A stretch of DNA of 64,000 nt, taken from the IMG/VR virus record IMGVR_UViG_3300034356_001764, positions 16,204 through 80,203 of that record. One strand, written 5' to 3'. This DNA comes from a virus. Shown here piece after piece: positions 1 to 64,000 of this stretch. Below the pieces are notes generated by a model that did not search any database, was not told where the DNA came from, and worked only from the letters and a program-made list of their open reading frames with translations. Numbering within the stretch: the first letter of the stretch is position 1; each line of letters starts with the position of its first letter. The position numbers were made by a program, and so were the translations under genes.

Positions 1-1153
1 CATTGTAGAGATTATCATAAATTGAATTCTCTACCATACCTGCTTCAAGTCTTGATTCAGATAATGCCATATTGATGTTTCTTACATCTCTGTAAAATCC
101 ACCGGCAGTTTTATATGCACGTCCAAGATTTGTAAAGTTGTCAGCTTGATTTGCTAACTTATATGCATCAAAAGTATTACTTAATGGATTTACTGTTTTA
201 GCAAAACCTTTACTAGCATTCCAAAATTCTCTAGCTCCTTTTACACTATTAACAGTATCAAGAGTTTTATTGATGGCTTTCATACCATCAGTGGCAAAAT
301 TAATTCCTTTATAAACTGCTTTTCCTACTCTTGCAATATTTGCTGCTGTTCTTGCAAACAAAGCTGGAGCTGCTATTCCTGCTGTACCTACAGTAGCTAA
401 TCCTAAAGCAACTTCTTCTAACACAGCTTCAGTAATAATACCTGCTGAATATGAAAAATTCATCATAGCATTACTTGTAAAAGCACCAAAACCTCCTTTA
501 CTAGACTGACCAATAGCAGCAGCTTCTTCATAAGCCGCAGCATCTTCTAAGTCTGTCCCAGTAAAATCACCAGTAAGCATCTTACCTAATGACTTTGGCC
601 CTGATATAAAACCTCTTGTAAAGAGCGGAACAAATGAGTTTGTCATCATTCTAGAAAAATCATCCCACTGAGTAGTTCTAGCATTAAACAATGCTTCATT
701 ATCTCTTATTGGAGAAAAACCAATCTCATCAAATTTATCTTGACCATAGGCTTGATATCTTTTATAAAATGCATTACCATCTGGTCCAGCATTATAAGAA
801 TATATCTTTCCATATTGATTTTTATCTGCATTTGATCTTAATGTACCAAGAGCATAATCCTTCATGGATTTTCTTAACTGATCAAAACTTGCATTTTTAT
901 TTATACCAGGTTTGCTTGGAGGATTTCCTACAACAGTTTTTCTAACTTCAGAAGCAGGATTAGTTAAATTTTCTACATCCGGTAATACTGGTGTAAAACT
1001 TTGAGTTTCTGGAAAATTTATTTTAGGCATATCAATTCTATCTCCTTCAAAAGCTGCTAAACCTTTAGCATCAATTGTTGGAGTATTAATACTTCCATAT
1101 TCCGGTCCTAGTGAATCTAAAGAACTGAATGGTACATTATCATCTGCTGCCAT
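1..1153 (-). CDS. Large virion cargo/ejection protein, N-terminal 384 aa (runs off window; absent from ORF track)
   Basis: ATG at 1153 overlaps the stop of the upstream 996-aa gene. Frame open to position 2 (MAADDNVPFSS...LYN). Hydrophobic stretch EVALGLATVGTAGIAAPALFA. Position after other cargo genes. Confidence 0.75.
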   Translation of the reverse strand, partial: MAADDNVPFSSLDSLGPEYGSINTPTIDAKGLAAFEGDRIDMPKINFPETQSFTPVLPDVENLTNPASEVRKTVVGNPPSKPGINKNASFDQLRKSMKDYALGTLRSNADKNQYGKIYSYNAGPDGNAFYKRYQAYGQDKFDEIGFSPIRDNEALFNARTTQWDDFSRMMTNSFVPLFTRGFISGPKSLGKMLTGDFTGTDLEDAAAYEEAAAIGQSSKGGFGAFTSNAMMNFSYSAGIITEAVLEEVALGLATVGTAGIAAPALFARTAANIARVGKAVYKGINFATDGMKAINKTLDTVNSVKGAREFWNASKGFAKTVNPLSNTFDAYKLANQADNFTNLGRAYKTAGGFYRDVRNINMALSESRLEAGMVENSIYDNLYN

Positions 1154-4130
1154 TGTATGAACCTTTATTAATTTGTTTATACTTTTCCATTAAATCCATT
1201 GCTTGAAATCTAGCTTGTTCCATATTTTGACCATAGTTGGTTACATTATCACTTACTGTTTCAAAAACATATTCTTTTGTATTACTGTTCCAAACTGGAT
1301 ACTGAAAAGATGTTATATAATCTCCAGTACCTAATTTATTTTTTTCAATACTAAAAGAATAATTAGAATTTAAAGGGTCAGTATAAACATAAGCTTGCCC
1401 TTTAGTATCTAAGTAATCAACATAAGATTGTAAAGGTGACTGATATGAACTCATATAAACTGAGTTTGTCATGTTTGCTGAATCAGTTATATATGATACA
1501 CCATTTTTCATGATTTCATCATACTCGGTTGCACTGATTAATCCAGCTGAGGATTTTTCCATTTTTCCATCAGCACCTTTCTTTGTACTGTATACTTGTT
1601 CTTTCAACCATTTTGCATCAGGATAAATAATAACGGCAGCTTTATTAATGCTACCAGCTGCAATAGGTGATACATCAACTCTAAAGTTACCCATTTTACT
1701 TTTACCAGATTTAGTTAACTCTGCTCTAATCTGATCAAGTAATGCAATACCTGTAGCATTTTTTACTGGTGCTTTATTGAATGAAGTTAAGCTAGTACCT
1801 TTAAAACTTATTTTATTTTTGTTACTAGCTCCCCAATCAACACCATTCATGTCTGAAAGTATTTCTCCAAATCTAATATTTGATGAGGTATGTCCTTTTG
1901 GATTTACAAATATTGAACTTGAATTAGGAGCAAAAACACCTGAACCTGACATTGATCCTAATTTATCTAAACCAACAACTTGTGCTTTTACTTTTCCAGT
2001 ACTGTATACTTTATTAGCAGCACCAACTAGTTCATCATAGTCAATATCTGGTGCATTATATGCGTCAATAGCCATACCAAGCCAATTGGATGGATTGATA
2101 CCCTGAATCAATTTTTGTCCCGTGGTCAGTTTTTGTCCTGTATATGATTTAGCATATTTAGCATCTGAGCTATTTATCTTACCAGCTTTTGCTAAAGCAT
2201 CAAAGTATTCTGCTTTAGTTCTTTGCTTACCATTATTATCATATAAATAATCAACATATTTATAACCTAATCTTCTTAACTCACCTTCTACTTGTTTTGA
2301 AGAAGTTGCTTTCCATTCTTGATCTGCTTTTAAGTAATTAGTATAATCATCAAACATTAATGATGACTTTTTAAAAGAATTATAAGCTGTTCCATCTAAA
2401 CCAGACAACTGACTATTCTGACTTAACCATGTAGACATTTTTTGTTTTATCTTACTTAAGTCATTCATACCAACTTCACCAGTAACCCAATTTTCTCCAT
2501 ATTTATTTAGCTTATCACTAAATGTTTTTCTGTTAATGTTTGGATTCTTTTTGTAACCAAGTATTTCAGAAGCTTGTTTTTCTGTCATTGTCTTGTTTCT
2601 CACAAGATCATCAATCAATGTAGTTACATTTTTTAAATAAGGAATAGCAACAGCTTTAGTTTGTGTTGAAACTATTTGCTTACTTACTTTTCTCATATCT
2701 AATTCTGGAGTTGCCGTCCCGTCTGGATTCTGTCTTGTAAATACTTGATCAAGAGCTTCAATTGGTTTGATCTCTCCTGTTTGCTCATCTTGATAATGTG
2801 TTCCAGCATCAATTCTAGCTTTATCAAGCATAGTTTTTCTTTCACCTTCATTACGGATTTTTGCAGCATTTGCAAGACCAGCATTTCTAGTTGCAATTTG
2901 CTGCATGCTATACTTATGCTTATCAGCAAGTACTGCATATGGGTTAGCATCCATGTCTTGTTTTGCATCTTTAAATGCAAATATGTTTGCTGCCTCATCT
3001 AAATCTTTTTGCATAAGCAAAGAAGCCATACCATTATCAACTTTCCATCTTAGTGATTTAAGATCCCCATAAGGATTAACAAAACCATTTGATGTAGTTG
3101 GTGTACTTGACTGACCACCATTAAGATCTTTTTGTTCTTGCTCTGCACGGGCTAAAACTTTATCATTGATCTCTTTGTTCATCTTGTACTGCTCCAAAGC
3201 TTGTACAGCTTCTGGAGATGCTTTGCCATCTTTTATTTGCTTTTCTATATCAGCAATTTTATTGTCATAGCTTTTAGAATTTTCTTGAAGACCTTTATAT
3301 CTTATAGCACTTTTTTCTTTTAAAACATTAAAGCTATTCTCAAGATATTTTAACTCTGCTGCATTCTTATCTCCATTAAATTGTGCTGCATTAGAATATG
3401 CATAATCTTTTCTATTTACAAAAGATTGTGTTTTATATACAGCTTGAATAGCAGGATCACTACCAAGGCGCGCTTCAAATAATTTTTGTAAAGGTTCAAC
3501 AAGTTGTTGACCATTCTTAGTCTTTACAATCCATCTACCATCTTTACTAAAGTCAACTGACTCAATTGATAATCCAGCTTCTTTTGCAACATCCTGAGCT
3601 TTCTCAACAGCATTAACATAAGGTGTATACTCTACATTGGAAAAGTTCATTGCTTCATCATCTGTAGCAAGTTTAAACTCATCCTTTAAGTATTGCATTT
3701 CTCTAACACCTGTTTCCCAATACTGAGCTCTATCTTTTTCATTGGATGAAACCTTAAAGATTTCTGCTCTATTGTTTTGGTTATTGTAATTCTTTGTCCA
3801 AGCCATATCTTTCATTAATGACTTGTCTTCATAGAATGGTTTAAAGATTTGAGTTGCCTGAGTTACATTCTGCTCTAGAGATAAATCTAGCTGTGATACT
3901 CTCTTTAAGTTAAATTCAATTTGTTTTAGGTAGTTGTCTTTTTTAGCAACATTCCCATCACGTGTAAGATCAGCATGATAATACTGACCATACATTTTAT
4001 TTAAAGACTTCCAGTTTGTATCATACTGGGTTTGCTTAGTTTGCATTACATTACCATAGAAGTTCAGGTCCGGTTGAAACGGCTGAAACTGCGGTATATA
4101 ATCTGTGACTCCTTGTAAGTACGTTGCCAT
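1140..4130 (-). CDS. Putative ejected cargo protein (996 aa)
   Basis: Long coiled-coil-rich ORF with Pro/aromatic N-terminus (YIPQFQPFQPD), in the cargo block downstream of the muzzle-like gene as in crAss-like phages. Confidence 0.55.
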   Translation of the reverse strand: MATYLQGVTDYIPQFQPFQPDLNFYGNVMQTKQTQYDTNWKSLNKMYGQYYHADLTRDGNVAKKDNYLKQIEFNLKRVSQLDLSLEQNVTQATQIFKPFYEDKSLMKDMAWTKNYNNQNNRAEIFKVSSNEKDRAQYWETGVREMQYLKDEFKLATDDEAMNFSNVEYTPYVNAVEKAQDVAKEAGLSIESVDFSKDGRWIVKTKNGQQLVEPLQKLFEARLGSDPAIQAVYKTQSFVNRKDYAYSNAAQFNGDKNAAELKYLENSFNVLKEKSAIRYKGLQENSKSYDNKIADIEKQIKDGKASPEAVQALEQYKMNKEINDKVLARAEQEQKDLNGGQSSTPTTSNGFVNPYGDLKSLRWKVDNGMASLLMQKDLDEAANIFAFKDAKQDMDANPYAVLADKHKYSMQQIATRNAGLANAAKIRNEGERKTMLDKARIDAGTHYQDEQTGEIKPIEALDQVFTRQNPDGTATPELDMRKVSKQIVSTQTKAVAIPYLKNVTTLIDDLVRNKTMTEKQASEILGYKKNPNINRKTFSDKLNKYGENWVTGEVGMNDLSKIKQKMSTWLSQNSQLSGLDGTAYNSFKKSSLMFDDYTNYLKADQEWKATSSKQVEGELRRLGYKYVDYLYDNNGKQRTKAEYFDALAKAGKINSSDAKYAKSYTGQKLTTGQKLIQGINPSNWLGMAIDAYNAPDIDYDELVGAANKVYSTGKVKAQVVGLDKLGSMSGSGVFAPNSSSIFVNPKGHTSSNIRFGEILSDMNGVDWGASNKNKISFKGTSLTSFNKAPVKNATGIALLDQIRAELTKSGKSKMGNFRVDVSPIAAGSINKAAVIIYPDAKWLKEQVYSTKKGADGKMEKSSAGLISATEYDEIMKNGVSYITDSANMTNSVYMSSYQSPLQSYVDYLDTKGQAYVYTDPLNSNYSFSIEKNKLGTGDYITSFQYPVWNSNTKEYVFETVSDNVTNYGQNMEQARFQAMDLMEKYKQINKGSYNGSR

Positions 4131-4189
4131 GCTATTCTAATTCTTTATAAAAGTATCAACATTTTTTAAGTTTAATAAACTTCTTAAGT

Positions 4190-6493
4190 TTATAGGAAGA
4201 TTGGCCAATCAGTATAGACGTATCCTGTTGTACTACCACCTTTCTTTTTATATTTATTTAAAAGGTATTTTTCAGCAGACTCTTTACTAAATCCTTGAGA
4301 CATCAATTCTTTTAATTCTTCTCCCATTGTTGCTTGTTTTGCTCCTGGATCAACTTGTTTATCAGTAGGAGTATATTCTACACGTCCCCCAACACCTGGT
4401 CTAGTTTGATAGTTAGGATACATTTGATTCAATGCATCTGTCTTCATTTTATTAGTAAGTGCTGTATTGTAAGCTTGTCTCATATTTGCAGCACCCTGTC
4501 TTTTAGCATTTTCAAACTGTTGATTAGCAATAACATTTTTGTCATAAACTCTATTAGCCATTTGCTGATTCATCTGGTTCTCTTGGTTTCTTACACCAAC
4601 TTGATTTGCTTCAAACTGATTAGCAATGTTTACATTCTGATTGTTAATTCTACCAAGTGTATCTGCTGCTGCTCTAGCTCCTTGACCTTGTATCTGAGAT
4701 AACCTTGCATTCAATGCTTGAGGACCTGCAAATGAAGCAGCTGCTTGAGATGCAATATTAGCTTGTTCAGATTGTGCAGCTAGTTCTCTTGTAGGATCTA
4801 AGAATGTAGGTCTTGGTTCTTCAAGATCAACTCTTGCTTCCCATGGCATAAATTTCTTAGCACTCATCATATCACCAAATGCACCCATAGTATTTACAGT
4901 ATCTTGTAACCACCATTCTGGTTCTCTTTGCGCTGCTGGAGTAACTGCTTGTTGTTCTTCACCTGGTTCTTCACAATCTTTACAACTACCATCAGCATTC
5001 ATACCTGGATCATATGTAGTACCATCTGCTCTATCGCATTCACATCTTTCTTTTGGCTTACATGTTTCAGGCATACATTCACCTTTCTCATTCTTCTGAG
5101 CAAACTTTCCTGCAATAGCTACACCTTTATCATCAAGACACGGACATTCTGTTGATACTGGTTCTTTTTTTACTTCTTCTATTGGTTTTACAGGATCTAA
5201 TTGTCTTACACCAAAATAATTATCTACATAGGCATCTTGCAATTGTTCTAGTATTTTAGGATCTTTTAATTGTTCTTCAGTAAATTTACCTGACCCATCT
5301 TTACTCAATGCTTTTAATTTTGCATTCTTCATACCTTTAGCTGTAAGACCATGCGTTGTCCACATATTCTTAATACTTTCAGGATTGTTTTTTAAAGTCC
5401 ACTCATAAATAGCTTTTTGTGCTTGACCTTCTGTCATTTTACCAATACCTGGAATACTACTTTCCCATTGCTTTAAATAATCATTTAAAGATTGTTTACG
5501 TGCACTAAACTTATTTGATGTACCAGTTGGAGTTACATTTCCTTGTTGTGTTTTTGCTTGTTCATAAGGTGTTATAATTCCATCTTGTGCTTGTGGTATA
5601 TAACCTCCATAAGCCATTTCATTTGACTCATAAGGAAATTCAAAGCCTCCCATTGACATTCCATACATTGCCATTGGTTGACCACCATAAGCCATAGGAG
5701 GTTGTTGTTGCATCATTTCCTGAGCAGCCATATCTTGCTCCATAGATTGAGGTTGAGCTATCTGTTCCCCGTTTGGCATTTCCATTGGTATCTCTTCCAT
5801 ACCTTGCATTTCAGGAGATTCCCTCATTTCTTGCTGTGGCATCTGCTGTTGTGGTTGTGGTTTTTGTGGTATTAAGTCTTCTTCAGAAATTCCATTAGAC
5901 TCCATATAAGGTTTTGACAATTCAGGTATACCTTGAGGAAATCCTTTCTTAGACTCTTGAGCTAATGCTAAGGCACCAAGTTTCATGGTGTAATTCTTAA
6001 TCATCATCTCAGCAGTCTTTCTATCCATCTTATCTGAATTAGGATCTTGAAGTATTTTTCTATACCTGTTAAGATCATATTTCTTAGATAAGTCAGCCGG
6101 AGTGTATCCACCTTTCTTAGGATTAGCATTAAACATTTTTAGAATAGTTGGGTCTGAAATCTTCATTGACTTAGTATCACTAAAAATAAAACTATCATCT
6201 GGTAAGTTTAATGGAACACCTCCACTACTGTGACGTGGGCCAGTAATTGTAAAAAATGATGGCATCATACTACCATCAATATTTCCTATTACAGTTTCTC
6301 CACCTTCAGCTTCTAGATTAGCTTCTTCTCTTGGAACTGCAGATATTGTTCTTTTTACCTCAGATGGTTGCTCACCAATATATGCATTGTAATCAGCACC
6401 ACCAAATGCTGGTACATCATTAACCAAACCGCCTCTAACTTGATAGCCTGTTCTAGCTTTTGGTACAGATTTAATTCTTACTCTTCTTAACAT
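4190..6493 (-). CDS. Cargo protein 1-like virion protein (767 aa)
   Basis: N-terminal NLEAEGGE...GPRHSSGGV...FIFSD motif recognised from crAss-like cargo proteins. Q/N/A-rich helical C-terminus and several xxGG motifs. Confidence 0.6.
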   Translation of the reverse strand: MLRRVRIKSVPKARTGYQVRGGLVNDVPAFGGADYNAYIGEQPSEVKRTISAVPREEANLEAEGGETVIGNIDGSMMPSFFTITGPRHSSGGVPLNLPDDSFIFSDTKSMKISDPTILKMFNANPKKGGYTPADLSKKYDLNRYRKILQDPNSDKMDRKTAEMMIKNYTMKLGALALAQESKKGFPQGIPELSKPYMESNGISEEDLIPQKPQPQQQMPQQEMRESPEMQGMEEIPMEMPNGEQIAQPQSMEQDMAAQEMMQQQPPMAYGGQPMAMYGMSMGGFEFPYESNEMAYGGYIPQAQDGIITPYEQAKTQQGNVTPTGTSNKFSARKQSLNDYLKQWESSIPGIGKMTEGQAQKAIYEWTLKNNPESIKNMWTTHGLTAKGMKNAKLKALSKDGSGKFTEEQLKDPKILEQLQDAYVDNYFGVRQLDPVKPIEEVKKEPVSTECPCLDDKGVAIAGKFAQKNEKGECMPETCKPKERCECDRADGTTYDPGMNADGSCKDCEEPGEEQQAVTPAAQREPEWWLQDTVNTMGAFGDMMSAKKFMPWEARVDLEEPRPTFLDPTRELAAQSEQANIASQAAASFAGPQALNARLSQIQGQGARAAADTLGRINNQNVNIANQFEANQVGVRNQENQMNQQMANRVYDKNVIANQQFENAKRQGAANMRQAYNTALTNKMKTDALNQMYPNYQTRPGVGGRVEYTPTDKQVDPGAKQATMGEELKELMSQGFSKESAEKYLLNKYKKKGGSTTGYVYTDWPIFL

Positions 6494-6501
6494 AGCTTAA
6501 A

Positions 6502-9500
6502 TTATAAATATTCAACTTCTCCACCATTAGCAATAAAGTTTGCTAATTCTTCTTCTGTCATATCAACTTCATCCCCTTCTACATAGTCAGGATCTTCATT
6601 AAGATAACTATTTTGACCACCCATTTGTGCAGATCTACTATTCCAAGTTTGACCCATTTGATCTGGTCTATACAAACCAGTATTGGTATCATAGTCACCA
6701 CGGTCTCTACTAGGATCACTTGCATATAGATTATCAGCAGTAAGATTTTTATACATTTCTTTCTCGTTCTTTCTATTCTGCATTCTATCAATAAATCCTA
6801 AAGCTCCTTTAGCAGCTGCATTACCTGTTAACAATGCACCTTGTACTGAAGCATTGTTCATCCCAGCTTTAGTTTTAAAGTCATATGTTACATCACCTTC
6901 TGGCTCATAAACTTTTTGAGTTTGCTGTCTTAAAGCTTGATTTGGATCTATAGTATATTGTTTTGGATCTTGTGATTGATTTCTTGTAGGATTATCAACA
7001 TTCATGAAACTTGTTAAAGATGATTCATCTAAACCTTGAATACCAGGGTTAAGAGATAACATATCAACATCTGTAGTTCCTGCCATTGCTGGATTATTAG
7101 TATATACTACTGGAGATTGAACACCATTCTGAGCAGTAGGTATAAACTTTCTTAGACCACCACCATATTGTTTCTTTATTCCTTTTTGATTAGTTACATA
7201 TTGATTGTAGATTCTATCATATGTTTCAATGTCTTTAAGATTACTAAAATCAGGAACTACCCCTACCTCTTTTGCAAAAGCCATCCTAGCTTCATTTGCA
7301 GGTATATTCCATTTCTTAGCCCAATCACTAACAAACTGATTTACTTTTGAAGACTTATCACTAATTTTATTAAAAGCATCTTCACTCTCATACCAATCAC
7401 CATCTTTCCATATTCCTTCATTCTCAGGAACTGCTCCTGTTTTTTGAGAATCAGATTCTAAATTTGGCATTTGTTTATATCCCCATGGACTTTTTTGAAG
7501 TTGTTGATTTATCATTAGCTCTTCTGGAGATACAAGAAGGTTATTTAATTTATTACTTTGTTTAGGAGCTGTATCATAGTTAGCTTGACTATCAAAATCT
7601 TCTTGTGTAGCAGGCACCTCTTCAAAATATTTTTCATATCTTTTACCAGCCATCAACGGTCTTTGTCTTCCTGCTTGTCTATCACCTCTATCCATTTCTC
7701 TTTGAGATAAAGCCATAGGACCTTTTCCAGGTAGTACTCTTTGTTCATCAGAACCATCTAAACTAATCATTGGTTTAGTTGGATCAGAGCTTTCATTACT
7801 AAAAGTAACTGAATACTTCTTAGGTCTTCCGCTTAATAAACCTGTTTTTTGAACATTGATATTTTTAATCTGTGCATTTTGTCCAAGATAACCAGGAATC
7901 TGTTGTCCAGTAGCATCACGTGCACCCATATATTGAGTACGGTAATTTGTATTTAAATTGGCAGGAATTAAGTTTTTAAACAAACCTCCTCTTTGAAAGT
8001 AAGCATCTGTTACATCTTCTGAGCCTGTGTAATCAATATCAGACTGGTCAATATAAGCAAGTGATGGATCATCATTTCCTCCATAAACAAATCTTTGAAG
8101 ATTACCATACTCATCAGAAAAAGGATCTTGTACAATACCACCCTGTTGGAAAGTTGAACCGCCAAATTTATTTTCTATCATGTCACCACCAAAACCATCA
8201 TTCCAGCTTTCTTCACTTTCCTTACCAGATCTATTTGGTAATTCATTCCAAGGAACATAAATTACACCACCATAATCTTGTGATTGTTCAACAGCAGCAA
8301 AACTTTTTTCAGGAATTATTTTGCCGTTAGCATCTCTTACAATCTGATATCTTGCAGGTTTTACTGTCCCCCAATTTGTTTTATATGTAGATTCAAATGA
8401 AGTAGCTTGTTCACCTTTTTTAGTGTTCCATTGTTTTTCATCACTACCTTCTTCAAATTTTCCAGTATTAGGATTAAATCCATAGTTTTTACTACCTACA
8501 GGTCTTCCCCATTGGTCTTTTTTAACTTGAGGAACTGTTGGTTTTACTTTAGCTTTTGGCTGAATGTAGGGTATAGCATTTTTTTCTAATGCATTTACTC
8601 TACCTTCTACATCTCCAGAAGAAACTTTTTGAAATGAATTTCCTGTACCAGTTGTATCAATGTACCACTGATTATTTTCTTTCTTGTAAATTGCAGTCTT
8701 ACTTGGATATGAGTAAACACCATCTGCACGTTTCTGAACATTAACTTCTTTTTGACCTTTTACTTGATCTTTAACAACTTGTTTTTCTTTTGCTGTTTGA
8801 GAACTATTTACAGTAACCGGAGTTTCAGTTCCAGGAGTTTTAACTTCAGTAGTTGCAACTGTTTCTGTTGTACCATCTGGTTTTACTTCAACTTTTTCCT
8901 CAACCTTAACATCTTTATTAGTTGCCTCATTACCTGGGGTAACAGCAGCTACATCTTTATTAGTTTGACTATTTACATAAACAGCATTATCTTCTACAAT
9001 TTTTCTTGCAGGAGTCTTTTTAGCACCAGTATAACCATAACCATAGAAACCTGGTCCACTACCTGGCATACCACTACCTGGCATAACAGATGGCATTTGC
9101 CCAAAGTTAACTGAGTATTCTTTTGGTCTACCAAATATACCTGAACGTCTTACATCCATAGATTCTATTGGTGGATAACCTTGACCAAAGCCTCCTGGTA
9201 TTCTTGGAACTCTTGGTTCTCTATTGAACAAACCTCTTCTTTCTTGACCCTCTTGATTTCTTCTTCTAAATAATCCACCAAACTGAGCTTCATCAAGCAT
9301 CTCATCATCTTCAGAATAATTCATTGGAGCTTGAGACATCCCCTGTTGCATCATTTGTTGTTGCTGCATCATTTGATCATACTGTTGTTCAGCTTGTTCT
9401 TTAGCAACAGCTATCTGACTTTGATTCTTAAGAGTTCCAATGTAATTATCTAAGATACCTCTTCTTACATTATTTCCAATTGGATCAGATTGATCTGCTT

Positions 9501-10443
9501 TTTTGGTAAGGTCATTAGGATTATTATTTCCTTGATCCCCACCCATTTGTTTTTTAACTAACTTCAATACAGAATTTACATAAGCACTCTTACCTTTTTT
9601 GTAAGCACCACCTTTTCTAAATTCACTCTCATCATAGTTTTCTTCTTGTGGTTCTGAATCATCCATATCCATCATTGGAGAAGAGTCAGGATTCATATTG
9701 CCATATGAAACACCACTATCTTGTGAAGTTTCAGGTGCAGTAAACTCTGGTCTTTGCCAAGCTTCTCCAGTTGCTACATCATAACCTCCACTCATCATGT
9801 CAGACATGTTTGCAGGCAAGTATGCTTCAATTCCTGGAAATACAATTGGATACTGACTTTCTACTTCCGCACCTTCTTGTGCTCTCATGTAGCCACCTCT
9901 CATCATTACTACTTGAGAAGCAACATCAGAATCATCATCTTCTATTTCATCATCTTCATTAGCAACTTCATTTGCCATATCATTATTCATGTCATCACCA
10001 TAGAAGTCTTCTTCAGTTTCTTGAACCGGATTCATTACTGTTTCTTCCTGAGCATCTTCTGGATCTCCTCCTGTAACTTCTTCATCTGATGATTCTTCAG
10101 AATCTTCTTCTTTCTGAGCTTCTGATTGTTCTTCAAGATACGTGTATATCTGATTTACCAAGTTAGTTGCTTCCATTGGATCTTTACCATACACATTCAC
10201 CAACTTAACAACTATCTCTTCTTTTGGTCTTGAGTTACTAATGTCTTGCATTACTAATGACGCAAGCTGATTATCATCAACTTGTTGTGCTTGTCCAGCT
10301 TGCCCTTGACCAGCACCCGGATATGATAATTCTTCTGCACTAGGTGTACCACCCATTTGAGCTTTACGTAAAAACTGGGCAGTCTTATTTAAAAACTGTC
10401 CTTCACCTGTTGGGCTCTTATAGATTCTGACTCTTTTTTTCAT
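6502..10443 (-). CDS. Low-complexity modular virion cargo protein (1313 aa)
   Basis: Acidic and Q/M-rich disordered segments separated by about 12 xxGG motifs; cargo-block location. Confidence 0.55.
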   Translation of the reverse strand: MKKRVRIYKSPTGEGQFLNKTAQFLRKAQMGGTPSAEELSYPGAGQGQAGQAQQVDDNQLASLVMQDISNSRPKEEIVVKLVNVYGKDPMEATNLVNQIYTYLEEQSEAQKEEDSEESSDEEVTGGDPEDAQEETVMNPVQETEEDFYGDDMNNDMANEVANEDDEIEDDDSDVASQVVMMRGGYMRAQEGAEVESQYPIVFPGIEAYLPANMSDMMSGGYDVATGEAWQRPEFTAPETSQDSGVSYGNMNPDSSPMMDMDDSEPQEENYDESEFRKGGAYKKGKSAYVNSVLKLVKKQMGGDQGNNNPNDLTKKADQSDPIGNNVRRGILDNYIGTLKNQSQIAVAKEQAEQQYDQMMQQQQMMQQGMSQAPMNYSEDDEMLDEAQFGGLFRRRNQEGQERRGLFNREPRVPRIPGGFGQGYPPIESMDVRRSGIFGRPKEYSVNFGQMPSVMPGSGMPGSGPGFYGYGYTGAKKTPARKIVEDNAVYVNSQTNKDVAAVTPGNEATNKDVKVEEKVEVKPDGTTETVATTEVKTPGTETPVTVNSSQTAKEKQVVKDQVKGQKEVNVQKRADGVYSYPSKTAIYKKENNQWYIDTTGTGNSFQKVSSGDVEGRVNALEKNAIPYIQPKAKVKPTVPQVKKDQWGRPVGSKNYGFNPNTGKFEEGSDEKQWNTKKGEQATSFESTYKTNWGTVKPARYQIVRDANGKIIPEKSFAAVEQSQDYGGVIYVPWNELPNRSGKESEESWNDGFGGDMIENKFGGSTFQQGGIVQDPFSDEYGNLQRFVYGGNDDPSLAYIDQSDIDYTGSEDVTDAYFQRGGLFKNLIPANLNTNYRTQYMGARDATGQQIPGYLGQNAQIKNINVQKTGLLSGRPKKYSVTFSNESSDPTKPMISLDGSDEQRVLPGKGPMALSQREMDRGDRQAGRQRPLMAGKRYEKYFEEVPATQEDFDSQANYDTAPKQSNKLNNLLVSPEELMINQQLQKSPWGYKQMPNLESDSQKTGAVPENEGIWKDGDWYESEDAFNKISDKSSKVNQFVSDWAKKWNIPANEARMAFAKEVGVVPDFSNLKDIETYDRIYNQYVTNQKGIKKQYGGGLRKFIPTAQNGVQSPVVYTNNPAMAGTTDVDMLSLNPGIQGLDESSLTSFMNVDNPTRNQSQDPKQYTIDPNQALRQQTQKVYEPEGDVTYDFKTKAGMNNASVQGALLTGNAAAKGALGFIDRMQNRKNEKEMYKNLTADNLYASDPSRDRGDYDTNTGLYRPDQMGQTWNSRSAQMGGQNSYLNEDPDYVEGDEVDMTEEELANFIANGGEVEYL

Positions 10444-10499
10444 ATTATATTATATAGTTAATATACTAAATTTTAATTTAACTGTTAAACTTTAAAGAT

Positions 10500-13400
10500 T
10501 TAGTCAATTTCTTCAATTACATAACCATCTTTAATATATCTATTAATCTCTGCTTGTGTAAGATTTGCTACCATCCCTCCTTCTTTAGCTTTAACTGCAC
10601 CCTTTACTAAGGCTTTAGTTCTACTTCCAGACGGATCTTTTATAGGAACATATGTATTACCTGTTGATTTCCCGGTGTTAATATACCATTTACCATTTGA
10701 ATCTTTCTTATAAGTTACTCCAGGTCTTTCAGGATATTTATAAACTGTACTTTGGAGTGTAACTTTCTTAGTATAATCAGGTGCTACAAATGGCTTCAAC
10801 TTATTTGCATCTTTGTATGGATTATAAACAGCAGTAGACTCAGTAGGTACAAGTTTTGAATAAGCAAAATTTGGATTACTCTTTTCATACTCAGCTTGTT
10901 TTTTATTTTTTTCTGCTATGTCTTTACGAACCTGTTCTCTTTGAGCATCCTCACTAGCTTTTTCTCTTGCTGTAATTCCTTTTTGTACTATACTATATTC
11001 TTTTTGTAATTGATTAGTTGAACTTGTATTACCTATTATTTCATTAGCTTGCTTCAATACATTATTACTATAATCTATATCAAAGTTATTAATATATTTT
11101 TGATACTTCTCTCTCTTATACCAATCAGAACCTGCTTGCCAAGACTTAGCTAAAATATAAGATGCAGGTATCTTTCCTTTGTATAGACCAGTCTTAACAT
11201 TAAAGTCTTTATCTTTTTTAAGTTTTTCATAATTGTCCAAAAGAATAATTGCACCCGCTTTAGTCTGTGCTTCAATATCAAATGTTCCAATATCTTTAGG
11301 ATCAACTCCAAGTTTTTCTAACTTTTTACCAAGGGCATTTAATGAACCATCTTTATTTACAAAGTTTAAAGTAGGTTTCATTTGATAATAACCAATACTT
11401 GCTTCATCTCCTTCAAAGGCTCCTTGACCAAGAACATCTTTATAAACAGTAGCTGCAACTTGTTTAGGAATTCTTTTATTTGATTCACCACCTGAACTTT
11501 CATTCTGCATGATTCCACCTACAAGGATCTGTCCTACAAAGTTTGTATCCTCTTGACTATAACCTAGATTTTTAATGTTTCTAACATTGTTATTAATAAC
11601 ACCTGTTGCTTGTTTTTGACGCTCAGTTGCTGTTTTACCTGCTACTAGTTTTAGTTTAGGATCAACTGTGCTATAATATCCTGTGTTCTGTAATCCAGAT
11701 AAGTCAGCATTTTTAAGACTTGGGGATCTTACAATAGATGCAACTTGATAAGTAAATACACTTTTGTCATGATCATCAAGACTTATTGGCTCATCAAGTC
11801 TTTTGATAAAAGCTTTTCCTTTTTCAGAAGCATGCCAAATTAGTGGCGTACCATCTTTATCTTTACCAACTACAAATCCAAGGTGCTCAACATTTTCATT
11901 TTCTAAACCACCTTTTGTTTCTGAAGCAAACTCTCCACTTGTTTTTGTATTCATTCTATTGAGCTGTACATAATCACCAACTTGTAATTTTGCATAAACA
12001 TCTTTAGGAACCTTTGGCATCTTAGCCATATCTCTTTCTGTAGTTTCATAAATAAGATCTCCACCTTTATTAAGAACATCAGATTTATTAAACCAAGCAT
12101 CATTTGCCCATATATCTCCATCAGCTATTTCACCAAGTAAGTTACTCATCTTAACACTTACATTGAATGAACATCCTTTACCTTCAACACAAACTTCTTC
12201 TCCTTCCCCTTTATCAAGATATGGTAAGTAACCTACTCCAAGATTTTTGTTAACCGTATACTTAGTACTTTGTGATTGTTTTTTTGGTTCAATTGTTTTT
12301 ACCTTAGATGGAGGAATACCAGAATTAAATGCATCTAATGCCATCTTTGTTCTGTTACCCATAATACCATCAACTCCATCTCTACTTGGACCTGAAGCTC
12401 CAATGTTATATCCAGCTGCTACTAGTTTCTTTTGAATTGCTTTAACATCACCTGATTGTTCAATCTTTGGCATTGCTATTTTCTCTACTTCTTTCTTAGT
12501 AAGTGTTGGTTGATCTACTACTGGAGTGTTCACTAGGGTAGCTGGTTGCTGAACTGTTGTAGCTACCACAGGTTCAGTAACAACTGGAGGTGCAACAAGA
12601 TCACCTGTAGGCATCATATCAGGTGCTAACATAGGAGTCACAACCGGACTCTGACTTTGTTGCATAGTTGGAACAGTTGGTACACCACCATCTTGAAACT
12701 TAACTTCCTCTATAGTAAACCCACCTTTTCTATAGTACTCTATTTCTTCATCATCAAGATCTAGTTCAATAAAACCACCATCTTCTTCTTGTTGTAAAGC
12801 TTTACCTCCTAATGATTTAGTAGATTTTTTAGGAAGCATTTCATAAATACCTTTCTCATTTTGTTTAGCTAAACCTTGTCTTTCTAAACTTTGCCATGTG
12901 TTTCTTCCTGGAGCTACTCCATTATTTTCAACAAAGGCACCCCATGATCTAACTTTATTTCCTTCTGGTAATGATTCATTTAACTGCTTATAAACTTCTG
13001 TTCCTATACCTTGTCTTTGAAATTTAGGATCAACTCCTATATCCAATGTTTCAAAATCACCACTGGATAATCTATTACCTGAAACTTCACCAACTTTTGT
13101 ATCTCCTTTATAAACCCCAAAAGTCTCCATGTCTAATTCTTGAGATCTTACATTATCAGGTAAAAGTTTTATATTCATATTTTTAGGTGCACTTGTAATT
13201 TTTTTACTAGTTCCAAGTACATCTTCTGCGTAAGAGCCTACTTTACCAAATTTACCAACTTTACCTAACTTACCCAATGAACCAATTCCTGGTAACACAC
13301 CTGCTACATCTAATGTTTTATCTAACCCTGACCAATATTGATTTCCTGTAAGAGGATTTATATTAGTATTTCCTGTACCAAATGCAGAACCTATTCCTGG

Positions 13401-15773
13401 ATTAGCAGACAGTGCAACATCAGCAACTGTATTACCTACTCCTTTAAGTGTACCCATGGGATCTTTTGCAATACGCAATAATGCTGGAGCTCCAGTTAAT
13501 TCTAGCACTGCATCAGTAACTCCCATATTAGCTTCTTTTCTAGTATTAGCTTGATCTACTGCATCCTGATATTGGCCTTTATAACCTTCCTTCATTGTAG
13601 CTTGGTCATACTTACCCCAACCTCTTTCATCATACAGTCTGGCAAAGTCAGAAGTTGATATCTTACCTTCTTGAACCTTTCTTCTAGCACGTTCATAATC
13701 TTGAGCTCCTTGATTATGTTCTTTAACTCCTTGTGTAAATCTTTGAAGTTCTTTTATAGAAAAGTCTTTAGGTTTTAAATCTTGATACCAAAGCTTTCTA
13801 CCTTGAGCAGTATTCATAAGAGCTTTACTCTTATCCATTAACTCTTTCCAGCGTTCTTTATCTGAAGCTTTTGCATAAGCAAATGTTTCCGCTTCATCTT
13901 GAGATTTATCTATAATGGGTTGTTGTGAACCTTCTTGAGCTTGAGGTAGTTCTTCTACTATATAACCACCTTTTCTATACTGTTCAATTTCTTGAGGAGT
14001 TAAATCCATTTCAACATACCCACCATCTTCTTGCATGGCCATCTTGTCATTAACTCCGTATGCCCATCTTTTATATGCAGTGCGGCCTTCTCTTAATGGA
14101 AGACTTGGTATTTCTTCACCACCTTTTTGTGCATGCACTAATCCTTGACCACCACATTTATGACATGTAGTAACATCATCACTACCATCTGCAGCATTCC
14201 ATTTCCAACCACATTTTTTACAGGTTACTTTCTTAGTAAGTAAAGCACCTCCTTTTTGTTCTTTATTTAAAAAAGCTGGTGATACTGATTTATAATGTTC
14301 TGCAAAATATTGGGCATCTGCAGGATTATTAAATCTTATTGCTTCATTAGATTCTGGACCATAATCACCAAGCATTAACTGACCATTCTCATTTTGTATT
14401 TGAGGTACAGCATAATTATCCATACTAGCCATATAGTGAGTACCTGTATTACCATTTTCAAATTGATATGGATTATCAGTAGGGACAACCATTCTTTTTG
14501 CAGCAGGATTGCCAAATTCATTTGCATAAGCAAGCTTTGCTTTCATCATACCACTTGTATAATCTTGCAAATGAGATGGTAAAGGAATATCATATTCTCC
14601 TTCTTCATTATGTGAATCTACTACAGCTTGTCCTTCTGGAGTAGTTTCTCTCCAGTTTCTATACTCATTAAGTTTATTTTGAATTAAATTATAATCATCA
14701 AGTGTCCAACCTTTAGGATTTCCAATTTGATTTTCTATGGCTTTAATTTCTTTTCCCCATTCTTGTGGAGTTGTTGAACCACCAAATTGAAACAGTTGTC
14801 CACTAAATCCAAGTTTATCAATTACAGATTGTTTATTATCAATATGTCTATCAATACCAAGCTCTCTTACTTTAGCTACCTTAGCTTCATCTGAACCCAT
14901 TGCAAAGATTCTATCTTCTGGGATACCTGCATTACGTGCCCTAGTGATCATATCTGGTGTTACTTCTTCTCTAGCAGATATAATATACTTCTGATCACTA
15001 GGTGTATTCATTGCCATTTCCATTCCTGCATCAGTTGTAAGAGTATCATCATAGTCAAATGATACAATACCACCATCTGCGTAGAAACTTGCATTAGGAT
15101 CAAAGATTTTTCTTTTTCTAGATTTAGGTACTTCAAATAAAGGATTCAATGCAAACAATCTATTTGTTGCTTCAAGACTTCTTGAATAAGCTTTTGATTT
15201 AATTCCTTTTGATCCAGTAGGTATTCTTACTTTAGGAGTTTGCCCACCTTTCTTAAAATCTTCAGGTTGCTCAAGCTCTGGTTGAAGTCTGTAATCAGTT
15301 GTTAATTCTTCCCCAGCTTTAATATCTCTTTTTGCATAGACATATCTTTCATTACCTTTTTTAACACTATACATGTTAGGTGTGTCAGAGTGATTATGCA
15401 TCTTTCCAATCTCTCCTACTGGTTGACCATTTCTATGCGCTAAACCTATAAGTTGATTTTTTTTAAAAAAAGTATTTGCAAACAATCCTTTATCAGCTCC
15501 TGCAATTTTTGATTGTTTAACTACTAAATGACTGTTAGCTTTATTACCTCCTTTTTTTAATTCAGGATATTCATCAACATACTTAGCACCCGGAAAATTA
15601 TATTCCTCCTCTGGATGCATCATTACTGGTGAACCAAAATCTGGATAAGCCATGACAGGATATGGAACATTGTCCATGGTTATGTCATTACCTGGAATTC
15701 TAGTTGGTACTCCAGGATGTGCCCACTGACCTCTTGGATCAACAATAATTTTAGATTTAGATTTCTTATTCAT
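10500..15773 (-). CDS. Polyvalent cargo protein: SET, HAD-like, Zn ribbon, GNAT, PG-binding, CHAP/NlpC-like and lysozyme/SLT-like domains (1757 aa)
   Basis: Motifs: GLFA...NHSDTPN...DIKAGEELTTDY (SET); SFDYDDTL...ISAR...HIDN (HAD); CKKC...CHKC; VDPKFQRQGIG (GNAT motif A); VKAIQKKL...DGIMGNRT (PG-binding); GCS...HLGFV...WH; QNESSG...GYYQM. Confidence 0.75.
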   Translation of the reverse strand: MNKKSKSKIIVDPRGQWAHPGVPTRIPGNDITMDNVPYPVMAYPDFGSPVMMHPEEEYNFPGAKYVDEYPELKKGGNKANSHLVVKQSKIAGADKGLFANTFFKKNQLIGLAHRNGQPVGEIGKMHNHSDTPNMYSVKKGNERYVYAKRDIKAGEELTTDYRLQPELEQPEDFKKGGQTPKVRIPTGSKGIKSKAYSRSLEATNRLFALNPLFEVPKSRKRKIFDPNASFYADGGIVSFDYDDTLTTDAGMEMAMNTPSDQKYIISAREEVTPDMITRARNAGIPEDRIFAMGSDEAKVAKVRELGIDRHIDNKQSVIDKLGFSGQLFQFGGSTTPQEWGKEIKAIENQIGNPKGWTLDDYNLIQNKLNEYRNWRETTPEGQAVVDSHNEEGEYDIPLPSHLQDYTSGMMKAKLAYANEFGNPAAKRMVVPTDNPYQFENGNTGTHYMASMDNYAVPQIQNENGQLMLGDYGPESNEAIRFNNPADAQYFAEHYKSVSPAFLNKEQKGGALLTKKVTCKKCGWKWNAADGSDDVTTCHKCGGQGLVHAQKGGEEIPSLPLREGRTAYKRWAYGVNDKMAMQEDGGYVEMDLTPQEIEQYRKGGYIVEELPQAQEGSQQPIIDKSQDEAETFAYAKASDKERWKELMDKSKALMNTAQGRKLWYQDLKPKDFSIKELQRFTQGVKEHNQGAQDYERARRKVQEGKISTSDFARLYDERGWGKYDQATMKEGYKGQYQDAVDQANTRKEANMGVTDAVLELTGAPALLRIAKDPMGTLKGVGNTVADVALSANPGIGSAFGTGNTNINPLTGNQYWSGLDKTLDVAGVLPGIGSLGKLGKVGKFGKVGSYAEDVLGTSKKITSAPKNMNIKLLPDNVRSQELDMETFGVYKGDTKVGEVSGNRLSSGDFETLDIGVDPKFQRQGIGTEVYKQLNESLPEGNKVRSWGAFVENNGVAPGRNTWQSLERQGLAKQNEKGIYEMLPKKSTKSLGGKALQQEEDGGFIELDLDDEEIEYYRKGGFTIEEVKFQDGGVPTVPTMQQSQSPVVTPMLAPDMMPTGDLVAPPVVTEPVVATTVQQPATLVNTPVVDQPTLTKKEVEKIAMPKIEQSGDVKAIQKKLVAAGYNIGASGPSRDGVDGIMGNRTKMALDAFNSGIPPSKVKTIEPKKQSQSTKYTVNKNLGVGYLPYLDKGEGEEVCVEGKGCSFNVSVKMSNLLGEIADGDIWANDAWFNKSDVLNKGGDLIYETTERDMAKMPKVPKDVYAKLQVGDYVQLNRMNTKTSGEFASETKGGLENENVEHLGFVVGKDKDGTPLIWHASEKGKAFIKRLDEPISLDDHDKSVFTYQVASIVRSPSLKNADLSGLQNTGYYSTVDPKLKLVAGKTATERQKQATGVINNNVRNIKNLGYSQEDTNFVGQILVGGIMQNESSGGESNKRIPKQVAATVYKDVLGQGAFEGDEASIGYYQMKPTLNFVNKDGSLNALGKKLEKLGVDPKDIGTFDIEAQTKAGAIILLDNYEKLKKDKDFNVKTGLYKGKIPASYILAKSWQAGSDWYKREKYQKYINNFDIDYSNNVLKQANEIIGNTSSTNQLQKEYSIVQKGITAREKASEDAQREQVRKDIAEKNKKQAEYEKSNPNFAYSKLVPTESTAVYNPYKDANKLKPFVAPDYTKKVTLQSTVYKYPERPGVTYKKDSNGKWYINTGKSTGNTYVPIKDPSGSRTKALVKGAVKAKEGGMVANLTQAEINRYIKDGYVIEEID

Positions 15774-18700
15774 TATCTTAATGATGCTTGATTCTTACTA
15801 TTTACTACTTTAACTATCATGTTAACACTACCAGAAATTTCTTTCCTTAAAGTTATATAATTTAAGTAATGTCTGAATTTTTTTCTTTGTAGTTCAGCTT
15901 TGTTATAATCTAAACTTGTAAGATTTAATTCTCTACGGTAGCCATCAGGTAATGTTATCCATGCAATTTCTTCTGGATAGTTACCAAGTAACTCAGTTGT
16001 TCCTGGAACTAATGGTCCTGTTGGAGGATAACCTGATCCTAGTGGAAACTCTCCTCTATCTCTTGTTACATCCCAGAATTGATTAAATCTATATTTGTTT
16101 TCTTCTTTTGAAAACAAGATATCAAATCCAGGTAGACCAACCACTGTATCCCTAATGATTATAGGAATAGATGGATTGAATTTAGGATACTCTAAACTTA
16201 GTGTTATATTATTTTTAGGAAATACATTTAAGTTTAAATATCCAGATACTTGTTCTGAGTTATAAATAATTGCTGTGTCAAAGTTATTATCTAGCACATG
16301 GAATTGATCAACACAATTAGCTGCTCTTTTGTAAGATTCAAGTATATATTCAAATGATTTAACTACTGTTGGTGATTGACCTGTAATAATAGGAGTTTCA
16401 ATTTCAAATGGATAATCTTTTCCATAGAAGTTGCAATAAGAATTACATACATAATTATGTTTCCAGAAACTATTTTTCTTTGTTGTTAAGAAAACAGTTT
16501 TACTTGGCATTACTAAATCCGGATGCCAGTCATGAAATGAAATCCACATTTCATTCTTAGGGTCATAACTTGCTGTCCAAGAAGCACTTTCAAATATAGT
16601 AGGGTCACCAAGTAAGTATCTTCCTCTACCATCTAATGTAAAGAAATCTCCTTGTCCTTTTTTATAACCTTTACCTTTAATCATTTGACGGCAATCAACT
16701 ACTAATGGAACATAGTCAACTCTATCTAAGTCTATACCATCTTTAACAATGTAATCTTTCTTAGTAAAATAAAGTATAGAGTTTTCATTATCATATACTG
16801 CCTGTACACCTACTCCAGCTACTGGATTATCTTTCCATGGATAATCAGGAAACTGAGTTGTAAGTTTACACTTTAAGAATAGTGAATACCACCACTTTAA
16901 TCCAACTTGAGATATCTCTTTTAATCCTCCTGCATAACTAAATATCTTACCTTGATTCTGTGATGCATAAAATAAGCCTGCTGGAGTAGAGATAACTGCA
17001 AGTCTATTTTGAGATGATCCATACTCATATGGCTTATCTGCATTTGAAACAGACTGACCGGGTTGAGAAAATAAACCACCATCACCAATAGTAATCTTAG
17101 TTCCTAAATCTGTTTGAAGTGTATCAACACCTTGAAACATTTGTGGACTATCATTCTTAAATGTAATGAACAAACCACTTTTGTTTATAGACTTAACACC
17201 AGATATTTGAGACTTAAATTCTCTATAGTTATTTGGTAAAAATATAAACCAGCTATCTTTAAATGATTCATCTTGTTGTTGTAATGAATAATAAATTCTA
17301 TCTGGAAAATATGTATAACATAGTTGAGATACATTTGGGTTGTAGTATCTATTTTGTAAATTACCAGAAGAGAAATACTGATTGTATAGTTTACTTACAC
17401 TTAATGAATAGTCATATCTAAATGTGTTACCTCTTGTAATGTTTTCTGGATTAATTTCAAACATTCTAGCAAGCTCAGTATAACGGTAAGGATCATAATG
17501 CTTTTCCCATTCATTATCTCCAGCTTCTCTATAATCTACTATTACATCTGACTCAACAAAGAAGTCTCTTACAGAAGAAACTGCTAAATAGAAAAATGAA
17601 TCCTTTGGTCTAAATACACCTGGATAATCTCCTGCTGTATCATTTGTATAATCATATCCTGGATTTGTAGGTGTTGGACCATGATCCATTCTATAAAATC
17701 TTGTTGGAAAAGCTCCTGTTCCAGGTACTGGTGAATTCCAGTTACTAGGTCCAAGATCTGATACTTCATATTTTCTGGAGTTAACATAAAATCTTGGTTC
17801 AGGAATCATTTGATGAATTGCATAATTATATTCAAAACCATCAGGTTGACCATATAACCAATCATAGAAAAAGAACATTGAATTCTTTTCTGTATATCTA
17901 TTTACATAAACATCTCCACCAAAAAATATTGGGCTAATATTTATTTTTTTAAGTATTACTGCAAGGTTACATGATCCACATTGATTATAAGGACCCCAGT
18001 TTGATAAAGTATTATAATCAAACTTTTGCTCACATGGAGTTATTACAATTTGTTTTATAGATTGCAATTGACCATACTGATTTTGAATTCTTACTTTCAT
18101 TGCCGCATAGTGACTAGCAATTGGTAAAGTAAAATTAGCATCTACAATCTCAAAATTTGGACCTACATTTGGATTAGGAATATAAGGATTTAATGTCAAG
18201 GGATCAACTAAACCATTTTGTTGAATATTACCAAGAGTAGTTAATGACTGATCTACATATCTTGAAGATTCAATAATATAGTTTGGTCCAATTGCACCAC
18301 CAATATAAGGCCCCGCATAATTTGGACCAGCCTCTGTTCTTATTACAACTGTGTCAGATCTTTTAAGATTATTAATACTATAAGATCTGAAAGTACCTGC
18401 TACATTATAATACCCAGGCATTTGCATAATGTTATCTCTTATGTAAGAACTATCTTCAATTTTAAATCTAAATAGTTTTGTACTACTAGGAGATCTCATA
18501 TCTGAGTAGAACCCATGAGCAATCATTTGTGATGCATACTGTGTATAAGGAATAATTGCTCTAATAATATCAGCTGCAATATTTGCTCCTTCAGAAAAAT
18601 AATATAGTGCTTGATTCAAACCACCTAAAATTCTAAGAGGGATTGGTAAGTAATCTAATTTAGGTACTGTATAAGTATACTCATCTCCAGATGCAGAAAT

Positions 18701-21271
18701 TCCACCTGTTGCCGTTGCTGTAGTTATTGCAGCATCTTTTGTTGTATTGATTCCAGCTAAGATAGGTCTTGTACCTGTTACAATATATGATAATGCATCA
18801 AGAATTGAACCACCTGCAGAATAATAAGTTGTTAATGCAGCATCATAAGTAACAGCTGCAGCTTGACCAACAACAGCTCCTGCAACAGCAATAGGATATA
18901 TAGTTAAACCTGTGGCATCTGATGCATAACCTGGTGCTGTAAAGTTTGCAAGTTTTTTATCATACTTTCCAATAAATGAAATTATTGCTTCTGCAATACC
19001 AAGTAGGAACATAGGCAAAACAGTAAGATCAGAAAATAATTTAAACTTAGGATGTTGATTGGGTTCAATAAATCTTTGAGTTGATGCTCCTCTTAAATAT
19101 CCATAAAGCTTAAGTTCAGTTCCTGATAAAAATGGAGTTTTAAAACTTGTATCTGGAGAATGAAAACTTACAAAATCTGATGGAACATTCTGATCAAAAA
19201 CACTATCATTATCATTAGGATTTGGAATTCTTATATAAGGATCAATAAAATTTCTATTATGATCACTACCACCTGTTGAATTATAAAAAGGTTTAATAGT
19301 ATTAAATGGATAATTTGCATACATGCCTTTTCTTGGAGCTGCTGGATTACTCACCTGCCCAACAATATCATATGTTCTAAAATTGTTAAGCATTCCCTTA
19401 GCAATGATAGACTTATTACCCTCTCTTGATCCTCTTAAGATCTCATAACCAACAATACCAGGAATATCATTACCTTCATTATCTTTTGGATATGTAATAT
19501 TTTCAAAGAAAACTCCAAGCAATCTAATTTTTAATTCATTAGGTTGATTGCTTAATGTTGGTTTAAAATGATTAGTAAGTTTATTTGCACTTGGATCTAA
19601 ACAGTTATCCGGAAACTTATGATGTCTGATATTATCACCACATAGATCATAAGTATTACTTGGTTGATTGTAAAAGCCTGTCCAACATTGAGCACTTGTA
19701 TTCCAAATTTCTGGTTTATCATCAGGATACTGTTCAGTAGATTCCCAGTAACCCATGTTTCCAACTGCAATTACTGTACCTCCGTCATCTGTTGTAGTTG
19801 ATAACCCACTTGGTATTGTTCCTATTGAAGCAGTATTAAATACTTCAAATACATTATCACTTGCACTTAATGCATTTTGATTAAAACTTATTCCAGTTTC
19901 TGGTAATCCATTGTATAATCCTGGAGCTCTTCCTGGAATATGATAAGAAGATGATTTATCACCTGTATCATATACCCATCTAATAAAGAAACAATAAACT
20001 TCATCTCTTAAGTAACTTGCCTTATTTCCACTTTTTACATAATAGTCAGAAGGATATTCAACTGAAGCCCACTTGGCTGTAATTAGATTAGCTAATGGTT
20101 GGTAGTTAAAATCAAATTTAGAAGTAGGTCCAACTCTCAGTAAGTAATTATTTACTTCAGATATCTGATCAGATTTTTCAAAAACTGGTGTCTGAATTGG
20201 AAGCTGCTCTAGTGGTACAGTTATTAAATCTTCTTTTATTTGATCTAAAGCAATAACATTTGTTCTAGTAGAATATATACCAACTTGTCTTGCAACAGTT
20301 CCTTGGTTTATATTTTGTACAATGACCAAGATAAACTCATCAAAGTTTACACTGTCAGCTTCTACTTCAAGTACAAGTGAACCTTGTAAATCTTGAGGAG
20401 TCCAAATTTGTTGGTTGTTACTTTGAGAAAAATAGTCTGTAACTTTTTGACCTTTAATGCTATAAGCAATAACTGCAAAGTAAGTTCCATTTCTTAATGT
20501 ACCACCTTGATTACCAAGTGTTAAATTAAGACATGGTGTCTCCATTAATCTTGCTAATCTAATTTTATCACAATCTAACTGATTAATATCAACACATGTA
20601 ATGCAACCTATTGGATGGCCAGAAGGCCAAACATCTGGTTGTGTTTCTGATACACCAGTTTCATCAGTACAAATTTGTTTCCATTTTACTCCTGGCCACA
20701 AAAGTAGATTTACACCATTTGAGTAATAATTAATATTTACTTGTCCCACCCAACTATAGTTAGCAGCTGGCCAAGTTTGAGGATCTCCTACATTTAAAAC
20801 TCTATCTGGATTTAATGCATCTGCAAAATATACTTGCCAAGTACAATCTTCTTTCTCTCTTGAAGCTCCGCTTATTAAATATCTTTTATCAAACTTAAGA
20901 CATGCATCTTGTACAATAGGTCTGTAAACACAAGTATCAGTTTCTAGTAAACCAATCTCTGACATAACAGGTATACCAGTTGAATCATGACCTGCTGTAA
21001 ACACTATCCACTTATCTGAGAATAATTGTATAGTGCCAATAATGTATTTGTCTACTGCAATTGCAGGCATTGTTAAACCTGCTGTTGCACATAGAATATT
21101 AGATTGCTCATTAGAAAGGGTTCCAATATTACCCTCATCTGTATTATTTGTTGCATTTCTAGCATGTGTCCACATTCCTTCTCCTACAAAAGAAGGGTCA
21201 GAATCTTTGTTCATCCCCTTAGAAAAACTACGGGTGACGTTCTGTGTTGTATTTTGTAAACCTTTTGCCAT
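15773..21271 (-). CDS. Tail stabilisation/muzzle-like protein (P22 gp10-like, crAss muzzle position)
   Basis: About 1830 aa, beta-rich. N-terminal FSKGMNKD...ARNA and C-terminal WTASY...WISFHDW motifs. Likely start MAKGL at 21271 (TAATG overlap with the upstream stop). Confidence 0.75.
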   Translation of the reverse strand: MAKGLQNTTQNVTRSFSKGMNKDSDPSFVGEGMWTHARNATNNTDEGNIGTLSNEQSNILCATAGLTMPAIAVDKYIIGTIQLFSDKWIVFTAGHDSTGIPVMSEIGLLETDTCVYRPIVQDACLKFDKRYLISGASREKEDCTWQVYFADALNPDRVLNVGDPQTWPAANYSWVGQVNINYYSNGVNLLLWPGVKWKQICTDETGVSETQPDVWPSGHPIGCITCVDINQLDCDKIRLARLMETPCLNLTLGNQGGTLRNGTYFAVIAYSIKGQKVTDYFSQSNNQQIWTPQDLQGSLVLEVEADSVNFDEFILVIVQNINQGTVARQVGIYSTRTNVIALDQIKEDLITVPLEQLPIQTPVFEKSDQISEVNNYLLRVGPTSKFDFNYQPLANLITAKWASVEYPSDYYVKSGNKASYLRDEVYCFFIRWVYDTGDKSSSYHIPGRAPGLYNGLPETGISFNQNALSASDNVFEVFNTASIGTIPSGLSTTTDDGGTVIAVGNMGYWESTEQYPDDKPEIWNTSAQCWTGFYNQPSNTYDLCGDNIRHHKFPDNCLDPSANKLTNHFKPTLSNQPNELKIRLLGVFFENITYPKDNEGNDIPGIVGYEILRGSREGNKSIIAKGMLNNFRTYDIVGQVSNPAAPRKGMYANYPFNTIKPFYNSTGGSDHNRNFIDPYIRIPNPNDNDSVFDQNVPSDFVSFHSPDTSFKTPFLSGTELKLYGYLRGASTQRFIEPNQHPKFKLFSDLTVLPMFLLGIAEAIISFIGKYDKKLANFTAPGYASDATGLTIYPIAVAGAVVGQAAAVTYDAALTTYYSAGGSILDALSYIVTGTRPILAGINTTKDAAITTATATGGISASGDEYTYTVPKLDYLPIPLRILGGLNQALYYFSEGANIAADIIRAIIPYTQYASQMIAHGFYSDMRSPSSTKLFRFKIEDSSYIRDNIMQMPGYYNVAGTFRSYSINNLKRSDTVVIRTEAGPNYAGPYIGGAIGPNYIIESSRYVDQSLTTLGNIQQNGLVDPLTLNPYIPNPNVGPNFEIVDANFTLPIASHYAAMKVRIQNQYGQLQSIKQIVITPCEQKFDYNTLSNWGPYNQCGSCNLAVILKKINISPIFFGGDVYVNRYTEKNSMFFFYDWLYGQPDGFEYNYAIHQMIPEPRFYVNSRKYEVSDLGPSNWNSPVPGTGAFPTRFYRMDHGPTPTNPGYDYTNDTAGDYPGVFRPKDSFFYLAVSSVRDFFVESDVIVDYREAGDNEWEKHYDPYRYTELARMFEINPENITRGNTFRYDYSLSVSKLYNQYFSSGNLQNRYYNPNVSQLCYTYFPDRIYYSLQQQDESFKDSWFIFLPNNYREFKSQISGVKSINKSGLFITFKNDSPQMFQGVDTLQTDLGTKITIGDGGLFSQPGQSVSNADKPYEYGSSQNRLAVISTPAGLFYASQNQGKIFSYAGGLKEISQVGLKWWYSLFLKCKLTTQFPDYPWKDNPVAGVGVQAVYDNENSILYFTKKDYIVKDGIDLDRVDYVPLVVDCRQMIKGKGYKKGQGDFFTLDGRGRYLLGDPTIFESASWTASYDPKNEMWISFHDWHPDLVMPSKTVFLTTKKNSFWKHNYVCNSYCNFYGKDYPFEIETPIITGQSPTVVKSFEYILESYKRAANCVDQFHVLDNNFDTAIIYNSEQVSGYLNLNVFPKNNITLSLEYPKFNPSIPIIIRDTVVGLPGFDILFSKEENKYRFNQFWDVTRDRGEFPLGSGYPPTGPLVPGTTELLGNYPEEIAWITLPDGYRRELNLTSLDYNKAELQRKKFRHYLNYITLRKEISGSVNMIVKVVNSKNQASLR

Positions 21272-22314
21272 TACATTAGTCTTGAAGTTCCTACTCTTCT
21301 CCAATATGGATCATTTGGACTATAACTTTTAAACATATCATAGTATTTTGCATACTGTGCTCTTCTGTTTGTCCACCATACTTTTTCCATTTCTCTAAAG
21401 TTTGGTGTATTAACTAAACTTAGTGCTGCATTTCTTGCTGCTCTAAACTCTGGAATAATAAGCTGTAGCTTTTGAGCCATGTCTTCTCCATTGAGAGCTA
21501 AGTTCTCTATGATTCTTTTCTTCAATGCATACTCATAGTAGTCATTAATCAATTCATGATTAGGAACCATTAGATTATTATTCTCATCCGTCAACTCTCC
21601 CTGGTAGTTTATATAAACATGACCCGTTTGAAAAGTTGTATATAAGTAATTGTCTTTTAACCAACCTTGATTAGCTGTATTGTAATAAAGATTTGGGCAT
21701 TCACAATCTATGTTCTGACTCTGCTTCATTCTTAGAGGAACTAAAGATTTATAAACTCTTGATTGAACCGGATTAATTACTTGGATAATTTCATACTGAT
21801 CACCTTTACAGTTCATGAATACTCTTGGAGCAATACATGTATCCCCGTAAGGATTATTTGGATCATACTCAGTTGGTATTGGATCTACTATAGGATGATT
21901 AAGATCACATGCAGCAGTCTTGTTACATGGATTAGAATTACATGTTCTACAATTAACTGTAGGAGCTACACACTGATCTACTGTAGCTGGAAATTCTCTG
22001 TAAGGAATCTCTTGAATATTAGTTCCAGAAACTTGTCCACCATAACCGGTCATAACAGTATATTCACCACACACCATTCCATAGTTCCATACATAGAAAT
22101 CATCAGGAAGTTTAACTTTTCCATGACAAACTTCTAATACAACTTCCTTAGTTTGATTTATTCTTAAACCAAGATCATAATTTAACCTGCGGGCAACTTT
22201 AATTAATTGCTGAGGTTCAATCATGTTCTCTAAGGCTAGAGTATTTAAGTCAATACTAACATCTTCTAATAAAGAATCAAATGTCCGGTATTTTAGTGTG
22301 TAATTGAAATCCAT
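21271..22314 (-). CDS. Tail tubular/ring protein with Cys-rich insertion
   Basis: KLPDDFY and YINYQG...MVP motifs; immediately upstream of the muzzle-like gene. Confidence 0.65.
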   Translation of the reverse strand: MDFNYTLKYRTFDSLLEDVSIDLNTLALENMIEPQQLIKVARRLNYDLGLRINQTKEVVLEVCHGKVKLPDDFYVWNYGMVCGEYTVMTGYGGQVSGTNIQEIPYREFPATVDQCVAPTVNCRTCNSNPCNKTAACDLNHPIVDPIPTEYDPNNPYGDTCIAPRVFMNCKGDQYEIIQVINPVQSRVYKSLVPLRMKQSQNIDCECPNLYYNTANQGWLKDNYLYTTFQTGHVYINYQGELTDENNNLMVPNHELINDYYEYALKKRIIENLALNGEDMAQKLQLIIPEFRAARNAALSLVNTPNFREMEKVWWTNRRAQYAKYYDMFKSYSPNDPYWRRVGTSRLM

Positions 22315-22976
22315 TATCTAAGTGCATTTTGACTATCATCAGGTCCATCTGTTGGAATTGATATAGCCATGGTTAATTCTTTTATTACAAACTGTTCAAC
22401 TTCAGAGAATAAATACTCTGGAATAGCAAATGCTGTATCTTGAAATACCTCACACTCATCTGAATCACATGTCTCTAATGCGCCTTCAAAGATTGCCTCT
22501 ATTCTGATAGCATCCCAATCAATGTTTGGACAATACAAGTATCCATTAAGATACCAGAAGTATGGTCTCTTATTATATTTGAATGTACTAGATTTAGTAA
22601 TTGATATCCAAGTACCAGGTTCTGTTCTAAACATTTCAATAGATCCATCTATAGAAGATACAGTACGTATAATAGGTCCAAACATACCAGCTAATATAGT
22701 TGGCAGTTTTTCTTTAGATCTTTTAAAATAACATTCAGAATATACTCCTACACACCCTGCCTCAACTTTATCTACATCAATAAGTTCTATATAAGGTAAC
22801 ACCTTAAATATAGAGCTCATCTTCATTAGTCTAAATTGATTGTCTTCTCTTTTTATCAAAGTCTTTGCATACTTAATAAGTGAAAAGTAAATAACCCTGT
22901 CTGTTAAAAACGGGTCTTCCTTTACTGCCTTTAAAGTATTTCTTACTCTTGATATTGCTTCACCAACTGTTGTCAT
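22314..22976 (-). CDS. Tail ring/tubular protein
   Basis: Size, synteny and YLNGYLY...AIFE motif resembling crAss-like ring proteins. Confidence 0.55.
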   Translation of the reverse strand: MTTVGEAISRVRNTLKAVKEDPFLTDRVIYFSLIKYAKTLIKREDNQFRLMKMSSIFKVLPYIELIDVDKVEAGCVGVYSECYFKRSKEKLPTILAGMFGPIIRTVSSIDGSIEMFRTEPGTWISITKSSTFKYNKRPYFWYLNGYLYCPNIDWDAIRIEAIFEGALETCDSDECEVFQDTAFAIPEYLFSEVEQFVIKELTMAISIPTDGPDDSQNALR

Positions 22977-23554
22977 AGGTCAAACTCATTATAGTTTTCA
23001 AGGGCCTTTATGGTCTCCTTAAGTTTAATTTCTTTGTATACTGCTTTGTTGTATGCTAACTTCAACCTTTGAGTTGCATCTACAACAACATATGTGTTCC
23101 AGTTTTCTGGATAAGTCTTAGCTACAGTTCTTTTAAAGTCTCTACAAGCTGTAAACCCCCAGTACTCTCTATTGCGCATTCTATGTTTTGGAGCATAATT
23201 AGTAAAAAAAATCTTTGCTAGCTTACCATCTGTTTCCCAGTTCTTGTTAGTAACTGTTACTCCATACTTCCTGGACTTAGCAAAGTCAACATTTGTTTTC
23301 TTACTTTGTTGACATGTTCCAATAAAAAGCCACCCTAATGATTCTGGTAATTGTACACCATCTCTAGTATCTATAACTCCTTGAAATATTGCATTGTTGA
23401 ATTTTCTCATGATCTCTTTCAACAACTTATAATCCAAGTTTTTATACTTAGGATACTTTTTTTTAAAATCTTTTACAAGCTTTGGATTAAACACATTCAA
23501 TACATCTGGTCTAAACCTAGCTCCTTTAACATCAGGATTATTAAATTCCCTCAT
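22973..23554 (-). CDS. IHF/HU-like DNA-binding protein
   Basis: GVQLPESLGWLFI...FTACRDFKRTV pattern; basic; occupies the crAss IHF-like gene position. Confidence 0.6.
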   Translation of the reverse strand: MREFNNPDVKGARFRPDVLNVFNPKLVKDFKKKYPKYKNLDYKLLKEIMRKFNNAIFQGVIDTRDGVQLPESLGWLFIGTCQQSKKTNVDFAKSRKYGVTVTNKNWETDGKLAKIFFTNYAPKHRMRNREYWGFTACRDFKRTVAKTYPENWNTYVVVDATQRLKLAYNKAVYKEIKLKETIKALENYNEFDL

Positions 23555-23596
23555 AATAATATACTAAAAATAAATGACTTTAGCAAATATAGGTAT

Positions 23597-23628
23597 AAAA
23601 CAAAACCCCCACAAGTGTGAGGGCTTTG
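23597..23628 (-). terminator. Intrinsic terminator
   Basis: Hairpin CAAAGCCCTCAC-ACTT-GTGGGGGTTTTG followed by T tract on the minus strand. Confidence 0.65.
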
Positions 23629-23667
23629 CCGTTGTTGTTACAGAAACCAACAAACCTGCAACACTCT

Positions 23668-24351
23668 TTAACCAATTATAGTAATTCTTATTCTGACAGG
23701 TAAATCAAGATCAACAGGTGGCGGATCAAACGCAGGAAATATACCTATGTCACCTGAGAGATCTATACCAATGCCTGTTTTATCGTTATGTGTGAATTCT
23801 ATCCATGCATTTTCATCAATATTAAACCAATAACCTTGAATTATTAAATCTACTACTGTTGGTACAGCAGTTAAAGTACCATCACATCCTACTGTAGGAA
23901 TTCCACAAGGAGAATACACAGTATTAAGAATTGTTATTTGTTGATTAGGATTACCATCTGGTAAAGTTTCTTCATAAACAAATTTTCTAAGTAAAGGTGT
24001 TTCAGTAGCTACTGTATAAGTTGTTGTAGTACCAACTGTTACAGGAGTAACATCAATACCATTACCTGCTGCTACAATGGTAATAGGAACTAAACTTGCA
24101 AGATTACAGAAATAACCAACTATATCTTCTAATGCAAGATTTATTGCAGAATTTTGAATAACTACAGTATCATCACCACATTCTAAATCTGGACCTGTAT
24201 ATACAATACATTCAGCATCAAATACTTCAGAACACGGTTGTCTGTCTGGACATCCTACTGGTGTAGGACATGGTGCCGGTGATGTCAACATTGTGTCTTG
24301 ACATCCGCACTTTGGTTTACTGCATCCGCAGTTTGTACATGTTGTTGCCAT
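23668..24351 (-). CDS. Cys-rich structural/fibre-like protein
   Basis: Cys-rich N-terminus; CIVYTGPDLEC motif shared with the neighbouring gene; VAAGNGIDV fibre-like segment. Confidence 0.45.
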   Translation of the reverse strand: MATTCTNCGCSKPKCGCQDTMLTSPAPCPTPVGCPDRQPCSEVFDAECIVYTGPDLECGDDTVVIQNSAINLALEDIVGYFCNLASLVPITIVAAGNGIDVTPVTVGTTTTYTVATETPLLRKFVYEETLPDGNPNQQITILNTVYSPCGIPTVGCDGTLTAVPTVVDLIIQGYWFNIDENAWIEFTHNDKTGIGIDLSGDIGIFPAFDPPPVDLDLPVRIRITIIG

Positions 24352-24357
24352 AATATT

Positions 24358-26064
24358 TTATTTACAAGGTTCAGGACTTGGGATTGATATTGTACATGGA
24401 GATATATATCCCATAATGCCATCTATACCTAGCATAAATCCTCCAACTTCATCTTCATCATTTGCATTGCAACTATATGGATAATTTTCAGTTGCACTAA
24501 ATGATAAATCTACACTCTGAACACCAGGTGTTGGATTACCATTTACTAATGATCCAGCACTTCTAAGAAACTTAGGAACTTGATCACCACTAGATACGTG
24601 AGAAATTATATAATTTAAAGGACATGTATCATATGCTCCAGATCCACCTAGTGCAGTACTTTCTTCATTATCTTTAACTAAAGTTGCAAATAATACTCCT
24701 GTTGGTAATACAGATATACTAAATAAACTTGTAAGTACAGAACTATCTGATCCAGTATCAATTGATCTAAATGCAAACTTCCATCCATTATAAGCATTAC
24801 CATCTAAACTAATTCCTGCAGGTAATACTTCAACTGGAATAACTGAATCAGGTAAACCTGTTCCAGCATTATAATTCCAACTTATACCACCAGCAGCATT
24901 TGTCAATACTCCTCCATCTCCTGTACAAGGCGCAACTGTAGTTATATTAAGATAACTGTTAACGCCTGTTTTAAGTGTATATTGTAATGGTAAACCAGTA
25001 TCTGGATTATTAAGTGGTACTGTTACTTGTCCTCTAAAATAAATTACATTTCCAATTCTTCTACACTCAGGTCTTTTAATTGAAGATGGATCTGCTGTAT
25101 TATAAAACTCAAAACCATTTAACGGCCACCATCCACTATCTTGTATCTCTGCAGATAATACTCCTGCAGTATAAGTAAGATCAATTGTGTTAGTATCTTG
25201 AACTGTTAAAGCTAATGTTTGAAGATAAGTATATATATCACATATTGCAATCCAAATATTTTTAATTGCATTTGCTACTGTACTTTCTGCAGTCAATGAA
25301 GGATTATTAACCCATGAGCCTGCGTAGTAGGTAGAGAATGATTGTACTGGAGAATCTCCGGCAGCTATTGAAGCTAATGAAGCATCACCATCTGCAATAC
25401 ATTGAGATAATACAGAACTTATTATTTGTGCAGGTGTACCTGTTGCAGACAATAAACTACAGTATCCAAGTATATCATCATTCATTAATGCATTAAGAAC
25501 CTGGTCTAATGGGTAATTGCCTGCTGGTAAAATACAATCAGCTGGAATACTTGGTAAAGTATAAACAGGAAGATTATCAATTTGATATTGTAAATCTACT
25601 AATGTATCATTAACTATAACAAGTTCATTATTAATAGCAGCTATCTGATCAATTATAGTACAAACTCTATTTGCAATCATTTGAACATAATCAACTAACT
25701 GCATTGTAGTTTGTATACCTTCAATAAAACAAGGAGCTACTGAAACTACACAATCTGGACATCCTGCTGTTTTTACTACATCTGAAGGAATACCATTAAG
25801 TTCACAAATTCTTGTGATAAGTAATTGAATTAAACCTTTAAAATCTGTTGGTGCACAACCAGTTAAATCCAAACATGAAAGATCATAATTTGTAACATTC
25901 AACTGATCCATAATAGCACACAGCTCTGTAGCTAGTTTAAATACAACATCAGATACTGTATCACCACTACATAAATTAATGCATGGAATATCTGGGCCCT
26001 GCCAAATAACACAGTTACTTGAAATTGGACTACAGGGTCTATTATCTAAATTTAAAGGTTTCAT
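24358..26064 (-). CDS. Cys-rich fibre-like structural protein
   Basis: CVIWQGPDIPC motif, coiled-coil segments and DSGW...RRIGNVIYFRG receptor-binding-like C-domain. Confidence 0.5.
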   Translation of the reverse strand: MKPLNLDNRPCSPISSNCVIWQGPDIPCINLCSGDTVSDVVFKLATELCAIMDQLNVTNYDLSCLDLTGCAPTDFKGLIQLLITRICELNGIPSDVVKTAGCPDCVVSVAPCFIEGIQTTMQLVDYVQMIANRVCTIIDQIAAINNELVIVNDTLVDLQYQIDNLPVYTLPSIPADCILPAGNYPLDQVLNALMNDDILGYCSLLSATGTPAQIISSVLSQCIADGDASLASIAAGDSPVQSFSTYYAGSWVNNPSLTAESTVANAIKNIWIAICDIYTYLQTLALTVQDTNTIDLTYTAGVLSAEIQDSGWWPLNGFEFYNTADPSSIKRPECRRIGNVIYFRGQVTVPLNNPDTGLPLQYTLKTGVNSYLNITTVAPCTGDGGVLTNAAGGISWNYNAGTGLPDSVIPVEVLPAGISLDGNAYNGWKFAFRSIDTGSDSSVLTSLFSISVLPTGVLFATLVKDNEESTALGGSGAYDTCPLNYIISHVSSGDQVPKFLRSAGSLVNGNPTPGVQSVDLSFSATENYPYSCNANDEDEVGGFMLGIDGIMGYISPCTISIPSPEPCK

Positions 26065-26097
26065 ACTTCTACTGTTATTATAATATACAAATTATTA

Positions 26098-27894
26098 TTA
26101 AGAATTACAAGTGTTAGATCTACTATTACATCCACATCCACAAGTTGGAGTATTATTACAACATGTTTGAACAGGTGTACATGTATAGTTTGGATCTCTT
26201 GCTCCTTGTAAATCTGCTAGTTCTTTTTTAACAAGCCACTTTTCTCCAAGACTTGTATCAGGACAACAATTGCTTATACCATATCTTCTTTCAAGAACAG
26301 TTTTATATAAGATGTCTGCTGAGTTACATGCAAATCTCTCATACTTTTCTGTATCACATGCTGGTACAAAGTATCCAGGTCTGATAAATCTTTTAGGCAA
26401 AGGTTCAACAGGACATTCTCCATTAACACAATCTCCAAAATAAATTGGTTCTCTTGCTGTTATCCATTCTCTTACACATAACTTTTCAGATTGTGTATTA
26501 GGATCTAATCCTCCAAGAGTAACTGGGGCACCGGTGCAATCTATATATGATAATACTCCAGAAGTATTTGGCCAAGCAACAGAACATCTACAAGCAAGTT
26601 CTGCAAGACATGCTGGACAATCAGCATAATCAACTACTACTGTAACTTCTGTAGCTATAGAAGATTGATCAAAAGTTGGAAGTTCTAAAATATTAACTTC
26701 CCAACATATATCACAGTCTTTCAGTTTTATTACATTGCCTATTTCTGCACTTAAATCTGTATAAGTATAAATAGTTGGTTCAATACCACTGCAATCTGTT
26801 AATTCATAATAAGTTCTACTACAAGCTAAACAAGATTCAAATGATGTAATGATATTAATTACTTGTGTTGCCGGTGGCATATAGTTAATCAAATCAACAA
26901 ACCAACATTCTCCACAATCAAGTTTTACTGTTTGCCCTACATAAGCAGAGTAATCATCTAAACTATACTTAATGATAGACTGATTATTACAGTTAGTAAA
27001 TTTGTATGCAACTATAGGTAGACAAGTTGGACAGTCAGCATATACTTGAAGTATTGTTACATTTACTGCGCAGTCACAAGGGTCTTCTGAAATATCAATT
27101 GTCCAACAACCATCATAACCTTGTATTGTAACAACATTATTATTAGCATAATAACCAAGTACTGTTGTTGTATTAGATATAATTAATGTTTCTTCAGTTA
27201 TACAATTAGTAAAAGTAAAACAAACCTCTGGACATACTCCGTCTACACATAGTCCAAAATTATATACAATACCATGAGTTCCTCCTGTTACAACAGGTAC
27301 AATCAAAGAACAAATTGTTGTACTTCCACTAGTTACTACTAGTTCTAAGTCTTCATTTACATAAGTAATAGATGTTGGATTACCTGTAATTGAATAACAA
27401 TTAAGTGCACATAAACATTCTACATCAGGATCAGCACTTATATTTAACGCACCTTCACAATCTCCTAGATCATTTTCTACAACAAAGTAACAACTCCCAT
27501 ATCCAACTAATCCTGTAAACTGACCAATGTAAGGTATTAGTGTATCACTAGTTGATACTAAAACTGGTAAATCTGGTTCACATGGATAAAGTGTATAACA
27601 CTGTATCTCAACCGCACATGGATTACATAACTCTATATTTTCACATTCATCTGCTAATGCAAAATTAGAAAATGAAGGAGTATCAGGATAATCAGAAAAA
27701 CTAGTACCAATGTTAGTAATTGTATAGCATTTATTTGGTTGAAAAATAATTCCATTTATACTTGTTATTGATCCAGTATAAACATATACTCCATTTGAAA
27801 CAACACCATCTCCTATTGGAAAATTAAAATAATCCAACGCAGGTCCTAAATTAGAACAACAAGGAACAATACTATAATATGGTTTACCAGCCAT
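26098..27894 (-). CDS. Cys-rich repeat structural protein (598 aa)
   Basis: Tandem ~60-65 aa repeats Y.LT.C...G..VK...CW.V...Y..C..C. Confidence 0.55.
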   Translation of the reverse strand: MAGKPYYSIVPCCSNLGPALDYFNFPIGDGVVSNGVYVYTGSITSINGIIFQPNKCYTITNIGTSFSDYPDTPSFSNFALADECENIELCNPCAVEIQCYTLYPCEPDLPVLVSTSDTLIPYIGQFTGLVGYGSCYFVVENDLGDCEGALNISADPDVECLCALNCYSITGNPTSITYVNEDLELVVTSGSTTICSLIVPVVTGGTHGIVYNFGLCVDGVCPEVCFTFTNCITEETLIISNTTTVLGYYANNNVVTIQGYDGCWTIDISEDPCDCAVNVTILQVYADCPTCLPIVAYKFTNCNNQSIIKYSLDDYSAYVGQTVKLDCGECWFVDLINYMPPATQVINIITSFESCLACSRTYYELTDCSGIEPTIYTYTDLSAEIGNVIKLKDCDICWEVNILELPTFDQSSIATEVTVVVDYADCPACLAELACRCSVAWPNTSGVLSYIDCTGAPVTLGGLDPNTQSEKLCVREWITAREPIYFGDCVNGECPVEPLPKRFIRPGYFVPACDTEKYERFACNSADILYKTVLERRYGISNCCPDTSLGEKWLVKKELADLQGARDPNYTCTPVQTCCNNTPTCGCGCNSRSNTCNS

Positions 27895-27900
27895 TGCTTT

Positions 27901-28140
27901 TTATTTTGTGAACTTACCTAAGTTCTTATATCTTTCTCTTCCCCATACATCTAATGATACAGGTGCTTTTCCTTCAATTGTTACAGGAGCTTTTCTTGCT
28001 TGTTTTATAACAGGTACTGGAGCTTTACTTGCTCCTGCTGTTTTTCCTAGACAGCTAGTGCATCCTTGAGATCCGTTTGGTAATGTTCTTTTCTGACATG
28101 AGCATGTCATTGCACTACCACAGTTTGAACATTTTGCCAT
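27901..28140 (-). CDS. Small Cys-rich (Zn-finger-like) protein
   Basis: CSNC...CSC...CTSC; in the operon. Confidence 0.55.
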   Translation of the reverse strand: MAKCSNCGSAMTCSCQKRTLPNGSQGCTSCLGKTAGASKAPVPVIKQARKAPVTIEGKAPVSLDVWGRERYKNLGKFTK

Positions 28141-28161
28141 AATTTATTGGTTTTTAATTAG

Positions 28162-28728
28162 TTAACAATTTGTACAAGTCATCTTATTCAAAAGCTTAAG
28201 GGCATAATTATATAAGCTCATTCCCTTTTGAGGCTCATGACAAAATTCTACTTTAGATATTGCAGCATCAAGATACATCTTTATGAAACGCAACTCTTCA
28301 AGTTTTTGTTTTATTATTAATGGTGGATCACATGCATTTGCATCAACACTACAAAGTACATTGTAATATTTATTCATTGCTTGTGTGATTCTCATATGGT
28401 TATACTCTACATATACTTGGTCATTAGGAGATACACTGTATTTGATTATGTAAATCCCATCTGGAATATCCACATACTGTGTACCACAATTTGTAGTTTG
28501 TAGTTGTAAATCACATGCTGTTAAAGTAATATGTCCACTATTAACAAAATCAGTCATTACAGCTCCCTCAATCTGATTTGAATAGCCAAATCCTGGTACT
28601 GTTATATTAAGAGTAGGACAAGTAACTGGGATTAAAGGATTCACTGCATAAACACTTGTATCAAAAATCTTTAATACACATGAGTTCATTACAAAAGGAA
28701 CCTCTAAGCTTAAGACATGATTTGCCAT
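28162..28728 (-). CDS. Putative tail-hub/structural protein
   Basis: IPDGIYIIKYSVSP motif; synteny after the auxiliary capsid-like gene. Confidence 0.45.
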   Translation of the reverse strand: MANHVLSLEVPFVMNSCVLKIFDTSVYAVNPLIPVTCPTLNITVPGFGYSNQIEGAVMTDFVNSGHITLTACDLQLQTTNCGTQYVDIPDGIYIIKYSVSPNDQVYVEYNHMRITQAMNKYYNVLCSVDANACDPPLIIKQKLEELRFIKMYLDAAISKVEFCHEPQKGMSLYNYALKLLNKMTCTNC

Positions 28729-28739
28729 AATTTTATATT

Positions 28740-28776
28740 AAAAAAAGGGGAGGAGTATGAAACTCAGCTCCCCTTT
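28740..28776 (-). terminator. Intrinsic terminator
   Basis: GGGGAG...CTCCCC stem with T tract on the minus strand after a probably abundant structural gene. Confidence 0.7.
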
Positions 28777-28813
28777 CTAGTTATTAATTAGAATTAATTA
28801 AATACCTAAGACA

Positions 28814-30508
28814 TTATAATTGTCCACCTGGACGTGGACCTGGTCTAAAACCTCTTGGAGGTAGTGGAGGAAATATAATTGGAACAATACATTCTGTTTC
28901 ACATGTAAAGTTATCAAATTCACAAACACCACATGCAGTTAACCATTCAGTAGTAACATCATTAAACTCAGACAGACCAGTATTATCTGTTGCAACAACT
29001 TGCAATAAGTATTGATCATTATCAAATGTACTTGATGGGTTGTTGAAACGTGGAACACTATGTTGTAAACATGATTGGAAGTACAAACCATTACGGTTAA
29101 TTGAAGCAATGATTTGGTTTCCTTGAGTAATTTCACGGATACGTAAATCAGAATGTAAGAAGTTTTGTCTGTATGCTTCTGACAATGTTAAGTCACGTAC
29201 AATTGTTTCACCAAGTCCATTAGCTTGAGTACCTAAACACTCATGAACTACACAAATTCCATCAAATGTACATGGATCACCATTTAAGTCAACCTCTGAT
29301 GCATAAAGTTTAACTGGTTCAACTTCATAGAAGTCAGTTAATTGGAATGTACAATCACCAAACTTAGTATCAACATAAGCACCATTTAATATCATACCTG
29401 CACATGCACCATCAATATATCCTGGAGATACATAGTTATCCCAAGTATCACCACCTAAAGCAACTAAGTCAGCAGCAGAAGTTCCTGGAGCATACCAAAG
29501 AACACCAGTCTGATCTTGTACAATAATTTGTACAAAAGGATTTACTACTGGGTAACGTAAGATTGCATCAGCCCATTTGATAAATACTTCAGTTGAGTCA
29601 ACCGGAGTTGGTGCAATTGAACCTTCTGGACAACATCCTGTATATGCATCAGCAATATAGTATGCATTGTGATTCAAGTAACGTAAAGCAGGAGAACCTT
29701 TGATATCAATACGTAATGAGTAAGTCTCACCACATAAGAATTCTTTACAACATGAAACACCACCTGAACCTGTAATTGGATCTACATTAGCTGTAGTAAC
29801 GTCAGTTACAGTAATTTCTGCAAGACCATCACCACCACCTGTAAGAGTAATTACATCAGCAGGAGGAATACCAGAACCATCACTATATCCTTTTCCAGGA
29901 TTAATAATTGTAACAGATGTAACTGCGCCACCCACTCCAGTGCCACTTATTTGAACTACAATTCCAATACCAGCTCCTGTAGTAGTTGTTGCTGTAATAA
30001 CTTCACCTAATACATATCCAGAACCATCATTAGCAGGAACTACAGCAGCAGCAAGTACACCACCACCTGCAGTCCAGAATGTAGAACCAACATGAAGTAC
30101 TTCATTTTGAGGTTCACATGGATCTACTGTGTAGAAACGTGATACATACTTAGGATTGATCATCTTAGACTTGTTAGTCTCAGTGTATCCACCATGGAAA
30201 GGACCAATTTTGTCATTAGTATAAATTGCAGAACCTGCAAGTATTACATTACAACAATTGTCAGGAATAACTGACAAGTTAGTTTTTGGATTAAAATATC
30301 CAATATACCCACTGTAGAAAGCACCAAAAATATTTTCTGCTTGAGCAGATAATGAATTTAATGCATAAGTTGGTAAACCAGTAGTAGTTAAAAATCCATC
30401 AACTGTAACTGCTGGAGCAACTGTGCCATCAAGCAAAGTTACAGTTGTTGTTAAAGACTCTCCTGTTGCAAGGAATGTCTTTCTAAACGCGTGATTAAAA
30501 TAAGCCAT
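28814..30508 (-). CDS. Putative auxiliary capsid/decoration protein
   Basis: CGETYSLRIDIKG motif; own promoter motif and terminator; Gly/Thr-rich insert (IINPGKGY). Synteny with the crAss auxiliary capsid gene. Confidence 0.5.
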   Translation of the reverse strand: MAYFNHAFRKTFLATGESLTTTVTLLDGTVAPAVTVDGFLTTTGLPTYALNSLSAQAENIFGAFYSGYIGYFNPKTNLSVIPDNCCNVILAGSAIYTNDKIGPFHGGYTETNKSKMINPKYVSRFYTVDPCEPQNEVLHVGSTFWTAGGGVLAAAVVPANDGSGYVLGEVITATTTTGAGIGIVVQISGTGVGGAVTSVTIINPGKGYSDGSGIPPADVITLTGGGDGLAEITVTDVTTANVDPITGSGGVSCCKEFLCGETYSLRIDIKGSPALRYLNHNAYYIADAYTGCCPEGSIAPTPVDSTEVFIKWADAILRYPVVNPFVQIIVQDQTGVLWYAPGTSAADLVALGGDTWDNYVSPGYIDGACAGMILNGAYVDTKFGDCTFQLTDFYEVEPVKLYASEVDLNGDPCTFDGICVVHECLGTQANGLGETIVRDLTLSEAYRQNFLHSDLRIREITQGNQIIASINRNGLYFQSCLQHSVPRFNNPSSTFDNDQYLLQVVATDNTGLSEFNDVTTEWLTACGVCEFDNFTCETECIVPIIFPPLPPRGFRPGPRPGGQL

Positions 30509-30571
30509 TTTTTCTTTTTTTTAATTTATAAACAATACTATAATATAATAAAACTTTTTGAAACTTCCAAA

Positions 30572-31084
30572 TTATTTTAAGAAAAGTAATTTGTATTTTG
30601 TAGAATTAATAGAATCTTTTATAAGATCTAAATTATTTACTATTTCTGAGTATGGCATTTTACCTTGTAGTTTAGTTACCATAGCATAGATATCTCTTAG
30701 GTAAGCAACACCATCTGCAACTGTGTCAAGTGTTCTTGGTGCTACATCTTTACACTGAAGTATTTTTTCAGATACTCCTTGGTAACCTTCCATAAGAGTA
30801 TCTACAAAATCAGGTAATACATCATAAAATTTATTAAGAGCTTTATGAGCAGCATATGATCCTTCTCCTGTTACTTTAAGGTGTAATTTATGAAAACTAT
30901 TTCTTGCATTCATTAATTCCATTGCACAAGCTGCTACCATTGTATCTAAAGAACTTCCACCAACTCCTGAATCTGGAGTAGGTTCAGGTTTAGCTGGTTC
31001 TGACTTAGGCACTATTGGTAATGATTGAGGTCTACTAATATTTGCTGACTCAGGATTTCTTTTTAACATTCTAGGTTTTTCCAT
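30572..31084 (-). CDS. Ferritin/Dps-like protein
   Basis: HKLHL.V.G...YAAHKALNKFYD...D.LME.YQG four-helix motif. Confidence 0.7.
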   Translation of the reverse strand: MEKPRMLKRNPESANISRPQSLPIVPKSEPAKPEPTPDSGVGGSSLDTMVAACAMELMNARNSFHKLHLKVTGEGSYAAHKALNKFYDVLPDFVDTLMEGYQGVSEKILQCKDVAPRTLDTVADGVAYLRDIYAMVTKLQGKMPYSEIVNNLDLIKDSINSTKYKLLFLK

Positions 31085-31089
31085 TATTT

Positions 31090-31788
31090 TTAGTTGTTAC
31101 GTTCAGCAGTTTCTGTTCCTCTAGAAAATTGGTTTCCTGATTCAATATCTCCGGCCAGAATAGCCACAGCCTCATCAATTATTACTTCAATTATATCATC
31201 TTTAAATTCACAGTTTACTTCTACAGTAGAAGCAAGTCCAGTATATGGATCTACACAACCTTGTACTTGAATTTTAATTGGCTGTCTATAGTAAATAAGA
31301 TCAGCTGTTCCAACTTCAAAATCTCCATTAGTGTAGATGTTTACTCCATTGCCTTTTAATGTTGCAAAAGTTTCTGCCCATTCAAAGTTAGGCTGCTTTG
31401 CTTTATCTCTAAGAAGCTGATTAAGATTTCCCTCTTCTGCTAAGTATACAGTCATACGTCTTTTATCACAACAACCTTTTTTAGCAAAAACATCAACTCT
31501 CTTCCATTGTAAATAGTCTGCTGGTATATTCCCCCGGAAATAATACTCCTTATTGATCAAGCCTAAACCATTAGTAACAAGTAATACTTGGAGATCATCC
31601 TTTCTTCTTGTAGACTGTTCATCACCCTCTCTCACAGGATTAATCCCATGAAGCTGTCTTCTAGCCCACTCTACCTGAGCTTTATTAAAGGACTCAACAA
31701 TTTGCCAGCATTCTATGTTGTCATAGTCTTGACTGTCAAGCTTATTAAGCCTTTGCTTCATCTTAACGGTTATAACACTGTTATTCAT
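31090..31788 (-). CDS. Tail ring/head-tail adaptor protein
   Basis: FNKAQ...DDLQVL...PADY...YYRQP...EIIDEAV-type pattern of crAss ring proteins. Confidence 0.6.
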   Translation of the reverse strand: MNNSVITVKMKQRLNKLDSQDYDNIECWQIVESFNKAQVEWARRQLHGINPVREGDEQSTRRKDDLQVLLVTNGLGLINKEYYFRGNIPADYLQWKRVDVFAKKGCCDKRRMTVYLAEEGNLNQLLRDKAKQPNFEWAETFATLKGNGVNIYTNGDFEVGTADLIYYRQPIKIQVQGCVDPYTGLASTVEVNCEFKDDIIEVIIDEAVAILAGDIESGNQFSRGTETAERNN

Positions 31789-31791
31789 ATC

Positions 31792-32016
31792 TTAGTTTCC
31801 TTTTCTTGCTTTAGCCATTGCTTTAAAAGTTTTGGCTAATGCTTTACGTTTTGGTGTACAAGTTGGTTTTGACATGGGAGTGCAAAAACCTTTATGTTTT
31901 GGATTAACAGCATCCTGTATCCAGTTCTTATCTTTTACAGCACCACCTTTTTTATACTGGTTTGTTCCACGGTTTGTCTTAATTATTTGACTAAGACTAG
32001 TATCTCCAGTTGCCAT
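31792..32016 (-). CDS. Small basic protein (YKKGG + WIQ.AVNPKHKG module)
   Basis: Lys-rich; C-terminal module paralogous to 33145-33294. Confidence 0.7.
   Translation of the reverse strand: MATGDTSLSQIIKTNRGTNQYKKGGAVKDKNWIQDAVNPKHKGFCTPMSKPTCTPKRKALAKTFKAMAKARKGN
31814..31848. repeat. Direct repeat copy 1 (35 nt identical to 33158-33192)
   Basis: gccattgctttaaaagttttggctaatgctttacg at both loci, with similarity extending about 75 nt further. Confidence 0.9.
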
Positions 32017-32018
32017 AA

Positions 32019-32363
32019 CTATTTCTTTTTAAGGGAACCGCCTAGTTTTTTAATAACTCCACGGCCTTTAAGAATATCAGCTTTAGTAACTTTACCATCT
32101 TTGTTTAAATCTGGAAAACCACCTTTAGCCATTTTACGTGCCATTACACATCTTCCATTTTCATCTCTAACCATACCACCTTTACAAGAAGATTGTACTG
32201 CACGGTTAGGAGCAAATGCTACTGACCCACCTTTTTTAAGCATGCGTCCTTCATCAGTACGTGGGTTATTACCATACTTAGGCATTCCAACAATTTCTGC
32301 TGATCCACCTTTTTGCATTTTCTTCATTTTTGTGGTACCCCCACATTGCATACATTTTGCCAT
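32019..32363 (-). CDS. Small basic multi-GG protein
   Basis: Six xxGG motifs; EF-hand/dockerin-like FPDLNKDGKVTKADIL module. Confidence 0.7.
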   Translation of the reverse strand: MAKCMQCGGTTKMKKMQKGGSAEIVGMPKYGNNPRTDEGRMLKKGGSVAFAPNRAVQSSCKGGMVRDENGRCVMARKMAKGGFPDLNKDGKVTKADILKGRGVIKKLGGSLKKK

Positions 32364-32375
32364 GATATATAGTTT

Positions 32376-32843
32376 TTAACAATTCCATTTTTTTAGTGAA
32401 AGAGCCTTTCTTGTAGGTCTTCCTTTTTCATCCTTCATAGGCCCAGGCATTCCTGACATTCTAGCACAGAAACTCTTACGTCTCTTAGCATCTTTGCTTC
32501 CAGCTTTAAGCTTTGAAGGTTTAGTAGTTACAGCTGTCTTAAGTTTACTACCAGGATTAGCTGCTCTATAGCTTGCTACACCTTTAGCATTAAGACCTCC
32601 TGTAGGATTCTTACCTTCTTTCCTTGTCCAAGCGGCTGTGCTTCCACCATTTTTCATGGCTTTACCTTTGTATGTAGATTGTCTATCAAAACCTGGATCA
32701 TTTTTTATTCCTCTAGATTGATATGAATTAGGGGGTGTATAATTAAAACCTGGATCATTTTTTTTTTGTTGTTTAAATGTTTTACCCATTTGATTTTTTA
32801 GTAACCAATCAATTTTTCTTGTCCAAGCTGCAGTCTTTGCCAT
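32376..32843 (-). CDS. Basic protein with conserved phage domain (AWTRKEGKNP...RRKSFCARM)
   Basis: Recognisable widespread phage module (DUF6321-like, from memory); alternative start MGKTF at 32789. Confidence 0.65.
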   Translation of the reverse strand: MAKTAAWTRKIDWLLKNQMGKTFKQQKKNDPGFNYTPPNSYQSRGIKNDPGFDRQSTYKGKAMKNGGSTAAWTRKEGKNPTGGLNAKGVASYRAANPGSKLKTAVTTKPSKLKAGSKDAKRRKSFCARMSGMPGPMKDEKGRPTRKALSLKKWNC

Positions 32844-32857
32844 TATTCAATATTTTA

Positions 32858-33142
32858 TTATTGCTTCTCTTTAAGCTTTTTAACCCCAAAGTAAACTCCG
32901 GTTCCTGCAGCTCCTGCTCCAAGAATACCACCTACTACACCAGCACCTTTTTCTTTAAAGTTACTCCAAGCTCTAGCTCTCTTATTCTTTTTCTGGGCAC
33001 GGTTAAAATTACATCCTCCGCGTTGCGCTTCAGGTAGTGAATTCATATTACCTATCATGGCTCCGTTACTAGCTTTCTTTAATTGAGCTTCTTTAACATT
33101 ATTAAAATGTGTAAGCGGATTTACTTTCTTTACTGCTTTCAT
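32858..33142 (-). CDS. Small basic protein with Gly-rich hydrophobic C-terminal helix
   Basis: AQRGG followed by a cationic segment and GAGVVGGILGAGAAGTGVYFGV. Confidence 0.65.
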   Translation of the reverse strand: MKAVKKVNPLTHFNNVKEAQLKKASNGAMIGNMNSLPEAQRGGCNFNRAQKKNKRARAWSNFKEKGAGVVGGILGAGAAGTGVYFGVKKLKEKQ

Positions 33143-33144
33143 AA

Positions 33145-33294
33145 TTATCTTTTTTTTGCCATTGCTTTAAAAGTTTTGGCTAATGCTTTACGCTTTGGTG
33201 TACAAGTAGGTTTAGACATTGGAGTACAGTAACCTTTGTGTTTAGGATTTACTGCTTTTTGAATCCATTTGTCATCCTTCTTTTTAGTTGCCAT
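33145..33294 (-). CDS. 49-aa basic protein (missed by ORF track)
   Basis: MATKKKDDKWIQKAVNPKHKGYCTPMSKPTCTPKRKALAKTFKAMAKKR fills the gap between neighbours with 2-nt spacers; paralogue at 31792. Confidence 0.8.
   Translation of the reverse strand: MATKKKDDKWIQKAVNPKHKGYCTPMSKPTCTPKRKALAKTFKAMAKKR
33158..33192. repeat. Direct repeat copy 2
   Basis: Identical to 31814-31848. Confidence 0.9.
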
Positions 33295-33296
33295 AA

Positions 33297-33635
33297 CTAT
33301 ACTTTTTTAACTCTTCTTCCCATACCTACTCTAGACTTCTCAGCTTTTTTAGCAATTAGTTTAGAAGGTGTAATTTCACTCTTTGTTTTAGGTGTATCTT
33401 TAGATACTCTTCTTGTAGGCCGGCAGTATTCATTTTTACCACCGGCTCCACAAGCTTTACCTGATTTTGTATCTTGCCATTTTTCTGCTTGCCATCTTTT
33501 TAAGTTTGTTCCTTCTTTAGTCTTTCTTACTGTACCTGAACCTTTACGGCATTTGGCAATAGCCTGAGAAGCTCTAGCTGAAGGAAACACAGCATACTGT
33601 GCTTTTACTTTACTATAACAAGCATCTTTAGGCAT
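33297..33635 (-). CDS. Basic conserved phage protein
   Basis: DACYSKVK...PSARAS...KCR and LKRW..EKW...C...YCRP modules; very Lys/Arg-rich. Confidence 0.65.
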   Translation of the reverse strand: MPKDACYSKVKAQYAVFPSARASQAIAKCRKGSGTVRKTKEGTNLKRWQAEKWQDTKSGKACGAGGKNEYCRPTRRVSKDTPKTKSEITPSKLIAKKAEKSRVGMGRRVKKV

Positions 33636-33638
33636 AAT

Positions 33639-34811
33639 TTATTTCTTTTTCATTCTCATCATTCCACCCATTTTAGCTTTAGGTGTAGCTGTTTTAGGAG
33701 CTGCACTAGTACCACCAGTACGTCCTTTAGCAACATTAGATGCAGCAGCTTTTGGATTTACTCCAGACTTAACACCTTTTGATCCTGCAACAGTTTGTTT
33801 TTTAACTGTAGCATTAGGATTTACCATACCACCAGTCTTATAACCTAAAATAGTTTTAGCAGCTGATTTTACTCCATCATAAAAAGATCCTTTTTTTGTG
33901 TAATTAGGATATCTTTTTTCAATAGCATCATCAACTTTTTTTGCTCCTGATCCAATAGCTTTATATGCTTTGTATTCAGGAGTAGCTTTAACTGCTGCTT
34001 TAACTACCTTCTTAGTATTTTTAGCAGAGTCTGTTACACCTTTACTAACACCTTTTGCTACTTGCTTAACACCAGCTTTTACATCTGACATTGCTCCACC
34101 TTTTTGCATTTTTAGACCAGAACCTTGTTTCTTTGCATAACGCATAGTTGCATTAGTTTCTCTTTTAGCTTGTCTTTTTTCTTTAGGTGTCATTGGTGCA
34201 TCAGTCATTCTAGTTGAGAATGGTGTTGGTCCACCTTTTTGAGCCATCATTGGTCTTGCCATTGGTCTGTCCGGACCTGTCATTCTAATTTTACTATCAA
34301 TGTATCCTCTTGTTGAATTTTTTTTAATAGTTCCTTTTGTAGTTTTTACACCACCTTTTTGAAATTCACCAGGAGCACTAGAACCACTTGTTTTATCTTT
34401 AACAGCTTTTACTATGTCAGCTGCAGAACCTGCAGTTTTAGCTACATTGCCTGTAATAGTTGCTGCTTTTTCATAGGCAGTAGGTTCAGTACCAGCTTTA
34501 ATACGGTCTGTCTTTGCAGTTATCTTTGCAAGCTTTTGATCTTGCTTTGCAGATTTTTTGATATCCTTAAAAGAAGCACCACCATCTTGGTATTTAGCTT
34601 TAGTAGTACCACCATATTTCATTTTACCTGATGCTTCCATTTTTGCTTTTTCTTCAGCAGCTTTTTTAGCTTTACGTCTATTTGAAATATTCTTTCCAAT
34701 ACCAGCAGCACCTGCAGCAGCAGCACTAATACCAGCAATGATTTGACTTGCTTTAGCACCTTTTGATCCTTTTACCTCAGACCCAGTCTGATATTTTTTC
34801 ATTGTTTTCAT
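33639..34811 (-). CDS. Lys/Ala-rich multi-GG putative core/DNA-condensing protein (390 aa)
   Basis: Histone H1-like composition; seven xxGG motifs. Confidence 0.65.
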   Translation of the reverse strand: MKTMKKYQTGSEVKGSKGAKASQIIAGISAAAAGAAGIGKNISNRRKAKKAAEEKAKMEASGKMKYGGTTKAKYQDGGASFKDIKKSAKQDQKLAKITAKTDRIKAGTEPTAYEKAATITGNVAKTAGSAADIVKAVKDKTSGSSAPGEFQKGGVKTTKGTIKKNSTRGYIDSKIRMTGPDRPMARPMMAQKGGPTPFSTRMTDAPMTPKEKRQAKRETNATMRYAKKQGSGLKMQKGGAMSDVKAGVKQVAKGVSKGVTDSAKNTKKVVKAAVKATPEYKAYKAIGSGAKKVDDAIEKRYPNYTKKGSFYDGVKSAAKTILGYKTGGMVNPNATVKKQTVAGSKGVKSGVNPKAAASNVAKGRTGGTSAAPKTATPKAKMGGMMRMKKK

Positions 34812-34823
34812 TTTATTTTAAAT

Positions 34824-35843
34824 TTAAGAGTTCCAATACTTTTCACAAGCAATGTTTAGATCCTTAAGAACATCCTCATTTAAAGGATTTTTTAAGTGCT
34901 CTATTACATCAGACACATTTCTTCCAAGCATTGCTCCAGTTTTTGTGTGATAGATATAACCATCTGCCTTACTTATAATATACTTAAAAAATACGGAATC
35001 TCTAACAATTGATTTAATTTTTAATGTTTCCATATCTAAGTTTGTTGCATCAATGAAAGTTTTTGCTGCTCTTTCCTTGTTGCTTTCACCACCTTCTCCA
35101 TTAATATATATATCCATGTTCTCATAGATAACATCATTTGGAGTTGATTTTCTATACTGTGTACTATTGATATCTACAACTTTTGCAATGTAGAATAACT
35201 TAGTACTGTTTTTATCAAATAATTTCTGAAGTTCAGCTAATGCTTTGTTACGCATTTTCTTGTATTCAGTTCTTACCATTACTGTTTCCTCAGCTTTATC
35301 TAAGTAAAACTTAGGCGGAACAGCTTTTGATCTTGCATCATCATAACTTTTTGAAACTATTGAAAACCCTCCGGCCTCAATTGCAAATAGTTTGATTCTA
35401 TCATATGGATCAGCTGGATCTAAATAACTAGGCTCATTACCACATGATACACTTATTTTGTTCCAGAATTCAGCATTGTCAGGTTTTAATAACTTAACTT
35501 TATTCCAAAATTGTGGATCTTCAATTTCAATTACATTTGCAGCTAACTCTTTCTCTAGCTCAATAATTGCTTCTCTTACTTGTCTTACTTTAGCTTCTTT
35601 ATCTTCTGGATTTAAAAGTCTAATTTCTGGAGCAAATTCATTAAGACCTGTTACGTATCTTACTACTCCATTGTTTTCTAAACAAGCTAGTTGTTCATTA
35701 TGTGTTACTCCGTCAAACAGAGATAAACCATAAGATTCAAGACCCATGTTTGATGCATTAGCATCAAAGTAAGGACGGATGGCAATTGCAGTTTTCTTAA
35801 CTGTTCCCTTGCCTGTTTCTACCATTGTGAATTGTGCTTCCAT
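34824..35843 (-). CDS. Conserved crAss-like protein downstream of the major capsid gene
   Basis: Synteny; LDPADPYDRIK and C-terminal LGRNVSDVIEHL motifs. Confidence 0.5.
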   Translation of the reverse strand: MEAQFTMVETGKGTVKKTAIAIRPYFDANASNMGLESYGLSLFDGVTHNEQLACLENNGVVRYVTGLNEFAPEIRLLNPEDKEAKVRQVREAIIELEKELAANVIEIEDPQFWNKVKLLKPDNAEFWNKISVSCGNEPSYLDPADPYDRIKLFAIEAGGFSIVSKSYDDARSKAVPPKFYLDKAEETVMVRTEYKKMRNKALAELQKLFDKNSTKLFYIAKVVDINSTQYRKSTPNDVIYENMDIYINGEGGESNKERAAKTFIDATNLDMETLKIKSIVRDSVFFKYIISKADGYIYHTKTGAMLGRNVSDVIEHLKNPLNEDVLKDLNIACEKYWNS

Positions 35844-35879
35844 TTTGTTGTTGGTTTTTTGTTGATTTTTAAAATTAGT

Positions 35880-35920
35880 AAAAAAAGGGGTAGATGCTGT
35901 GCAACCACCCCCGTTTTTTT
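35880..35920 (-). terminator. Intrinsic terminator after the major capsid gene
   Basis: GGGGT...ACCCC stem flanked by A and T tracts. Confidence 0.65.
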
Positions 35921-35931
35921 ATATAGTCTGG

Positions 35932-37548
35932 TTAGAATGATCCACCAGTAATTGGATTTCTCATGACAATCTTCAATACTTTAGTTGGATCTTTAACCCA
36001 AATAGCTGGCATTGTTTGAGACATCATTACACGGTATCCATTGAATTGTCCAGAAGACTGGAATCCTTGAGAACGTCCCATATAATCCATAGTACCATTC
36101 TGATACCACCACTTCAATTGATTATCCCAAGACAATTTCAACAAGAAGATGTTATCATTTGTGTTGTCTGTGATATCAAAGATAATGAATGAGTAAGAAG
36201 ATAATGGGAAACCATCAATGATTGGGTTCTCAATATCATTTGTATGAATGTTGTCAAATGCAGGATTCAATACAAACTTCACGTTAGCCAAGAATGGAAT
36301 AACATAAGAAGTGTAAGCAAATCCAAAATTCAAGTCCATACCTTTACCAGTGATAGCACCAATATCAGCAGCCTGAATCAAAAGACCTGAAGATACTGCT
36401 TCTCTTTTGATGGCTTCATTTACCATACGCATACCACCCATACCAGTTTGAACAACTAAGCTACGCTTAGGATCTGGACCTTGGAACTCAACCTTACCAT
36501 TGAAGAAGTTGTAGATTTCTCCACGGAACAAATCCAATGTAAAGTTATTCTTATTGTATACTCTTTTGAAAGAGTTATCCAATTGCTTCCAAAGACCCAC
36601 TGACATTCTGATATCATCTGGTCCATCTTGCTTAACACGTCCACCGTGACCCCACATAAGGTAAGTCTCAATATCTGTAGCAATTTTAGACAAGTGAGCA
36701 GATTCCATATTTGTCAAGAATGATCTAGAAAGATCTCCATTGTCAAATGCTTTCTTCACTTTGTCTTTACCCATAACCTTCACCATGTCTTCCAAAGAAG
36801 TAACAGATGGATCAATGTTTTTGTCAAATGTTCTCCAGATCTCAGTTACTGGAACTGTACCATCTGCATTCATTCCACCTTTAATCATCAAGTCAGCACG
36901 TGATGAGATAGAATAATGTACGTGAGCTTCTGCTCCTCCTACATAGTTGTAGAATTCACGGAAACCTGTTTTAGTGATGATGTCAGAGAATCTTTCACCA
37001 TATTCACCACGTGCAGAACCTTTACGGAAAACTTTAGTACCATTTGATAAGTACTTGTTCTCTAAGTATTTGTAGTTGTCATTGTTTACTAACTGAACAG
37101 TATAGATATAGCCATCTCCAATTGGAAGGATATCTTCATCTGTAATGTACATCTCACAACCATTGTATTTGTCATATGTGATGATATCACCATGTCCAAA
37201 CTCACGTCTGCTTAATTTGATGCGGAAAGTACTTCCATCAACACCTTTAAAAGTATTGTCTGGTTCAATATCCTCAATTACATAAGGAAGCTCATTAGAG
37301 ACAGGTGTTTGCCACTTGTACTCTCCACGAGCATTATCAACCATTATTACATTCTTTCCACCGAAGCTAGACATTTGGTAAAGAGGCATTTCAACCTTCT
37401 GAGCCATAGCCCAAAGGTCCACTGGACCTAGATCCATTGGTTCTGCATCCTTCAACATGTTAACCAAGTGGTAGGAATCTACGTGTGAACTAGCATTGTA
37501 GTTGGTATCCCGTAGAAATATACCATTGTTTAAAACTGGAGTTGCCAT
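35932..37548 (-). CDS. Major capsid protein (HK97 fold, crAss-like)
   Basis: 538 aa; EYKW, IETYLMWG and GLWKQL motifs; TGMGGM segment; follows portal and scaffold-like genes; strong terminator. Confidence 0.85.
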   Translation of the reverse strand: MATPVLNNGIFLRDTNYNASSHVDSYHLVNMLKDAEPMDLGPVDLWAMAQKVEMPLYQMSSFGGKNVIMVDNARGEYKWQTPVSNELPYVIEDIEPDNTFKGVDGSTFRIKLSRREFGHGDIITYDKYNGCEMYITDEDILPIGDGYIYTVQLVNNDNYKYLENKYLSNGTKVFRKGSARGEYGERFSDIITKTGFREFYNYVGGAEAHVHYSISSRADLMIKGGMNADGTVPVTEIWRTFDKNIDPSVTSLEDMVKVMGKDKVKKAFDNGDLSRSFLTNMESAHLSKIATDIETYLMWGHGGRVKQDGPDDIRMSVGLWKQLDNSFKRVYNKNNFTLDLFRGEIYNFFNGKVEFQGPDPKRSLVVQTGMGGMRMVNEAIKREAVSSGLLIQAADIGAITGKGMDLNFGFAYTSYVIPFLANVKFVLNPAFDNIHTNDIENPIIDGFPLSSYSFIIFDITDNTNDNIFLLKLSWDNQLKWWYQNGTMDYMGRSQGFQSSGQFNGYRVMMSQTMPAIWVKDPTKVLKIVMRNPITGGSF

Positions 37549-37577
37549 TTGTATTTATTTATTTAAATTGTTACTAA

Positions 37578-38849
37578 TTAAAATCTCTTGAACAGATTGT
37601 TATTCTGTCTAGGGATTGTTCTTTGAGGTTTGTTAGAAGGTCTTGTCTTGAAGTCATCATCATCTGTTTGACTTGATGATCCAAGTTTTCTAGCTTCCTC
37701 AGTTTTTAATTGTCTTACTACTTTTTCAGTAGCTACTCTTCCTCCTTGATCTTTTACTTTAGTTCTGTATCCTTCTGGATCAGAAAGTAACCAAAGAGCT
37801 TCAGCAATTAAACCATGATTTGGTTCCACAAACTGATACTTTTCAAGTAAGTGGCCAAGCAAGTTTGTTTGCTTTCCAGAGATTGATGGATAATTTGGTT
37901 GAACCAATCCTGAATATAACACGCTCTGTGTTTTCTTATCAAGTTTAATTCCTCCAATCTCTCCTCCAAGTAAAGTATTATATACACTATCAGTGTATGC
38001 TCTAGCTTGTTTAGATTGTTGATCTTTTTTCATCTCTTGCTCTGCAAGTTGACGTGCAACAATCTCTTCTTGCATTCTATCCAACTTTGGTTTGAACTGA
38101 TTAGCTTTTTGACCAAGCTTATCAAGATCTCTCCAGTCTTCAACCTCAGATTCAATTTCTTCTGGAGTACCAAAACCTGTTGCATAAAGATACTGTCTTG
38201 CAATTTCAGCTTGATCATATTCATCATCTGGATCTAACTGACGCATCTCCTCTACTTGAGCAAGTGTTCTGAACAAACCTTTTAAGTCTTGACCTCCATC
38301 AGCAACATACTTTGCTGCTAGTTGAAGTTCTTCTGGTAAAGCATTAAAGAATTCTTTTGGAGTATTCTCTTTAATCTTTGCAGCTCTTTCTTCAAAGTTT
38401 GCTTCAAACAGTTCTCTAAAATCTTTAGTGGTGTAATCCTCTAATGATTTATCATCATCAAAAGGAATTAACTCACCTTCTTCAATCATTTTAGATGCTA
38501 ATTCAAATAAACCTGACTTGTCAACTTTAGGTCTTCCTTTGTTGCCAGCTTCTTCTTCTTGTAAGATTAAGCCATCAAGTTCAGCAATAGTTTCATCAGC
38601 TTCTGCTTTCTTATCTGCTATCTCCCTTTTTTCAGCAGGAGTTGCAGGTGTCTTTTCAAGGAACGAGGTGTCAACATCTTCTCCTTGTGAGAATAGTGAC
38701 TTTGGTTTCTCTTCTTTGCCATCTTCTGGAAGCATCACATTCTCTGCCCCAGGTGCCCCAAATAAGGCATCAATGTCTACTTCTCTTTGCTCTACCGTTG
38801 TAGAGTCTAATACCTGATCATCAGGGTTGTTGTTGGTTTTTTCCATCAC
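37578..38849 (-). CDS. Putative scaffolding protein
   Basis: Acidic, helical ORF between portal and major capsid genes. Confidence 0.55.
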   Translation of the reverse strand: MMEKTNNNPDDQVLDSTTVEQREVDIDALFGAPGAENVMLPEDGKEEKPKSLFSQGEDVDTSFLEKTPATPAEKREIADKKAEADETIAELDGLILQEEEAGNKGRPKVDKSGLFELASKMIEEGELIPFDDDKSLEDYTTKDFRELFEANFEERAAKIKENTPKEFFNALPEELQLAAKYVADGGQDLKGLFRTLAQVEEMRQLDPDDEYDQAEIARQYLYATGFGTPEEIESEVEDWRDLDKLGQKANQFKPKLDRMQEEIVARQLAEQEMKKDQQSKQARAYTDSVYNTLLGGEIGGIKLDKKTQSVLYSGLVQPNYPSISGKQTNLLGHLLEKYQFVEPNHGLIAEALWLLSDPEGYRTKVKDQGGRVATEKVVRQLKTEEARKLGSSSQTDDDDFKTRPSNKPQRTIPRQNNNLFKRF

Positions 38850-38939
38850 TGTTGGTTTTAATGATACACTATAATATACAAATAAATCTTTTAAATTTAA
38901 AGTGCTATTTGTAATTTTTTTGCATTATATAGCTACAAA

Positions 38940-41690
38940 CTATTTTTTAGTTTTACTGTCTTTACCAGAATCATATTTATTCTTGTTAATTCTAGCAATT
39001 TCAACTTGTTTGTTTGCTATATCTTCTTGCACTTGAAGCTTTCTTTCTTCAATACTCATCTTTTGAGAATGTCTAATATTGTCATCAGATTGTTTTTCTC
39101 TTTGTAAATCCATTTGACTTTGGTACTGTTCTGTCTGTCTAATGTTTTTCATTTCATCCTGATAATCTGATATCTCATTCTTATTGATATCCTGCATTGC
39201 ACCAAATCCAGCAGATCTAATTTCAGCAACAGTAATATTATTTGCAAGCTCTCTTTCTTGTTTATCAGCATCAGCTTGAATTTTAGCTTGTAACTGTTTC
39301 TCTTGAGATGCAAGTTGTTCTTGTTGCATTTGTTGTGCAGCTTGTTGCTCTTGTTGTTTCTGTTGTTGTATCTTAGCTTCAGAATCTTTAAGCACTGAGT
39401 TAAGCTCTGAGATTGAATCTGACTGAACTAATTTACCTAAGTCATATATAGAGGCCCCTGTTGTATTATTCTGCATTGCCATAGACTTTAATTGTTCTAG
39501 TACAGCTCTGTGGTTTGCAGTAGTTGTACAGAATATATTAAGATCGCGCATTAGAAGGTCTGTGCCATTGATTTGAAAGTTTACCTTTTCATCATTGCCG
39601 GTTATGTATGTTAGTCTACTGGAAGGTTTTGTAGAATGATAATACTGTGCAAGGTCAGTTCTCATCTGATGTACTCTTGGCATTAGATAATCACAGTGTT
39701 GAATAAAGAATACTTCTGTTTGAGCATAAGATGCTGCGGCAGCTTGTTCTACTCCGGTAGCAGTCATTTGTGATAACTGAGCACCCATACGTTGTGGGTT
39801 TACTCCTATAACTTCATAAGCCTGTTGCTTAAAGTGGTTAGCTAATTGTACCCTTGACATTAATCTTTCTGTCTGAGATAGATCTAGTTTTTGGAAATGC
39901 TGAAAGTTTAATGCATTCTCTGTATTTGTAATACTAGTATCAAGAGGTAGAATTTGAAAATTCTTCATTGCTGTATAGGCATTAGCATAATTTCCTTTTC
40001 CCCAGTCTTCACCCAAGGAATGCTTTGGTAAAGTATTTTGGTCAAGCATGATGATAGTACCAAGTTCATCTACCAGGATATCAGCTATTTGATTGTTGAC
40101 AATGTTATATCCAATCTGGTATGGCTTCATTAAATCAATCAATGCAGTAGACTTTGTATTTCTATCAGAGAACACCGCTCCTTCTACAGGAAGCTTGCAA
40201 CCATAAAGAGTATTATCACCTTTAAATTGAAACTTTAAAGAGCTAATGTGGTTCTTATCTATACCTACATAGATAGGAGAGAATCCACCGGGGTTATTCA
40301 TACCCCAGAAAGAAGGAATGTTTGGTCCAATTTTTACACCACCCCACACTTCATTAATCCAAATCCAATCAATATGCTCACCATATACTAAATTGTCTTT
40401 AGTTTTATTCTTGAAAAGTCTAGTATCATAGATTGGTTTTTCTTCAACTTTGTAGTCTTCAGTTATTACTTCATTAATAACTTCTCCATTCTCAGCTACT
40501 TTAGTTAAGTTACCAACTTTACGCTGAGACTTCCAATATACTGTTGATACTCTTAATAAGTATGCAGTACCTTGATCATAATAATCTTCTCCCTCAGACA
40601 AAATCTGATTGATTATGTCTCCTTGGTTGATAACACTACCGTTCATTGCTGAGGTATACTGTCTGTAAGCAAGAGAAGGCATCTGAGTATTCCACTCATG
40701 TGATTTAGTTCCATCATACATAGAACCATCATTTTGGATACCACCAATTGTATATCCTGCAGATCTAATTGGGTAAACAGCTTCTAGTGCTTCTAATTGT
40801 TCAGTTGTCATCTGATAACCATAACGGTCAATAACATCTGATGCTGTCATCATGTCTGTTTTACCAACCCATTGTGACTGAGAAATATATCTTGCATCTG
40901 GAGATTTGTGGTAGAAAGTAATAGCTGGATTCCATAACTCTACTTCATAGTCATCCTCCATCATTCTAAAATGCCAGAATTCTCTATCTGTAATGAGCAT
41001 GTCCCTGAAGCCTCTCTCTTCTAGTTCATCCATTTTAAATCTTTCAACATCTACTTTGTGCTGGTGAGTTGCCCACTCTTCAACCATTGATCTATAATCC
41101 TTCTTAAAGAATTGCTCTATCTCTGGTAAAGTTTTAAGATTCTCTGGATTTAATTGTTGTTGTGCTTCTTCAGATTCTGGATCAAGACCTTGCTCTAACA
41201 AAGCTGCAGTAAGTTTAATTTGAGCATCTGCCATAAGAACTTCTTCAACTGCAGCACGTTTTTGTTCCATCATCTCATTGTATGAGAACTCATCAACAGC
41301 TCTGTATGTTAATTTAGTTGATCTCTTAGCAAATTCAGCTACTAGAACATTAATAACATTAGGTATGATTGGGTAGAATCTTAACTCTAAAGCTGACTGA
41401 TCCTCTTTAGTAAGAACATCAACCATGTCTCTATAGTCATTATCTTCTTCAACTATATAATCTGATTTATCAATTACACCTTTAGCCAACTTATAGTTTT
41501 TCATAAGTCTTCTAGCATTTCTTCTAATCTGCTTAAGTCCTTGCCACTCAACCCAGTCTAGATTCCATGCTGCCCACTGCTGATCTTTCTCAGCTTTTGG
41601 TAAAAATTGTAATGGCTGAGTAATACTACCAATTCTATTAGGTTTAGTTTTAGCCCCAGCTTTGGCTTGCATTGCGTTAATTATCTGCAT
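38940..41690 (-). CDS. Portal protein
   Basis: 916 aa; FYPIIPNVINVLVAE, LIDLMKPYQI.YNI and IGVNPQRMG motifs; Q-rich C-terminal barrel; adjacent to terminase. Confidence 0.85.
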   Translation of the reverse strand: MQIINAMQAKAGAKTKPNRIGSITQPLQFLPKAEKDQQWAAWNLDWVEWQGLKQIRRNARRLMKNYKLAKGVIDKSDYIVEEDNDYRDMVDVLTKEDQSALELRFYPIIPNVINVLVAEFAKRSTKLTYRAVDEFSYNEMMEQKRAAVEEVLMADAQIKLTAALLEQGLDPESEEAQQQLNPENLKTLPEIEQFFKKDYRSMVEEWATHQHKVDVERFKMDELEERGFRDMLITDREFWHFRMMEDDYEVELWNPAITFYHKSPDARYISQSQWVGKTDMMTASDVIDRYGYQMTTEQLEALEAVYPIRSAGYTIGGIQNDGSMYDGTKSHEWNTQMPSLAYRQYTSAMNGSVINQGDIINQILSEGEDYYDQGTAYLLRVSTVYWKSQRKVGNLTKVAENGEVINEVITEDYKVEEKPIYDTRLFKNKTKDNLVYGEHIDWIWINEVWGGVKIGPNIPSFWGMNNPGGFSPIYVGIDKNHISSLKFQFKGDNTLYGCKLPVEGAVFSDRNTKSTALIDLMKPYQIGYNIVNNQIADILVDELGTIIMLDQNTLPKHSLGEDWGKGNYANAYTAMKNFQILPLDTSITNTENALNFQHFQKLDLSQTERLMSRVQLANHFKQQAYEVIGVNPQRMGAQLSQMTATGVEQAAAASYAQTEVFFIQHCDYLMPRVHQMRTDLAQYYHSTKPSSRLTYITGNDEKVNFQINGTDLLMRDLNIFCTTTANHRAVLEQLKSMAMQNNTTGASIYDLGKLVQSDSISELNSVLKDSEAKIQQQKQQEQQAAQQMQQEQLASQEKQLQAKIQADADKQERELANNITVAEIRSAGFGAMQDINKNEISDYQDEMKNIRQTEQYQSQMDLQREKQSDDNIRHSQKMSIEERKLQVQEDIANKQVEIARINKNKYDSGKDSKTKK

Positions 41691-41695
41691 AACTC

Positions 41696-43900
41696 TTATT
41701 TAATATTTTTGAATGGTGATCTTTTAAAATTCTGACCATTGCCAAGTTGGCCTCTTCCCATATGACGGAAAGGACTCCTATTTAATTTAAACAAATTTTC
41801 TGACTTTTGCAAGTTTTTAGCTGCATCATCCATGATTACTCTCTTTGAATAACCTCTGTTAGCTTGTTGAATTCTCATGAAAGCAACAAGTGCACAAAAT
41901 GAAACCAGCCTATCCACATTGACTCCATCTGAATATTCTCTCATTTCCTTTAGAAGCATAGGATCTGGAATCCTTTCAATACCATATTTGGTTCTTACAA
42001 TAGTTCCATCAGGTTTTGTTTCTACATCTAATTCTTCTTTAGTGTATTCAATCGCATAACTTAACAAGTGAGCTTTAAATAATACACCTGTATTCTTCCA
42101 ACCATACTCCTGGAATACATTAGCATTGGCACCAAGATCTTTCAAGAAAAGTATTTGACTCTTAGGTACTAAGAATCTTTGCTTCTTTCTAGAAATCATA
42201 TACTGGATAAAAAGAGAAATGTTATTCTCTATTACTGTCCATGCATTGTACCATTCTATGATAAGCTCTAATTGCTGGTGTGTTTTATTGATATCATCAT
42301 ATCTACCACACCATGATGCTACAATTCTATCTTGTTCAATGAAGGTCTCTGTCTCAGTTCCAGAAATCTTAGTTACCTCTACTGGAGCTTTCATTATATA
42401 GATAGAACATAATGATTCTGATGTTGTTGTTTTACCTTCTGATACAGGGTCAATAGAAGCGTAATACTGTCCGAAGGTTGGGTCAGGAATTGGTCTTTCC
42501 CATACAACAATACAACCAGTTTTATCTTCAGTCTTTTTAGATACTGGAAATTCAGAGATAGGTCTTTTATTACTAGTCTTTACACTTGGTTTTCCGTTCT
42601 CATCTGTAGAGATATCTAAAAACTCATAAGCATATTCTTTTTCTTCTATTCTTCTTTCCTGAGCTCCAATAAGATGTGTAGGAAATACAGATACAGTTCT
42701 ATTAGCAAAGGCCTCTTCAATGTTTCTAGGATGCTGAGAGATTCTTAACTGGTAAGTTTCCGGGTCTAATTCTTTTTTCCATTTATCAAACTGTTCATCT
42801 AAAGCCTTTAATGCTTCTTCTACAAGTGAATTACCATATTGATCTATGTATGGTGGCATTGACCATTGCTCAGGAATAAATAATCCAGATAATCCTACAG
42901 TTCTATTCTTGTCTAGTAAGTTAGATTCAACAGCATAGATATCATTATCTGAAGGATGTAATATCATTTTTCTTAGTGGTTCACATTGTGATAAATCACC
43001 CACAGATCCTGCAGCTATAAACATTCCTGTAGTAGTCAAACCAGATCTCATAGCAGGACGCATGTACTCATATGTTTTATTCATCTTAGGAGCAATCCCG
43101 GCCTCTTCATGAAAGAAGTATTTAACTGGACCCCCTACACCATTTGTAGGATCCTTTTCAAATGACATACCTTGTATAGTTCCTTTAAGACCTACTTCAT
43201 TTTTTCTGTCACCTTTTCTTACCTCAATCTTCTGCTGCCACATCATTACTTTGCTTGGATTCATTGGACGGTACCAAGCTGTGTGCTCATTTAAGAATGC
43301 TGCATATTCATCTAAGAATTTCCAAGAACCTTTTTCATTGATGTAATCTTTAAGACTTGCTCCAATCTTTAGTGTGACCCCTGCCTCAAACCATTGTTGA
43401 CAAAGTAACTTTGCCATGTGATAATATGAAGATGCAATCTGACGTTTCTTTAATACTGCAACATGTTGATAATTAAGTTCAGCAAGCATTTCATAAAGAG
43501 CAAGATGATACTGGGCATCTCTAATATCTGCAAATCCAAACTGTTGTATCTCTTTGTTAAAGATAGGTAAGAAGTTTAACCACATGTAATACTCCCGCGC
43601 TAGATACCAGTTCTTTTCTCCACTCTTAATTAAGACACCTTTTCTGCACTTAGCTTTTTGATCATCCCAATAATTTAAAAAGTCTTTTGATTTAAATGGA
43701 GCCATGGTATAAACATTCTGCATTTTAAATCTTCTTGATTCTACTGTAAATAGATCAGCACTTACTTCATCAAACTGATATTCACCTGGTTCTTTAAAAA
43801 TGCTAAATAAAAAAGTAGCAAACTCTTCTCTAGTTTCAAAAGAAGTTATTGTCCAAGTACCGTTATCCCACGTAGGAATATCTTGATATATCTCACTCAT
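41696..43900 (-). CDS. terL: Terminase large subunit
   Basis: KKRQIASS Walker A-like, FFHEEAG Walker B and YASIDP nuclease motifs; IENN and C-terminal VDRL. Confidence 0.9.
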   Translation of the reverse strand: MSEIYQDIPTWDNGTWTITSFETREEFATFLFSIFKEPGEYQFDEVSADLFTVESRRFKMQNVYTMAPFKSKDFLNYWDDQKAKCRKGVLIKSGEKNWYLAREYYMWLNFLPIFNKEIQQFGFADIRDAQYHLALYEMLAELNYQHVAVLKKRQIASSYYHMAKLLCQQWFEAGVTLKIGASLKDYINEKGSWKFLDEYAAFLNEHTAWYRPMNPSKVMMWQQKIEVRKGDRKNEVGLKGTIQGMSFEKDPTNGVGGPVKYFFHEEAGIAPKMNKTYEYMRPAMRSGLTTTGMFIAAGSVGDLSQCEPLRKMILHPSDNDIYAVESNLLDKNRTVGLSGLFIPEQWSMPPYIDQYGNSLVEEALKALDEQFDKWKKELDPETYQLRISQHPRNIEEAFANRTVSVFPTHLIGAQERRIEEKEYAYEFLDISTDENGKPSVKTSNKRPISEFPVSKKTEDKTGCIVVWERPIPDPTFGQYYASIDPVSEGKTTTSESLCSIYIMKAPVEVTKISGTETETFIEQDRIVASWCGRYDDINKTHQQLELIIEWYNAWTVIENNISLFIQYMISRKKQRFLVPKSQILFLKDLGANANVFQEYGWKNTGVLFKAHLLSYAIEYTKEELDVETKPDGTIVRTKYGIERIPDPMLLKEMREYSDGVNVDRLVSFCALVAFMRIQQANRGYSKRVIMDDAAKNLQKSENLFKLNRSPFRHMGRGQLGNGQNFKRSPFKNIK

Positions 43901-44415
43901 TATGCATCATATGCTAGTCCTTGACCTCCGCGTACTTTGCTAGATTGCTCCTCTTGTAAGTCTTTATAAACTCCTTTGAATGAGGCTCTTATCTGATCAA
44001 AATTCTTTGCGGCTGCTACAAGTGAATTAATATTTCCATCTCTTCCTGCTGTGATGGGTGTAGTTTCCATATACTTTCCAAGCCTATCAAGCATTGAAGA
44101 CATTCCTTTATATGCTCTAGATGTAGGAGTTTCATACATTCTTTCACAAAATCTTAATGCTGCAAAAACTGTAGCATCTTCTGTTGAGAACTCTCCTTCA
44201 ATCTCACGCATTATTATAGATTCTTTTTCAACTTCTGGAGTATGAAAGAAAGGATTCATATCTGGATTAGGACAAGTCATATAAAACAGATACTGGTAAA
44301 TCTTAAGATGCTCTTCTGGATATTCATCCATTACATCTTTTAATGCCTTCAGTGTATAACAGTGCTCAGTAGGGATTACTGTTCTGTTTTGAACATCAAA
44401 TAGTTTTATTAACAT
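43900..44415 (-). CDS. Conserved protein upstream of terL (possible small terminase)
   Basis: Helical, translationally coupled to terL, ends VRGGQGLAYD. Confidence 0.45.
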   Translation of the reverse strand: MLIKLFDVQNRTVIPTEHCYTLKALKDVMDEYPEEHLKIYQYLFYMTCPNPDMNPFFHTPEVEKESIIMREIEGEFSTEDATVFAALRFCERMYETPTSRAYKGMSSMLDRLGKYMETTPITAGRDGNINSLVAAAKNFDQIRASFKGVYKDLQEEQSSKVRGGQGLAYDA

Positions 44416-45248
44416 TAGTGTTTTGTTTTAAGTTTATCTCTGTTGTCATTAATATAATGAATAATTGCCAATACTTCATCAACTAAATAAGGTATTGCAA
44501 TTGGTAAAACTTCTTTTACTATAGGATCTCCATGAAGATCACGCTTTGTTATTGGGTATCCCCAGTCATCTTCACCTTCAACTTCAAAAATTACATGATG
44601 AACAAATATTCTTCCTGGCTTAAGTTTTGGATTATGCTTAAGTATAATGTACATGTAGATGCTTAACTGTAAAGCATAGTGATAGAAATGACAATCATCA
44701 AGATTATCTACTGGAGGTAACAACTTAGTTGATTTACCTTCCCAGTCTACCCATGATTCTTTTTTAATTTCTTTGTTAGTTTTATAGTCAATGATATTTA
44801 CTTTACCATTGACTACTTCAACTAAATCTGATTGTCCACAAATACCTACTGAACGTAGATATACCATGTGCTCAGGATAAACTCCTGGTTCAAGCTTTTG
44901 AGATGGAGCATGTCTTATTCCATTATTCTCACCGGATGGTTTAAATACAGGAATAGTTACTCCTTCTCTTTCAATTGAAGCAAATGAACATATGTCATCT
45001 TCTCTTTGGTTATGATAAAATGTTCCAAGAGTAGTAGATCTATCTGCTTCATTTTTCCAAATTTGTTGTATTATAATAGGATCAACACCAGCCCACTTTG
45101 ACTTCTTGTTTTTAGAAACTCTTTCTGCAACCTTCTTTGTATCAAAAGGTATTTTAAAATGAGAGACAAGTGTTGTTACACTTACCCAATCAATGTTACT
45201 ATCTTCAAGACTTTTGTAACTGTGATCATCTGCGTTAAATACTATCAT
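44415..45248 (-). CDS. PD-(D/E)xK exonuclease
   Basis: SVTT, GTFYH, GQSDLV, IIDYKT and YALQLSIY motifs. Confidence 0.8.
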   Translation of the reverse strand: MIVFNADDHSYKSLEDSNIDWVSVTTLVSHFKIPFDTKKVAERVSKNKKSKWAGVDPIIIQQIWKNEADRSTTLGTFYHNQREDDICSFASIEREGVTIPVFKPSGENNGIRHAPSQKLEPGVYPEHMVYLRSVGICGQSDLVEVVNGKVNIIDYKTNKEIKKESWVDWEGKSTKLLPPVDNLDDCHFYHYALQLSIYMYIILKHNPKLKPGRIFVHHVIFEVEGEDDWGYPITKRDLHGDPIVKEVLPIAIPYLVDEVLAIIHYINDNRDKLKTKH

Positions 45249-45260
45249 TTTTTTTAATTG

Positions 45261-45611
45261 TTAAGCATTTTCAATAATTGAATCAGCTAATGTTCTAGCT
45301 GCCTTATCTTCTGACATGAACATTTTTTTAATATTACTTATTTCTTCTTGAGTAAACTTACCTTCCATACCAAGTATTTTGAGTCTTAGAAGTTTATTAT
45401 CTAATTCAAGTTTATCCATTCTTTCTTCTAAAAGAGTTGTAGGTGATCTATAAACATTTTTATGAGCTTCTGTTATTTGACTCCATAAACCATCTGCCAT
45501 TGAGCCAGGTATTCTTTTAGTACTTATTATTGTTTCATCTGAAGTTGTTATTGAACTTGGCTTATATATTTCTTTTGCCCAATCATCTTCATTATTTGGA
45601 TAGTCATACAT
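45261..45611 (-). CDS. Hypothetical protein
   Basis: In-operon ORF. Confidence 0.55.
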   Translation of the reverse strand: MYDYPNNEDDWAKEIYKPSSITTSDETIISTKRIPGSMADGLWSQITEAHKNVYRSPTTLLEERMDKLELDNKLLRLKILGMEGKFTQEEISNIKKMFMSEDKAARTLADSIIENA

Positions 45612-45615
45612 AAAA

Positions 45616-45924
45616 TTAATCTTTAAGGTTATCTAATGCATCTTCATCTTCTTCTGATATTAAAGAATTCCAACGTAAGTCAGGACAAGATGTAGATAGG
45701 GCTCTAACTTTAAAATGTAAAGAGCATCCACATAAATTACAACAAGGTTGAGTTCCTTGTACTACACAAGATTTACCTTCTTCATCTTTTCTAACACAGA
45801 TATTACATATGGCCATACGCTTTTCAGCAATATGCTCAACAAACTCATCTCTTATAATAGAGTTAGTTATCCCCTCCAGTATCTGTTTTCTGTTCTTCCA
45901 AATTTCTTTAAGATTTGCTTTCAT
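45616..45924 (-). CDS. Zn-finger protein
   Basis: RMAICNIC...CCNLCGCSL..K.R....CP...W. Confidence 0.65.
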   Translation of the reverse strand: MKANLKEIWKNRKQILEGITNSIIRDEFVEHIAEKRMAICNICVRKDEEGKSCVVQGTQPCCNLCGCSLHFKVRALSTSCPDLRWNSLISEEDEDALDNLKD

Positions 45925-46279
45925 TTCTTTTAGATTTAATGTTATCCTTTTTGATTTCCTGATCTGCTATTCTCTGCTCTAGTTTGATCAGTAGATCAAG
46001 TTTGTTTTCTACAGCCTTCTTATTAAAGTAAGCTCTGAAAGTAGAAGTATCATGATTACTTAAACTCTTGGTATATTTGGGTATTGCTTTCCTAATTAAT
46101 CTAGGTTTTGCTACAAACTGACCAAGACCATCCACATTTATTCTAGGATGTGCTAAGTTACTCATGTTCTCTCTTACTGCTTTATAATAGAATTCAATAA
46201 AGTCTTCTACTAAAGGTTCCGGAACATCTAGTTCATCAGCAACCTGTCTGTAAAGTTTATTTGCCTTCTTGGGATTCAT
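45908..46279 (-). CDS. HU/IHF-like protein
   Basis: VADEL...VEDFI...INVDGLGQF. Confidence 0.55.
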   Translation of the reverse strand: MNPKKANKLYRQVADELDVPEPLVEDFIEFYYKAVRENMSNLAHPRINVDGLGQFVAKPRLIRKAIPKYTKSLSNHDTSTFRAYFNKKAVENKLDLLIKLEQRIADQEIKKDNIKSKRNESKS

Positions 46280-46637
46280 GTGCTAAGAACTTATAATCTA
46301 ATAACACTGTACCTTCTGTTTGAATCTTTAATGCTGGATTAAGCATAATCAACTTCTTATTCTCTGAATCTTTAACTACTAAACCATTCTTCTCAGATTT
46401 GTTTATAGAATTTCTTACAGTTTGTGGAGACTTAAATATCCAATCCTCATCTGTAGAAGTATCAACACAAAAATGACTGAGCTCTATTGGCTGGTTAAAA
46501 CTAAGCAATGTCAAACAGTTAAGATCAGACTCACTCATTGCTATATGATTAACATAACAATGAGTTAAAATCTGAAATTTTACTACATCCCACTTTGGCA
46601 TCTTTACACGTTTCTCAACTTGATTTACTAATGCCAT
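46257..46637 (-). CDS. Putative HTH (RepL-like) DNA-binding protein
   Basis: SPQTVRNSINK..K.GLV...LNP winged-helix-like pattern. Confidence 0.45.
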   Translation of the reverse strand: MALVNQVEKRVKMPKWDVVKFQILTHCYVNHIAMSESDLNCLTLLSFNQPIELSHFCVDTSTDEDWIFKSPQTVRNSINKSEKNGLVVKDSENKKLIMLNPALKIQTEGTVLLDYKFLAHESQEGK

Positions 46638-46641
46638 GATG

Positions 46642-46920
46642 TTATCCCTTTTTTAGTTTTCTTTCTTTTGGTTTATCTTCACTCTCTGGACCCTCTGCTG
46701 GTCTCTCTTGAGTTTCTTGCATCATCATTGCATACTGTATACCATACTGAGCACGTCTAAATCTTTCATGATCAATGTCAGCTAATAGTTTTTCATACTC
46801 ATGTTGTGCTTTAAGATAAGGAAGAGACTCAGTGTAGAAAAGTAACATTTCTTCTTTTCTTGCTGTTAGTTCTTCTGCTGATAACTGTTGCTCAGCTTCA
46901 TTAAATTGTTGGTTGTCCAT
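46642..46920 (-). CDS. Hypothetical protein
   Basis: First ORF after the promoter at 46944. Confidence 0.6.
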   Translation of the reverse strand: MDNQQFNEAEQQLSAEELTARKEEMLLFYTESLPYLKAQHEYEKLLADIDHERFRRAQYGIQYAMMMQETQERPAEGPESEDKPKERKLKKG

Positions 46921-46943
46921 CTTATTATATTTTAAAGTTTACA

Positions 46944-46951
46944 CAAATATA
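46944..46951 (-). promoter_or_regulatory. Bacteroidota -7 promoter element TATATTTG
   Basis: Matches TAnnTTTG 23 nt upstream of the ATG. Confidence 0.55.
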
Positions 46952-46978
46952 CAATTTTTGTTTAAACATATATAATGT

Positions 46979-47014
46979 AAAAAAGAAAATCCAGGCATAC
47001 AACACACCTGGATT
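46979..47014 (-). terminator. Intrinsic terminator after the lysis cassette
   Basis: AATCCAGG...CCTGGATT stem plus T tract. Confidence 0.7.
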
Positions 47015-47032
47015 ACTATACTTTAAGTAGAC

Positions 47033-47191
47033 TTATCTATTTTTAATGGTAAAGTTGCAAATAGTTATCATATAAAATTCTCTAGATATATCAATCTCTA
47101 CGGTAAAAAAATCAATTTTACCAATTCTAAAACGAATAGCAAACTTATCCCATTGCTTATTCTTTACTTTCCAGTTGTTTCTAAGTATCAT
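47033..47191 (-). CDS. 52-aa protein coupled to the endolysin (missed by ORF track)
   Basis: MILRNNWKVKNKQWDKFAIRF...IKNR; ATGA overlap with the endolysin stop. Confidence 0.6.
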   Translation of the reverse strand: MILRNNWKVKNKQWDKFAIRFRIGKIDFFTVEIDISREFYMITICNFTIKNR

Positions 47192-47982
47192 ACAATATCA
47201 TTTGATTCAATTAATGTATATGTAAAGTTGTTTCCATGTGCAGCTTTTGCTTTACGGCAAATTGCCATAAACTCTTCAAAGTCTGCGGCCTTCTTAAACA
47301 CTTGACATCCTTCTGACCAGTTTTCTACAAAAGTAGAATCGGCACCAGCTTTATGAATATTGATACCAAAGAGACCTTCTTGAATAGACTTCTCATCATA
47401 TATCATATCCTTGTTTGGATCACGGTATACTTTAACTGGTTTGTTTTGTCCTAGTGCTTCATACTTACCAGAATGAAGACGCATTATATGAGAGTTAATA
47501 TATTGTCCTTCAACTAATCTAGCTACACCAGCTTTGTTTCCAAATTGCATTACACCTTTAGTTCCAGGATCTGTAGTTGCTGGCCAACAATGAAAATGCT
47601 CTACATCATCAACAGTATAAGTTAAAGTTAAATGATCATCAAATAAGTTAGTTACTTTTTGACCTGTAGAAGAGTTTCTTACTCCTACAATATTTAACAT
47701 TAAATCTTTACCATCAAACCACTTGTGTCCTTTTGATGCTACTGCTTTTTTTATTTGAGCTGCTGTGTACTTAGTAGCAACTGCAGGTTTACTATCTACA
47801 GTAATACCCATTTTAGCTAATGTAGCAGGCCCTACTACTCCATCAGGAGTTAATCCGTTCTTAGTCTGCCAAGCTTTTACTGCTTCTTCTGTTTTAGGGC
47901 CAAAGTTTCCTACTGGATCTACACCTAATACTACTTGAATCTTTTTGACAATCTCATTGTTGTCTCCTTTTTTAAGTACCAT
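47188..47982 (-). CDS. Endolysin: PG-binding domain + L,D-transpeptidase-like catalytic domain
   Basis: LKKGD...G.FGPKT..AVKAWQ...DGVVG..T; GINIH...WSEGCQV His/Cys motif. Confidence 0.75.
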   Translation of the reverse strand: MVLKKGDNNEIVKKIQVVLGVDPVGNFGPKTEEAVKAWQTKNGLTPDGVVGPATLAKMGITVDSKPAVATKYTAAQIKKAVASKGHKWFDGKDLMLNIVGVRNSSTGQKVTNLFDDHLTLTYTVDDVEHFHCWPATTDPGTKGVMQFGNKAGVARLVEGQYINSHIMRLHSGKYEALGQNKPVKVYRDPNKDMIYDEKSIQEGLFGINIHKAGADSTFVENWSEGCQVFKKAADFEEFMAICRKAKAAHGNNFTYTLIESNDIV

Positions 47983-47984
47983 AA

Positions 47985-48266
47985 TTATCCTATTTCTTCG
48001 TTATTACTTTCTTCTTGAGAAGTTTTATTAGCTTTCTTTTTAAGTGACATGATTCTACCTGCTGTAGTAATACCAAATGCACCAAGAGTAATGATCATAA
48101 AGCCATCAAAAATAAACTCTTTAATAATTAATTCTTTACCCCAAATACCTGTAACTACATCAACTATTAATATAAAGGCCATAGCAAAGAATGCTACTAC
48201 ACCTACAAATGCTTGTTCATTGATTTTGTTGTCATCTGAGATTAGCTCTCTAAAAAATTTTTTCAT
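47985..48266 (-). CDS. Holin-like membrane protein (2 TM)
   Basis: Two hydrophobic helices and a charged tail, next to the endolysin. Confidence 0.55.
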   Translation of the reverse strand: MKKFFRELISDDNKINEQAFVGVVAFFAMAFILIVDVVTGIWGKELIIKEFIFDGFMIITLGAFGITTAGRIMSLKKKANKTSQEESNNEEIG

Positions 48267-48616
48267 AGTGTGTCTGATTTAGTTTTACCCCAAAAATTCT
48301 TCTGTTCTTTAATAACTATTGTATCGTGAATAACAATAGTGTCATAAATATAAATTTTTACTTTTTTAATAACCTCAACAGTTTCTGCAACTGGTGTTTG
48401 TGCTAATTGCTCTTCTGCTGTTAATACAGTTTTCTCAAGCTGTTTTACATCTGACTCTAGTAGTCCATTCTCTTCTACTAATTTTTCATTATCAAACTGA
48501 AGAGTTTTTGCAGTATCAACAACATCAATATGCTCTGTACCACTCTTAAGTATTTGAGTAAGCATAAGAGCAATGATTATTGCTATAAGTCCAAGTATTA
48601 CAAGCTTGTTTTTCAT
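48263..48616 (-). CDS. Membrane-anchored coiled-coil protein (i-spanin-like)
   Basis: N-terminal TM, coiled coil, DTI repeats. Confidence 0.45.
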   Translation of the reverse strand: MKNKLVILGLIAIIIALMLTQILKSGTEHIDVVDTAKTLQFDNEKLVEENGLLESDVKQLEKTVLTAEEQLAQTPVAETVEVIKKVKIYIYDTIVIHDTIVIKEQKNFWGKTKSDTL

Positions 48617-48888
48617 CGCTTAGAGATTATAATGTCTTGTAGTTTCTCAAGGGCTTTTGTGTTATTGTTCAAAGCCTCTGTAGTTTTTTGAGCATCTGAA
48701 GCAATATAAGTAGTGAGTTCTTTTTGTAGCTCATCAACTTTAGTTTTTAATTTGTCTTCAGAAGCAAGTTGTCTCTTTAGCATAAACCAAAGAACAGCTC
48801 CTAATCCTAGGACCACAACTCCTAGTGCCCCATATTGGGTTAGTGTTTCAAATACTCCAAATGAAGGAGCTTCAGCAGATAGTACCAT
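48613..48888 (-). CDS. BhlA-like holin candidate
   Basis: QYGALG TM segment plus coiled coil. Confidence 0.5.
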   Translation of the reverse strand: MVLSAEAPSFGVFETLTQYGALGVVVLGLGAVLWFMLKRQLASEDKLKTKVDELQKELTTYIASDAQKTTEALNNNTKALEKLQDIIISKR

Positions 48889-48889
48889 A

Positions 48890-49150
48890 TTAGTGTAGTT
48901 TAATCATTAGTTCTTTAACAGCATTAGATAAATCACTTACATTCTTAGCAAGCATCTTGATCTCTAATTGTGTTTGTTCTTGTATAGCTTGGTATTTGAG
49001 TCTATTCTCTTGTTCTACAAGTTCAATCTTACCTTTAAGTTTGCCTTGTTCTTCTGTATTCTTACGTACATCACTATGCACAATCTTTAGAAAATATCCA
49101 ATAATTGTTATAGCTGTAGCTAATATAAACATCATTACTTCTGTTGTCAT
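48890..49150 (-). CDS. Single-TM coiled-coil protein (holin-like)
   Basis: N-terminal TM plus coiled coil in the lysis cluster. Confidence 0.45.
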   Translation of the reverse strand: MTTEVMMFILATAITIIGYFLKIVHSDVRKNTEEQGKLKGKIELVEQENRLKYQAIQEQTQLEIKMLAKNVSDLSNAVKELMIKLH

Positions 49151-49671
49151 CTCTTAAATTGTTTTATTATAAAAAAAGATATAAATAAGATCAAAGAAAG
49201 GAATAGCATCCACCAAGGAAAGCTATCTTTTTCTTTATACTTTACTTGTTTAGTTTCAGCTTTATTATCTTGTTTGTTTGTTTTAACTAAAGCTTTAAGT
49301 TGTTTTGATAAAGAATCATTCTGCAGCTTCATCATCTTTTCTAAATGCTTATAGGAAGACTCTAATGCTTTTCTTTCCTGGCGTGTCATTCCTGCAGAAA
49401 TAGTATTATTGATAGTTTGTACTGTACTATCTTTTGTAACTACTTCTTTATAAGTGTTAGTAATAGTATCAAAGATAGTTTCTTTAGTATAGTTATATTT
49501 CCATATTGTATCAGGAGTAATTACTGCTCCTTTTCTTTTAGCAATATCAATGTGTTTCTGCGCCTTGGATAAATGATGTTCAGTAGAACAACTATACATT
49601 GTAAAGAGCCATAAAAAACTTATTAGCAAAGCCCAAATAAATGCTATTAAATGATTCCAATTAATCTTCAT
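49147..49671 (-). CDS. Lipoprotein with C-terminal TM (unimolecular spanin candidate)
   Basis: Signal peptide ending MYSC and C-terminal WWMLFLSLILFISFFII. Confidence 0.55.
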   Translation of the reverse strand: MKINWNHLIAFIWALLISFLWLFTMYSCSTEHHLSKAQKHIDIAKRKGAVITPDTIWKYNYTKETIFDTITNTYKEVVTKDSTVQTINNTISAGMTRQERKALESSYKHLEKMMKLQNDSLSKQLKALVKTNKQDNKAETKQVKYKEKDSFPWWMLFLSLILFISFFIIKQFKR

Positions 49672-49686
49672 GGCTGTATTTCATTG

Positions 49687-50310
49687 TTAGTATGTTTTAT
49701 TTAAAATAAAAATGTCACTGTAGATATTGTTTCCTGTAGAAGCATTTTGCCATTGAGCTGTTACATCTAATACATTACTAATTGTTGTATCAAATGTTGT
49801 ATTATTAACTGTGTTAAAGCCAAATCCTTGAACAGAAGCATTTGAAGTTTTTGTATAATGAAATGCACCTAAAGAAACTATAGATGCTACACCAGCAGCT
49901 CCTAATGATCTAATAGTAAAATCAATATTTAAAGACCACACATCATTTATAACACTGCTGCCTAGATTTTGTAGACCACTGTCTAAAAGGATAATAGATC
50001 CTGCTTTAACTCTAATTGTAATATTTTGATTATTATTAGCATTCATTACACCACCAAAGATAGCTCTAAAACTATCTCCTACTTGAAAACCATTAGCAGG
50101 TATAGTTAATGTACCTACACCACCATTAATAAGACTGCTTTCTACAGTAGTGTTAGTGATTATAGTACTGTTAGCTGTCTGTGCAAATAAACCTCCTGTA
50201 ATAGTTGGTATGTCCAGTTGAGTTAAGAAAGGATTAGATGATGATGGAGAATTAGCATTTACAGCTGCTTCATATGAATTATTTGGTAAAGTTCTAAGTA
50301 TCTGACTCAT
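49687..50310 (-). CDS. Fibre/spike-like structural protein
   Basis: N/T/S-rich beta protein; NPFLT linker. Confidence 0.45.
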   Translation of the reverse strand: MSQILRTLPNNSYEAAVNANSPSSSNPFLTQLDIPTITGGLFAQTANSTIITNTTVESSLINGGVGTLTIPANGFQVGDSFRAIFGGVMNANNNQNITIRVKAGSIILLDSGLQNLGSSVINDVWSLNIDFTIRSLGAAGVASIVSLGAFHYTKTSNASVQGFGFNTVNNTTFDTTISNVLDVTAQWQNASTGNNIYSDIFILNKTY

Positions 50311-50312
50311 GA

Positions 50313-50954
50313 CTATGAAGTATATTCAATTAATAAAATAGTACCTGTAGCATTGTAATTAATCGGATCATATAGATCTCTGACTCCTACACTACCCCAA
50401 GGAATTGTTATACCTGGAGGAATACCTATTCCGTTCCAAATACCAGGTGCACTACCAATGTTTATTACAGAACCTCTTAAGCTATTTACAGGTACAAATC
50501 CTACAGCAGATGTTAATACTGTATTATGAATAACAGTAGCTGGAGCTAAGTTAGAATCAATACTTAACAAAGTTGTTTCTGTAGCTAAACCTGTTGTGTT
50601 ACTTACAATTTGAGCTAAGTATGTATTAGGATTAATATACGTAATTGGAGCTACTGGAGTACCTGTTGTATTAGACCCTGCTAAGAAATATATTGGAGGA
50701 TCAAAAGTAACTCCATTCCAAATTCTTATTTCTAACCATGTAACATCATTAGCATCTACAACTAGTGTTGCTTCATAATCTGTTCCTTGTTGTATTGCTG
50801 CAAGAATTTGAGCAAGTAATGGTTCTACAGTGTCTGTGTTATCTACAAGTTCTTGTAATGCATCACACGCACACTGTTGCCCAAGAAGCATCTTAAGTTG
50901 CCAAGGAAAATTATTTCCTTTATTACCATCTGTTTTTAAATTTCCTATTGACAT
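50313..50954 (-). CDS. Putative structural (fibre-associated) protein
   Basis: LATETTL trimer-like motif; location. Confidence 0.4.
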   Translation of the reverse strand: MSIGNLKTDGNKGNNFPWQLKMLLGQQCACDALQELVDNTDTVEPLLAQILAAIQQGTDYEATLVVDANDVTWLEIRIWNGVTFDPPIYFLAGSNTTGTPVAPITYINPNTYLAQIVSNTTGLATETTLLSIDSNLAPATVIHNTVLTSAVGFVPVNSLRGSVINIGSAPGIWNGIGIPPGITIPWGSVGVRDLYDPINYNATGTILLIEYTS

Positions 50955-50965
50955 AATTATTTGTT

Positions 50966-51298
50966 TTAATTTGTTTGAACTAATGAACTTATTAAGTCAA
51001 CAAACTTAGTTACTTTAGTTTTTTTAGCTGCAGTCAATGATGAGTATTCAATAGAAATTTCTTCTATATCTGTTTCTCCCAGAACTATAATATTTGCTTC
51101 AAAGTAATCTGATCCATTATAGTCTAAAACATTTACAGTTATGTGATTTCCAATAACTCCTACAAAGTCATTTACTACTTTTATATCTTCAGTTGATGCT
51201 GTACTTAAATCTAAGTAAACATTATTACTATTAACATAAGCCATTACTACATTAGTAGTTGCTGGGGCTGATGAGGATACTGAACAATTTAGTGTCAT
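50966..51298 (-). CDS. Hypothetical protein
   Basis: In-operon ORF after the spike gene. Confidence 0.5.
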   Translation of the reverse strand: MTLNCSVSSSAPATTNVVMAYVNSNNVYLDLSTASTEDIKVVNDFVGVIGNHITVNVLDYNGSDYFEANIIVLGETDIEEISIEYSSLTAAKKTKVTKFVDLISSLVQTN

Positions 51299-51303
51299 AA
51301 TTT

Positions 51304-52815
51304 TTAAAATTTAGGTGTGTTTATTGCTGAATCTACACTAAAACTTCCAGCAATAGTATAAGTATTTACGAACCCTGGAGAGTTAGGTTTATTAGATGCT
51401 GCATTAATAACCCCTGTAATTGGAGTAGCAAGTCCAGTATTTATAAAATAGTTAAAACCTACACCTTCTGCGGTAACCCCTTTTATATATAACCTGGCAG
51501 TATTTGATTCAATATTAATAATATTACCATCTGTATAATTAGAATAAATAGTTGAGTCATTTAAATATAATGCACCGCTACCAAGTACAAGTATAGGAGC
51601 CGCCACAGTATCTGTAGTTCTAATAATGGTAGTGTTTTTTACATTAACCTGAGTAGAACCATCTACATAAATTGCTTCTCTTGTTGTTGTAATTTTTCCA
51701 TTATATGTTACCTTAGAACTTCCTACACCTAAAGCAAGCATCGGGTTAACTTGAGAAATCATATCACCATTTATAGTTAAGTTTATGGCAGGACTTGTCC
51801 ATAATCTAACTAAAGCTGCAAGACCACCATAAAAAGTATCATCTTTATCATTCATGTCTCCATTAACAATAATATTACCTGTTGAACTTGCTTCATCAAT
51901 ATAAAAAATTTGCTTCCAGTTTCCACCATAAACATTTCCAGTTAACAAATTTAGGTTAGGACAATTAATTACAGCTGTACCTGAGAAAAATCTAAATCTA
52001 AATAACTGATGTACTGATTCTATACTGTTTGCAATATTCATTACAACATTGACATTATTTCTAATTGTAATTGCAAATCCTTGACCAATTGTAGCTGAAT
52101 AAATGTAGTTACCTTTTATTGTTACTCTACCTCCAGCTACTGTAGGAAGTATTTGAATAGCTGCAGCATTTACACTCATCCAATCAAATTCAAATGTAAT
52201 TACGGATGCTCCTGTTATATTAAGAGATGGTTGTGTACCAGACGTTGTATATATTTTTAAACTTCCGTAAACATTAGCACTTACAGCCACTCCATTATCT
52301 CTAATATTAGGTGAACCTGTAAATACAACTCCTGATTCGCAATATATATCTACATTATTTTGTAGATTTACAATAGGACTAACATAATTCCCTCTTCTAA
52401 TATAAACAAGAGCTCTATTATCTATACTTATACTAGGTAAAGCTGCAGCTGCTGTTAAAGCATTAGAAATACTTTGAAATGGTTTATCAAATCTATTTAT
52501 TAAACCAGTTGCATTATTACCATTTACTAAGTCAACAAATACTACATTTGCGTAATTTGCAGCAATTGAAGGAATAGTTGCAACAAGAGGAGAACTAGGT
52601 GTTCCATTTCCTGTAATAGTCACTCCATCAACAGATACAGTTTGTAAACCACCTAGCTGTGCTTGTAAATCTGAAAACTTAATAGCAGTAGGTTTATAGT
52701 CTCCAAGTGCTGGAGATTGTTTTGTACCTACTGCAATAAGATCAGAATCTTCAAGTTGAGTCTTAATTCTTCTACCTACAATTAGGTTGAAGAAGTTAGT
52801 TAAGTTATTTAACAT
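51304..52815 (-). CDS. Beta-helix tailspike/depolymerase-like protein
   Basis: VFVDLVNGNN...KPFQSI..AL...YIRRGNY pectin-lyase-like start; N/I/G-rich repeats; VDGVTITGNGT fibre motif. Confidence 0.6.
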   Translation of the reverse strand: MLNNLTNFFNLIVGRRIKTQLEDSDLIAVGTKQSPALGDYKPTAIKFSDLQAQLGGLQTVSVDGVTITGNGTPSSPLVATIPSIAANYANVVFVDLVNGNNATGLINRFDKPFQSISNALTAAAALPSISIDNRALVYIRRGNYVSPIVNLQNNVDIYCESGVVFTGSPNIRDNGVAVSANVYGSLKIYTTSGTQPSLNITGASVITFEFDWMSVNAAAIQILPTVAGGRVTIKGNYIYSATIGQGFAITIRNNVNVVMNIANSIESVHQLFRFRFFSGTAVINCPNLNLLTGNVYGGNWKQIFYIDEASSTGNIIVNGDMNDKDDTFYGGLAALVRLWTSPAINLTINGDMISQVNPMLALGVGSSKVTYNGKITTTREAIYVDGSTQVNVKNTTIIRTTDTVAAPILVLGSGALYLNDSTIYSNYTDGNIINIESNTARLYIKGVTAEGVGFNYFINTGLATPITGVINAASNKPNSPGFVNTYTIAGSFSVDSAINTPKF

Positions 52816-52821
52816 TACTTA

Positions 52822-52929
52822 TTATTTTTTCTTGTTTAATTTGTCTTTAAGTTGGTCTCCCCAAGTCTTAGCACCAATACAAACAACAGGTGTTGTTTCT
52901 ACTTTCTTTTTAGTTACTTTTTTTGCCAT
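52822..52929 (-). CDS. 35-aa basic micro-protein (missed by ORF track)
   Basis: MAKKVTKKKVETTPVVCIGAKTWGDQLKDKLNKKK fills the intergenic gap. Confidence 0.5.
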   Translation of the reverse strand: MAKKVTKKKVETTPVVCIGAKTWGDQLKDKLNKKK

Positions 52930-52934
52930 GATGA

Positions 52935-53744
52935 TTAAAAATTGTACAGTTCATAATAAAGATAAAAAGCTCCTTCAAATTGATTCTGTGCTGTAGTCTT
53001 AGTTACTGTAATAGTAAGATCATCTACACCATCTACACCGCCAATTAAAGAACCTTCAATTGTAAGAACATCTCCTATTTCATAACCTTGTCCTCCTGCT
53101 GCTAGTAATGCAAATCCTATAGCTCCTGTTACTGTTCTTGTTACAGTAAATGTAGCTCCAAAACCTGTAGAAGAACCTATAGAAGCTACAGCTGTATAAG
53201 TATTACCTGCTTCTGCTAGGATAGTTGTTCCACCTGATACTGTAAAAACAAGTAATGCTCCAGCCAATGAAGGATTAGCATTAAAAATAGCAAATGAAGC
53301 TCCTACAGATAGTACACCTGTGGAAATTACATAAGGAATAAAAGTATCTCCTTGTGCTGGATTATAATACGGACTAGTTTGAATATAAATATTATCCGCA
53401 TTACTAAAGTCCATATCTGCATTGTTAATTACTAAAGGTACTACAGAACCAAATGCAGGAAGTGGATCAGCAATAGTGTTATCCATAGTAATTTCAATAA
53501 CTCCTTTTTGAGTAGTTACATTTACTACTGACGTTGTATTAAGATCAACAGTATAGTATGCTGTATTTGCTACATCACCTGCTACAGATAAATCTTTAAT
53601 AGGCATAGCATAAGTTTTATACTTATCATCTCTTTTAGCAAATGTTACATCTGCACCAATTGCTATTAAATCCGTTTCAGGATTATTAGCTGTTGTTCTA
53701 ATTAATTGCTCTTTACGTAAATAGAGCCAGTTTAAAATATCCAT
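52935..53744 (-). CDS. Fibre/decoration protein
   Basis: Likely start MDILN. N-terminus similar to the spike gene; GGQGYEIGDVLTI insert. Confidence 0.5.
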   Translation of the reverse strand: MDILNWLYLRKEQLIRTTANNPETDLIAIGADVTFAKRDDKYKTYAMPIKDLSVAGDVANTAYYTVDLNTTSVVNVTTQKGVIEITMDNTIADPLPAFGSVVPLVINNADMDFSNADNIYIQTSPYYNPAQGDTFIPYVISTGVLSVGASFAIFNANPSLAGALLVFTVSGGTTILAEAGNTYTAVASIGSSTGFGATFTVTRTVTGAIGFALLAAGGQGYEIGDVLTIEGSLIGGVDGVDDLTITVTKTTAQNQFEGAFYLYYELYNF

Positions 53745-53793
53745 GATTGTTTTTTTATAAATATACAATATAATATACTAAAAATAATTGAAT

Positions 53794-53825
53794 AAAAAAA
53801 ATCCTCAATTAAAAAACTGAGGATC
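53794..53825 (-). terminator. Intrinsic terminator
   Basis: ATCCTCA...TGAGGAT stem plus T8 on the minus strand. Confidence 0.6.
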
Positions 53826-53848
53826 TCTTGGAGATAGTTTGAAAAAAA

Positions 53849-54043
53849 TCAGAACATTAATGCTCCGAGTATGAATGATAGGATAAGACAAAAGGCAATT
53901 AGCATGTTAGCAAAGCTTCTTCCTTGTGGGTCATCCTCATAATAATTGTGTATTTTGCTAAGCACTGGTTTATTCATGACATTGGATAAGTACCACAATA
54001 TCACTATAAAACCAATAATAACTAAGCATAATATAATCTTCAT
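53849..54043 (-). CDS. Small 2-TM membrane protein
   Basis: Two hydrophobic helices; own promoter and terminator. Confidence 0.6.
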   Translation of the reverse strand: MKIILCLVIIGFIVILWYLSNVMNKPVLSKIHNYYEDDPQGRSFANMLIAFCLILSFILGALMF

Positions 54044-54050
54044 AGATAGA

Positions 54051-54081
54051 CAAATATAAAACTTATTTTTATTTATGCAAA
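54051..54081 (-). promoter_or_regulatory. Canonical Bacteroidota promoter TTTG-N19-TATATTTG
   Basis: Exact -33/-7 consensus with a 19-nt spacer. Confidence 0.7.
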
Positions 54082-54130
54082 TATTCAGAGTATATTGTAT
54101 TGAGCATGCGCAATAGGTGAATATGTGGGA

Positions 54131-54433
54131 TTACCACACAATTACAACATCACCCTCATTAAGCACAAGCTTAACTTCACCATCAATATCAATACGCTCA
54201 ACAACTTCCATATTAAGTGATCCTGTACGGATATAGACTACATCACCTGCTACTACTTCTTCTACTTTATCACCTACTGCAAAGATTGTAAGTTTGTTCC
54301 ACATCTTTACTGCTTCTGCCATGATGTGTTCTTCATCTTTTGCACTCAACTCAATAGCTGATTTTTTTCTTTGAGGTACATTAACTAAAATAGTTCTACC
54401 TCTTAATTTTTTAAACGGTTGCTTTGTTGCCAT
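54131..54433 (-). CDS. groES: GroES-like co-chaperonin
   Basis: LRGRTILV...AVGD.V..V..GDVV...VLNEGDVV. Confidence 0.7.
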   Translation of the reverse strand: MATKQPFKKLRGRTILVNVPQRKKSAIELSAKDEEHIMAEAVKMWNKLTIFAVGDKVEEVVAGDVVYIRTGSLNMEVVERIDIDGEVKLVLNEGDVVIVW

Positions 54434-54436
54434 GGT

Positions 54437-54721
54437 TTATGATTTAAATGTAATTACTTTTACTACTGCCATCTGAGCATTAACTAGTTCACCTACTGCA
54501 TGATCAAATAGAAGGCTTTTTACTGGAGACTTTTGCTCTGTGTTATAATCATCCTTCATAAGGTTAGCAATCTCAGCCATCATTGACTTTACTTTAGCCA
54601 CCTTGTCTTCATTAGGTTCACTTAACTCAATTCCTACTAGAAGTTCTCCAAATGATAAGAGCTTAGTTTCAATAATAGTTTGTCCTTCTGGCACACTAAC
54701 TATTGGTTTGTTTGTTTCCAT
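54437..54721 (-). CDS. Acb2/Tad1-like helical-hairpin protein (candidate nucleotide-signal sponge)
   Basis: FGE.LVG...DKV..VK...AE...L...AV.E...AQM.VVK..T pattern. Confidence 0.45.
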   Translation of the reverse strand: METNKPIVSVPEGQTIIETKLLSFGELLVGIELSEPNEDKVAKVKSMMAEIANLMKDDYNTEQKSPVKSLLFDHAVGELVNAQMAVVKVITFKS

Positions 54722-54729
54722 ATTTATTT

Positions 54730-54993
54730 TTAATTAGTTACTTCATCATATGTAAGCAAAAAGATATCTGGCTTACATGGGTAGAACTCACCCTGGATTC
54801 CTTTGATAATATAGTCCCCAACTGAAGCCTCCATATTACCTTCAAGAGTTTGAATGTTTAGTTTAAGCACACCTGTTTCAAAATCTGTATTAAAATAAGA
54901 CAGAGTACAAAAATCAAATATCTCTCTTCTATTATCTCCAGTCCATTGAACAGCCTCAATAATAATAGGCTTCTTTACATATCTACGCATCAT
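54730..54993 (-). CDS. KKP..IEAVQW / TLEG / GEFYPCKPDIF family protein (possibly Acb4-like sponge)
   Basis: Highly conserved widespread phage family motif; the Acb4 link is from memory and unverified. Confidence 0.5.
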   Translation of the reverse strand: MMRRYVKKPIIIEAVQWTGDNRREIFDFCTLSYFNTDFETGVLKLNIQTLEGNMEASVGDYIIKGIQGEFYPCKPDIFLLTYDEVTN

Positions 54994-55180
54994 ACTTCTG
55001 GTTAGAAGGTTGCTTAATAGATTCTACTTTAGATGCCTCTTCTGGGAATTCAGTCAAAAGACTTAACTTAATCTTTTCTAAGAGACCTATAATAGGTAAA
55101 CTACCATAGGCATTTTCACTTACGCGGACTTCAAGTCCTTCTTCTTTCTCTATGATAGAGATAAATACTTTTTCTTCCAT
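54983..55180 (-). CDS. Hypothetical protein
   Basis: First ORF after the TATATTTG at 55203; IIGLLEKIK motif. Confidence 0.6.
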   Translation of the reverse strand: MEEKVFISIIEKEEGLEVRVSENAYGSLPIIGLLEKIKLSLLTEFPEEASKVESIKQPSNQKYDA

Positions 55181-55202
55181 GTTACACAGTTTGTTGGTGC
55201 AA

Positions 55203-55210
55203 CAAATATA
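55203..55210 (-). promoter_or_regulatory. Bacteroidota -7 element TATATTTG
   Basis: TAnnTTTG upstream of the 55180 ATG. GTTTAAAC lies upstream, as at 46960. Confidence 0.55.
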
Positions 55211-55231
55211 TAAATTTTTTTTGTTTAAACT

Positions 55232-55260
55232 AAAAACCCCAGAAAAATTTCCAGGGTTTC
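55232..55260 (-). terminator. Intrinsic terminator
   Basis: AAACCCTGGAA...TTCTGGGGTTT stem plus T tract. Confidence 0.65.
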
Positions 55261-55310
55261 AAGCTTTGAACAATTGATTTTATGTTATGAACATGTACAA
55301 ATATATTAAA

Positions 55311-55943
55311 TTATTCATTATCATAAAACATTCTATCAGAATCTTCAGTATGCCATTTCTCATAATCTTCTACATTGTAAAAATCCTTACATACTAGATA
55401 GTCTGGTTTGTCTGGAAATGCTTTAGTAACAAATGAAGGCTCTGACCATTTGATTCTATTATTAGGTTGAAGAGCAATCTGACCATTATCAAGAAGTATA
55501 ATATGATGAGACTTATGTTCATCAGGAGTCTCTGATAAAGTTAAATCAGTATTCATATCATTACTCCCCCAGTTAATGGTAGCATAGTAACTTCCTTTAT
55601 ACCACTTTCTATCTTTAGCATAAAATTCTACAGGAGCATCCTTCAGGTAGTTCAATTGCAACAGAGTAAAGTTATATGAGAAGCAATTCCATATCTGCAG
55701 ATAATGAAATGGTAGATCTGGATTTGGTAGTTGTGGTTTGGTCATTAGGGCATGTGATGGTAGTTTATCTCTAAGCACTCCATTCTCTAACAGTACTTGG
55801 AACAATGCTGCCTGTCCCGGCATACATCTAACAGATATTATTACCCCCGCAGTAAATTCTCCTTTACCCTTAGCACCCTGATACATGTATTCATTTCTAA
55901 CAAACACCTTCAGTGGAAAAAAGTTATGTTCTATATATGCCAT
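55311..55943 (-). CDS. Conserved phage protein of unknown function
   Basis: VRNEY...LPSHAL...WNCFSY...EHKSHH...NGQIALQPNNR. Confidence 0.65.
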   Translation of the reverse strand: MAYIEHNFFPLKVFVRNEYMYQGAKGKGEFTAGVIISVRCMPGQAALFQVLLENGVLRDKLPSHALMTKPQLPNPDLPFHYLQIWNCFSYNFTLLQLNYLKDAPVEFYAKDRKWYKGSYYATINWGSNDMNTDLTLSETPDEHKSHHIILLDNGQIALQPNNRIKWSEPSFVTKAFPDKPDYLVCKDFYNVEDYEKWHTEDSDRMFYDNE

Positions 55944-55944
55944 A

Positions 55945-56577
55945 CTATATAATTACACTTTGCAAAATCTCTATACATAAATCATGAGGTATCTTTGAAC
56001 TTTCATAACTATTCTTTTTTCCTTGTGATCCATTCTTACTTCCTCTAGGAGAAGGTTGATGATGGCAATTCTTATTTCCATTGTGACAAACCGGACGAGG
56101 AATCCATTTGCTACTATTAGTCCAAATATCTGTAGGCTTAGCTCTATCTTCACCATACTGGCAATACCAAATAGTATGTCTTTTAAACCCTTGCATAAAA
56201 GGCATCTTACGCATCATCCCCCTAGGATTCTCTATAAAAAAAATCATGTTTGGATTAATCTTTAACCACTCATTTATTAAATCAATAAAATGAATATTTA
56301 CAGCATCACACTTATGAGCATACTGAGATTTAGGAATAACTCCATCTCTGTGTCTACTAATAGCAGCAACACTATACGTAGCACAATCAGGAGAAGCCCA
56401 TAGTACATCTGGTACAAAAGGAACATGATTTAATTTCATATGCTCTACATCCATAGCCAAATCAATTCCATCAAAAGGTTCCCAATCTACAGAAAAAACA
56501 TTCATCCCTAAACTTTCTCCAGCCTTGCCTATAGATCTAGCCCCTGCAAATAACTCAAGCAAATTATACTTATTCAT
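55945..56577 (-). CDS. DNA (cytosine-5) methyltransferase, short type
   Basis: LELFAG (motif I), WASPDC (IV), IENP (VI), KPT.IW. Confidence 0.75.
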   Translation of the reverse strand: MNKYNLLELFAGARSIGKAGESLGMNVFSVDWEPFDGIDLAMDVEHMKLNHVPFVPDVLWASPDCATYSVAAISRHRDGVIPKSQYAHKCDAVNIHFIDLINEWLKINPNMIFFIENPRGMMRKMPFMQGFKRHTIWYCQYGEDRAKPTDIWTNSSKWIPRPVCHNGNKNCHHQPSPRGSKNGSQGKKNSYESSKIPHDLCIEILQSVII

Positions 56578-56594
56578 TACTATAACAATTTTAG

Positions 56595-56602
56595 CAAAGA
56601 TA
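56595..56602 (-). promoter_or_regulatory. Bacteroidota -7 element TATCTTTG
   Basis: TAnnTTTG upstream of the methyltransferase. Confidence 0.5.
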
Positions 56603-56959
56603 ATATTTTCTGGTTACACTCTACTAATGCTACTGACATAGATAAACTAATACACTTGGGTATTTGAATTTTTACTATACTAGAGAAAGTGTGGGCCCCC
56701 TATAAAATGAACCCCCCACAAAATTCCACAGGGTGGTACCCCCTATCAATTCCTAGACAATGTCTGTACACTAGAATAAAATTAGAAAAAAAATCCTGGC
56801 AGGAAAGTTTCTCATGGTCAGTAGATGATGTGATGTGATACTAATGATGATATGTTATGTACTATGTATTGATTACAAGGGGGAGGGTGGTGCTGACACA
56901 CAAGCCAAGCTCATCTATGAAGAGGCAAGGTTTGTTATTATATATATAGAGGGGGAAAG

Positions 56960-57001
56960 AGCCTTCGGCAGCTTCTTATACAGCTTAATACTACTATGGA
57001 T
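56960..57001 (+). promoter_or_regulatory. 42-nt early repeat copy 1 (candidate virion RNAP promoter)
   Basis: agccttcggcagc...atacagctt.atact..tatggat, shared with 57707-57748. Confidence 0.55.
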
Positions 57002-57022
57002 TAATCAAATAAAACTATAGTT

Positions 57023-57208
57023 ATGATTGTAAAATTTATGATTGAAGAGATTGAAGGGATTTTAATCTTGTTAGGCAAACCTGCTGATGCAGTTATGTTA
57101 GATGCATTTAATGAATTACCTGCTGAAGAGGTTAAAGCCTTCAGAGATAGTATTGCAGAAGAGTTTGGGATATTAAACCCAAGTAAACACTTACTGTTAA
57201 TAGATTAA
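57023..57208 (+). CDS. Early small acidic protein
   Basis: Follows repeat 1; downstream terminator. Confidence 0.6.
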   Translation: MIVKFMIEEIEGILILLGKPADAVMLDAFNELPAEEVKAFRDSIAEEFGILNPSKHLLLID

Positions 57209-57211
57209 ATA

Positions 57212-57233
57212 AAGGGGGAGTGATCCCCTTTTA
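57212..57233 (+). terminator. Intrinsic terminator (GTGA loop)
   Basis: GGGGA-GTGA-TCCCC-TTTT. Confidence 0.65.
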
Positions 57234-57260
57234 TTATTGTAAAACTTAAAATTAAATATC

Positions 57261-57434
57261 ATGAAAAAGATAAACTTAACTTATGAAGAAATAGAGTTAT
57301 TGCAATTTCTTGTAAAGATTGTAGACCAACCTTATTTTATAAATGAGGAAATGTATGAAAAAATTGATGCACTACAGTTAAAGCTAATAGCTATGAGAGC
57401 TCAATTAGAATATTTAAAAGTAAGAGAGGAGTGA
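57261..57434 (+). CDS. 57-aa early protein (missed by ORF track)
   Basis: MKKINLTYEEIELL...KVREE; AACTTAAA leader; stop codon lies in the terminator loop. Confidence 0.65.
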   Translation: MKKINLTYEEIELLQFLVKIVDQPYFINEEMYEKIDALQLKLIAMRAQLEYLKVREE

Positions 57435-57472
57435 TCCTCTTTTCTTTTTATACTGATACTAAAACAACAAAT

Positions 57473-57685
57473 ATGAATGCAGAAACATTAATACAAGTAG
57501 TAGAAATAATTGATTCTAGACTACAAGTAATTGAAGAATCATTTACTTATGATCCTGATAGGGAAGAAAGTATAGATATGGCTCAACAAATAGGTAAAGA
57601 GAAAGCTCTTGAAGAATTAAAAGATTATCTACAAAAGTACATTGATAATCAAGTAGCTCACATGGAAACAGAACAAGGGATGTAA
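57473..57685 (+). CDS. Early helical protein, paralogue of 58968-59153
   Basis: Likely start MNAET; shared IDxRL/I and AL..L...LQ..I....A.ME...G pattern. Confidence 0.65.
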   Translation: MNAETLIQVVEIIDSRLQVIEESFTYDPDREESIDMAQQIGKEKALEELKDYLQKYIDNQVAHMETEQGM

Positions 57686-57706
57686 TATCCCTTTTTCTTT
57701 TTACTT

Positions 57707-57748
57707 AGCCTTCGGCAGCCTTTGATACAGCTTTATACTGTTATGGAT
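57707..57748 (+). promoter_or_regulatory. 42-nt early repeat copy 2
   Basis: Same length and core as 56960-57001. Confidence 0.55.
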
Positions 57749-57783
57749 AATATATTGTTTAACCCATTTAAAAACTATTAAAA

Positions 57784-58071
57784 ATGGACACTGTAAAAAC
57801 ACAAGGGATTCTTAAATCCGTAGGTAATGCTGTTAAGGCAAATGTTAATGGAACAATGTTCCGTACTTGCACTGTTGAAATCAATGACAAAGTATACTTT
57901 GCAAAGATTTGGGAAAAGTCATTCCAGAACGGTGTTACTATTGGTAACTCTTACACTGTTGAATTGCAACAAGATGGTGACACTGTTTGGTTAACTGTAC
58001 TTAACGGTTCAAGTGCAAACATTGCAAGCAAAGAAGACTTTGCACACTTGTTTGCAGGATTAACTGTATAA
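57784..58071 (+). CDS. Small beta-rich (OB-fold-like) early protein
   Basis: Beta-strand pattern; flanked by repeat 2 and a terminator. Confidence 0.6.
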   Translation: MDTVKTQGILKSVGNAVKANVNGTMFRTCTVEINDKVYFAKIWEKSFQNGVTIGNSYTVELQQDGDTVWLTVLNGSSANIASKEDFAHLFAGLTV

Positions 58072-58078
58072 CAAAATT

Positions 58079-58111
58079 GAACACACTCTTAACGGGGTGT
58101 GTTCTTTTTTT
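58079..58111 (+). terminator. Intrinsic terminator
   Basis: GAACACACTC...GGGTGTGTTC-TTTTTTT. Confidence 0.7.
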
Positions 58112-58634
58112 CATTCTTGTGATCCTATGGTGTTTTAGAGATCCAAAATTACGGGGGTAGTATCCCATAAACATTGGAAAACATTGTTGGAATCCTAACT
58201 TAGCCTCCGGCATCCTTGCATACATAGAACATTGTGTTCTATTGACCGGTCTTCAGAAGACATCTATGGTTGTATGTAGCAAATATTTGTAGAAATTATG
58301 GAGATCCACAGGAGACAACTAAGATTGTTTGTAGCAAAAAGTAATTTGTAACTAGTTGAGGATAAATAACTTAGGATAAGTGTGTGAATGAAAGTGATAG
58401 AATGTGATCAACCTTCAACTAATATTAACCTACCTTAGTCAACACATATTCCTACTAAAGCCTTAGACTAATACAAATTATATAGCTACATATAACTTAG
58501 TGTAGTGATCACACTATTACTATTACTCTATATACTATCTTATCTATTACTTGGTCTTTAAAGAAGACAGTAAGGGCTACCGGGATATTGATTTGAGCCA
58601 CAAAAATATTATTAACCAACTTAAAACTTAACTT

Positions 58635-58718
58635 ATGGAAAAAGTAATTGACATTGGCTACAAAGTAGCAATTATACTATGGTTCTTTATAGAACTATAT
58701 TACTTGATAACAACTTAA
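58635..58718 (+). CDS. 27-aa single-TM micro-protein (missed by ORF track)
   Basis: MEKVIDIGYKVAIILWFFIELYYLITT with AACTTAAAACTTAACTT leader. Confidence 0.5.
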   Translation: MEKVIDIGYKVAIILWFFIELYYLITT

Positions 58719-58729
58719 AACTTATACTT

Positions 58730-58948
58730 ATGTTTATTAAATACACTACATTCTGCCTAACTATTATAACTACTATAGGTGTAATAGCTTTATTTCTTTT
58801 TCCAAGAGATCCCAAATTAAAATCAACTGAGTATCTTATGGAAGTATATGATGATGGATACTACATATACTGTGACCAAGGATTTGTTGGTGTTGTACCA
58901 TTAGGTAACACAGCACTGGATTCATTAATGATAGATTATAACCAATAA
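58730..58948 (+). CDS. Membrane-anchored early protein
   Basis: Likely start MFIKY after AACTTAAAACTTATACTT; N-terminal TM. Confidence 0.6.
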   Translation: MFIKYTTFCLTIITTIGVIALFLFPRDPKLKSTEYLMEVYDDGYYIYCDQGFVGVVPLGNTALDSLMIDYNQ

Positions 58949-58967
58949 CTAACTTAAATATATACTT

Positions 58968-59153
58968 ATGGAAAACCCTCATAAAATAGATCTTGTTGCT
59001 ATGATTGATGCAAGAATTAACATGTATCAGAAAGCTGATGCTAATGAACCTTTCTATCAAGGAGCTATAGCTGCTCTTAGAAGTTTAGGAGAAGAACTAC
59101 AAATGTCTATTGAAGCTGACATAGCTGCAATGGAAAGCAATACAGGAGAGTAA
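58968..59153 (+). CDS. Early helical protein, paralogue of 57473-57685
   Basis: See paralogue. Confidence 0.65.
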   Translation: MENPHKIDLVAMIDARINMYQKADANEPFYQGAIAALRSLGEELQMSIEADIAAMESNTGE

Positions 59154-59183
59154 TCTTCTGTGTATTAATTAACTTAAAAATAT

Positions 59184-59378
59184 ATGATTATGAAAAGAAT
59201 GTCTGATTACAATTGGAATTGGTGGTTTATAGTAAACCTTATTGGTATTGTCATTGGTATGTCTATTGCTCTAGTAGCAAAAAGTACAGATGATCTATGG
59301 TTAGCTGATATAATATTAATTATCACCGTAATATCATTTATCCCTTGCCTATATGTAGGCATGAAACCAGAAGAATAA
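59184..59378 (+). CDS. Small 2-TM membrane protein
   Basis: Two hydrophobic helices. Confidence 0.6.
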   Translation: MIMKRMSDYNWNWWFIVNLIGIVIGMSIALVAKSTDDLWLADIILIITVISFIPCLYVGMKPEE

Positions 59379-59393
59379 CTAAAAACAAATAAT

Positions 59394-59558
59394 ATGAACA
59401 ATCTATTTAACCTTATCCTTATTGTATTATCAGGAGTAACTTGTATTCTAGCTGTCACAGCTGAAACTACAGAAGTATTTATGCTTGCTAGCACAGCAAT
59501 GTTTTTATGTGCATTACTATTTCTATTAAATCTTAAACACCCATTATTTAAAAAATAA
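59394..59558 (+). CDS. 54-aa 2-TM membrane protein (missed by ORF track)
   Basis: MNNLFNLILIVLSGVTCILAV...LFKK. Confidence 0.6.
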   Translation: MNNLFNLILIVLSGVTCILAVTAETTEVFMLASTAMFLCALLFLLNLKHPLFKK

Positions 59559-59633
59559 AAGTTATGATCCTAACCAGTACAAGGATTTAGCTGATTAACT
59601 TTGTACAATTGATTAACTCTTAAAACTCTGATT

Positions 59634-59783
59634 ATGAAAAAAACAAATCTTTACATTGCTATTTACTTTACAATAGCAATTATTTTTGCAACACTTGTTA
59701 GCTCTTGTGCTACAACTCATGCAAAGTGTGATGCCTATGGTCAGGCTAACTATTCACAGAATCAAGATACTGCTTCTAAGTAA
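59634..59783 (+). CDS. 49-aa lipoprotein (missed by ORF track)
   Basis: MKK + hydrophobic core + LVSSC lipobox; mature part CATTHAKCDAYGQ... Confidence 0.65.
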   Translation: MKKTNLYIAIYFTIAIIFATLVSSCATTHAKCDAYGQANYSQNQDTASK

Positions 59784-59805
59784 GTATTCTTGTAATGATC
59801 ATTAT

Positions 59806-59833
59806 AAGAGAGCTCAAAAGGCTCTCTTTTTTT
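59806..59833 (+). terminator. Intrinsic terminator
   Basis: AAGAGAGC...GCTCTCTT-TTTTT. Confidence 0.7.
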
Positions 59834-59854
59834 TATTTACTAAAATTATTTGTT

Positions 59855-60097
59855 ATGTCAATGAGAAAACTACAAGAGGAATTAGAAAACCTTAAAGATG
59901 AATTGTATGTGCTTCACTTTGCTGAAGCAAGTCCAGAACTTTATAAGGAGAAGAGATCTGAAATTGAATACAAAATTGCATGTCTTGAAGAAAGAATTGA
60001 AGAAGAACAAAAGCTTAATCCATTTAGAATGATGCTATTTGGATTTATTATCATTGCCTGCGGCATAGTATTATGGGCGTATGTAGCAAAACATTAA
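59855..60097 (+). CDS. Coiled-coil protein with C-terminal TM
   Basis: Likely start MSMRK. Confidence 0.6.
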   Translation: MSMRKLQEELENLKDELYVLHFAEASPELYKEKRSEIEYKIACLEERIEEEQKLNPFRMMLFGFIIIACGIVLWAYVAKH

Positions 60098-60116
60098 TAA
60101 CTAAAACTATCTGATT

Positions 60117-60656
60117 ATGAAAAAACTAATTAAATACTTTGAAAATATTAATCTTAATGTAAAGTTTGCTTTTGGGCTTATTTTACTATTATCATTGATG
60201 AGTCTAACCCTTAACTATTCTAGTAATGAAAAGCTTATTGCTATACAAGGAGAGACTGAAGAAATAAGCAAGATCATTATAAAGGATGAAGTCCAGTTTT
60301 CTGAGCTGGAACTTAAAAATCTATTGCTTGAACTTAACATAAGATTCCCGCACATAGTATTAGCTCAGTCTAAGCTAGAATCTGGAAACTTTAAATCACG
60401 TATCTTTCTTGAGAACAATAACATGTTTGGAATGAAAGAAGCCAAGAGAAGACCAACTACTAACAAAGGCACACAAAATGGACATGCTTACTTTGAGTCA
60501 TGGAAAGATTGTGTTATTGATTATGCATTCTACCAGGCTGCATATCTTAATAGTCTGAAAACAGAAGACCAGTACTATCAGTATCTTTCAGCTAGTTATG
60601 CTGAGGATCCTAACTATGTTACCAAAGTAAGACAAATGGCAAATTCACTTAAGTAA
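60117..60656 (+). CDS. Membrane-anchored glucosaminidase (GH73/FlgJ-like)
   Basis: LAQSKLESG, NNMFGMK and YAEDPNY motifs; N-terminal TM. Confidence 0.75.
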   Translation: MKKLIKYFENINLNVKFAFGLILLLSLMSLTLNYSSNEKLIAIQGETEEISKIIIKDEVQFSELELKNLLLELNIRFPHIVLAQSKLESGNFKSRIFLENNNMFGMKEAKRRPTTNKGTQNGHAYFESWKDCVIDYAFYQAAYLNSLKTEDQYYQYLSASYAEDPNYVTKVRQMANSLK

Positions 60657-60669
60657 TTACTAAAATTTA

Positions 60670-60888
60670 ATGATGAATAATACTATCACATCTGTCCTTG
60701 GTTTCAACTTCAATGTTGAGATCAGGGACCAGAATGATGAGGTTATTAGGACTGGAGCTAAAACTACATATTCATGTGGATATAAAAAAAGAAAGCCTAA
60801 GCCTTGCATTCTAGACACAAGTTTCTTTACACACTATAATGAAGCTCTCTTAGCTAAAATAAGAGACTACAGAAGACAAAATGATTAA
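60670..60888 (+). CDS. Hypothetical protein
   Basis: In-operon ORF. Confidence 0.55.
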   Translation: MMNNTITSVLGFNFNVEIRDQNDEVIRTGAKTTYSCGYKKRKPKPCILDTSFFTHYNEALLAKIRDYRRQND

Positions 60889-60890
60889 GT

Positions 60891-61310
60891 ATGAATATAT
60901 CTGTAAACTATGATGATACTGATGTAGCAAAAGCTCTCAGTAAAATTATTAAAGATCCTAATTCTGAGGAATTTGTCAAGCTGATTACCCCAATGATATG
61001 CTCTAGTGCGCAGGCATGTAATCAATTTTTTAAGCTTATGCTTGGTAATAAACTACCAGATGTAATGCCGGTTGGTACATTGTGCAAATTAGAGGTGAGT
61101 CAGTTAGGATATGGTAGTAACAAAGATGAAATTAGAGCTAAATATGCTGATGCTGATGACAAAATAGTTGTTAAAGTCAAAGAGTTTAGAGGATATCATG
61201 AGTATTCTGATTATGAGGTAACTTATAATAATATAAAACCTAATGGTGATATAAATATTGAAAGTACTTATACATCTACTAGACAGCTAGACATAATTGA
61301 AGAGATTTAA
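60891..61310 (+). CDS. Hypothetical protein
   Basis: In-operon ORF. Confidence 0.6.
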   Translation: MNISVNYDDTDVAKALSKIIKDPNSEEFVKLITPMICSSAQACNQFFKLMLGNKLPDVMPVGTLCKLEVSQLGYGSNKDEIRAKYADADDKIVVKVKEFRGYHEYSDYEVTYNNIKPNGDINIESTYTSTRQLDIIEEI

Positions 61311-61351
61311 GATAGTATATCTGTGGATATGCTTTTCCTGACCAAATGAGT

Positions 61352-61375
61352 AGGGGAGAGAAATCTCCCCTTTTT
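61352..61375 (+). terminator. Intrinsic terminator (GAAA loop)
   Basis: GGGGAGA-GAAA-TCTCCCC-TTTTT. Confidence 0.75.
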
Positions 61376-61467
61376 CATTGTGTAGCTATATAATGCCAAA
61401 TTTTAAAGGTTTAAAGATTAAACATATAATATTATATCATACATTTACTAATCTTTATGTATTTACA

Positions 61468-61737
61468 ATGTTATATCAGCTGCCCAACGGCAAGGTAATT
61501 TATATTTCAATTGAGCAATTCCTAGAGCTCACTGATGAGGATATCCAGTACATGATGTCAGTAGATTATGGTGATTATACAACAAATCCTTTCACTGATT
61601 CGGCAGTAATACAAAATTCAAAAGAAAAACACTATGATTTTGATTATCTAGTAGATGATGAAAATGATAATGAACCCATATCAGATGATGACCCATTTGA
61701 TGATATAATAGACCTTACGGATCCTTTGGATTATTAA
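61468..61737 (+). CDS. Highly acidic small protein
   Basis: Likely start MLYQLPNGK; Asp-rich C-terminus. Confidence 0.6.
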   Translation: MLYQLPNGKVIYISIEQFLELTDEDIQYMMSVDYGDYTTNPFTDSAVIQNSKEKHYDFDYLVDDENDNEPISDDDPFDDIIDLTDPLDY

Positions 61738-61850
61738 TATTCTGACTTGCAATAAGAATATTATCACTTACTTATAGCTTGAGTGGCTATAAGTATAGTA
61801 TTTCTACTCAAATTCAATTCATTTATTTTCTAACAATTAATTTTTGTGCT

Positions 61851-62318
61851 ATGAACTCAAAAGTAACAGTTGTGGCTGATGCTACTACAAATGCAGTGAT
61901 TAACAAATCAAACAATCCAGAGTATGGTTATGTTAAACTTGCTCAACCAAGAACAACAATTGATGATAATGGTTTCCTAAGAAGAACAGTATTGACAGCT
62001 TTAATTCAGGCTCCAATTGCAATTTTGCAGGAGATGGGTTATTATGCTGGTCAAATCTTAGAAGGTAAGATTATCATTAAAGAATCATTGACTCCTTTCA
62101 ACAAGAAAGATCCAAGCCGTGATTTGAAAGTTGCTGGTAAAAGCGGTATTCCTTGTACTATTGAAGGTAATCCTATTTACCGTAAAACTGTGTATGCTCA
62201 AGCAGGTAATGCTGAGGATATTACAATTCAACATGATAATACAGAAGAACTACGCAATGCTTATGCAGCAGAGCAAGGATCTTCTGCTATTCAACCTAAT
62301 CAAGAGTTTTCACTCTAA
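61851..62318 (+). CDS. Conserved protein, possibly SSB/OB-fold-like
   Basis: Likely start MNSKV; beta-rich; strong terminator downstream. Confidence 0.5.
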   Translation: MNSKVTVVADATTNAVINKSNNPEYGYVKLAQPRTTIDDNGFLRRTVLTALIQAPIAILQEMGYYAGQILEGKIIIKESLTPFNKKDPSRDLKVAGKSGIPCTIEGNPIYRKTVYAQAGNAEDITIQHDNTEELRNAYAAEQGSSAIQPNQEFSL

Positions 62319-62339
62319 TAGGTTAATAATGATCACTAT

Positions 62340-62370
62340 AGGGAGCTGAGAAATTGGCTCCCTTTTTTTT
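62340..62370 (+). terminator. Intrinsic terminator
   Basis: AGGGAGCTGA-GAAA-TTGGCTCCCT-TTTTTTT. Confidence 0.75.
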
Positions 62371-62384
62371 ATTGTTTAAATTAA

Positions 62385-62909
62385 ATGTATATGATTATGG
62401 AAAAGCAAAACACAAAACAAAAATTTGAGTATTCAGGGAATCTTGAAAACTATCAACTGATTAACCAACGTCCAACTGTAATGCAGTATGAGACAGATTG
62501 TTATTCTCAGTATCAGAACTATCTCTATAAGAGAGCACTTTATGGCCTGGAAGCATTATCACCACAAGAAATGAGTGCAATGTGCAGTAAGAAAAAACAA
62601 AGAGTGATTAATGTTTACAAGAGAGCACAAGTTGTACTTAATAAGTTTAAGCAACAAGTTACTATTCAGTATACTAATGTTTTCTTCAAGACTTTGTTCC
62701 CAAATAGTCCAATTACAGACTTCTTATTGTCTGAAGTTGAGACAGATGAGAAGTTCAAAAACACTCTAACTTTTAAAGATTTAAACATATCTAAAGAACA
62801 AATTATTGGTATCTTTATGTCTGAAGGTATCCTTCCTAAAAACTTTTTAAGTTTAGAAAGAGATCCTAATCATTTACCAAGATTAAAAAATGAAGTTAAA
62901 AGTATGTGA
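62385..62909 (+). CDS. Hypothetical protein
   Basis: LYKRALYG...LTFKDLNI...GILP pattern; start may be 62397. Confidence 0.6.
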   Translation: MYMIMEKQNTKQKFEYSGNLENYQLINQRPTVMQYETDCYSQYQNYLYKRALYGLEALSPQEMSAMCSKKKQRVINVYKRAQVVLNKFKQQVTIQYTNVFFKTLFPNSPITDFLLSEVETDEKFKNTLTFKDLNISKEQIIGIFMSEGILPKNFLSLERDPNHLPRLKNEVKSM

Positions 62910-63294
62910 TGGATGTGGCAAAGAAAGGCCCATCTGGAAGAGTAGCGGAACTGGGGGATTAAAATTATGCCAACAATGCTGGAGTTGCCACAAAAGCGGA
63001 GAGAATATACAGAAACCAACAAGTTCTGAGATCCCCCGTGTTTCTGCCAAAAGAGCAAAGAAGGATGCTGAGTACAGTAAACTAAGACAAAGGTATCTTA
63101 CTGATAATTTTATGTGTGTAGTAAAGGTGAACGGATGTGGCCATGGTGCCACTGATGTTCATCATACATACGCAGGAGCTAACAGAGATGCTTTTTATTT
63201 AGTGCAAAGTACTTGGATACCAGTTTGTAGAAACTGTCATGATTGGATTCATTCTCACCCAGAACAAGCAAGAACAATGAATTGGTTAAAATGA
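62890..63294 (+). CDS. Zn-binding HNH-type endonuclease
   Basis: CDGC...CQQC; C...C...ATDVHH...VCRNCHDWIH. Confidence 0.7.
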   Translation: MKLKVCDGCGKERPIWKSSGTGGLKLCQQCWSCHKSGENIQKPTSSEIPRVSAKRAKKDAEYSKLRQRYLTDNFMCVVKVNGCGHGATDVHHTYAGANRDAFYLVQSTWIPVCRNCHDWIHSHPEQARTMNWLK

Positions 63295-63300
63295 TTGTAT

Positions 63301-64000
63301 ATGATTAAAGAAAAATTAAAAAGAAAGTCTGGTCCAAAATATAATATTGATAACCAGATATTTGGTTATTTAACTGTATTAAAATATGCTGGTGCTGGTA
63401 AACAACTTTGTAAATGTACTTGCGGTTGTGAAACAACTATTTCTACTGGATCACTTATAGGAGGACATAGAACAAGTTGTGGATGTAAAAAATATTATAG
63501 AGAACCGTCTAAAGATTGTACTAAGTGTGGAGTTACTTTATCAGATAAAAACAAAGCACATGCTAGAAAATATAAGAATGGTACATTTGCTAAATCTAGT
63601 GTTTGTAAACACTGTAAAAGTAAAGCTTCTTTTTGTTTTTATAACTATGAAGATTCAGAAATTGAAAAACTAAGTTTAAAAAGAAATAAAGATATAGCAA
63701 GACAAATTTCTTGGTACAAGAATGGAGAAGTTTATAAAAAAAGAGATGTTGCTTATAAGAAAAAACTTACAGCAGATCTTCATGATAAGTATATTACAAA
63801 AGTATTACTTGGTGATGGTTATTCTAAACAAGAAATTACTCCAAAACTAATAGAATCTAGAAGAGCTCAACTTAAAGTTTATAGAGAAAAAACAGGATAT
63901 TCTTGTGAAGAAGATTATATTAAGTATGAGTACAAAGGAGTAATGTATAATCAAAAGAATTATTGTGAAATGCTTGCAAAAGAATCAGGTCTTAGTTTTG
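63301..64000 (+). CDS. Homing-endonuclease-like Zn protein, partial (runs off window)
   Basis: MIKEK...FGYLTVL...CKCTCG...L.GG..TSCGC N-terminal motif typical of phage HNH/AP2-type homing endonucleases. Confidence 0.6.
   Translation, partial: MIKEKLKRKSGPKYNIDNQIFGYLTVLKYAGAGKQLCKCTCGCETTISTGSLIGGHRTSCGCKKYYREPSKDCTKCGVTLSDKNKAHARKYKNGTFAKSSVCKHCKSKASFCFYNYEDSEIEKLSLKRNKDIARQISWYKNGEVYKKRDVAYKKKLTADLHDKYITKVLLGDGYSKQEITPKLIESRRAQLKVYREKTGYSCEEDYIKYEYKGVMYNQKNYCEMLAKESGLSF

Follow-up and report, generated by a model that had tools for sequence, protein, structure and literature searches.

Adenain (family C5), the adenovirus protease, cuts the core proteins pVII, pX/Mu and pVI between the second Gly and x of (M/I/L)xGGx, and pS273R of ASFV belongs to the Ulp1/C48 clan. 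Double-glycine leaders with the consensus LSxxELxxIxGG are cut by the C39 peptidase domains of ABC exporters. Among phages, prohead proteases of the T4 type cut C-terminal to Glu at hydrophobic-x-E-like motifs, and the prohead processing of phiKZ and SPN3US follows an A/S-x-E system (PMC5694885). For the polyvalent proteins of phages and conjugative elements, processing into units by a built-in metallopeptidase has been proposed, and a search of that text for 'glycine' and 'linker' revealed no description of a shared junction motif (Iyer et al, 2017; PMC5512222). The crAss001 atlas presents a cryo-EM model of gp45 (C1) spanning residues 425-552 and places homologues of the giant proteins discussed below in the virion, and it mentions neither the motif nor processing nor a maturation protease (Bayfield et al, 2023; PMC10172136). 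Nor did we find in the literature a description of a Gly-Gly seam, of a maturation protease in crAss-like phages, of crAss-like cargo processing or of Gly-Gly cleavage of phage internal proteins.

Here, we analyse a stretch of viral DNA of 64,000 nucleotides (the window), in which a Gly-Gly junction peptide recurs at the borders of shuffled modules. The window holds a Crassvirales virion module in crAss gene order: CrAss_Ring_2 (1.3e-22) and CrAss_Ring_1 (2.2e-6) match, PHROG families cover the portal, terminase and major head protein, and a giant protein encoded upstream of the window matches crAss001 gp50 and gp47. The junction peptide offers a testable handle on how cargo of several megadaltons is loaded and released by crAss-like phages.

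Table 1. Genes of the window that are discussed in the text, with their positions in the window
Feature	Coordinates	Strand	Description
767-aa cargo protein	4190..6493	-	gene-order position of crAss001 gp45 (C1)
1313-aa cargo protein	6502..10443	-	starts MKKRVRIYKSP...; leader ends KAQMGG at residue 32
1757-aa polyvalent cargo protein	10500..15773	-	SET, GNAT and PG_binding_1 domains
74-aa basic protein	31792..32016	-	25-aa leader ending QYKKGG, then the module of the 49-aa gene
114-aa basic protein	32019..32363	-	junction motifs KMQKGG, MLKKGG, KMAKGG, IKKLGG
155-aa basic protein	32376..32843	-	DPGF-repeat N-terminal module and DUF6321 (PF19846, residues 77-153)
94-aa basic protein	32858..33142	-	one motif, EAQRGG; Gly/Ala-rich hydrophobic C-terminal stretch
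49-aa stand-alone gene	33145..33294	-	paralogous to the 74-aa protein's sequence after GG
112-aa basic protein	33297..33635	-	DUF5872 (PF19197); single module
390-aa very basic protein	33639..34811	-	K 19%, G 12%; first gene of the hypervariable cassette
339-aa conserved protein	34824..35843	-	between capsid gene and cassette; no motif
423-aa acidic helix-rich protein	37578..38849	-	between portal and capsid genes; D+E 21%

A confined junction peptide

The main junction peptide, to which most sites belong, is K-[M/F/Y]-[Q/K/A]-x-G-G-[S/T/A], and in its logo Met at -3 stands at 31% (vs 4% background) and Lys at -4 at 44% (vs 19%). In the eight proteins that the initial annotation had named as enriched (the three large cargo proteins and the basic proteins of 390, 155, 114, 94 and 74 aa; 4,664 aa, a set chosen after the fact), the pattern [MFYAK][QKA]xGG matches 30 times, against 3.4 ± 1.8 in residue shuffles (maximum 10 in 1,000). 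The other 54 ORFs (15,029 aa) contain a single match where 2.6 are expected. The enrichment is thus borne out; the accompanying figure of about 40 instances is reached with looser patterns only, as the annotation's own pattern yields the 30. There are 36 [QKR]xGG sites and 65 GG dipeptides in total. The whole proteome is enriched as well, with 29 sites of the looser pattern [MFYAWK][QKRA]xGG vs 7.8 ± 2.8, counted over a greedy non-overlapping ORF set from which the 114-aa and 74-aa proteins are dropped.

Near-absence elsewhere had also been claimed, and indeed neither portal nor terminase carries the motif, nor do the proteins of 1843 and 996 aa or the two giants encoded upstream of the window (2131 aa; >3652 aa). 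The exception already noted, MIKGG in the capsid protein, is invariant across 12 orthologues and is therefore probably part of the fold. The same confinement recurs in five to six related genomes (G001-G005 are 115-123 kb); in G003, a complete relative, all but 2 of the 39 sites lie in cassette or cargo proteins. In the more distant Leptolyngbya phage Lbo-JY46 (capsid protein 28% identical), the motif is not enriched around the capsid gene. Marine virus AG-345-E15 is a T4-like fragment and not a relative.

The GG sites are a mixed signal, mostly junction peptides but including a few zinc-knuckle-like sites of the CxxCGG kind or turns in a folded mini-domain. CMQCGG, SSCKGG and CHKCGG are zinc-knuckle-like and differ from the junction peptides; the first two, which resemble knuckle halves, occur in the 114-aa protein. 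YRKGG and EDGG sit within a repeated mini-domain of ~27 aa, GG-Y-V-E-x-D-L-T-x-x-E-I-x-x-Y-R-K-G-G-Y-x-V-E-E, found in the 1757-aa protein at ~584-610, at ~999-1025 and at the C-terminus. Several cargo-protein sites are followed by Tyr, Phe or Leu, and some GGs are structural.

Modules and their borders

The cassette of very basic proteins beside the capsid gene turns over rapidly. Among 14 relatives with capsid proteins at least 90% identical, the number, size (50-567 aa) and order of its genes all vary, while K-M-x-x-G-G-[STA] is kept in the cassette of all 14. Orthologues of the 390-aa protein share 40-75% identity over parts only, in contrast to at least 90% for the capsid protein. This protein carries seven junction motifs (KMKYGG, KYQDGG, EFQKGG, MAQKGG, KMQKGG, GYKTGG and KAKMGG) and ends in ...KAKMGGMMRMKKK. 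The 112-aa DUF5872 protein has no junction motif and is 112 aa long in every relative examined. The 49-aa gene and the 74-aa protein share a 135-nt direct repeat (D1, 83% identity). In the 155-aa protein, AMKNGG links the DPGF-repeat module to DUF6321, and the STAAWTRK that follows echoes the protein's own N-terminus, MAKTAAWTRK. PHROGs holds no family for the three cargo proteins and most of the basic proteins, and tblastn against a phage collection gave no match for the 390-aa or the 767-aa protein.

Across relatives, homology breaks exactly at GG. We compared 30-aa stretches that follow the motif with other ORFs and obtained 1,739 hits, of which 24% begin at an N-terminus and 62% right after a GG, 87% of the latter with unrelated upstream sequence; at control positions the corresponding values are 3% and 4% (86% vs 7% combined). 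DUF6321 occurs behind at least six unrelated N-terminal modules, linked in every case through ...GG, and in the window's lineage GG precedes it in 110 of 110 extended forms. Its stand-alone versions (90-94 aa) begin M-x(2-6)-TAAWTRK, in register with STPAWTRK directly after GG, and minimal leaders before it, for example MATVKKVMKSGG, add nothing except the motif. Together with the 49-aa gene, these breaks and the varied DUF6321 partners strongly support the earlier proposal of interchangeable modules joined by a shared signal, and the junction peptide explains how the cassette can be rebuilt rapidly from portable parts.

The same organization extends to the cargo proteins. In the 1757-aa protein, joints end at residues 76, 177, 235, 332, 509, 552, 603, 1000, 1018 and 1030, and one homology block corresponds exactly to 178-235, from joint to joint. 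The SET domain (115-161; E 1.5e-9, segment alone 3.2e-12) is flanked by the joints at 76 and 177, the GNAT domain (882-950; E 6.5e-5) lies between those at 603 and 1000, and PG_binding_1 (1107-1149; E 1.8e-4) follows the one at 1030, such that the motifs fall between domains, as had been suggested, wherever this can be tested. The 1313-aa protein has at least eight junction motifs and a tail, ...MTEEELANFIANGGEVEYL, that is conserved in all relatives. The 767-aa protein starts MLRRVRIKSVP... and contains the sites PMAYGG, EMAYGG and YKKKGG; it has no BLASTP match to crAss001 gp45 at 1e-3 and no Pfam family at E <= 0.01, and the two proteins are alike in gene order and end motifs only.

T4-like cyanophages use the same DUF5872 and DUF6321 modules within proteins of 280-700 aa. 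There, hydrophobic-x-E precedes DUF6321 in each of 111 forms, on the very border that GG occupies in the window's lineage, and this Glu-type junction is confined to the T4-like set. Cyanophage P-RSM4 encodes a Peptidase_S77 (PF03420, E 1e-32), and its multi-module protein is located between gp16 and gp17. The same modules with the same border and another junction motif suggest that unrelated phage families exchange cargo modules, which are then adapted to the processing code of the recipient.

Cleavage signal or uncut seam

What is the function of the junction peptide? The GG joint looks like an undescribed cutting signal, and we favour the reading that the motif is a processing signal for cleavage at module junctions, at a probability of about 0.45. 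The head contents would then be encoded in two forms, both chains of portable modules: a fast-shuffling cassette of very basic mini-proteins adjoining the capsid gene, and three large cargo proteins with multiple domains, encoded after the muzzle-like gene. We infer that an endopeptidase with a narrow S2/S1 pocket would recognize [K]-[M/F/Y/A]-[Q/K/A]-x-G-G plus a small residue and cut after the second Gly, during or after head assembly. Basic peptides of ~20-90 aa that accompany the DNA would be set free in this way, as would the effector domains (SET, GNAT, cell-wall enzymes), and short leaders and tails would be trimmed off. The T4-like parallel, in which a Glu-type site stands at the same border, lends cleavage indirect support. 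The peptide predicts exact N-termini that can be sought by mass spectrometry, and it marks members of the internal cargo set in uncultured phages.

Which enzyme could be the cutter? The initial annotation had pointed to clan CE, C39 or prohead proteases, and none of these is detectable: no C5, C48, C39, S77 or S78 model matches the window's 80-kb contig or four to five near-complete relatives. Neither adenain (PF00770) nor Ulp1 (PF02902) is matched at E <= 1, the former in five near-complete relatives and the latter in G000, G001, G002, G003 and G005, which leaves room for a very divergent C5/C48 domain. C39 (PF03412) is likewise without a match at E <= 1 in five genomes, where the positive controls matched, as are Peptidase_S77 (PF03420) in G000-G003 and G005 and the HK97-type Peptidase_S78 (PF04586). 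Among the remaining ORFs, Pfam finds just two putative metallopeptidases, both in the early/replication module, and nothing relevant in the giant, 996-aa or 1843-aa proteins.

Possibly, the cutter is a putative peptidase in the RNAP-like giant encoded immediately upstream of the window, the only virion-linked candidate enzyme, which is suggested by a conserved HExWH...EE..AE domain. H167, E168, W170 and H171 are invariant, E204, E205 and E209 nearly so, and the domain is present in 849 representative clusters. It has no Pfam match, and its profile gives no hit against PDB sequences at E <= 10. The AlphaFold2 model (pLDDT 63.6, 16-row alignment) is all-helical without a zincin-like fold match; Foldseek returned nothing from the PDB at E <= 0.001, and a wide VIA-align search returned only generic helical matches to residues 1-60, with Z below 7. 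A host enzyme is another possible cutter.

Two proteins encoded beside the capsid gene were also considered. The 339-aa protein is weakly similar to crAss001 gp33, with H48, C54, C134 and H299 invariant; its AlphaFold2 model (pLDDT 45.5) is unusable, and the ESM Atlas returned only unnamed viral clusters. The 423-aa protein has a basic C-terminal tail, two His, no Cys, no motif and no Pfam match, and is probably a scaffolding protein rather than a protease. Since the proteases named above are not detectable and cutting itself is inferred, we use 'polyprotein' for these genes as an interpretive term.

A real possibility, to which we give clearly less than even odds and less than to cleavage, is that the motif is never cut and stays in the chain within flexible linkers, as a hinge or docking handle. 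Its partner could be some part of the head or tail, for instance the acidic scaffold-like protein, the inside of the capsid or the tail barrel; alternatively, it may allow the chain to unfold and thread module by module through portal and tail at ejection. The modelled gp45 chain of crAss001 includes A425-F-G427-G428-W, in which a similar joint (AFGGW, 425-429) therefore appears continuous in the virion (PMC10172136). Motifs often lie 8-12 aa apart or 4-12 aa from a terminus, and within 12 aa of the C-terminus in 33 of 138 proteins; cutting there would yield tiny products, and such dense or terminal arrays suit a multivalent handle better. That no member of the searched protease families was found, that minimal DUF6321 leaders bring only the motif, and that the pairing of a conserved hydrophobic residue with GG typifies peptides bound in a groove all fit a handle, and the Tyr, Phe or Leu after some GGs count against cleavage too. 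However, a handle does not predict the exact register with stand-alone N-termini, nor that with the Glu-type sites of the T4-like phages. Moreover, loading in general does not need the motif, as neither the giants, with homologues that crAss001 packages, nor the basic proteins of a single module (112 aa, 49 aa) have it. Of the two roles originally offered, cleavage site or loading tag, the tag in its universal form is unlikely for this reason, and cleavage is the one that the T4-like parallel indirectly favours. A complex prediction for the first 39 aa of the 114-aa protein with the capsid and scaffold-like proteins scored 0.00, with controls not run, and favours neither side.

That the motif is a recombination scar or a linker without a dedicated reader, an AAA ATG NNN AAA GGT GGN microhomology that persists through shuffling, appears improbable. 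DNA repeats of 21-29 nt (D4, D6, D13; 69-95% identity) do encode the motif, with 21-nt copies of D6 and D13 specifying K-M-Q-K-G-G-S in the 114-aa protein, homology breaks exactly there, and codon bias is mild, with GGT for the first Gly at 71% vs 57% background (p = 1.6e-5) and AAA for Lys at -1 at 92% vs 76%. Yet all four Gly codons are used, the second Gly is unbiased (p = 0.17), and the Met/Phe/Tyr and Gln/Lys/Ala positions vary in codon while the kind of residue is conserved, a pattern indicative of selection on the peptide; in acidic cargo contexts the motif appears with other codons, and a plain linker needs no conserved hydrophobic residue three places before GG. Two further readings were dropped: an internal start at the conserved Met, because Phe, Tyr or Ala can stand in its place and no stand-alone form begins M-x-K-G-G, and AT-hook-like DNA binding as the sole role, because acidic cargo regions carry the motif as well.

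Comparison with known systems

Similar to C39 leaders, a leader here ends in Gly-Gly and is followed by a mature module, but the consensus is unlike K-M-x-K-G-G, and the present sites are internal and repeated rather than single and N-terminal. The likeness to polyvalent proteins lies in the 1757-aa protein, which joins SET, GNAT and cell-wall binding within the virion gene block and thus combines several unrelated effector domains in one virion-context polypeptide, and possibly in the conserved HExxH domain, a candidate peptidase, of a neighbouring giant protein. Adenovirus likewise has very basic core proteins associated with DNA, multiple sites, and a hydrophobic residue ahead of GG with a small residue after it, and in adenovirus short terminal peptides are removed. 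In contrast, the hydrophobic residue lies at P5 here rather than P4, the host is bacterial and the capsid lineage is of the HK97 type.

Like the genes for gp45 and gp46 (C1 and C2) of crAss001 (Bayfield et al, 2023; PMC10172136), the cargo genes follow the muzzle-like gene and precede the RNAP-like giants. gp45 contains five aromatic-A-x-GG sites where 1.1 are expected (15 of 2,000 shuffles reach five) and also ends in a K-A-K-G-G-basic tail, whereas crAss001 has no motif-bearing basic cassette.

The locus resembles the T4 gp21 system in that head-internal proteins are synthesized with leaders or as precursors of several parts, with one short motif common to the junctions; the T4 junction carries Glu in place of Gly-Gly, and no Peptidase_S77 homologue is found here. 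A broader proposition, which we regard as doubtful, is that an unrecognized Gly-Gly-specific endopeptidase, perhaps the HExWH domain of the packaged giant protein, cuts shuffled polyproteins in an adenovirus-like manner in this widespread aquatic crAss-like lineage, and that the junction code, GG here and Glu in T4-like phages, is a lineage-specific 'grammar'. If so, the products would be free effector enzymes and basic peptides of 20-90 aa that coat the DNA, and the junction grammar would let the same cargo modules move between phage families.

Enrichment and composition of the glycine junction

The eight proteins in which the initial annotation had noticed a recurring double-glycine motif are the large cargo proteins of 767, 1313 and 1757 aa, encoded behind the muzzle-like gene, and five small, very basic proteins (390, 155, 114, 94 and 74 aa) of the cassette near the capsid gene. 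Together they contain 30 matches to [MFYAK][QKA]xGG versus 3.4 ± 1.8 in shuffles (maximum 10, n = 1,000), and a single match is found in the 15,029 residues outside them. First noted as nearly absent from portal, terminase and muzzle, the motif is missing from all three (the muzzle-like protein has 1843 aa), and also from a 996-aa protein and two giant RNAP-like proteins encoded upstream of the window. GG dipeptides by themselves are only mildly enriched (65 versus 44); the signal resides in the residues preceding GG, not in GG alone. Because the eight proteins had been picked post hoc, we recounted whole proteomes on non-overlapping ORF sets with a slightly looser pattern, [MFYAWK][QKRA]xGG. 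The enrichment over shuffled controls holds for the window's genome (29 sites versus 7.8 expected) and recurs in related genomes (39 versus 10.2, 34 versus 9.8, 35 versus 8.4, 20 versus 10.8 and 22 versus 10.4). In the complete relative G003, 37 of 39 sites fall in one small basic ORF, the basic cassette or four cargo proteins. Upstream of its head module and outside the main cassette, G003 has a gene for a small basic protein that carries two motifs (L082:19393-19779); such a protein also stands at the start of loci L007, L011, L066 and L068, and no counterpart is present at the corresponding position in the window.

The window covers 64 kb, bases 16204-80203 of the source contig. By its gene content, the source phage is a crAss-like phage, since PHROG and Pfam models identify head genes and crAss-type tail ring proteins in the window, and a giant protein upstream of it, running off the 80.2-kb contig (an incomplete virus record), matches crAss001 gp50 and gp47. 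Nearly all virion genes of the window lie on the minus strand. A search of IMG/VR with the capsid protein gives at least 596 matching stretches, from which we kept 80 loci, all at least 90% identical in this protein; the matching records include ones of 109–123 kb, five of them 97–100% complete by CheckV and two with terminal repeats. No member of the lineage was found in the GenBank phage collection searched. Between the portal and capsid genes lies a gene for an acidic, helical 423-aa protein (D+E 21%, no Cys, two His) that ends in a basic tail (...RQNNNLFKRF). It is likely a scaffolding protein, and by its charge would be an obvious partner of the strongly basic cassette proteins until the DNA enters.

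The motif signal is mixed, although the majority of sites represent one junction peptide. In the cassettes of the 80 related loci this peptide has Lys at −4 (44%), Met at −3 (31% versus 4% background), Lys, Gln or Ala at −2 and Lys at −1, then the two glycines and Ser, Thr or Ala; in the large cargo proteins −3 is more often Phe, Tyr or Ala, and −2 is Gln. Counted with it are CxxCGG and CKGG sequences that resemble half a zinc knuckle, in the 114-aa protein and near residue 541 of the 1757-aa protein. Many cassette proteins, including ORFs of loci L007-L074, open with CxxCGG or CKxGCGG and carry another pair of cysteines further along; they resemble small zinc ribbons, and zinc-knuckle geometry would thus account for some of the GG sites counted. 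A further contribution comes from an acidic mini-domain of about 27 aa, GG-[YF]-V-E-x-D-L-T-x-x-E-I-x-x-Y-R-K-G-G-Y-x-V-E-E, with three copies in the 1757-aa protein. In each of the six genomes compared, two cargo proteins end in a related form about 25 aa long, x-L-T-x-x-E-I-x-x-[YF]-[IL]-x-x-G-[GY]-x-[VI]-E-[EY]-[LI]. Its second Gly is often Tyr and that glycine is therefore structural; the mini-domain may be the true anchoring or ejection signal of these cargo proteins. The 767- and 1313-aa proteins and their counterparts in five relatives begin with M-x-[KR]-R-V-R-I-[KY]-x-x-P, which may be a shared N-terminal signal; in the window's proteins the first GG joint comes after it, at residues 22 and 32, respectively.

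Coordinates of the features discussed (window positions unless stated otherwise)
Feature	Position	Strand	Basis
Terminase large subunit	41696-43900		PHROG/Pfam models
Portal	38940-41690		PHROG/Pfam models
Major head protein	35932-37548		PHROG/Pfam models
Acidic 423-aa protein	37578-38849
Acidic mini-domain, C-terminus of 1757-aa protein	10500-10590
Acidic mini-domain, C-terminus of 1313-aa protein	6502-6580
Acidic mini-domain, internal copies in 1757-aa protein	residues ~584-610, ~999-1025
Common N-terminus, 767-aa and 1313-aa proteins	6460-6493; 10410-10443
NlpC/P60-like region of 1757-aa protein	~11700-12200 (residues ~1190-1340)		by eye
Cassette protein with Cys pairs	32019-32363
49-aa gene	33145-33294
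Direct repeats (21-29 nt)	32215-32321, 34091-34247, 34346-34366
HExWH domain of giant RNAP-like protein	8078-9037 of the source contig G000 (locus L090), upstream of the window	minus	motif conservation

Module borders at the junction

In the 1757-aa protein the motifs lie between recognisable domains and not inside them, as first observed: SET (115–161) is flanked by joints ending at 76 and 177, GNAT (882–950) by those at 603 and 1000, and PG_binding_1 (1107–1149) lies beyond 1030. The homology blocks that it has in common with relatives form a mosaic, in which one block spans exactly 178–235, joint to joint, and block 403–505 is found at residue 1771 of a different G003 protein. Behind PG_binding, a stretch with GCSFN...HLGFVVG...IWHAS resembles by eye an NlpC/P60-type papain-fold peptidase; Pfam gives no NlpC/P60 support for this region, its best match being AmiA-like (E 0.2).

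The cassette, from a 339-aa gene to a conserved 232-aa gene, varies in its set of basic proteins despite capsid identity of at least 90%. The variable proteins have 50–567 aa and 20–30% K+R, and the 390-, 114- and 94-aa proteins find only partial matches in relatives, at 32–75% identity. Every cassette version compared contains the motif; the DUF5872 protein always has 112 aa and never the motif. As queries we used the 30 residues downstream of each motif in the basic ORFs of the 80 cassettes (361 distinct ORFs). Among 1,739 matches in other ORFs, 24% begin at an ORF N-terminus, 62% directly after GG, with unrelated upstream sequence in 87% of these, and 14% internally, versus 3, 4 and 93% for random control positions. 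Homology thus breaks at GG and not at the controls, which bears out the proposed shuffling of modules at GG junctions across related phages. Within the window, the 49-aa gene equals the portion of the 74-aa protein downstream of QYKKGG, and in the 155-aa protein the N-terminal sequence MAKTAAWTRK recurs directly after AMKNGG as STAAWTRK.

The most informative result is the boundary of the DUF6321 domain. We compared 120 database homologues that are similar in length and belong with this lineage (contigs reach 110–122 kb); 10 are stand-alone proteins of 90–94 aa starting M-x(2-6)-TAAWTRK, and the remaining 110 all have GG 2–5 residues ahead of the TAAWTRK point. The N-terminal modules joined at this point are of at least six unrelated kinds, in keeping with the idea of interchangeable modules on a shared signal. 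A second set of 120 longer homologues (273–705 aa) consists of proteins of T4-like cyanomyoviruses; all 111 in which the domain anchor is present have hydrophobic-x-Glu at the same boundary (FGLNE/ASAAWQRK, FMIE/AS..., KIEE/V..., the slash marking the boundary), and sites of this type also divide other modules, DUF5872 included. One such phage, P-RSM4, encodes a Peptidase_S77 (E 1e-32) and a 365-aa multi-module protein (L119:3980-5077) whose gene lies between terminase genes gp16 and gp17, and some relatives of the latter are annotated by their depositors as structural or virion proteins. Basic multi-module proteins of these cyanophages (P0393-P0512; 280–700 aa, with DUF5872, DUF6321 and others) have hydrophobic-x-Glu between their modules and, because of these sites, are probably unrecognised substrates of a gp21-type prohead protease. 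Marine virus AG-345-E15 encodes, in a T4-like replication gene context, a 454-aa basic protein (L001:19176-20540) with three V-D-E-A junctions, the last abutting DUF6321.

Cutting site, hinge, tag or scar

What is the junction for? The choice first offered was between a cleavage site and a loading tag. We lean towards cutting, at a probability of roughly 45%, because the joint is in register with stand-alone N-termini and has a parallel in the T4-like phages. These two observations speak against the joint being an uncut hinge or handle, a reading that is somewhat less probable. Against cutting stands crAss001 gp45. This protein has the motif in weaker form (SAYGG, KAFGG, NAFGG, FAYGG, KAKGG; 5 versus 1.1 expected), with GG sites at residues 209, 263, 332, 373, 562 and 828 among others, and the structural atlas describes its residues 425–552 as a domain modelled at the portal (PMC10172136); F426-G427-G428-W429 lies inside this domain, and the joint is therefore intact in the crAss001 particle. 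An uncut joint would also suit the bulky residues after GG at several cargo sites and the motifs, often very close together or near a terminus, where cutting has little obvious purpose. Cutting and a handle could both hold, as with the T4 targeting sequences, which serve first for binding and are removed afterwards.

A universal loading tag, the other half of the original choice, is unlikely, since the motif is missing from single-module basic proteins and from the giant proteins, and crAss001 packages homologues of the latter. It is likewise unlikely that the junction is purely a recombination scar at the DNA level: the first Gly codon is GGT in 71% versus 57%, motif codons lean to AAA GGT and direct repeats, some of 21 nt, encode K-M-Q-K-G-G-S, but motif codons differ while the kinds of residue stay constant. 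DNA microhomology at these repeats could nonetheless drive module shuffling.

The clan CE, C39 or prohead protease suggested at the outset did not emerge: models for adenain (five near-complete relatives) and for Ulp1/C48, C39, T4-type S77 and HK97-type S78 (the window's contig and four of these relatives) gave no match at E ≤ 1. Pfam found no peptidase in the other 48 ORFs of the window and, among 63 ORFs from the rest of G003, no peptidase-type match other than DUF2201_N (with a VWA domain) and PhageMetallopep, both in the early/replication part. One giant RNAP-like protein contains a domain with an invariant H-E-x-W-H and, about 35 residues on, E-E-x-L-A-E-x-F-R; this domain is present in 849 representative clusters, most of them of proteins with 3,000–4,900 aa. 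By motif only, it agrees with a metallopeptidase domain for which Iyer et al. suggested a role in the self-processing of polyvalent proteins (PMC5512222); it has no Pfam, PDB or fold match. It shows weak similarity to the C-terminal part of crAss001 gp47 (residues 2005–2203), and as crAss001 has no basic cassette, the domain is not motif-specific.

Relation to known systems

Neither the processing of internal head proteins nor the injection of multi-domain proteins is new in kind. A literature search found no report of crAss-like cargo processing or of Gly-Gly cleavage of phage internal proteins; the crAss001 structural atlas mentions neither motif, cleavage nor protease (PMC10172136), and the polyvalent-protein paper mentions no glycine junction (PMC5512222). 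The present analysis adds a quantitative test of the junctions in the basic cassette and the finding that T4-like cyanophages have a matching boundary of the Glu type. Prohead proteases of the T4 and phiKZ types cleave C-terminal to Glu at short motifs (PMC5694885), and together with the common DUF6321 boundary this favours cutting at GG, as an argument by parallel and not as proof, in which cyanophage cleavage would itself be read from the type of site. In T4-like cyanophages DUF6321 begins behind such a protease-type site, whereas in the lineage of the window it begins, at the same residue, behind K-M-x-x-G-G.

What the first reader, a model, noticed from the sequence alone, without database searches (positions are those of the whole stretch)
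10500..15773. Polyvalent effector protein carrying SET, HAD, Zn ribbon and GNAT domains
SEEN, N to C: LKKGG, SET (~15290-15535), FKKGG, a short basic segment, YADGG, HAD (~14795-15068), FQFGG, an unknown domain, EQKGG, Zn ribbon (~14140-14240), AQKGG, a linker, an unknown segment with an amphipathic GKLGKVGKFGKVG stretch, GNAT (~12830-13130), EEDGG/FQDGG, then a PG-hydrolase block. KNOWN: polyvalent proteins of phages and plasmids are thought to be delivered with the DNA to counter host defences. INFERENCE: an injected multi-enzyme toolkit. A SET domain in phage virion cargo is unusual.
Basis: partly seen in the sequence, partly recalled or inferred. Interest (0 to 1): 0.8.

Follow-up and report, generated by a model that had tools for sequence, protein, structure and literature searches.

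The report
Modular enzyme-carrying crassvirus cargo protein
A lake-water crAss-like phage encodes, right after its tail-tip gene, a 1757-residue bead-on-a-string protein that combines a lysine methyltransferase, a small phosphatase, an acetyltransferase and three cell-wall-cutting domains, and it is one member of a large, module-swapping family of proteins the phage probably packs into its particle and injects.

Summary

Domains:
- SET: confirmed by Pfam (38.6 bits, cut-off 22.4), with NHS and ELxxDY motifs.
- HAD: missed by Pfam. It has DxDxT and a fold like the T4 Pnkp 3'-phosphatase (Z 10.2).
- GNAT: marginal (21.0 bits, cut-off 20.7).
- C-terminus: PG_binding_1, then an NlpC/P60 fold, then a lytic-transglycosylase fold.

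Context: a crAss-like virion operon, in the order ring 2, ring 1, muzzle homologue, this gene, then five more large genes. That is the slot of crAss001 cargo protein C1. Some relatives carry the Pfam crAss_CARG1 domain in the same polypeptide.

Family: a conserved ~105-aa module of unknown function defines it (593 cluster representatives). Members swap SET, ADP-ribosyltransferase, GNAT, HAD and many lysin modules. Module joints sit at [YFM]xxGG motifs, and a ~30-aa acidic "cap" recurs three times and ends the protein.

Injection, cleavage at GG and the enzyme targets are untested, and no protease was found. This scan had already noted the GG-junction motif in at least five other crAss-like genomes. 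I rate it a new variant of a known kind.

The parts
15549..15773 (-). aa 1-75: N-terminal conserved module of unknown function, ending in LKKGG
   Evidence: Shared by 51 of 119 homologues. No Pfam or NCBIfam hit.
15246..15548 (-). aa 76-176: minimal SET lysine-methyltransferase module (HNHS 126-129, ELTTDY 156-161), ending in FKKGG
   Evidence: Pfam PF00856, E 1.5e-9, above the cut-off. The motifs are conserved in the family consensus. Present in 71 of 119 homologues.
15069..15245 (-). aa 177-235: basic conserved module (net charge +8), ending in YADGG
   Evidence: Shared by 83 of 119 homologues. Charge. No family hit.
14778..15068 (-). aa 236-332: capless HAD-like phosphatase module (D240-x-D242-x-T244, S266, K298/301, D312), ending in FQFGG
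   Evidence: Motifs conserved in 21 stand-alone homologues. AF2 pLDDT is about 90-97 here. VIA gives T4 Pnkp 3'-phosphatase Z 10.2, with many HAD hydrolases at Z 8-9.8. BFVD 'HAD-like' proteins match at E 4e-10 and 45% identity. Pfam was negative.
14568..14777 (-). aa 333-402: helical module that precedes the conserved core in some members
   Evidence: Present in 37 of 119 homologues. Predicted helices.
14247..14567 (-). aa 403-509: family-defining conserved alpha+beta module of unknown function, ending in EQKGG
   Evidence: About 75% identical in otherwise unrelated architectures. 593 cluster representatives carry it, one copy each. 21 invariant residues. No PDB, Atlas, CARG1 or gp45 relation.
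14118..14246 (-). aa 510-552: CxxC...CxxC zinc ribbon, ending in AQKGG
   Evidence: Sequence. Weak zinc-ribbon Pfam hits. Present in 56 of 119 homologues.
13938..14030 (-). aa 582-612: acidic cap module, copy 1
   Evidence: Cap HMM E 1e-14.
13164..13937 (-). aa 613-870: charged helical region followed by a Gly-rich, mildly hydrophobic stretch that includes GKLGKVGKFGKVG. No clear transmembrane helix.
   Evidence: Hydropathy maximum 1.06; 17% Gly in 751-870. No family hit.
12804..13163 (-). aa 871-990: probable GNAT acetyltransferase (QRQGIG 919-924)
   Evidence: Acetyltransf_1 at 21.0 bits against a cut-off of 20.7, and Acetyltransf_7 at E 1.4e-4. Weak RimI, MshD and PaiA hits. The fold was not modelled.
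12696..12785 (-). aa 997-1026: acidic cap module, copy 2, followed by FQDGG
   Evidence: Cap HMM E 7e-10.
12294..12473 (-). aa 1101-1160: PG_binding_1 domain, after a Pro/Thr/Val-rich linker (aa 1027-1100)
   Evidence: Pfam 24 bits against a cut-off of 23 on the segment.
11649..12248 (-). aa 1176-1375: NlpC/P60-fold peptidoglycan peptidase or amidase (invariant C1195, C1201, H1297, H1314)
   Evidence: VIA Z 5-6.8 to NlpC/P60 enzymes over model residues 100-270. Weak AmiA-like and Amidase_6 hits. Invariant residues in 40 sequences.
10974..11648 (-). aa 1376-1600: lysozyme-like / lytic-transglycosylase fold (invariant E1425-S, and SIGYYQ 1459-1464)
   Evidence: VIA Z 7-8.7 (3w6b, 5o2n, 7lam, MltE), with T7 gp16 at Z 5.0. 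Invariant residues.
10593..10973 (-). aa 1601-1727: long helix followed by a small beta module that is also present in the next gene
   Evidence: AF2 secondary structure. A similar stretch occurs in ORF C and in the L025 homologue.
10503..10592 (-). aa 1728-1757: acidic cap module, copy 3, forming the protein's C-terminus
   Evidence: Cap HMM E 2e-14. G1732, G1750 and Y1751 are at least 90% conserved in 120 homologues.
15773..21304 (-). Upstream gene (1843 aa): muzzle-protein homologue. It is context, not part of the protein.
   Evidence: Follows the Ring_2 and Ring_1 Pfam genes. Collinear weak BLASTP to crAss001 gp44 (E 9e-5 and 5e-4). Conserved upstream of the homologue in 26 loci.

Best explanation
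The gene encodes a modular cargo (ejection) protein of a freshwater crAss-like phage. It is made late with the virion proteins, stored inside the particle, and expelled through the tail at infection.

Its C-terminal third (PG-binding, NlpC/P60 and lytic-transglycosylase domains) would open the cell wall locally, as virion-borne lysins of other podoviruses do.

The N-terminal two thirds carry enzymes that need cytoplasmic cofactors: SET needs SAM, GNAT needs acetyl-CoA, and the Pnkp-like HAD phosphatase works on phosphorylated substrates. These would modify host or phage targets in the first moments of infection.

The gene is the hypervariable slot of an otherwise conserved cargo operon. Modules are exchanged between phages at short [YFM]xxGG joints. 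A ~105-aa conserved module and one to five copies of an acidic ~30-aa cap stay constant; I infer that these load or dock the protein in the particle.

What is shown: the domain identities, the synteny, and the mosaicism. What is inferred: packaging, ejection, the compartment of action, and the roles of the conserved module, the cap and the GG joints.
For: Gene position:
- The order is Ring_2 (PF25702, E 1e-22), Ring_1 (PF24228), a 1843-aa muzzle homologue, this gene, then ORFs of 1313, 767, 996, 2131 and >3653 aa.
- This mirrors crAss001 R1 - muzzle gp44 - C1 gp45 - C2 gp46 - giant RNAP-related proteins. In crAss001 these were found in virions by mass spectrometry, and gp45 also by cryo-EM (PMC10172136).
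- The TAATG overlap with the muzzle gene points to co-expression.

Links to known cargo and polyvalent proteins:
- Others carry ART-PolyVal.

Domain evidence.

The HAD-like module has separate ties to capsid interiors. In BFVD its closest structural relatives include proteins named XkdF or prohead protease (E 1e-9 to 3e-6).

Hypervariability:
- In 35 IMG/VR loci the neighbours A, C, D and E align nearly full length, while B shares only some modules.
- The Pfam content of homologues differs.
- Contigs of co-occurring relatives in the same lake metagenomes join the modules differently, at aa 228|409, 495|595 and 228|1009.

Joints: the breakpoint-to-GG association and the motif logo. Glycine codon usage at joints equals the background, so selection acts on the peptide and not on a DNA signal.

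Cap: 207 of 247 family proteins have it, and 124 have it at the very C-terminus.
Against: - There are no proteomic or expression data for this phage. No RNA run holds the gene.
- P0001 itself has no CARG1 domain and no detectable similarity to crAss001 gp45, gp46 or gp47.
- No transmembrane helix is predicted.
- One polypeptide would have to act both in the periplasm and in the cytoplasm. That needs either cleavage or an envelope-spanning chain, and neither is shown.
- The GNAT call is marginal. The top structural hit of the HAD model is a universal stress protein (Z 11.6), so the fold alone does not prove HAD.
- The function of the most conserved module is unknown.
Confidence: 0.65

Rival explanations
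1. Polyprotein reading. The protein is cut at the [YFM]xxGG joints and/or after the acidic caps, during head maturation or after ejection. This would release separate enzymes (about 1-612, 613-1026 and 1027-1757, or smaller pieces), much as adenovirus and ASFV core polyproteins are cut after Gly-Gly.
For: - The joints have a constant short peptide context ending in GG and sit at module borders.
- Internal caps end like true C-termini (...GGY[IV]VEE[IL]D) and are followed by xYQ[DK]GG.
- The PG hydrolases and the SAM/acetyl-CoA enzymes need different compartments.
- Iyer et al. argue that polyvalent proteins must be processed (PMC5512222).
Against: - No protease family was found in any ORF tested in the 80-kb record.
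- The only HExxH lies in the >3653-aa ORF and has no family or PDB support. About one such motif is expected by chance.
- In crAss001 C1, similar A[FY]GG motifs flank the two resolved segments, yet the authors model one chain running from the tail through the portal (PMC10172136).
- The record is only 68% complete, so a protease could lie outside it.
Confidence: 0.25
2. Structural-lysin reading. The protein is a tail-tip or internal virion lysin that stays with the particle or in the envelope. On this reading the N-terminal SET, HAD and GNAT modules are not delivered to the cytoplasm, and are passengers, decoys or extracellular binders.
For: - The best-conserved large block is the ~680-aa PG-degrading C-terminus, present as a unit in 43-44 of 119 homologues.
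- Other family members carry alternative lysins such as Amidase_2, GH24, GH19, glucosaminidase, VanY and YkuD.
Against: - The catalytic motifs of SET, HAD and GNAT are kept across the family. That is unexpected for passengers with no access to SAM or acetyl-CoA.
- Many members have the conserved module but no recognisable lysin.
- ART-PolyVal modules in relatives also point to cytoplasmic targets.
Confidence: 0.08
3. Artefact reading. The long ORF is a chimeric assembly, or a decaying fusion of several genes.
For: The architecture is mosaic, and many co-occurring variants in the same samples could mislead an assembler.
Against: - The identical 1757-aa protein is recorded on 4 contigs.
- Five runs hold 98-100% of its sampled words.
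- There is no stop or frameshift over 5.3 kb.
- Hundreds of relatives have equally long ORFs ending in the same cap.
Confidence: 0.02

Closest known systems
Cargo protein C1 (gp45) of Bacteroides phage crAss001 (Bayfield et al. 2023, PMC10172136; Pfam PF25725 crAss_CARG1)
   Same: - Same gene slot, directly after the muzzle gene in a crassvirus virion operon.
- Family members carry the CARG1 portal-binding domain.
- gp45 also has recurrent aromatic-GG motifs (A[FY]GG at 209, 332, 427 and 562) that flank its two structurally resolved segments.
   Different: - P0001 has no CARG1 domain and no sequence similarity to gp45.
- It is twice as long.
- It carries seven recognisable enzyme or binding domains that gp45 lacks.
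- In this genome the best CARG1-like motifs are in the 767-aa gene two genes downstream.
Polyvalent proteins of phages and conjugative elements (Iyer, Burroughs, Anand, de Souza, Aravind 2017, PMC5512222)
   Same: - Many unrelated enzymatic domains in one polypeptide.
- Encoded next to virion genes.
- Domain content is polymorphic between relatives.
- Lysozyme-type and ART-PolyVal modules occur in the family.
   Different: - There is no MPTase zincin peptidase, helicase, DNA methylase or ParB-type module in P0001.
- "SET domain" does not occur in that paper's text.
- The [YFM]xxGG joints, the acidic cap and the conserved 105-aa module are not features described there (the searches for 'linker' and 'cleavage' found nothing relevant).
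Virion-borne peptidoglycan hydrolases of podoviruses, such as the N-terminal lytic transglycosylase of T7 gp16
   Same: A lytic-transglycosylase fold inside an internal or ejected virion protein. T7 gp16 (6yt5_G) is among the structural matches at Z 5.0.
   Different: Here the transglycosylase is C-terminal, is paired with an NlpC/P60 domain and a PG_binding_1 domain, and is fused to cytoplasm-type enzymes.
Chlorovirus vSET (PBCV-1 A612L), a minimal SET enzyme packaged in virions
   Same: A ~100-120-aa SET domain without pre- or post-SET regions, carried by a virus particle to act on host proteins at the start of infection. The chlorovirus review PMC7019647 turned up; the details are from my own knowledge.
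   Different: That host is eukaryotic and the target is histone H3. Here the host is a bacterium, the target is unknown, and packaging is not shown.
T4 polynucleotide kinase/phosphatase, 3'-phosphatase domain (PDB 5uj0, 1ltq)
   Same: The best HAD-superfamily structural match of the HAD-like module (Z 10.2 and 9.4, 97 residues aligned, 16% identity), with the DxDxT nucleophile motif.
   Different: There is no kinase domain. The module is about 95 aa and capless. No Pfam PNK3P hit; the only pointer is an Atlas lead at 0.84.

Membership tests
SET-domain lysine methyltransferase (PF00856) | Profile match above the curated cut-off | tested here: met
   38.6 bits against 22.4, E 1.5e-9. Up to E 4.5e-17 in family members.
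SET-domain lysine methyltransferase (PF00856) | NHS motif and ELxxDY motif with the catalytic Tyr | tested here: met
   HNHS 126-129 and ELTTDY 156-161. Both are kept in the family consensus.
SET-domain lysine methyltransferase (PF00856) | SAM-dependent methyl transfer to lysine | not testable with these tools
   Needs an enzyme assay.
HAD phosphatase superfamily | Motif I DxDx[TV] at the end of strand 1, plus motifs II (S/T), III (K) and IV (acidic) | tested here: met
   D240-Y-D242-D-T244, S266, K298/K301 and D312 are conserved in 21 stand-alone homologues.
HAD phosphatase superfamily | Rossmannoid HAD core fold | tested here: met
   VIA gives T4 Pnkp phosphatase Z 10.2, with most of the rows at Z 8-9.8 being HAD hydrolases. 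The top row, however, is a universal stress protein at Z 11.6. Foldseek gives KdsC at probability 0.97-0.99 but E about 0.05. BFVD 'HAD-like' proteins match at E 4e-10.
HAD phosphatase superfamily | Significant sequence-profile match | tested here: not met
   No Pfam or NCBIfam hit. The PDB profile search has HAD 4eze as its best hit at only E 0.098.
GNAT acetyltransferase | Profile match and the acetyl-CoA motif A (Q/R-x-x-G-x-G/A) | tested here: inconclusive
   Acetyltransf_1 at 21.0 bits against 20.7. Acetyltransf_7 at 22.6 bits, below its cut-off of 27. QRQGIG 919-924. RimI-type hits at E 0.01-0.7. The fold was not modelled.
NlpC/P60 peptidoglycan peptidases | Papain-like fold with Cys-His-His/polar catalytic residues | tested here: met
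   Z 5.0-6.8 to more than 15 NlpC/P60 structures over aa 1184-1354. C1195/C1201, H1297 and H1314 are invariant in 40 sequences. Which Cys is catalytic was not resolved, and the Z values are modest.
Lytic transglycosylase / GH23 lysozyme-like | Lysozyme-like fold with a catalytic Glu (E-S motif) | tested here: met
   Z 7.0-8.7 to 3w6b, 5o2n, 7lam, 4hjy and 4c5f over aa 1378-1594. E1425-S1426 and SIGYYQ are invariant. No Pfam SLT hit in P0001.
Crassvirus cargo protein 1 (PF25725 crAss_CARG1) | CARG1 portal-binding domain | tested here: not met
   No hit in P0001 at E<=1, nor in the 80-kb record at E<=10. Present in 2 of 23 and 3 of 26 family members, and in the next gene of one relative.
Crassvirus cargo protein 1 (PF25725 crAss_CARG1) | Gene directly downstream of the muzzle gene in the virion operon | tested here: met
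   with the crAss001 gene order.
Crassvirus cargo protein 1 (PF25725 crAss_CARG1) | Physically present in the virion | not testable with these tools
   Needs virion proteomics or cryo-EM.
Polyvalent proteins (Iyer et al. 2017) | Several unrelated effector domains in one phage or plasmid polypeptide, polymorphic between relatives | tested here: met
Polyvalent proteins (Iyer et al. 2017) | Hallmark processing peptidase (MPTase-PolyVal, PF18818) or other signature polyvalent domains | tested here: not met
   No PF18818 in the record. No signature domain in P0001. ART-PolyVal occurs only in relatives.
Gly-Gly-cleaved viral polyproteins (adenain / ASFV pS273R type) | A cognate protease, and demonstrated cleavage after GG | tested here: inconclusive
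   No protease family was found in the ORFs scanned. The record is 68% complete. Cleavage cannot be tested here. The motif register ([YFM]-x-x-G-G) differs from the adenain site (M/L/I)-x-G-G; the adenain consensus is from my own knowledge.

The most novel reading that the evidence does not exclude
A bacteriophage delivers, from inside its particle, a protein-lysine methyltransferase together with an acetyltransferase and a Pnkp-like phosphatase. These would rewrite modifications on host nucleoid, ribosomal or defence proteins (or heal cleaved RNA ends) before any phage gene is expressed. That would be a bacterial counterpart of the virion-packaged chlorovirus vSET. The enzymes would be released from a cargo polyprotein by cleavage at the conserved [YFM]xxGG joints.
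Probability: 0.15. Interest if true: 0.85.

Novelty: new variant of a known kind. Interest (0 to 1): 0.62.

Why it matters
Crassviruses are among the most abundant phages known. They carry megadaltons of cargo protein, and apart from the RNA polymerase the functions of that cargo are unknown.

This family shows that the slot next to the muzzle gene is a fast-evolving cassette site for enzymes. These include a SET lysine methyltransferase, a class not so far reported among phage-delivered effectors in the sources I could search.

It gives concrete, clonable modules of about 100 aa each for testing what a phage does to a cell in the first seconds of infection.

It also gives three conserved non-enzymatic elements: the 105-aa module, the acidic cap and the GG joint. 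These probably encode the rules for loading proteins into a crassvirus particle. If so, they could be used to load foreign proteins.

Tried and rejected
- tblastn of the whole protein against 50,697 GenBank phage records: no match.
- PHROGs: no family.
- Conserved module as the C1 portal-binding domain: rejected. There is no relation to CARG1 or to whole gp45 by hhalign, no PDB sequence hit and no Atlas hit.
- Foldseek on the 673-residue C-terminal model gave only weak rows. VIA-align resolved the two domains.
- A first joint alignment of the HAD and conserved modules was misaligned by MAFFT and was not used; A7 was checked by eye.
- The cap HMM does not detect the look-alike stretch in crAss001 gp45, so that resemblance is dropped.
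- DNA-level recombination signal at the joints: rejected, because Gly codon usage at joints equals the background.
- Protease hunt: no Pfam protease in the ORFs scanned, no MPTase-PolyVal, and the single HExxH in the >3653-aa ORF has no support.
- No RNA holder was listed among the sequencing runs.
- The search for related loci with the 120-sequence alignment failed because it had no conserved stretch.
- The Pfam scan of alignment A1 exceeded the size limit.
Full report
**1. The object**

Window 10500-15773 on the minus strand is a single uninterrupted ORF of 1757 aa, P0001. Its ATG shares one base with the TAA of the upstream 1843-aa gene, as TAATG. A 56-nt AT-rich spacer separates it from the next gene. 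The window is part of an 80,203-bp IMG/VR virus record rated 68% complete. The gene occurs at 98-100% of sampled words in five lake-water metagenome runs, and in part in many more from 2020-2024.

**2.

- SET is solid. Pfam PF00856 scores E 1.5e-9 and 38.6 bits against a cut-off of 22.4. The HNHS and ELTTDY catalytic motifs are present and are kept in the family consensus.
- GNAT is only just over the Pfam cut-off (21.0 against 20.7). It has the QRQGIG acetyl-CoA motif, and the weak hits (RimI, MshD, PaiA) are all consistent. I call it probable.
- The zinc ribbon is two CxxC pairs.
- HAD is not seen by Pfam or NCBIfam. Three lines of evidence support it:
  - The 107-aa segment has about 50%-identical stand-alone homologues of 96-165 aa in which DxDxT, IISAR, a Lys and an HxDN motif are invariant or nearly so.
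  - An AlphaFold2 model of aa 229-509 (mean pLDDT 80.7, and above 90 over the HAD part) aligns with the T4 Pnkp 3'-phosphatase at Z 10.2 (rmsd 3.0, 97 residues) and with dozens of HAD hydrolases at Z 8-9.8. The single best row, however, is a universal stress protein at Z 11.6.
  - In the viral structure library it matches "HAD-like domain" proteins at E 4e-10 and 45% identity, and also proteins named XkdF or prohead protease.
- The "PG-hydrolase block" is real and has three parts. PG_binding_1 scores 24 bits against 23. The AF2 model of aa 1085-1757 (pLDDT 71.6) contains an NlpC/P60 fold (aa about 1184-1354, Z 5-6.8) and a lytic-transglycosylase/GH23 fold (aa about 1378-1594, Z 7-8.7, with T7 gp16 at Z 5.0). 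C1195, C1201, H1297, H1314, E1425 and SIGYYQ are invariant in 40 homologues.

**3. Context**

On the same strand, in order, lie:

- the major capsid protein (phrog_11589);
- Ring_2 (PF25702, E 1e-22) and Ring_1 (PF24228);
- an 1843-aa protein that aligns collinearly, though weakly, with the crAss001 muzzle protein gp44 (E 9e-5 and 5e-4);
- P0001;
- ORFs of 1313, 767, 996, 2131 and >3653 aa.

In crAss001 the order is R1 gp43, muzzle gp44, cargo C1 gp45, cargo C2 gp46, then the giant RNA-polymerase-related gp47, gp49 and gp50. All of the proteins after the muzzle were found in virions by mass spectrometry, and parts of gp45 were resolved bound to the portal and the tail barrel (PMC10172136). P0001 therefore sits in the C1 slot.

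**4. The family**

- The 5.8-billion-protein index returns 149 homologues. They share only parts of P0001.
- Coverage is blockwise. Of the 119 listed homologues:

| Module | Homologues carrying it |
|---|---|
| N-terminal module | 51 |
| SET | 71 |
| basic module | 83 |
| HAD | 19 |
| conserved core, aa 403-509 | 86 |
| Zn ribbon | 56 |
| GNAT | 15 |
| ~680-aa PG block (always C-terminal, moves as a unit) | 43-44 |

- A profile of the conserved core finds 593 cluster representatives (318 at E<=1e-30). Each has a single copy, at positions from 1 to about 1370, in proteins of up to 3098 aa.
- Across samples of the family, Pfam finds SET, crAss_CARG1, ART-PolyVal, ADPrib_exo_Tox, GNAT, Amidase_2, GH24 and tail lysozymes, glucosaminidase, SLT, GH19, VanY, NlpC/P60, YkuD and a putative metallopeptidase, DUF6782.
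- The CARG1 hits (E 1.5e-13 and 7.5e-28) tie the family directly to the structurally characterised cargo protein. In one relative CARG1 lies inside the P0001 homologue; in another it lies in the next gene.
- In 35 IMG/VR loci the neighbours (muzzle, C, D, E) align nearly end to end, while the B gene shares only modules. It is the variable slot of a conserved operon.
- The same is visible within the lakes. Contigs of co-occurring relatives join aa 228 to 409 (skipping HAD and the helical module), 495 to 595 (skipping the Zn ribbon) and 228 to 1009.

**5. Joints and caps**

- GG is not over-represented in P0001 alone (18 seen, 15.9 expected). Across 120 proteins it is (1701 against 1229), and its context is [YFM] at -3, [KQAR] at -2 and [KDE] at -1.
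- Of 21,843 internal similarity breakpoints in an all-against-all comparison, 15.7% lie within 3 aa of a GG, against 5.3% of random positions. The median distance is 16.5 aa against 43.5 aa. These are not independent events, so the figures are descriptive.
- Glycine codons at joints follow the background usage, so it is the peptide that is conserved and not a DNA signal.
- crAss001 gp45 has A[FY]GG at 209, 332, 427 and 562. These bracket its two resolved segments, 214-245 and 425-552.
- A ~30-aa acidic module (consensus GG-x-x-x-ELT-x-EEI-x-EY-x-KGGY-I/V-x-EE-L/I-D) occurs at aa 582-612, at aa 997-1026 and at the very C-terminus (aa 1728-1757), and also ends the next gene.
- In the family, 207 of 247 proteins have this module, 124 have it at the extreme C-terminus, and 115 have two or more copies. 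Internal copies are followed by xYQ[DK]GG.

**6. Reading**

Position, operon coupling, the CARG1 and ART-PolyVal relatives and the lysin block all point to a particle-borne, ejected protein. SET, GNAT and HAD need cytoplasmic cofactors or substrates, whereas the lysins act in the periplasm. So the chain either spans the envelope during ejection or is cut.

I found no protease. The single HExxH in the giant ORF is unsupported, and the crAss001 authors model gp45 as one chain. I therefore rank "uncut joints plus docking tags" above "GG-cleaved polyprotein", but I cannot exclude the latter.

The strongly conserved 105-aa module and the cap are the obvious candidates for loading or docking elements. 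This is inference from their conservation pattern only. The module is unrelated to CARG1 or gp45, and its fold was not searchable on its own.

**7. Comparison and novelty**

- The kind of thing is known: polyvalent proteins (PMC5512222) and crassvirus cargo (PMC10172136).
- The following are not in those descriptions, as far as the held library shows:
  - a SET methyltransferase as a recurrent cargo module;
  - the association of a Pnkp-like mini-HAD with capsid-interior proteins;
  - the conserved core, cap and GG-joint grammar.
- The same scan has already flagged the GG-joint motif in at least five other crAss-like genomes, with similar conclusions. That part is therefore not unique to this window.
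- I rate this a new variant of a known kind.

Noticed in passing
window 6167-6340 (-), aa ~55-110 of the 767-aa ORF 4190-6493: The N-terminal domain of the 767-aa gene carries the three signature motifs of the crAss_CARG1 portal-binding domain (NLEAEGGE, GPRHSxGGVP, FIFSDT), with the first two in swapped order. hhalign gives only E 0.004 and probability 8%, and tblastn gives E 3. This gene, about the size of crAss001 gp45, may be the true C1 orthologue.
   Followed up: partly
window 6502-10443 (-), 1313-aa ORF: The next cargo gene ends with the same acidic cap (HMM E 0.0016) and has many [FMY]GG motifs. It also shares a small beta module (Y-x-Y-P ... W-Y-I-x-T) with aa 1677-1727 of P0001.
   Followed up: partly
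L039 (crAss001 MH675552) gp45, aa 209-562: In the experimentally studied C1 protein, A[FY]GG motifs at 209, 332, 427 and 562 bracket the tail-barrel-bound helix (214-245) and the portal-bound domain (425-552). This suggests that the aromatic-GG joint is general to crassvirus cargo.
   Followed up: partly
BFVD hits of model mb4b71550b125; P0121-P0164: The ~95-aa HAD-like module exists as stand-alone small phage proteins. These have an N-terminal M-P-x-P...R-C extension. The module also matches proteins named XkdF or prohead protease in uncultured Caudovirales, hinting that it is a widespread capsid-interior passenger.
   Followed up: no
L038:2-10960 (-), >3653-aa ORF left of the window: The giant terminal cargo ORF has a single HExxH (aa 808 of the open frame) and a weak 2OG-Fe(II) oxygenase match near its C-terminus (E 0.0055). 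Neither is supported further.
   Followed up: partly
window 47188-47982 (-): A 264-aa ORF with a strong PG_binding_1 domain (E 6e-14). It is probably the endolysin, separate from the virion-borne lysin block.
   Followed up: no
window 10500-15773, runs X10, X15, X16, X19: Summed contig depth peaks over the conserved module (14372-14547). Several contigs at 85-95% identity join modules differently, so many related cargo variants coexist in the same lake samples.
   Followed up: partly
window 44415-45248 (-): A 277-aa ORF with a PD-(D/E)XK nuclease domain just over the Pfam cut-off (22.7 bits against 22).
   Followed up: no

Follow-up and report, generated by a model that had tools for sequence, protein, structure and literature searches.

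The DNA analyzed here (the window; 64,000 nucleotides, positions 16,204 to 80,203 of IMG/VR record IMGVR_UViG_3300034356_001764), which comes from an uncultured crAss-related phage, carries a repeated module ahead of its first small rightward genes. On balance, and with moderate confidence, we interpret these repeats as composite early promoters for the phage's own RNA polymerase (RNAP), in which a mini-hairpin serves as an accessory structural element. Judged from sequence, the modules are candidate start signals of an injected crAss-type RNAP.

The copies start at positions 56960, 57707, and 58202, all on the plus strand, and they are the sole copies in the whole 80,203-base contig. A repeat search of the window returned the same pair of 42-nt repeats that had been noticed originally (56960-57001 and 57707-57748; 86% identical), together with a 27-nt repeat family with three members starting at 56956, 57703, and 58198. 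A pattern scan for AGCCTTCGGCAGC, with up to 2 mismatches allowed, gave 3 matches (0.20 expected), as did a 22-nt degenerate pattern (0.06 expected; at least 3 matches in 0 of 100 shuffles). Reverse complementation agreed with the template-strand readings of the original prediction, i.e., GCC-GAA-GGC (copy 1), GCC-GAA-GGC (copy 2), and GCC-GGA-GGC (copy 3). The features of the region are as follows.

56960..57001, plus strand: candidate promoter module P1 (repeat, pattern, and matrix scans)
57023..57208, plus strand: first small rightward ORF, 61 aa, no family match (ORF list, family search)
57211..57231, plus strand: intrinsic-terminator-like hairpin and T run after the 61-aa ORF (terminator scan)
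57261..57434, plus strand: small ORF, 57 aa, no family match (ORF list, family search)
57422..57446, plus strand: intrinsic-terminator-like hairpin and T run (terminator scan)
57431..57685, plus strand: small ORF, 84 aa from GTG or 70 aa from ATG at 57473
57675..57693, plus strand: intrinsic-terminator-like hairpin and T run just 5' of P2 (terminator scan)
57707..57748, plus strand: candidate promoter module P2 (repeat and matrix scans)
57784..58071, plus strand: conserved 95-aa gene downstream of P2
58079..58104, plus strand: intrinsic-terminator-like hairpin and T run after the 95-aa gene (terminator scan)
58202..58224, plus strand: copy 3, with hairpin GCC-TCC-GGC (58203-58211), spacer, and TACA only (repeat and pattern scans)
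58225..58678, plus strand: ORF-free stretch of about 450 nt, 3' of copy 3
60056..60065, plus strand: lone 10-nt GCCTGCGGCA inside ORF 59795-60097, without box (pattern scan)

P1 consists of the mini-hairpin GCC-TTC-GGC (56961-56969), a 9-nt spacer, and the box TACAGCTTAATACT (56979-56992), followed by ACTATGGAT; the ATG at 57023 lies 22 nt 3' of the module. P2, which lies directly after a terminator and ahead of the 95-aa gene, contains the mini-hairpin GCC-TTC-GGC (57708-57716), a 9-nt spacer, and the box TACAGCTTTATACT (57726-57739), followed by GTTATGGAT. The position-weight-matrix scores of P1 and P2 were 32.9 and 33.8 bits, respectively (shuffles, at most 18.9 bits for both), and only these two modules scored when the window was scanned with the box matrix (next best, 10.7 bits). 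The site at 58202 had been described as a degenerate copy; it shares the hairpin, the spacer, and TACA with the other two, but the matrix scan of the window found no box there. A perfect 8-bp hairpin (58224-58242) occupies the place of the box. The orthologous module of relatives, P3, carries a full box, and a module orthologous to P2 was present in 62 of 62 distinct upstream regions of homologous genes. We regard GCCTGCGGCA at 60056 as a chance match outside the system.

Each module has an intrinsic terminator on one side and a small gene on the other, and terminator-like sites were frequent in the surrounding region (15 in 56400-60200 versus 1.3 expected). The number and content of the small genes vary among relatives while the boxes persist, and the ORF-free stretch after P3 measures 340 to 550 nt in relatives. 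The modeled 95-aa protein has five strands and one helix, a fold that may tentatively be called OB-like. An Rfam search returned nothing above noise.

The constant element is the 14-nt box TACARCTTNNNACT; the hairpin is not the common denominator. In five genomes, the box was restricted to one 1- to 3-kb cluster per genome on a single strand, with counts of 2, 4, 7 (+1), 10 (+1), and 7 (+1), compared with 0 matches for a reversed control pattern. Its blocks are bipartite (CTT-N3-ACT, plus T and GGAT), and the motif spans about 23 nt without interruption. Approximately half of the relatives' boxes have no mini-hairpin, which makes the mini-hairpin dispensable for at least one promoter class. 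Hairpin modules, for their part, adjoin boxes only, except for copy 3 and two chance-like matches inside ORFs. The distance from hairpin to box is 3 to 13 nt (8 to 11 nt in 36 of 44 cases; outliers, 3, 4, 7, 12, and 13 nt), and the spacer between them is not conserved. The start region contains at least two G's in 39 of 53 promoters with a hairpin versus 13 of 50 without. The box and hairpin were absent from phi14:2, phi17:2, and FpV4, in which box matches equaled those of controls, so the signal is not extended here to crAss-type RNAPs in general.

To examine the hairpin, 51 distinct orthologous promoters on related contigs were picked by position, not by pairing. Conservation of stem and loop in related phages had been suggested as a check on the original prediction, and both were found. 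The three inner hairpin pairs were kept in all 51 orthologs (153 of 153 cells), with changes on both sides seen at all three, and the covariation score was 0.206 (shuffles, 0.044; reached by 0 of 500). Compensating stem swaps comprised GCC/GGC, GTGC/GCAC, GCT/AGC, TGCC/GGCA, and AGCC/GGCT. These compensating changes go back to perhaps 2 to 4 independent events. Furthermore, several stems occur within one genome (GTGC/GCAC and GCC/GGC in L045; three types in L042), which argues that structure rather than duplex sequence is recognized. Of 45 distinct modules, 43 have the coding-strand loop T-N-C, i.e., template-strand G-N-A, with any of the four bases in the middle; the remaining 2 have a TTT loop, and this loop (template AAA) was seen in three promoter lineages.

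The stem is 3 bp long in most modules and 4 to 5 bp in some, with pairing held by compensating changes, and the original caveat that it is shorter than in N4 (5 to 7 bp) stands. According to the literature, C(GNA)G triloops are unusually stable in single-stranded DNA, and a palindrome of 9 bp is not readily extruded from a duplex. The folding energies calculated with generic DNA parameters were low (−1.5 to −2.5 kcal/mol) and, at a z close to 0, no better than those of shuffles. An exact 22-nt pattern yielded 30 scattered single matches over the whole collection, about the chance level, so relatives were located via the 95-aa protein instead. The region had no blastn match among cultured phages.

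Regarding host-type signals, sigma-70-like sites were not enriched in 56400-60200 (18 versus 20.8 expected), and the TAnnTTTG box of the Bacteroidota type was absent from the plus strand at 56600-59595. Such boxes lie just 5' of leftward genes (56595, 54051, 51001, and 23584). The variable N3 of the 14-nt box removes the sole TATACT-like hexamer. The phage probably infects a freshwater bacterium of the Bacteroidota.

Several other readings of the sequence were rejected. A sigma-54 reading of GGCA...TTGCA failed on spacing and on the loss of GG in the GTGC/GCAC variants. A UNCG tetraloop reading (C-TNCG-G) would put C·C at the following pair and is impossible for the GTGC and TGCC-TTT variants. 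The mini-hairpin has neither a U run nor, at P1, a gene upstream, and was rejected as an RNA 3' end or terminator. An ACAG/CTGT inverted repeat within the box showed no covariation and was rejected. Lastly, the "AACTTAAAACTTA..ATG" repeats ahead of later small genes had background scores with the box matrix and are read as translation-start regions.

The original prediction presupposed a virion-type RNAP in the genome, and a homolog of phi14:2 gp66 is encoded just outside the window, in an ORF of >3653 aa (G000:C1:2-10960). Residues 1717-2310 of this ORF align by blastp with residues 859-1373 of gp66 (E value, 4.9e-21), and DYDVD (residue 2298) falls on DFDID of gp66 (residue 1361), i.e., the DxDxD metal-binding motif. 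A search of genomes matched the ORF to gp66 at an E value of 1.2e-12, and tblastn gave 1e-16 to phi14:2 and 8e-22 to cr108_1; the tblastn matches also include crAss phages and the 4287-aa gp32 of FpV4, which is annotated as a virion structural protein. The same giant ORF is present in four of four near-complete relatives. Given its position at the end of the virion-protein block and the annotation of FpV4 gp32, the giant protein is probably packaged and injected. BLASTP comparison of the 1843-, 1757-, and 1313-aa proteins of the window with phi14:2 gp67, gp66, and gp65 revealed nothing significant, which places the RNAP outside the window. In phmmer searches against PDB sequences, neither these three proteins nor the RNAP region had a match; gp66 aligns by BLAST. 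The T7-like RNAP family PF00940 had no match in five genomes, a result of little weight because control genomes gave none either.

Among known systems, the early promoters P1 to P3 of N4 are read by the injected virion RNAP gp50 (PMC4496689). As in N4, the modules here are few, stand ahead of the first genes, and belong to a phage with a giant polymerase protein; in both, a 3-nt loop separates the arms of a small inverted repeat, with G first and A third on the template strand, and the stem sequence is free while pairing is kept. The N4 enzyme, however, is T7-like, whereas the enzyme here is of the two-barrel gp66 type. The N4 hairpin has a stem of 5 to 7 bp, is fixed at −17 to −5, and has the start 11 nt from the loop center, while here a 3- to 5-bp stem lies 3 to 13 nt 5' of a separate conserved box that is also a unit without a hairpin. 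In N4, moreover, −17 to +1 is conserved, and gyrase-driven extrusion and a single-strand-binding protein are needed. Of the suggestion that N4-like promoters precede the early genes, the modules do stand ahead of small rightward genes without a Bacteroidota-type box; the geometry of N4 is not matched in stem length or in the distance to the box.

In phi14:2, the virion RNAP gp66, an enzyme resistant to rifampicin, transcribes the early genes. This enzyme favors single-stranded templates and in vitro initiated on single-stranded DNA only; no common motif was found 5' of the early transcripts (10.1101/2020.03.07.982082). The present phage resembles phi14:2 in having a homologous polymerase with an aligned catalytic motif, small early genes that point away from the virion block, and an ORF-free early stretch reminiscent of the early intergenic regions that are highly transcribed in phi14:2; in this clade, by contrast, the polymerase is fused into the ORF of >3653 aa. 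The virion RNAP gp96 of Thermus phage P23-45 uses AT-rich pre-early promoters, with a motif derived from mapped starts and ChIP-seq (10.1101/2022.12.01.518664). In both systems, a clade-specific motif 5' of the first genes goes together with a two-barrel RNAP that is part of a giant structural protein carried (here, probably) in the virion, but no hairpin is described for P23-45, and the sequences are unrelated. The contiguous block of about 23 nt, with its G-rich start end, phage specificity, and hairpin terminators that follow, also resembles the 23-bp promoters of T7-like single-subunit RNAPs, although the enzyme class differs.

Under the composite-promoter reading, the constant part is the clade-specific TACARCTTNNNACT-NN-T together with the short initiation region after it, which span about 23 nt; it would be read by the gp66-like RNAP as part of the giant >3653-aa protein. 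We infer the promoter function, the polymerase that would read it, and the strand and nucleic acid that would fold. One promoter class has an inverted repeat of 9 to 13 nt located 3 to 13 nt (mostly 8 to 11 nt) 5' of the box and kept as structure, not sequence; its template strand would form a mini-hairpin of the C(GNA)G type. This hairpin would be accessory, either helping the polymerase to open or hold the DNA or being touched directly. It marks a subclass whose start region is G rich (ATGGAT), and this subclass would drive the most conserved early functions, i.e., the 95-aa OB-like protein and the ORF-free stretch. A start downstream of the box would put the hairpin near −35, outside the normal transcription bubble. 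Of the original idea of hairpin promoters for a crAss-type virion RNAP, the gp66 homolog, compensating stems, and G-N-A loops remain, but the constant element is the box. A bolder version is possible, if doubtful: the crAss-type two-barrel RNAP would have a bipartite promoter whose upstream part is a hyperstable template C(GNA)G mini-hairpin, converging with N4, and the 95-aa OB-fold protein, as the first conserved product of these promoters, would serve the phage as its own SSB-like cofactor, keeping the hairpin or template single stranded.

We consider it improbable that, strictly as in N4, the template hairpin itself is the promoter determinant, extruded or exposed as single-stranded DNA and recognized by the virion RNAP, with a start at a fixed distance of about 11 nt from the loop center (in the spacer) and the box either initially transcribed or separate. 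The covarying stem and the template G-N-A loop of 43 of 45 modules would fit, N4 promoter loops also holding a sheared 5'G:A3' pair (PMC4496689); so would the retention of the hairpin in copy 3 despite the loss of its box and the preference of phi14:2 gp66, like the N4 virion RNAP, for single-stranded or denatured templates. Against this, about half of the promoters have a box without a hairpin, hairpin modules stand only beside boxes (bar copy 3 and the two chance-like ORF matches), position +11 from the loop center shows no conservation, the hairpin-box spacing ranges from 3 to 13 nt, and the stems (3 to 5 bp versus 5 to 7 bp in N4) have unremarkable folding energies. The inverted repeat might instead be a duplex operator, bound by a phage or host protein that switches the hairpin-tagged subclass, with the hairpin never forming. 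In favor of such a site, the palindrome is short and GC rich and keeps a roughly constant distance 5' of a promoter, an unpaired central base is common in operators, and the element marks a distinct promoter subclass. However, the half-site centers are merely 6 bp apart, the conserved loop T and C are asymmetric, stem changes are strictly compensating in 51 of 51 orthologs, and a sequence-reading dimer would not tolerate the unlike stems within one genome (L042 and L045), so we judge an operator to be equally improbable.

It is unlikely, too, that the box is read by host RNAP together with either an alternative host sigma or a phage specificity factor (injected or early), with the hairpin as an upstream regulatory site. 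Sequence by itself names no reading enzyme, the bipartite blocks (CTT-N3-ACT; T plus GGAT) could suit a sigma-type factor, and the middle promoters of phi14:2 are host type (10.1101/2020.03.07.982082); yet the units have neither a sigma-70-like nor a Bacteroidota TAnnTTTG box, the box is restricted to one small cluster per phage genome, the contiguous motif of about 23 nt resembles promoters of single-polypeptide phage RNAPs, and the homologous phi14:2 system uses its virion RNAP for early genes under rifampicin. The PeSL promoters of T4-type phages are strong, sigma-70-like, and read by the host enzyme (PMC2839356). Their likeness to the modules is architectural only, i.e., in a variable region, every small early gene is flanked by units of a terminator stem-loop and a promoter; the promoters are of another type, and the GNA mini-hairpin has no counterpart in PeSLs. 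The modules could be recombination cassettes of this kind that shuffle small genes, the mini-hairpin having no function of its own: a promoter box and a terminator enclose every small gene, relatives differ in which small genes they carry and in how many while the boxes stay, and PeSL cassettes act likewise (PMC2839356). We give this reading very little credence, as it leaves the compensating hairpin conservation, the loop rule, and the link to the start region unexplained; it is also compatible with promoter function rather than opposed to it.

To our knowledge, no promoter has been defined for a crAss-type virion RNAP. This clade supplies a compact signal of about 40 nt, with two separable parts, that is conserved over many lineages. 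It exists naturally as the box alone, as hairpin plus box, and, in copy 3, as the hairpin alone; these variants, together with the natural compensating stem mutants, suffice for the design of oligonucleotide templates and direct in vitro tests. If the hairpin is functional, two unrelated injected polymerases would have converged on the same trick for recognizing their first promoters.

The window is the final 64 kb of an 80,203-base virus contig in IMG/VR (estimated completeness, 68%). Its genes at positions 1 to 56577, including those for terminase, portal, major head protein, and several giant proteins, run leftward; small rightward ORFs begin at 57023, and the repeats are located at this change of direction. 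A repeat search of the window recovered a 42-nt pair (56960 and 57707; 86% identical), with which the first 23 nt of a third copy (58202) are shared. The three repeats of the original prediction are confirmed; pattern searches yielded 3 matches (0.06 to 0.2 expected) and revealed no further copy in the whole contig. A 10-nt match at 60056 was rejected as a fourth copy (inside an ORF, without any flanking features). The features are as follows.

56960 to 57001, plus strand: candidate promoter module P1, hairpin GCC-TTC-GGC
57707 to 57748, plus strand: candidate promoter module P2, same hairpin
57784 to 58071, plus strand: gene for a 95-aa protein, behind P2
58202 to 58224, plus strand: copy 3, hairpin GCC-TCC-GGC
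58225 to 58678: ORF-free stretch

Related loci were gathered via homologues of the 95-aa gene (13, then 23, then 56). They contain a recurrent 14-nt box, TACARCTTNNNACT, located ahead of small ORFs on the gene strand. In five genomes, it was confined to one 1- to 3-kb cluster per genome (2, 4, 7, 10, and 7 copies) plus three strays, and a reversed control pattern had no match in the same genomes. Phages phi14:2, phi17:2, and FpV4 contained no matches above the control level. When the window was scored with a matrix built from 103 distinct promoters of relatives, only P1 (32.9 bits) and P2 (33.8 bits) stood out (next best, 10.7; shuffles, up to 18.9). Copy 3 retains the hairpin, the spacer, and TACA, but the remainder of the box, complete in the orthologous third promoter of relatives, has been lost. 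The constant element is the box and not the hairpin, which 50 of the 103 promoters lack.

The 53 promoters with a GC-rich mini-hairpin continue after ACT as nnTatGGaTat, whereas a T-rich stretch precedes the 50 hairpin-less ones, whose continuation is AnTaTTaAt; two or more G's occur in the presumed start region of 39/53 and 13/50, respectively. Hairpin modules occur only beside boxes, except for copy 3 and chance-like matches in ORFs. The stem-to-box distance is 8 to 11 nt in 36 of 44 modules (3, 4, 7, 12, or 13 nt in the others).

The hairpin was assessed in the promoter before every 95-aa homologue, a set selected by position and not by pairing. A triloop inverted repeat was present at the same place in all 62 distinct upstream regions. 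When 51 distinct sequences were aligned with MAFFT, standard pairs filled 153/153 cells of the three inner stem positions, and the covariation score was 0.206 (shuffles, 0.044, with 0/500 reaching 0.206; slid partners, ≤0.082), so the pairing expected by the original prediction is kept in related phages. Both-sided changes affected every inner pair (GC to UA in 6, CG to GC in 6, and CG to UA in 1), representing few independent compensating events, perhaps 2 to 4. The template-strand C(GNA)G arrangement also held: the loop is T-N-C, with all four bases seen in the middle, in 43 of 45 distinct modules (TTT in two), which reads as G-N-A closed by C-G on the template strand. A more distant lineage carries GC-TTC-GC, the complement of which is GCGAAGC, a classic stable mini-hairpin. 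Generic DNA folding parameters gave only -1.5 to -2.5 kcal/mol (z near 0) for either strand; hence, the argument for stability rests on the published properties of GNA triloops and not on our computation.

The 1,843-, 1,757-, and 1,313-aa proteins of the window had neither a DFDxD motif nor similarity to gp65 to gp67 of phi14:2. A search of the whole contig with gp66, the virion RNA polymerase (RNAP) of this crAss-like phage, detected an open frame of >3,653 aa (G000:C1:2-10960, minus strand, clipped by the contig end), 5.2 to 16.2 kb before the window start. Its residues 1717 to 2310 align with gp66 residues 859 to 1373 (E value, 4.9e-21), and DYDVD (residue 2298) falls exactly on the catalytic DFDID. 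This region also matches gut crAss phages, phi14:2, and gp32 of Flavobacterium phage FpV4 (4,287 aa; annotated "virion structural protein"). The same giant ORF is present in four near-complete relatives (107 to 122 kb); the versions of relatives span 3,268 to 3,732 aa. The genome thus encodes, outside the window, a crAss-type RNAP, and the original prediction does not founder on the lack of such an enzyme. From its sequence relationships, we infer that the protein is packaged in the virion. The 1,843-aa virion protein (15773 to 21304) is unrelated to phi14:2 gp67; giant structural proteins related to it at approximately 25% identity occur in Cellulophaga phages phi17:2 and phi4:1 (Lightbulbvirus), Leptolyngbya phage Lbo-JY46, and Flavobacterium FpV phages.

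Every module has an intrinsic terminator on one side and a small gene on the other, and terminator-like sites are frequent (15 versus 1.3 expected; 56400 to 60200). As no gene lies upstream of P1, the hairpin does not serve as a 3'-end signal. Its reading as a UNCG tetraloop fails on the variants. Stem types (GCC/GGC, GTGC/GCAC [also AGTGC/GCACT], GCT/AGC, TGCC/GGCA, and AGCC/GGCT) differ between close relatives with otherwise identical flanks (locus L202 versus L160; L201 versus L154) and within single genomes (L042 and L045); recognition of a structure fits this pattern better than a duplex operator. Regarding host-type promoters, sigma-70-like sites were not enriched (56400 to 60200), and the Bacteroidota -7 box TAnnTTTG was absent from the plus strand between 56600 and 59595. 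On the minus strand, it occurs just upstream of leftward genes (56595 to 56602, 54051 to 54058, 51001 to 51008, and 23584 to 23591); overall, the motif was not enriched (77 versus 95 expected). This placement is consistent with two promoter regimes and with a host from the Bacteroidota.

In N4 promoters, conservation spans -17 to +1, and inverted repeats flank a GC-rich heptamer whose centre is at -11; a sheared G:A pair lies within the 3-nt loop of the hairpin, the distance from the hairpin fixes the start, and gyrase and host SSB are required (PMC4496689). The proposed N4-like promoter is borne out in the loop rule and in a stem free in sequence but paired, and not in stem length, variable spacing, the separate box, or the enzyme class of this phage clade. 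Any N4-hairpin-like action of the element is partial at best, and it falls outside the N4 promoter family.

Several other features lie in the region. A C-run, a spacer, and GGTGGTACCCCC occupy 56712 to 56744 in the divergent intergenic region, followed by a degenerate box; the counterpart in relatives, CCCCCCAC...GGGGTACCCCCC, is 10 to 12 nt upstream of the first box. The approximately 450 ORF-free nt after copy 3 (340 to 550 nt after the third promoter of relatives) include an 8-bp perfect hairpin (58224 to 58242) and a 30-nt internal repeat (58254 to 58283 and 58309 to 58338), and recall the highly transcribed early intergenic regions of phi14:2. A AACTTAAAACTTA...ATG stretch directly precedes later small ORFs (58613 to 58642, 58707 to 58732, 58945 to 58970, 59164 to 59199, and 59608 to 59643); since the box matrix gives it a background score only, we read it as a probable translation-start region common to these ORFs. 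Two 210-aa leftward genes adjoin the early region (55311 to 55943 and 55945 to 56577): one belongs to the very widespread family phrog_3704 (annotated "ferredoxin"; 424 related IMG/VR loci), and the other is a DNA methyltransferase.

Among the products of hairpin-tagged promoters, the 95-aa protein shows the strongest conservation. Structure prediction (pLDDT, 74) gave it an OB-like fold with five strands and one helix, for which bacterial SSBs, Teb1, and RPA OB domains are the best, though weak, structural neighbours (E value, about 1e-3; TM, 0.43 to 0.54). As a lead and not a finding, the model suggests that it might bind single-stranded DNA.

In phi14:2, early genes are transcribed by the rifampicin-resistant virion enzyme, which worked well on single-stranded or denatured DNA and poorly on duplex DNA, and the authors saw no common motif upstream of early transcripts (10.1101/2020.03.07.982082). 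Homology makes it fairly probable that the clade's own polymerase uses the box as its promoter. The original interpretation is supported in part: the G-N-A loop, the covarying stem, and the encoded crAss-type RNAP stand, but the hairpin is not common to all the promoters, and the N4 geometry does not hold. Most probably, the repeats are composite early promoters used by the gp66-like RNAP of the phage: the enzyme would read the box, and the structurally conserved template-strand mini-hairpin would act as an accessory element. This reading is directly testable with oligonucleotide templates.
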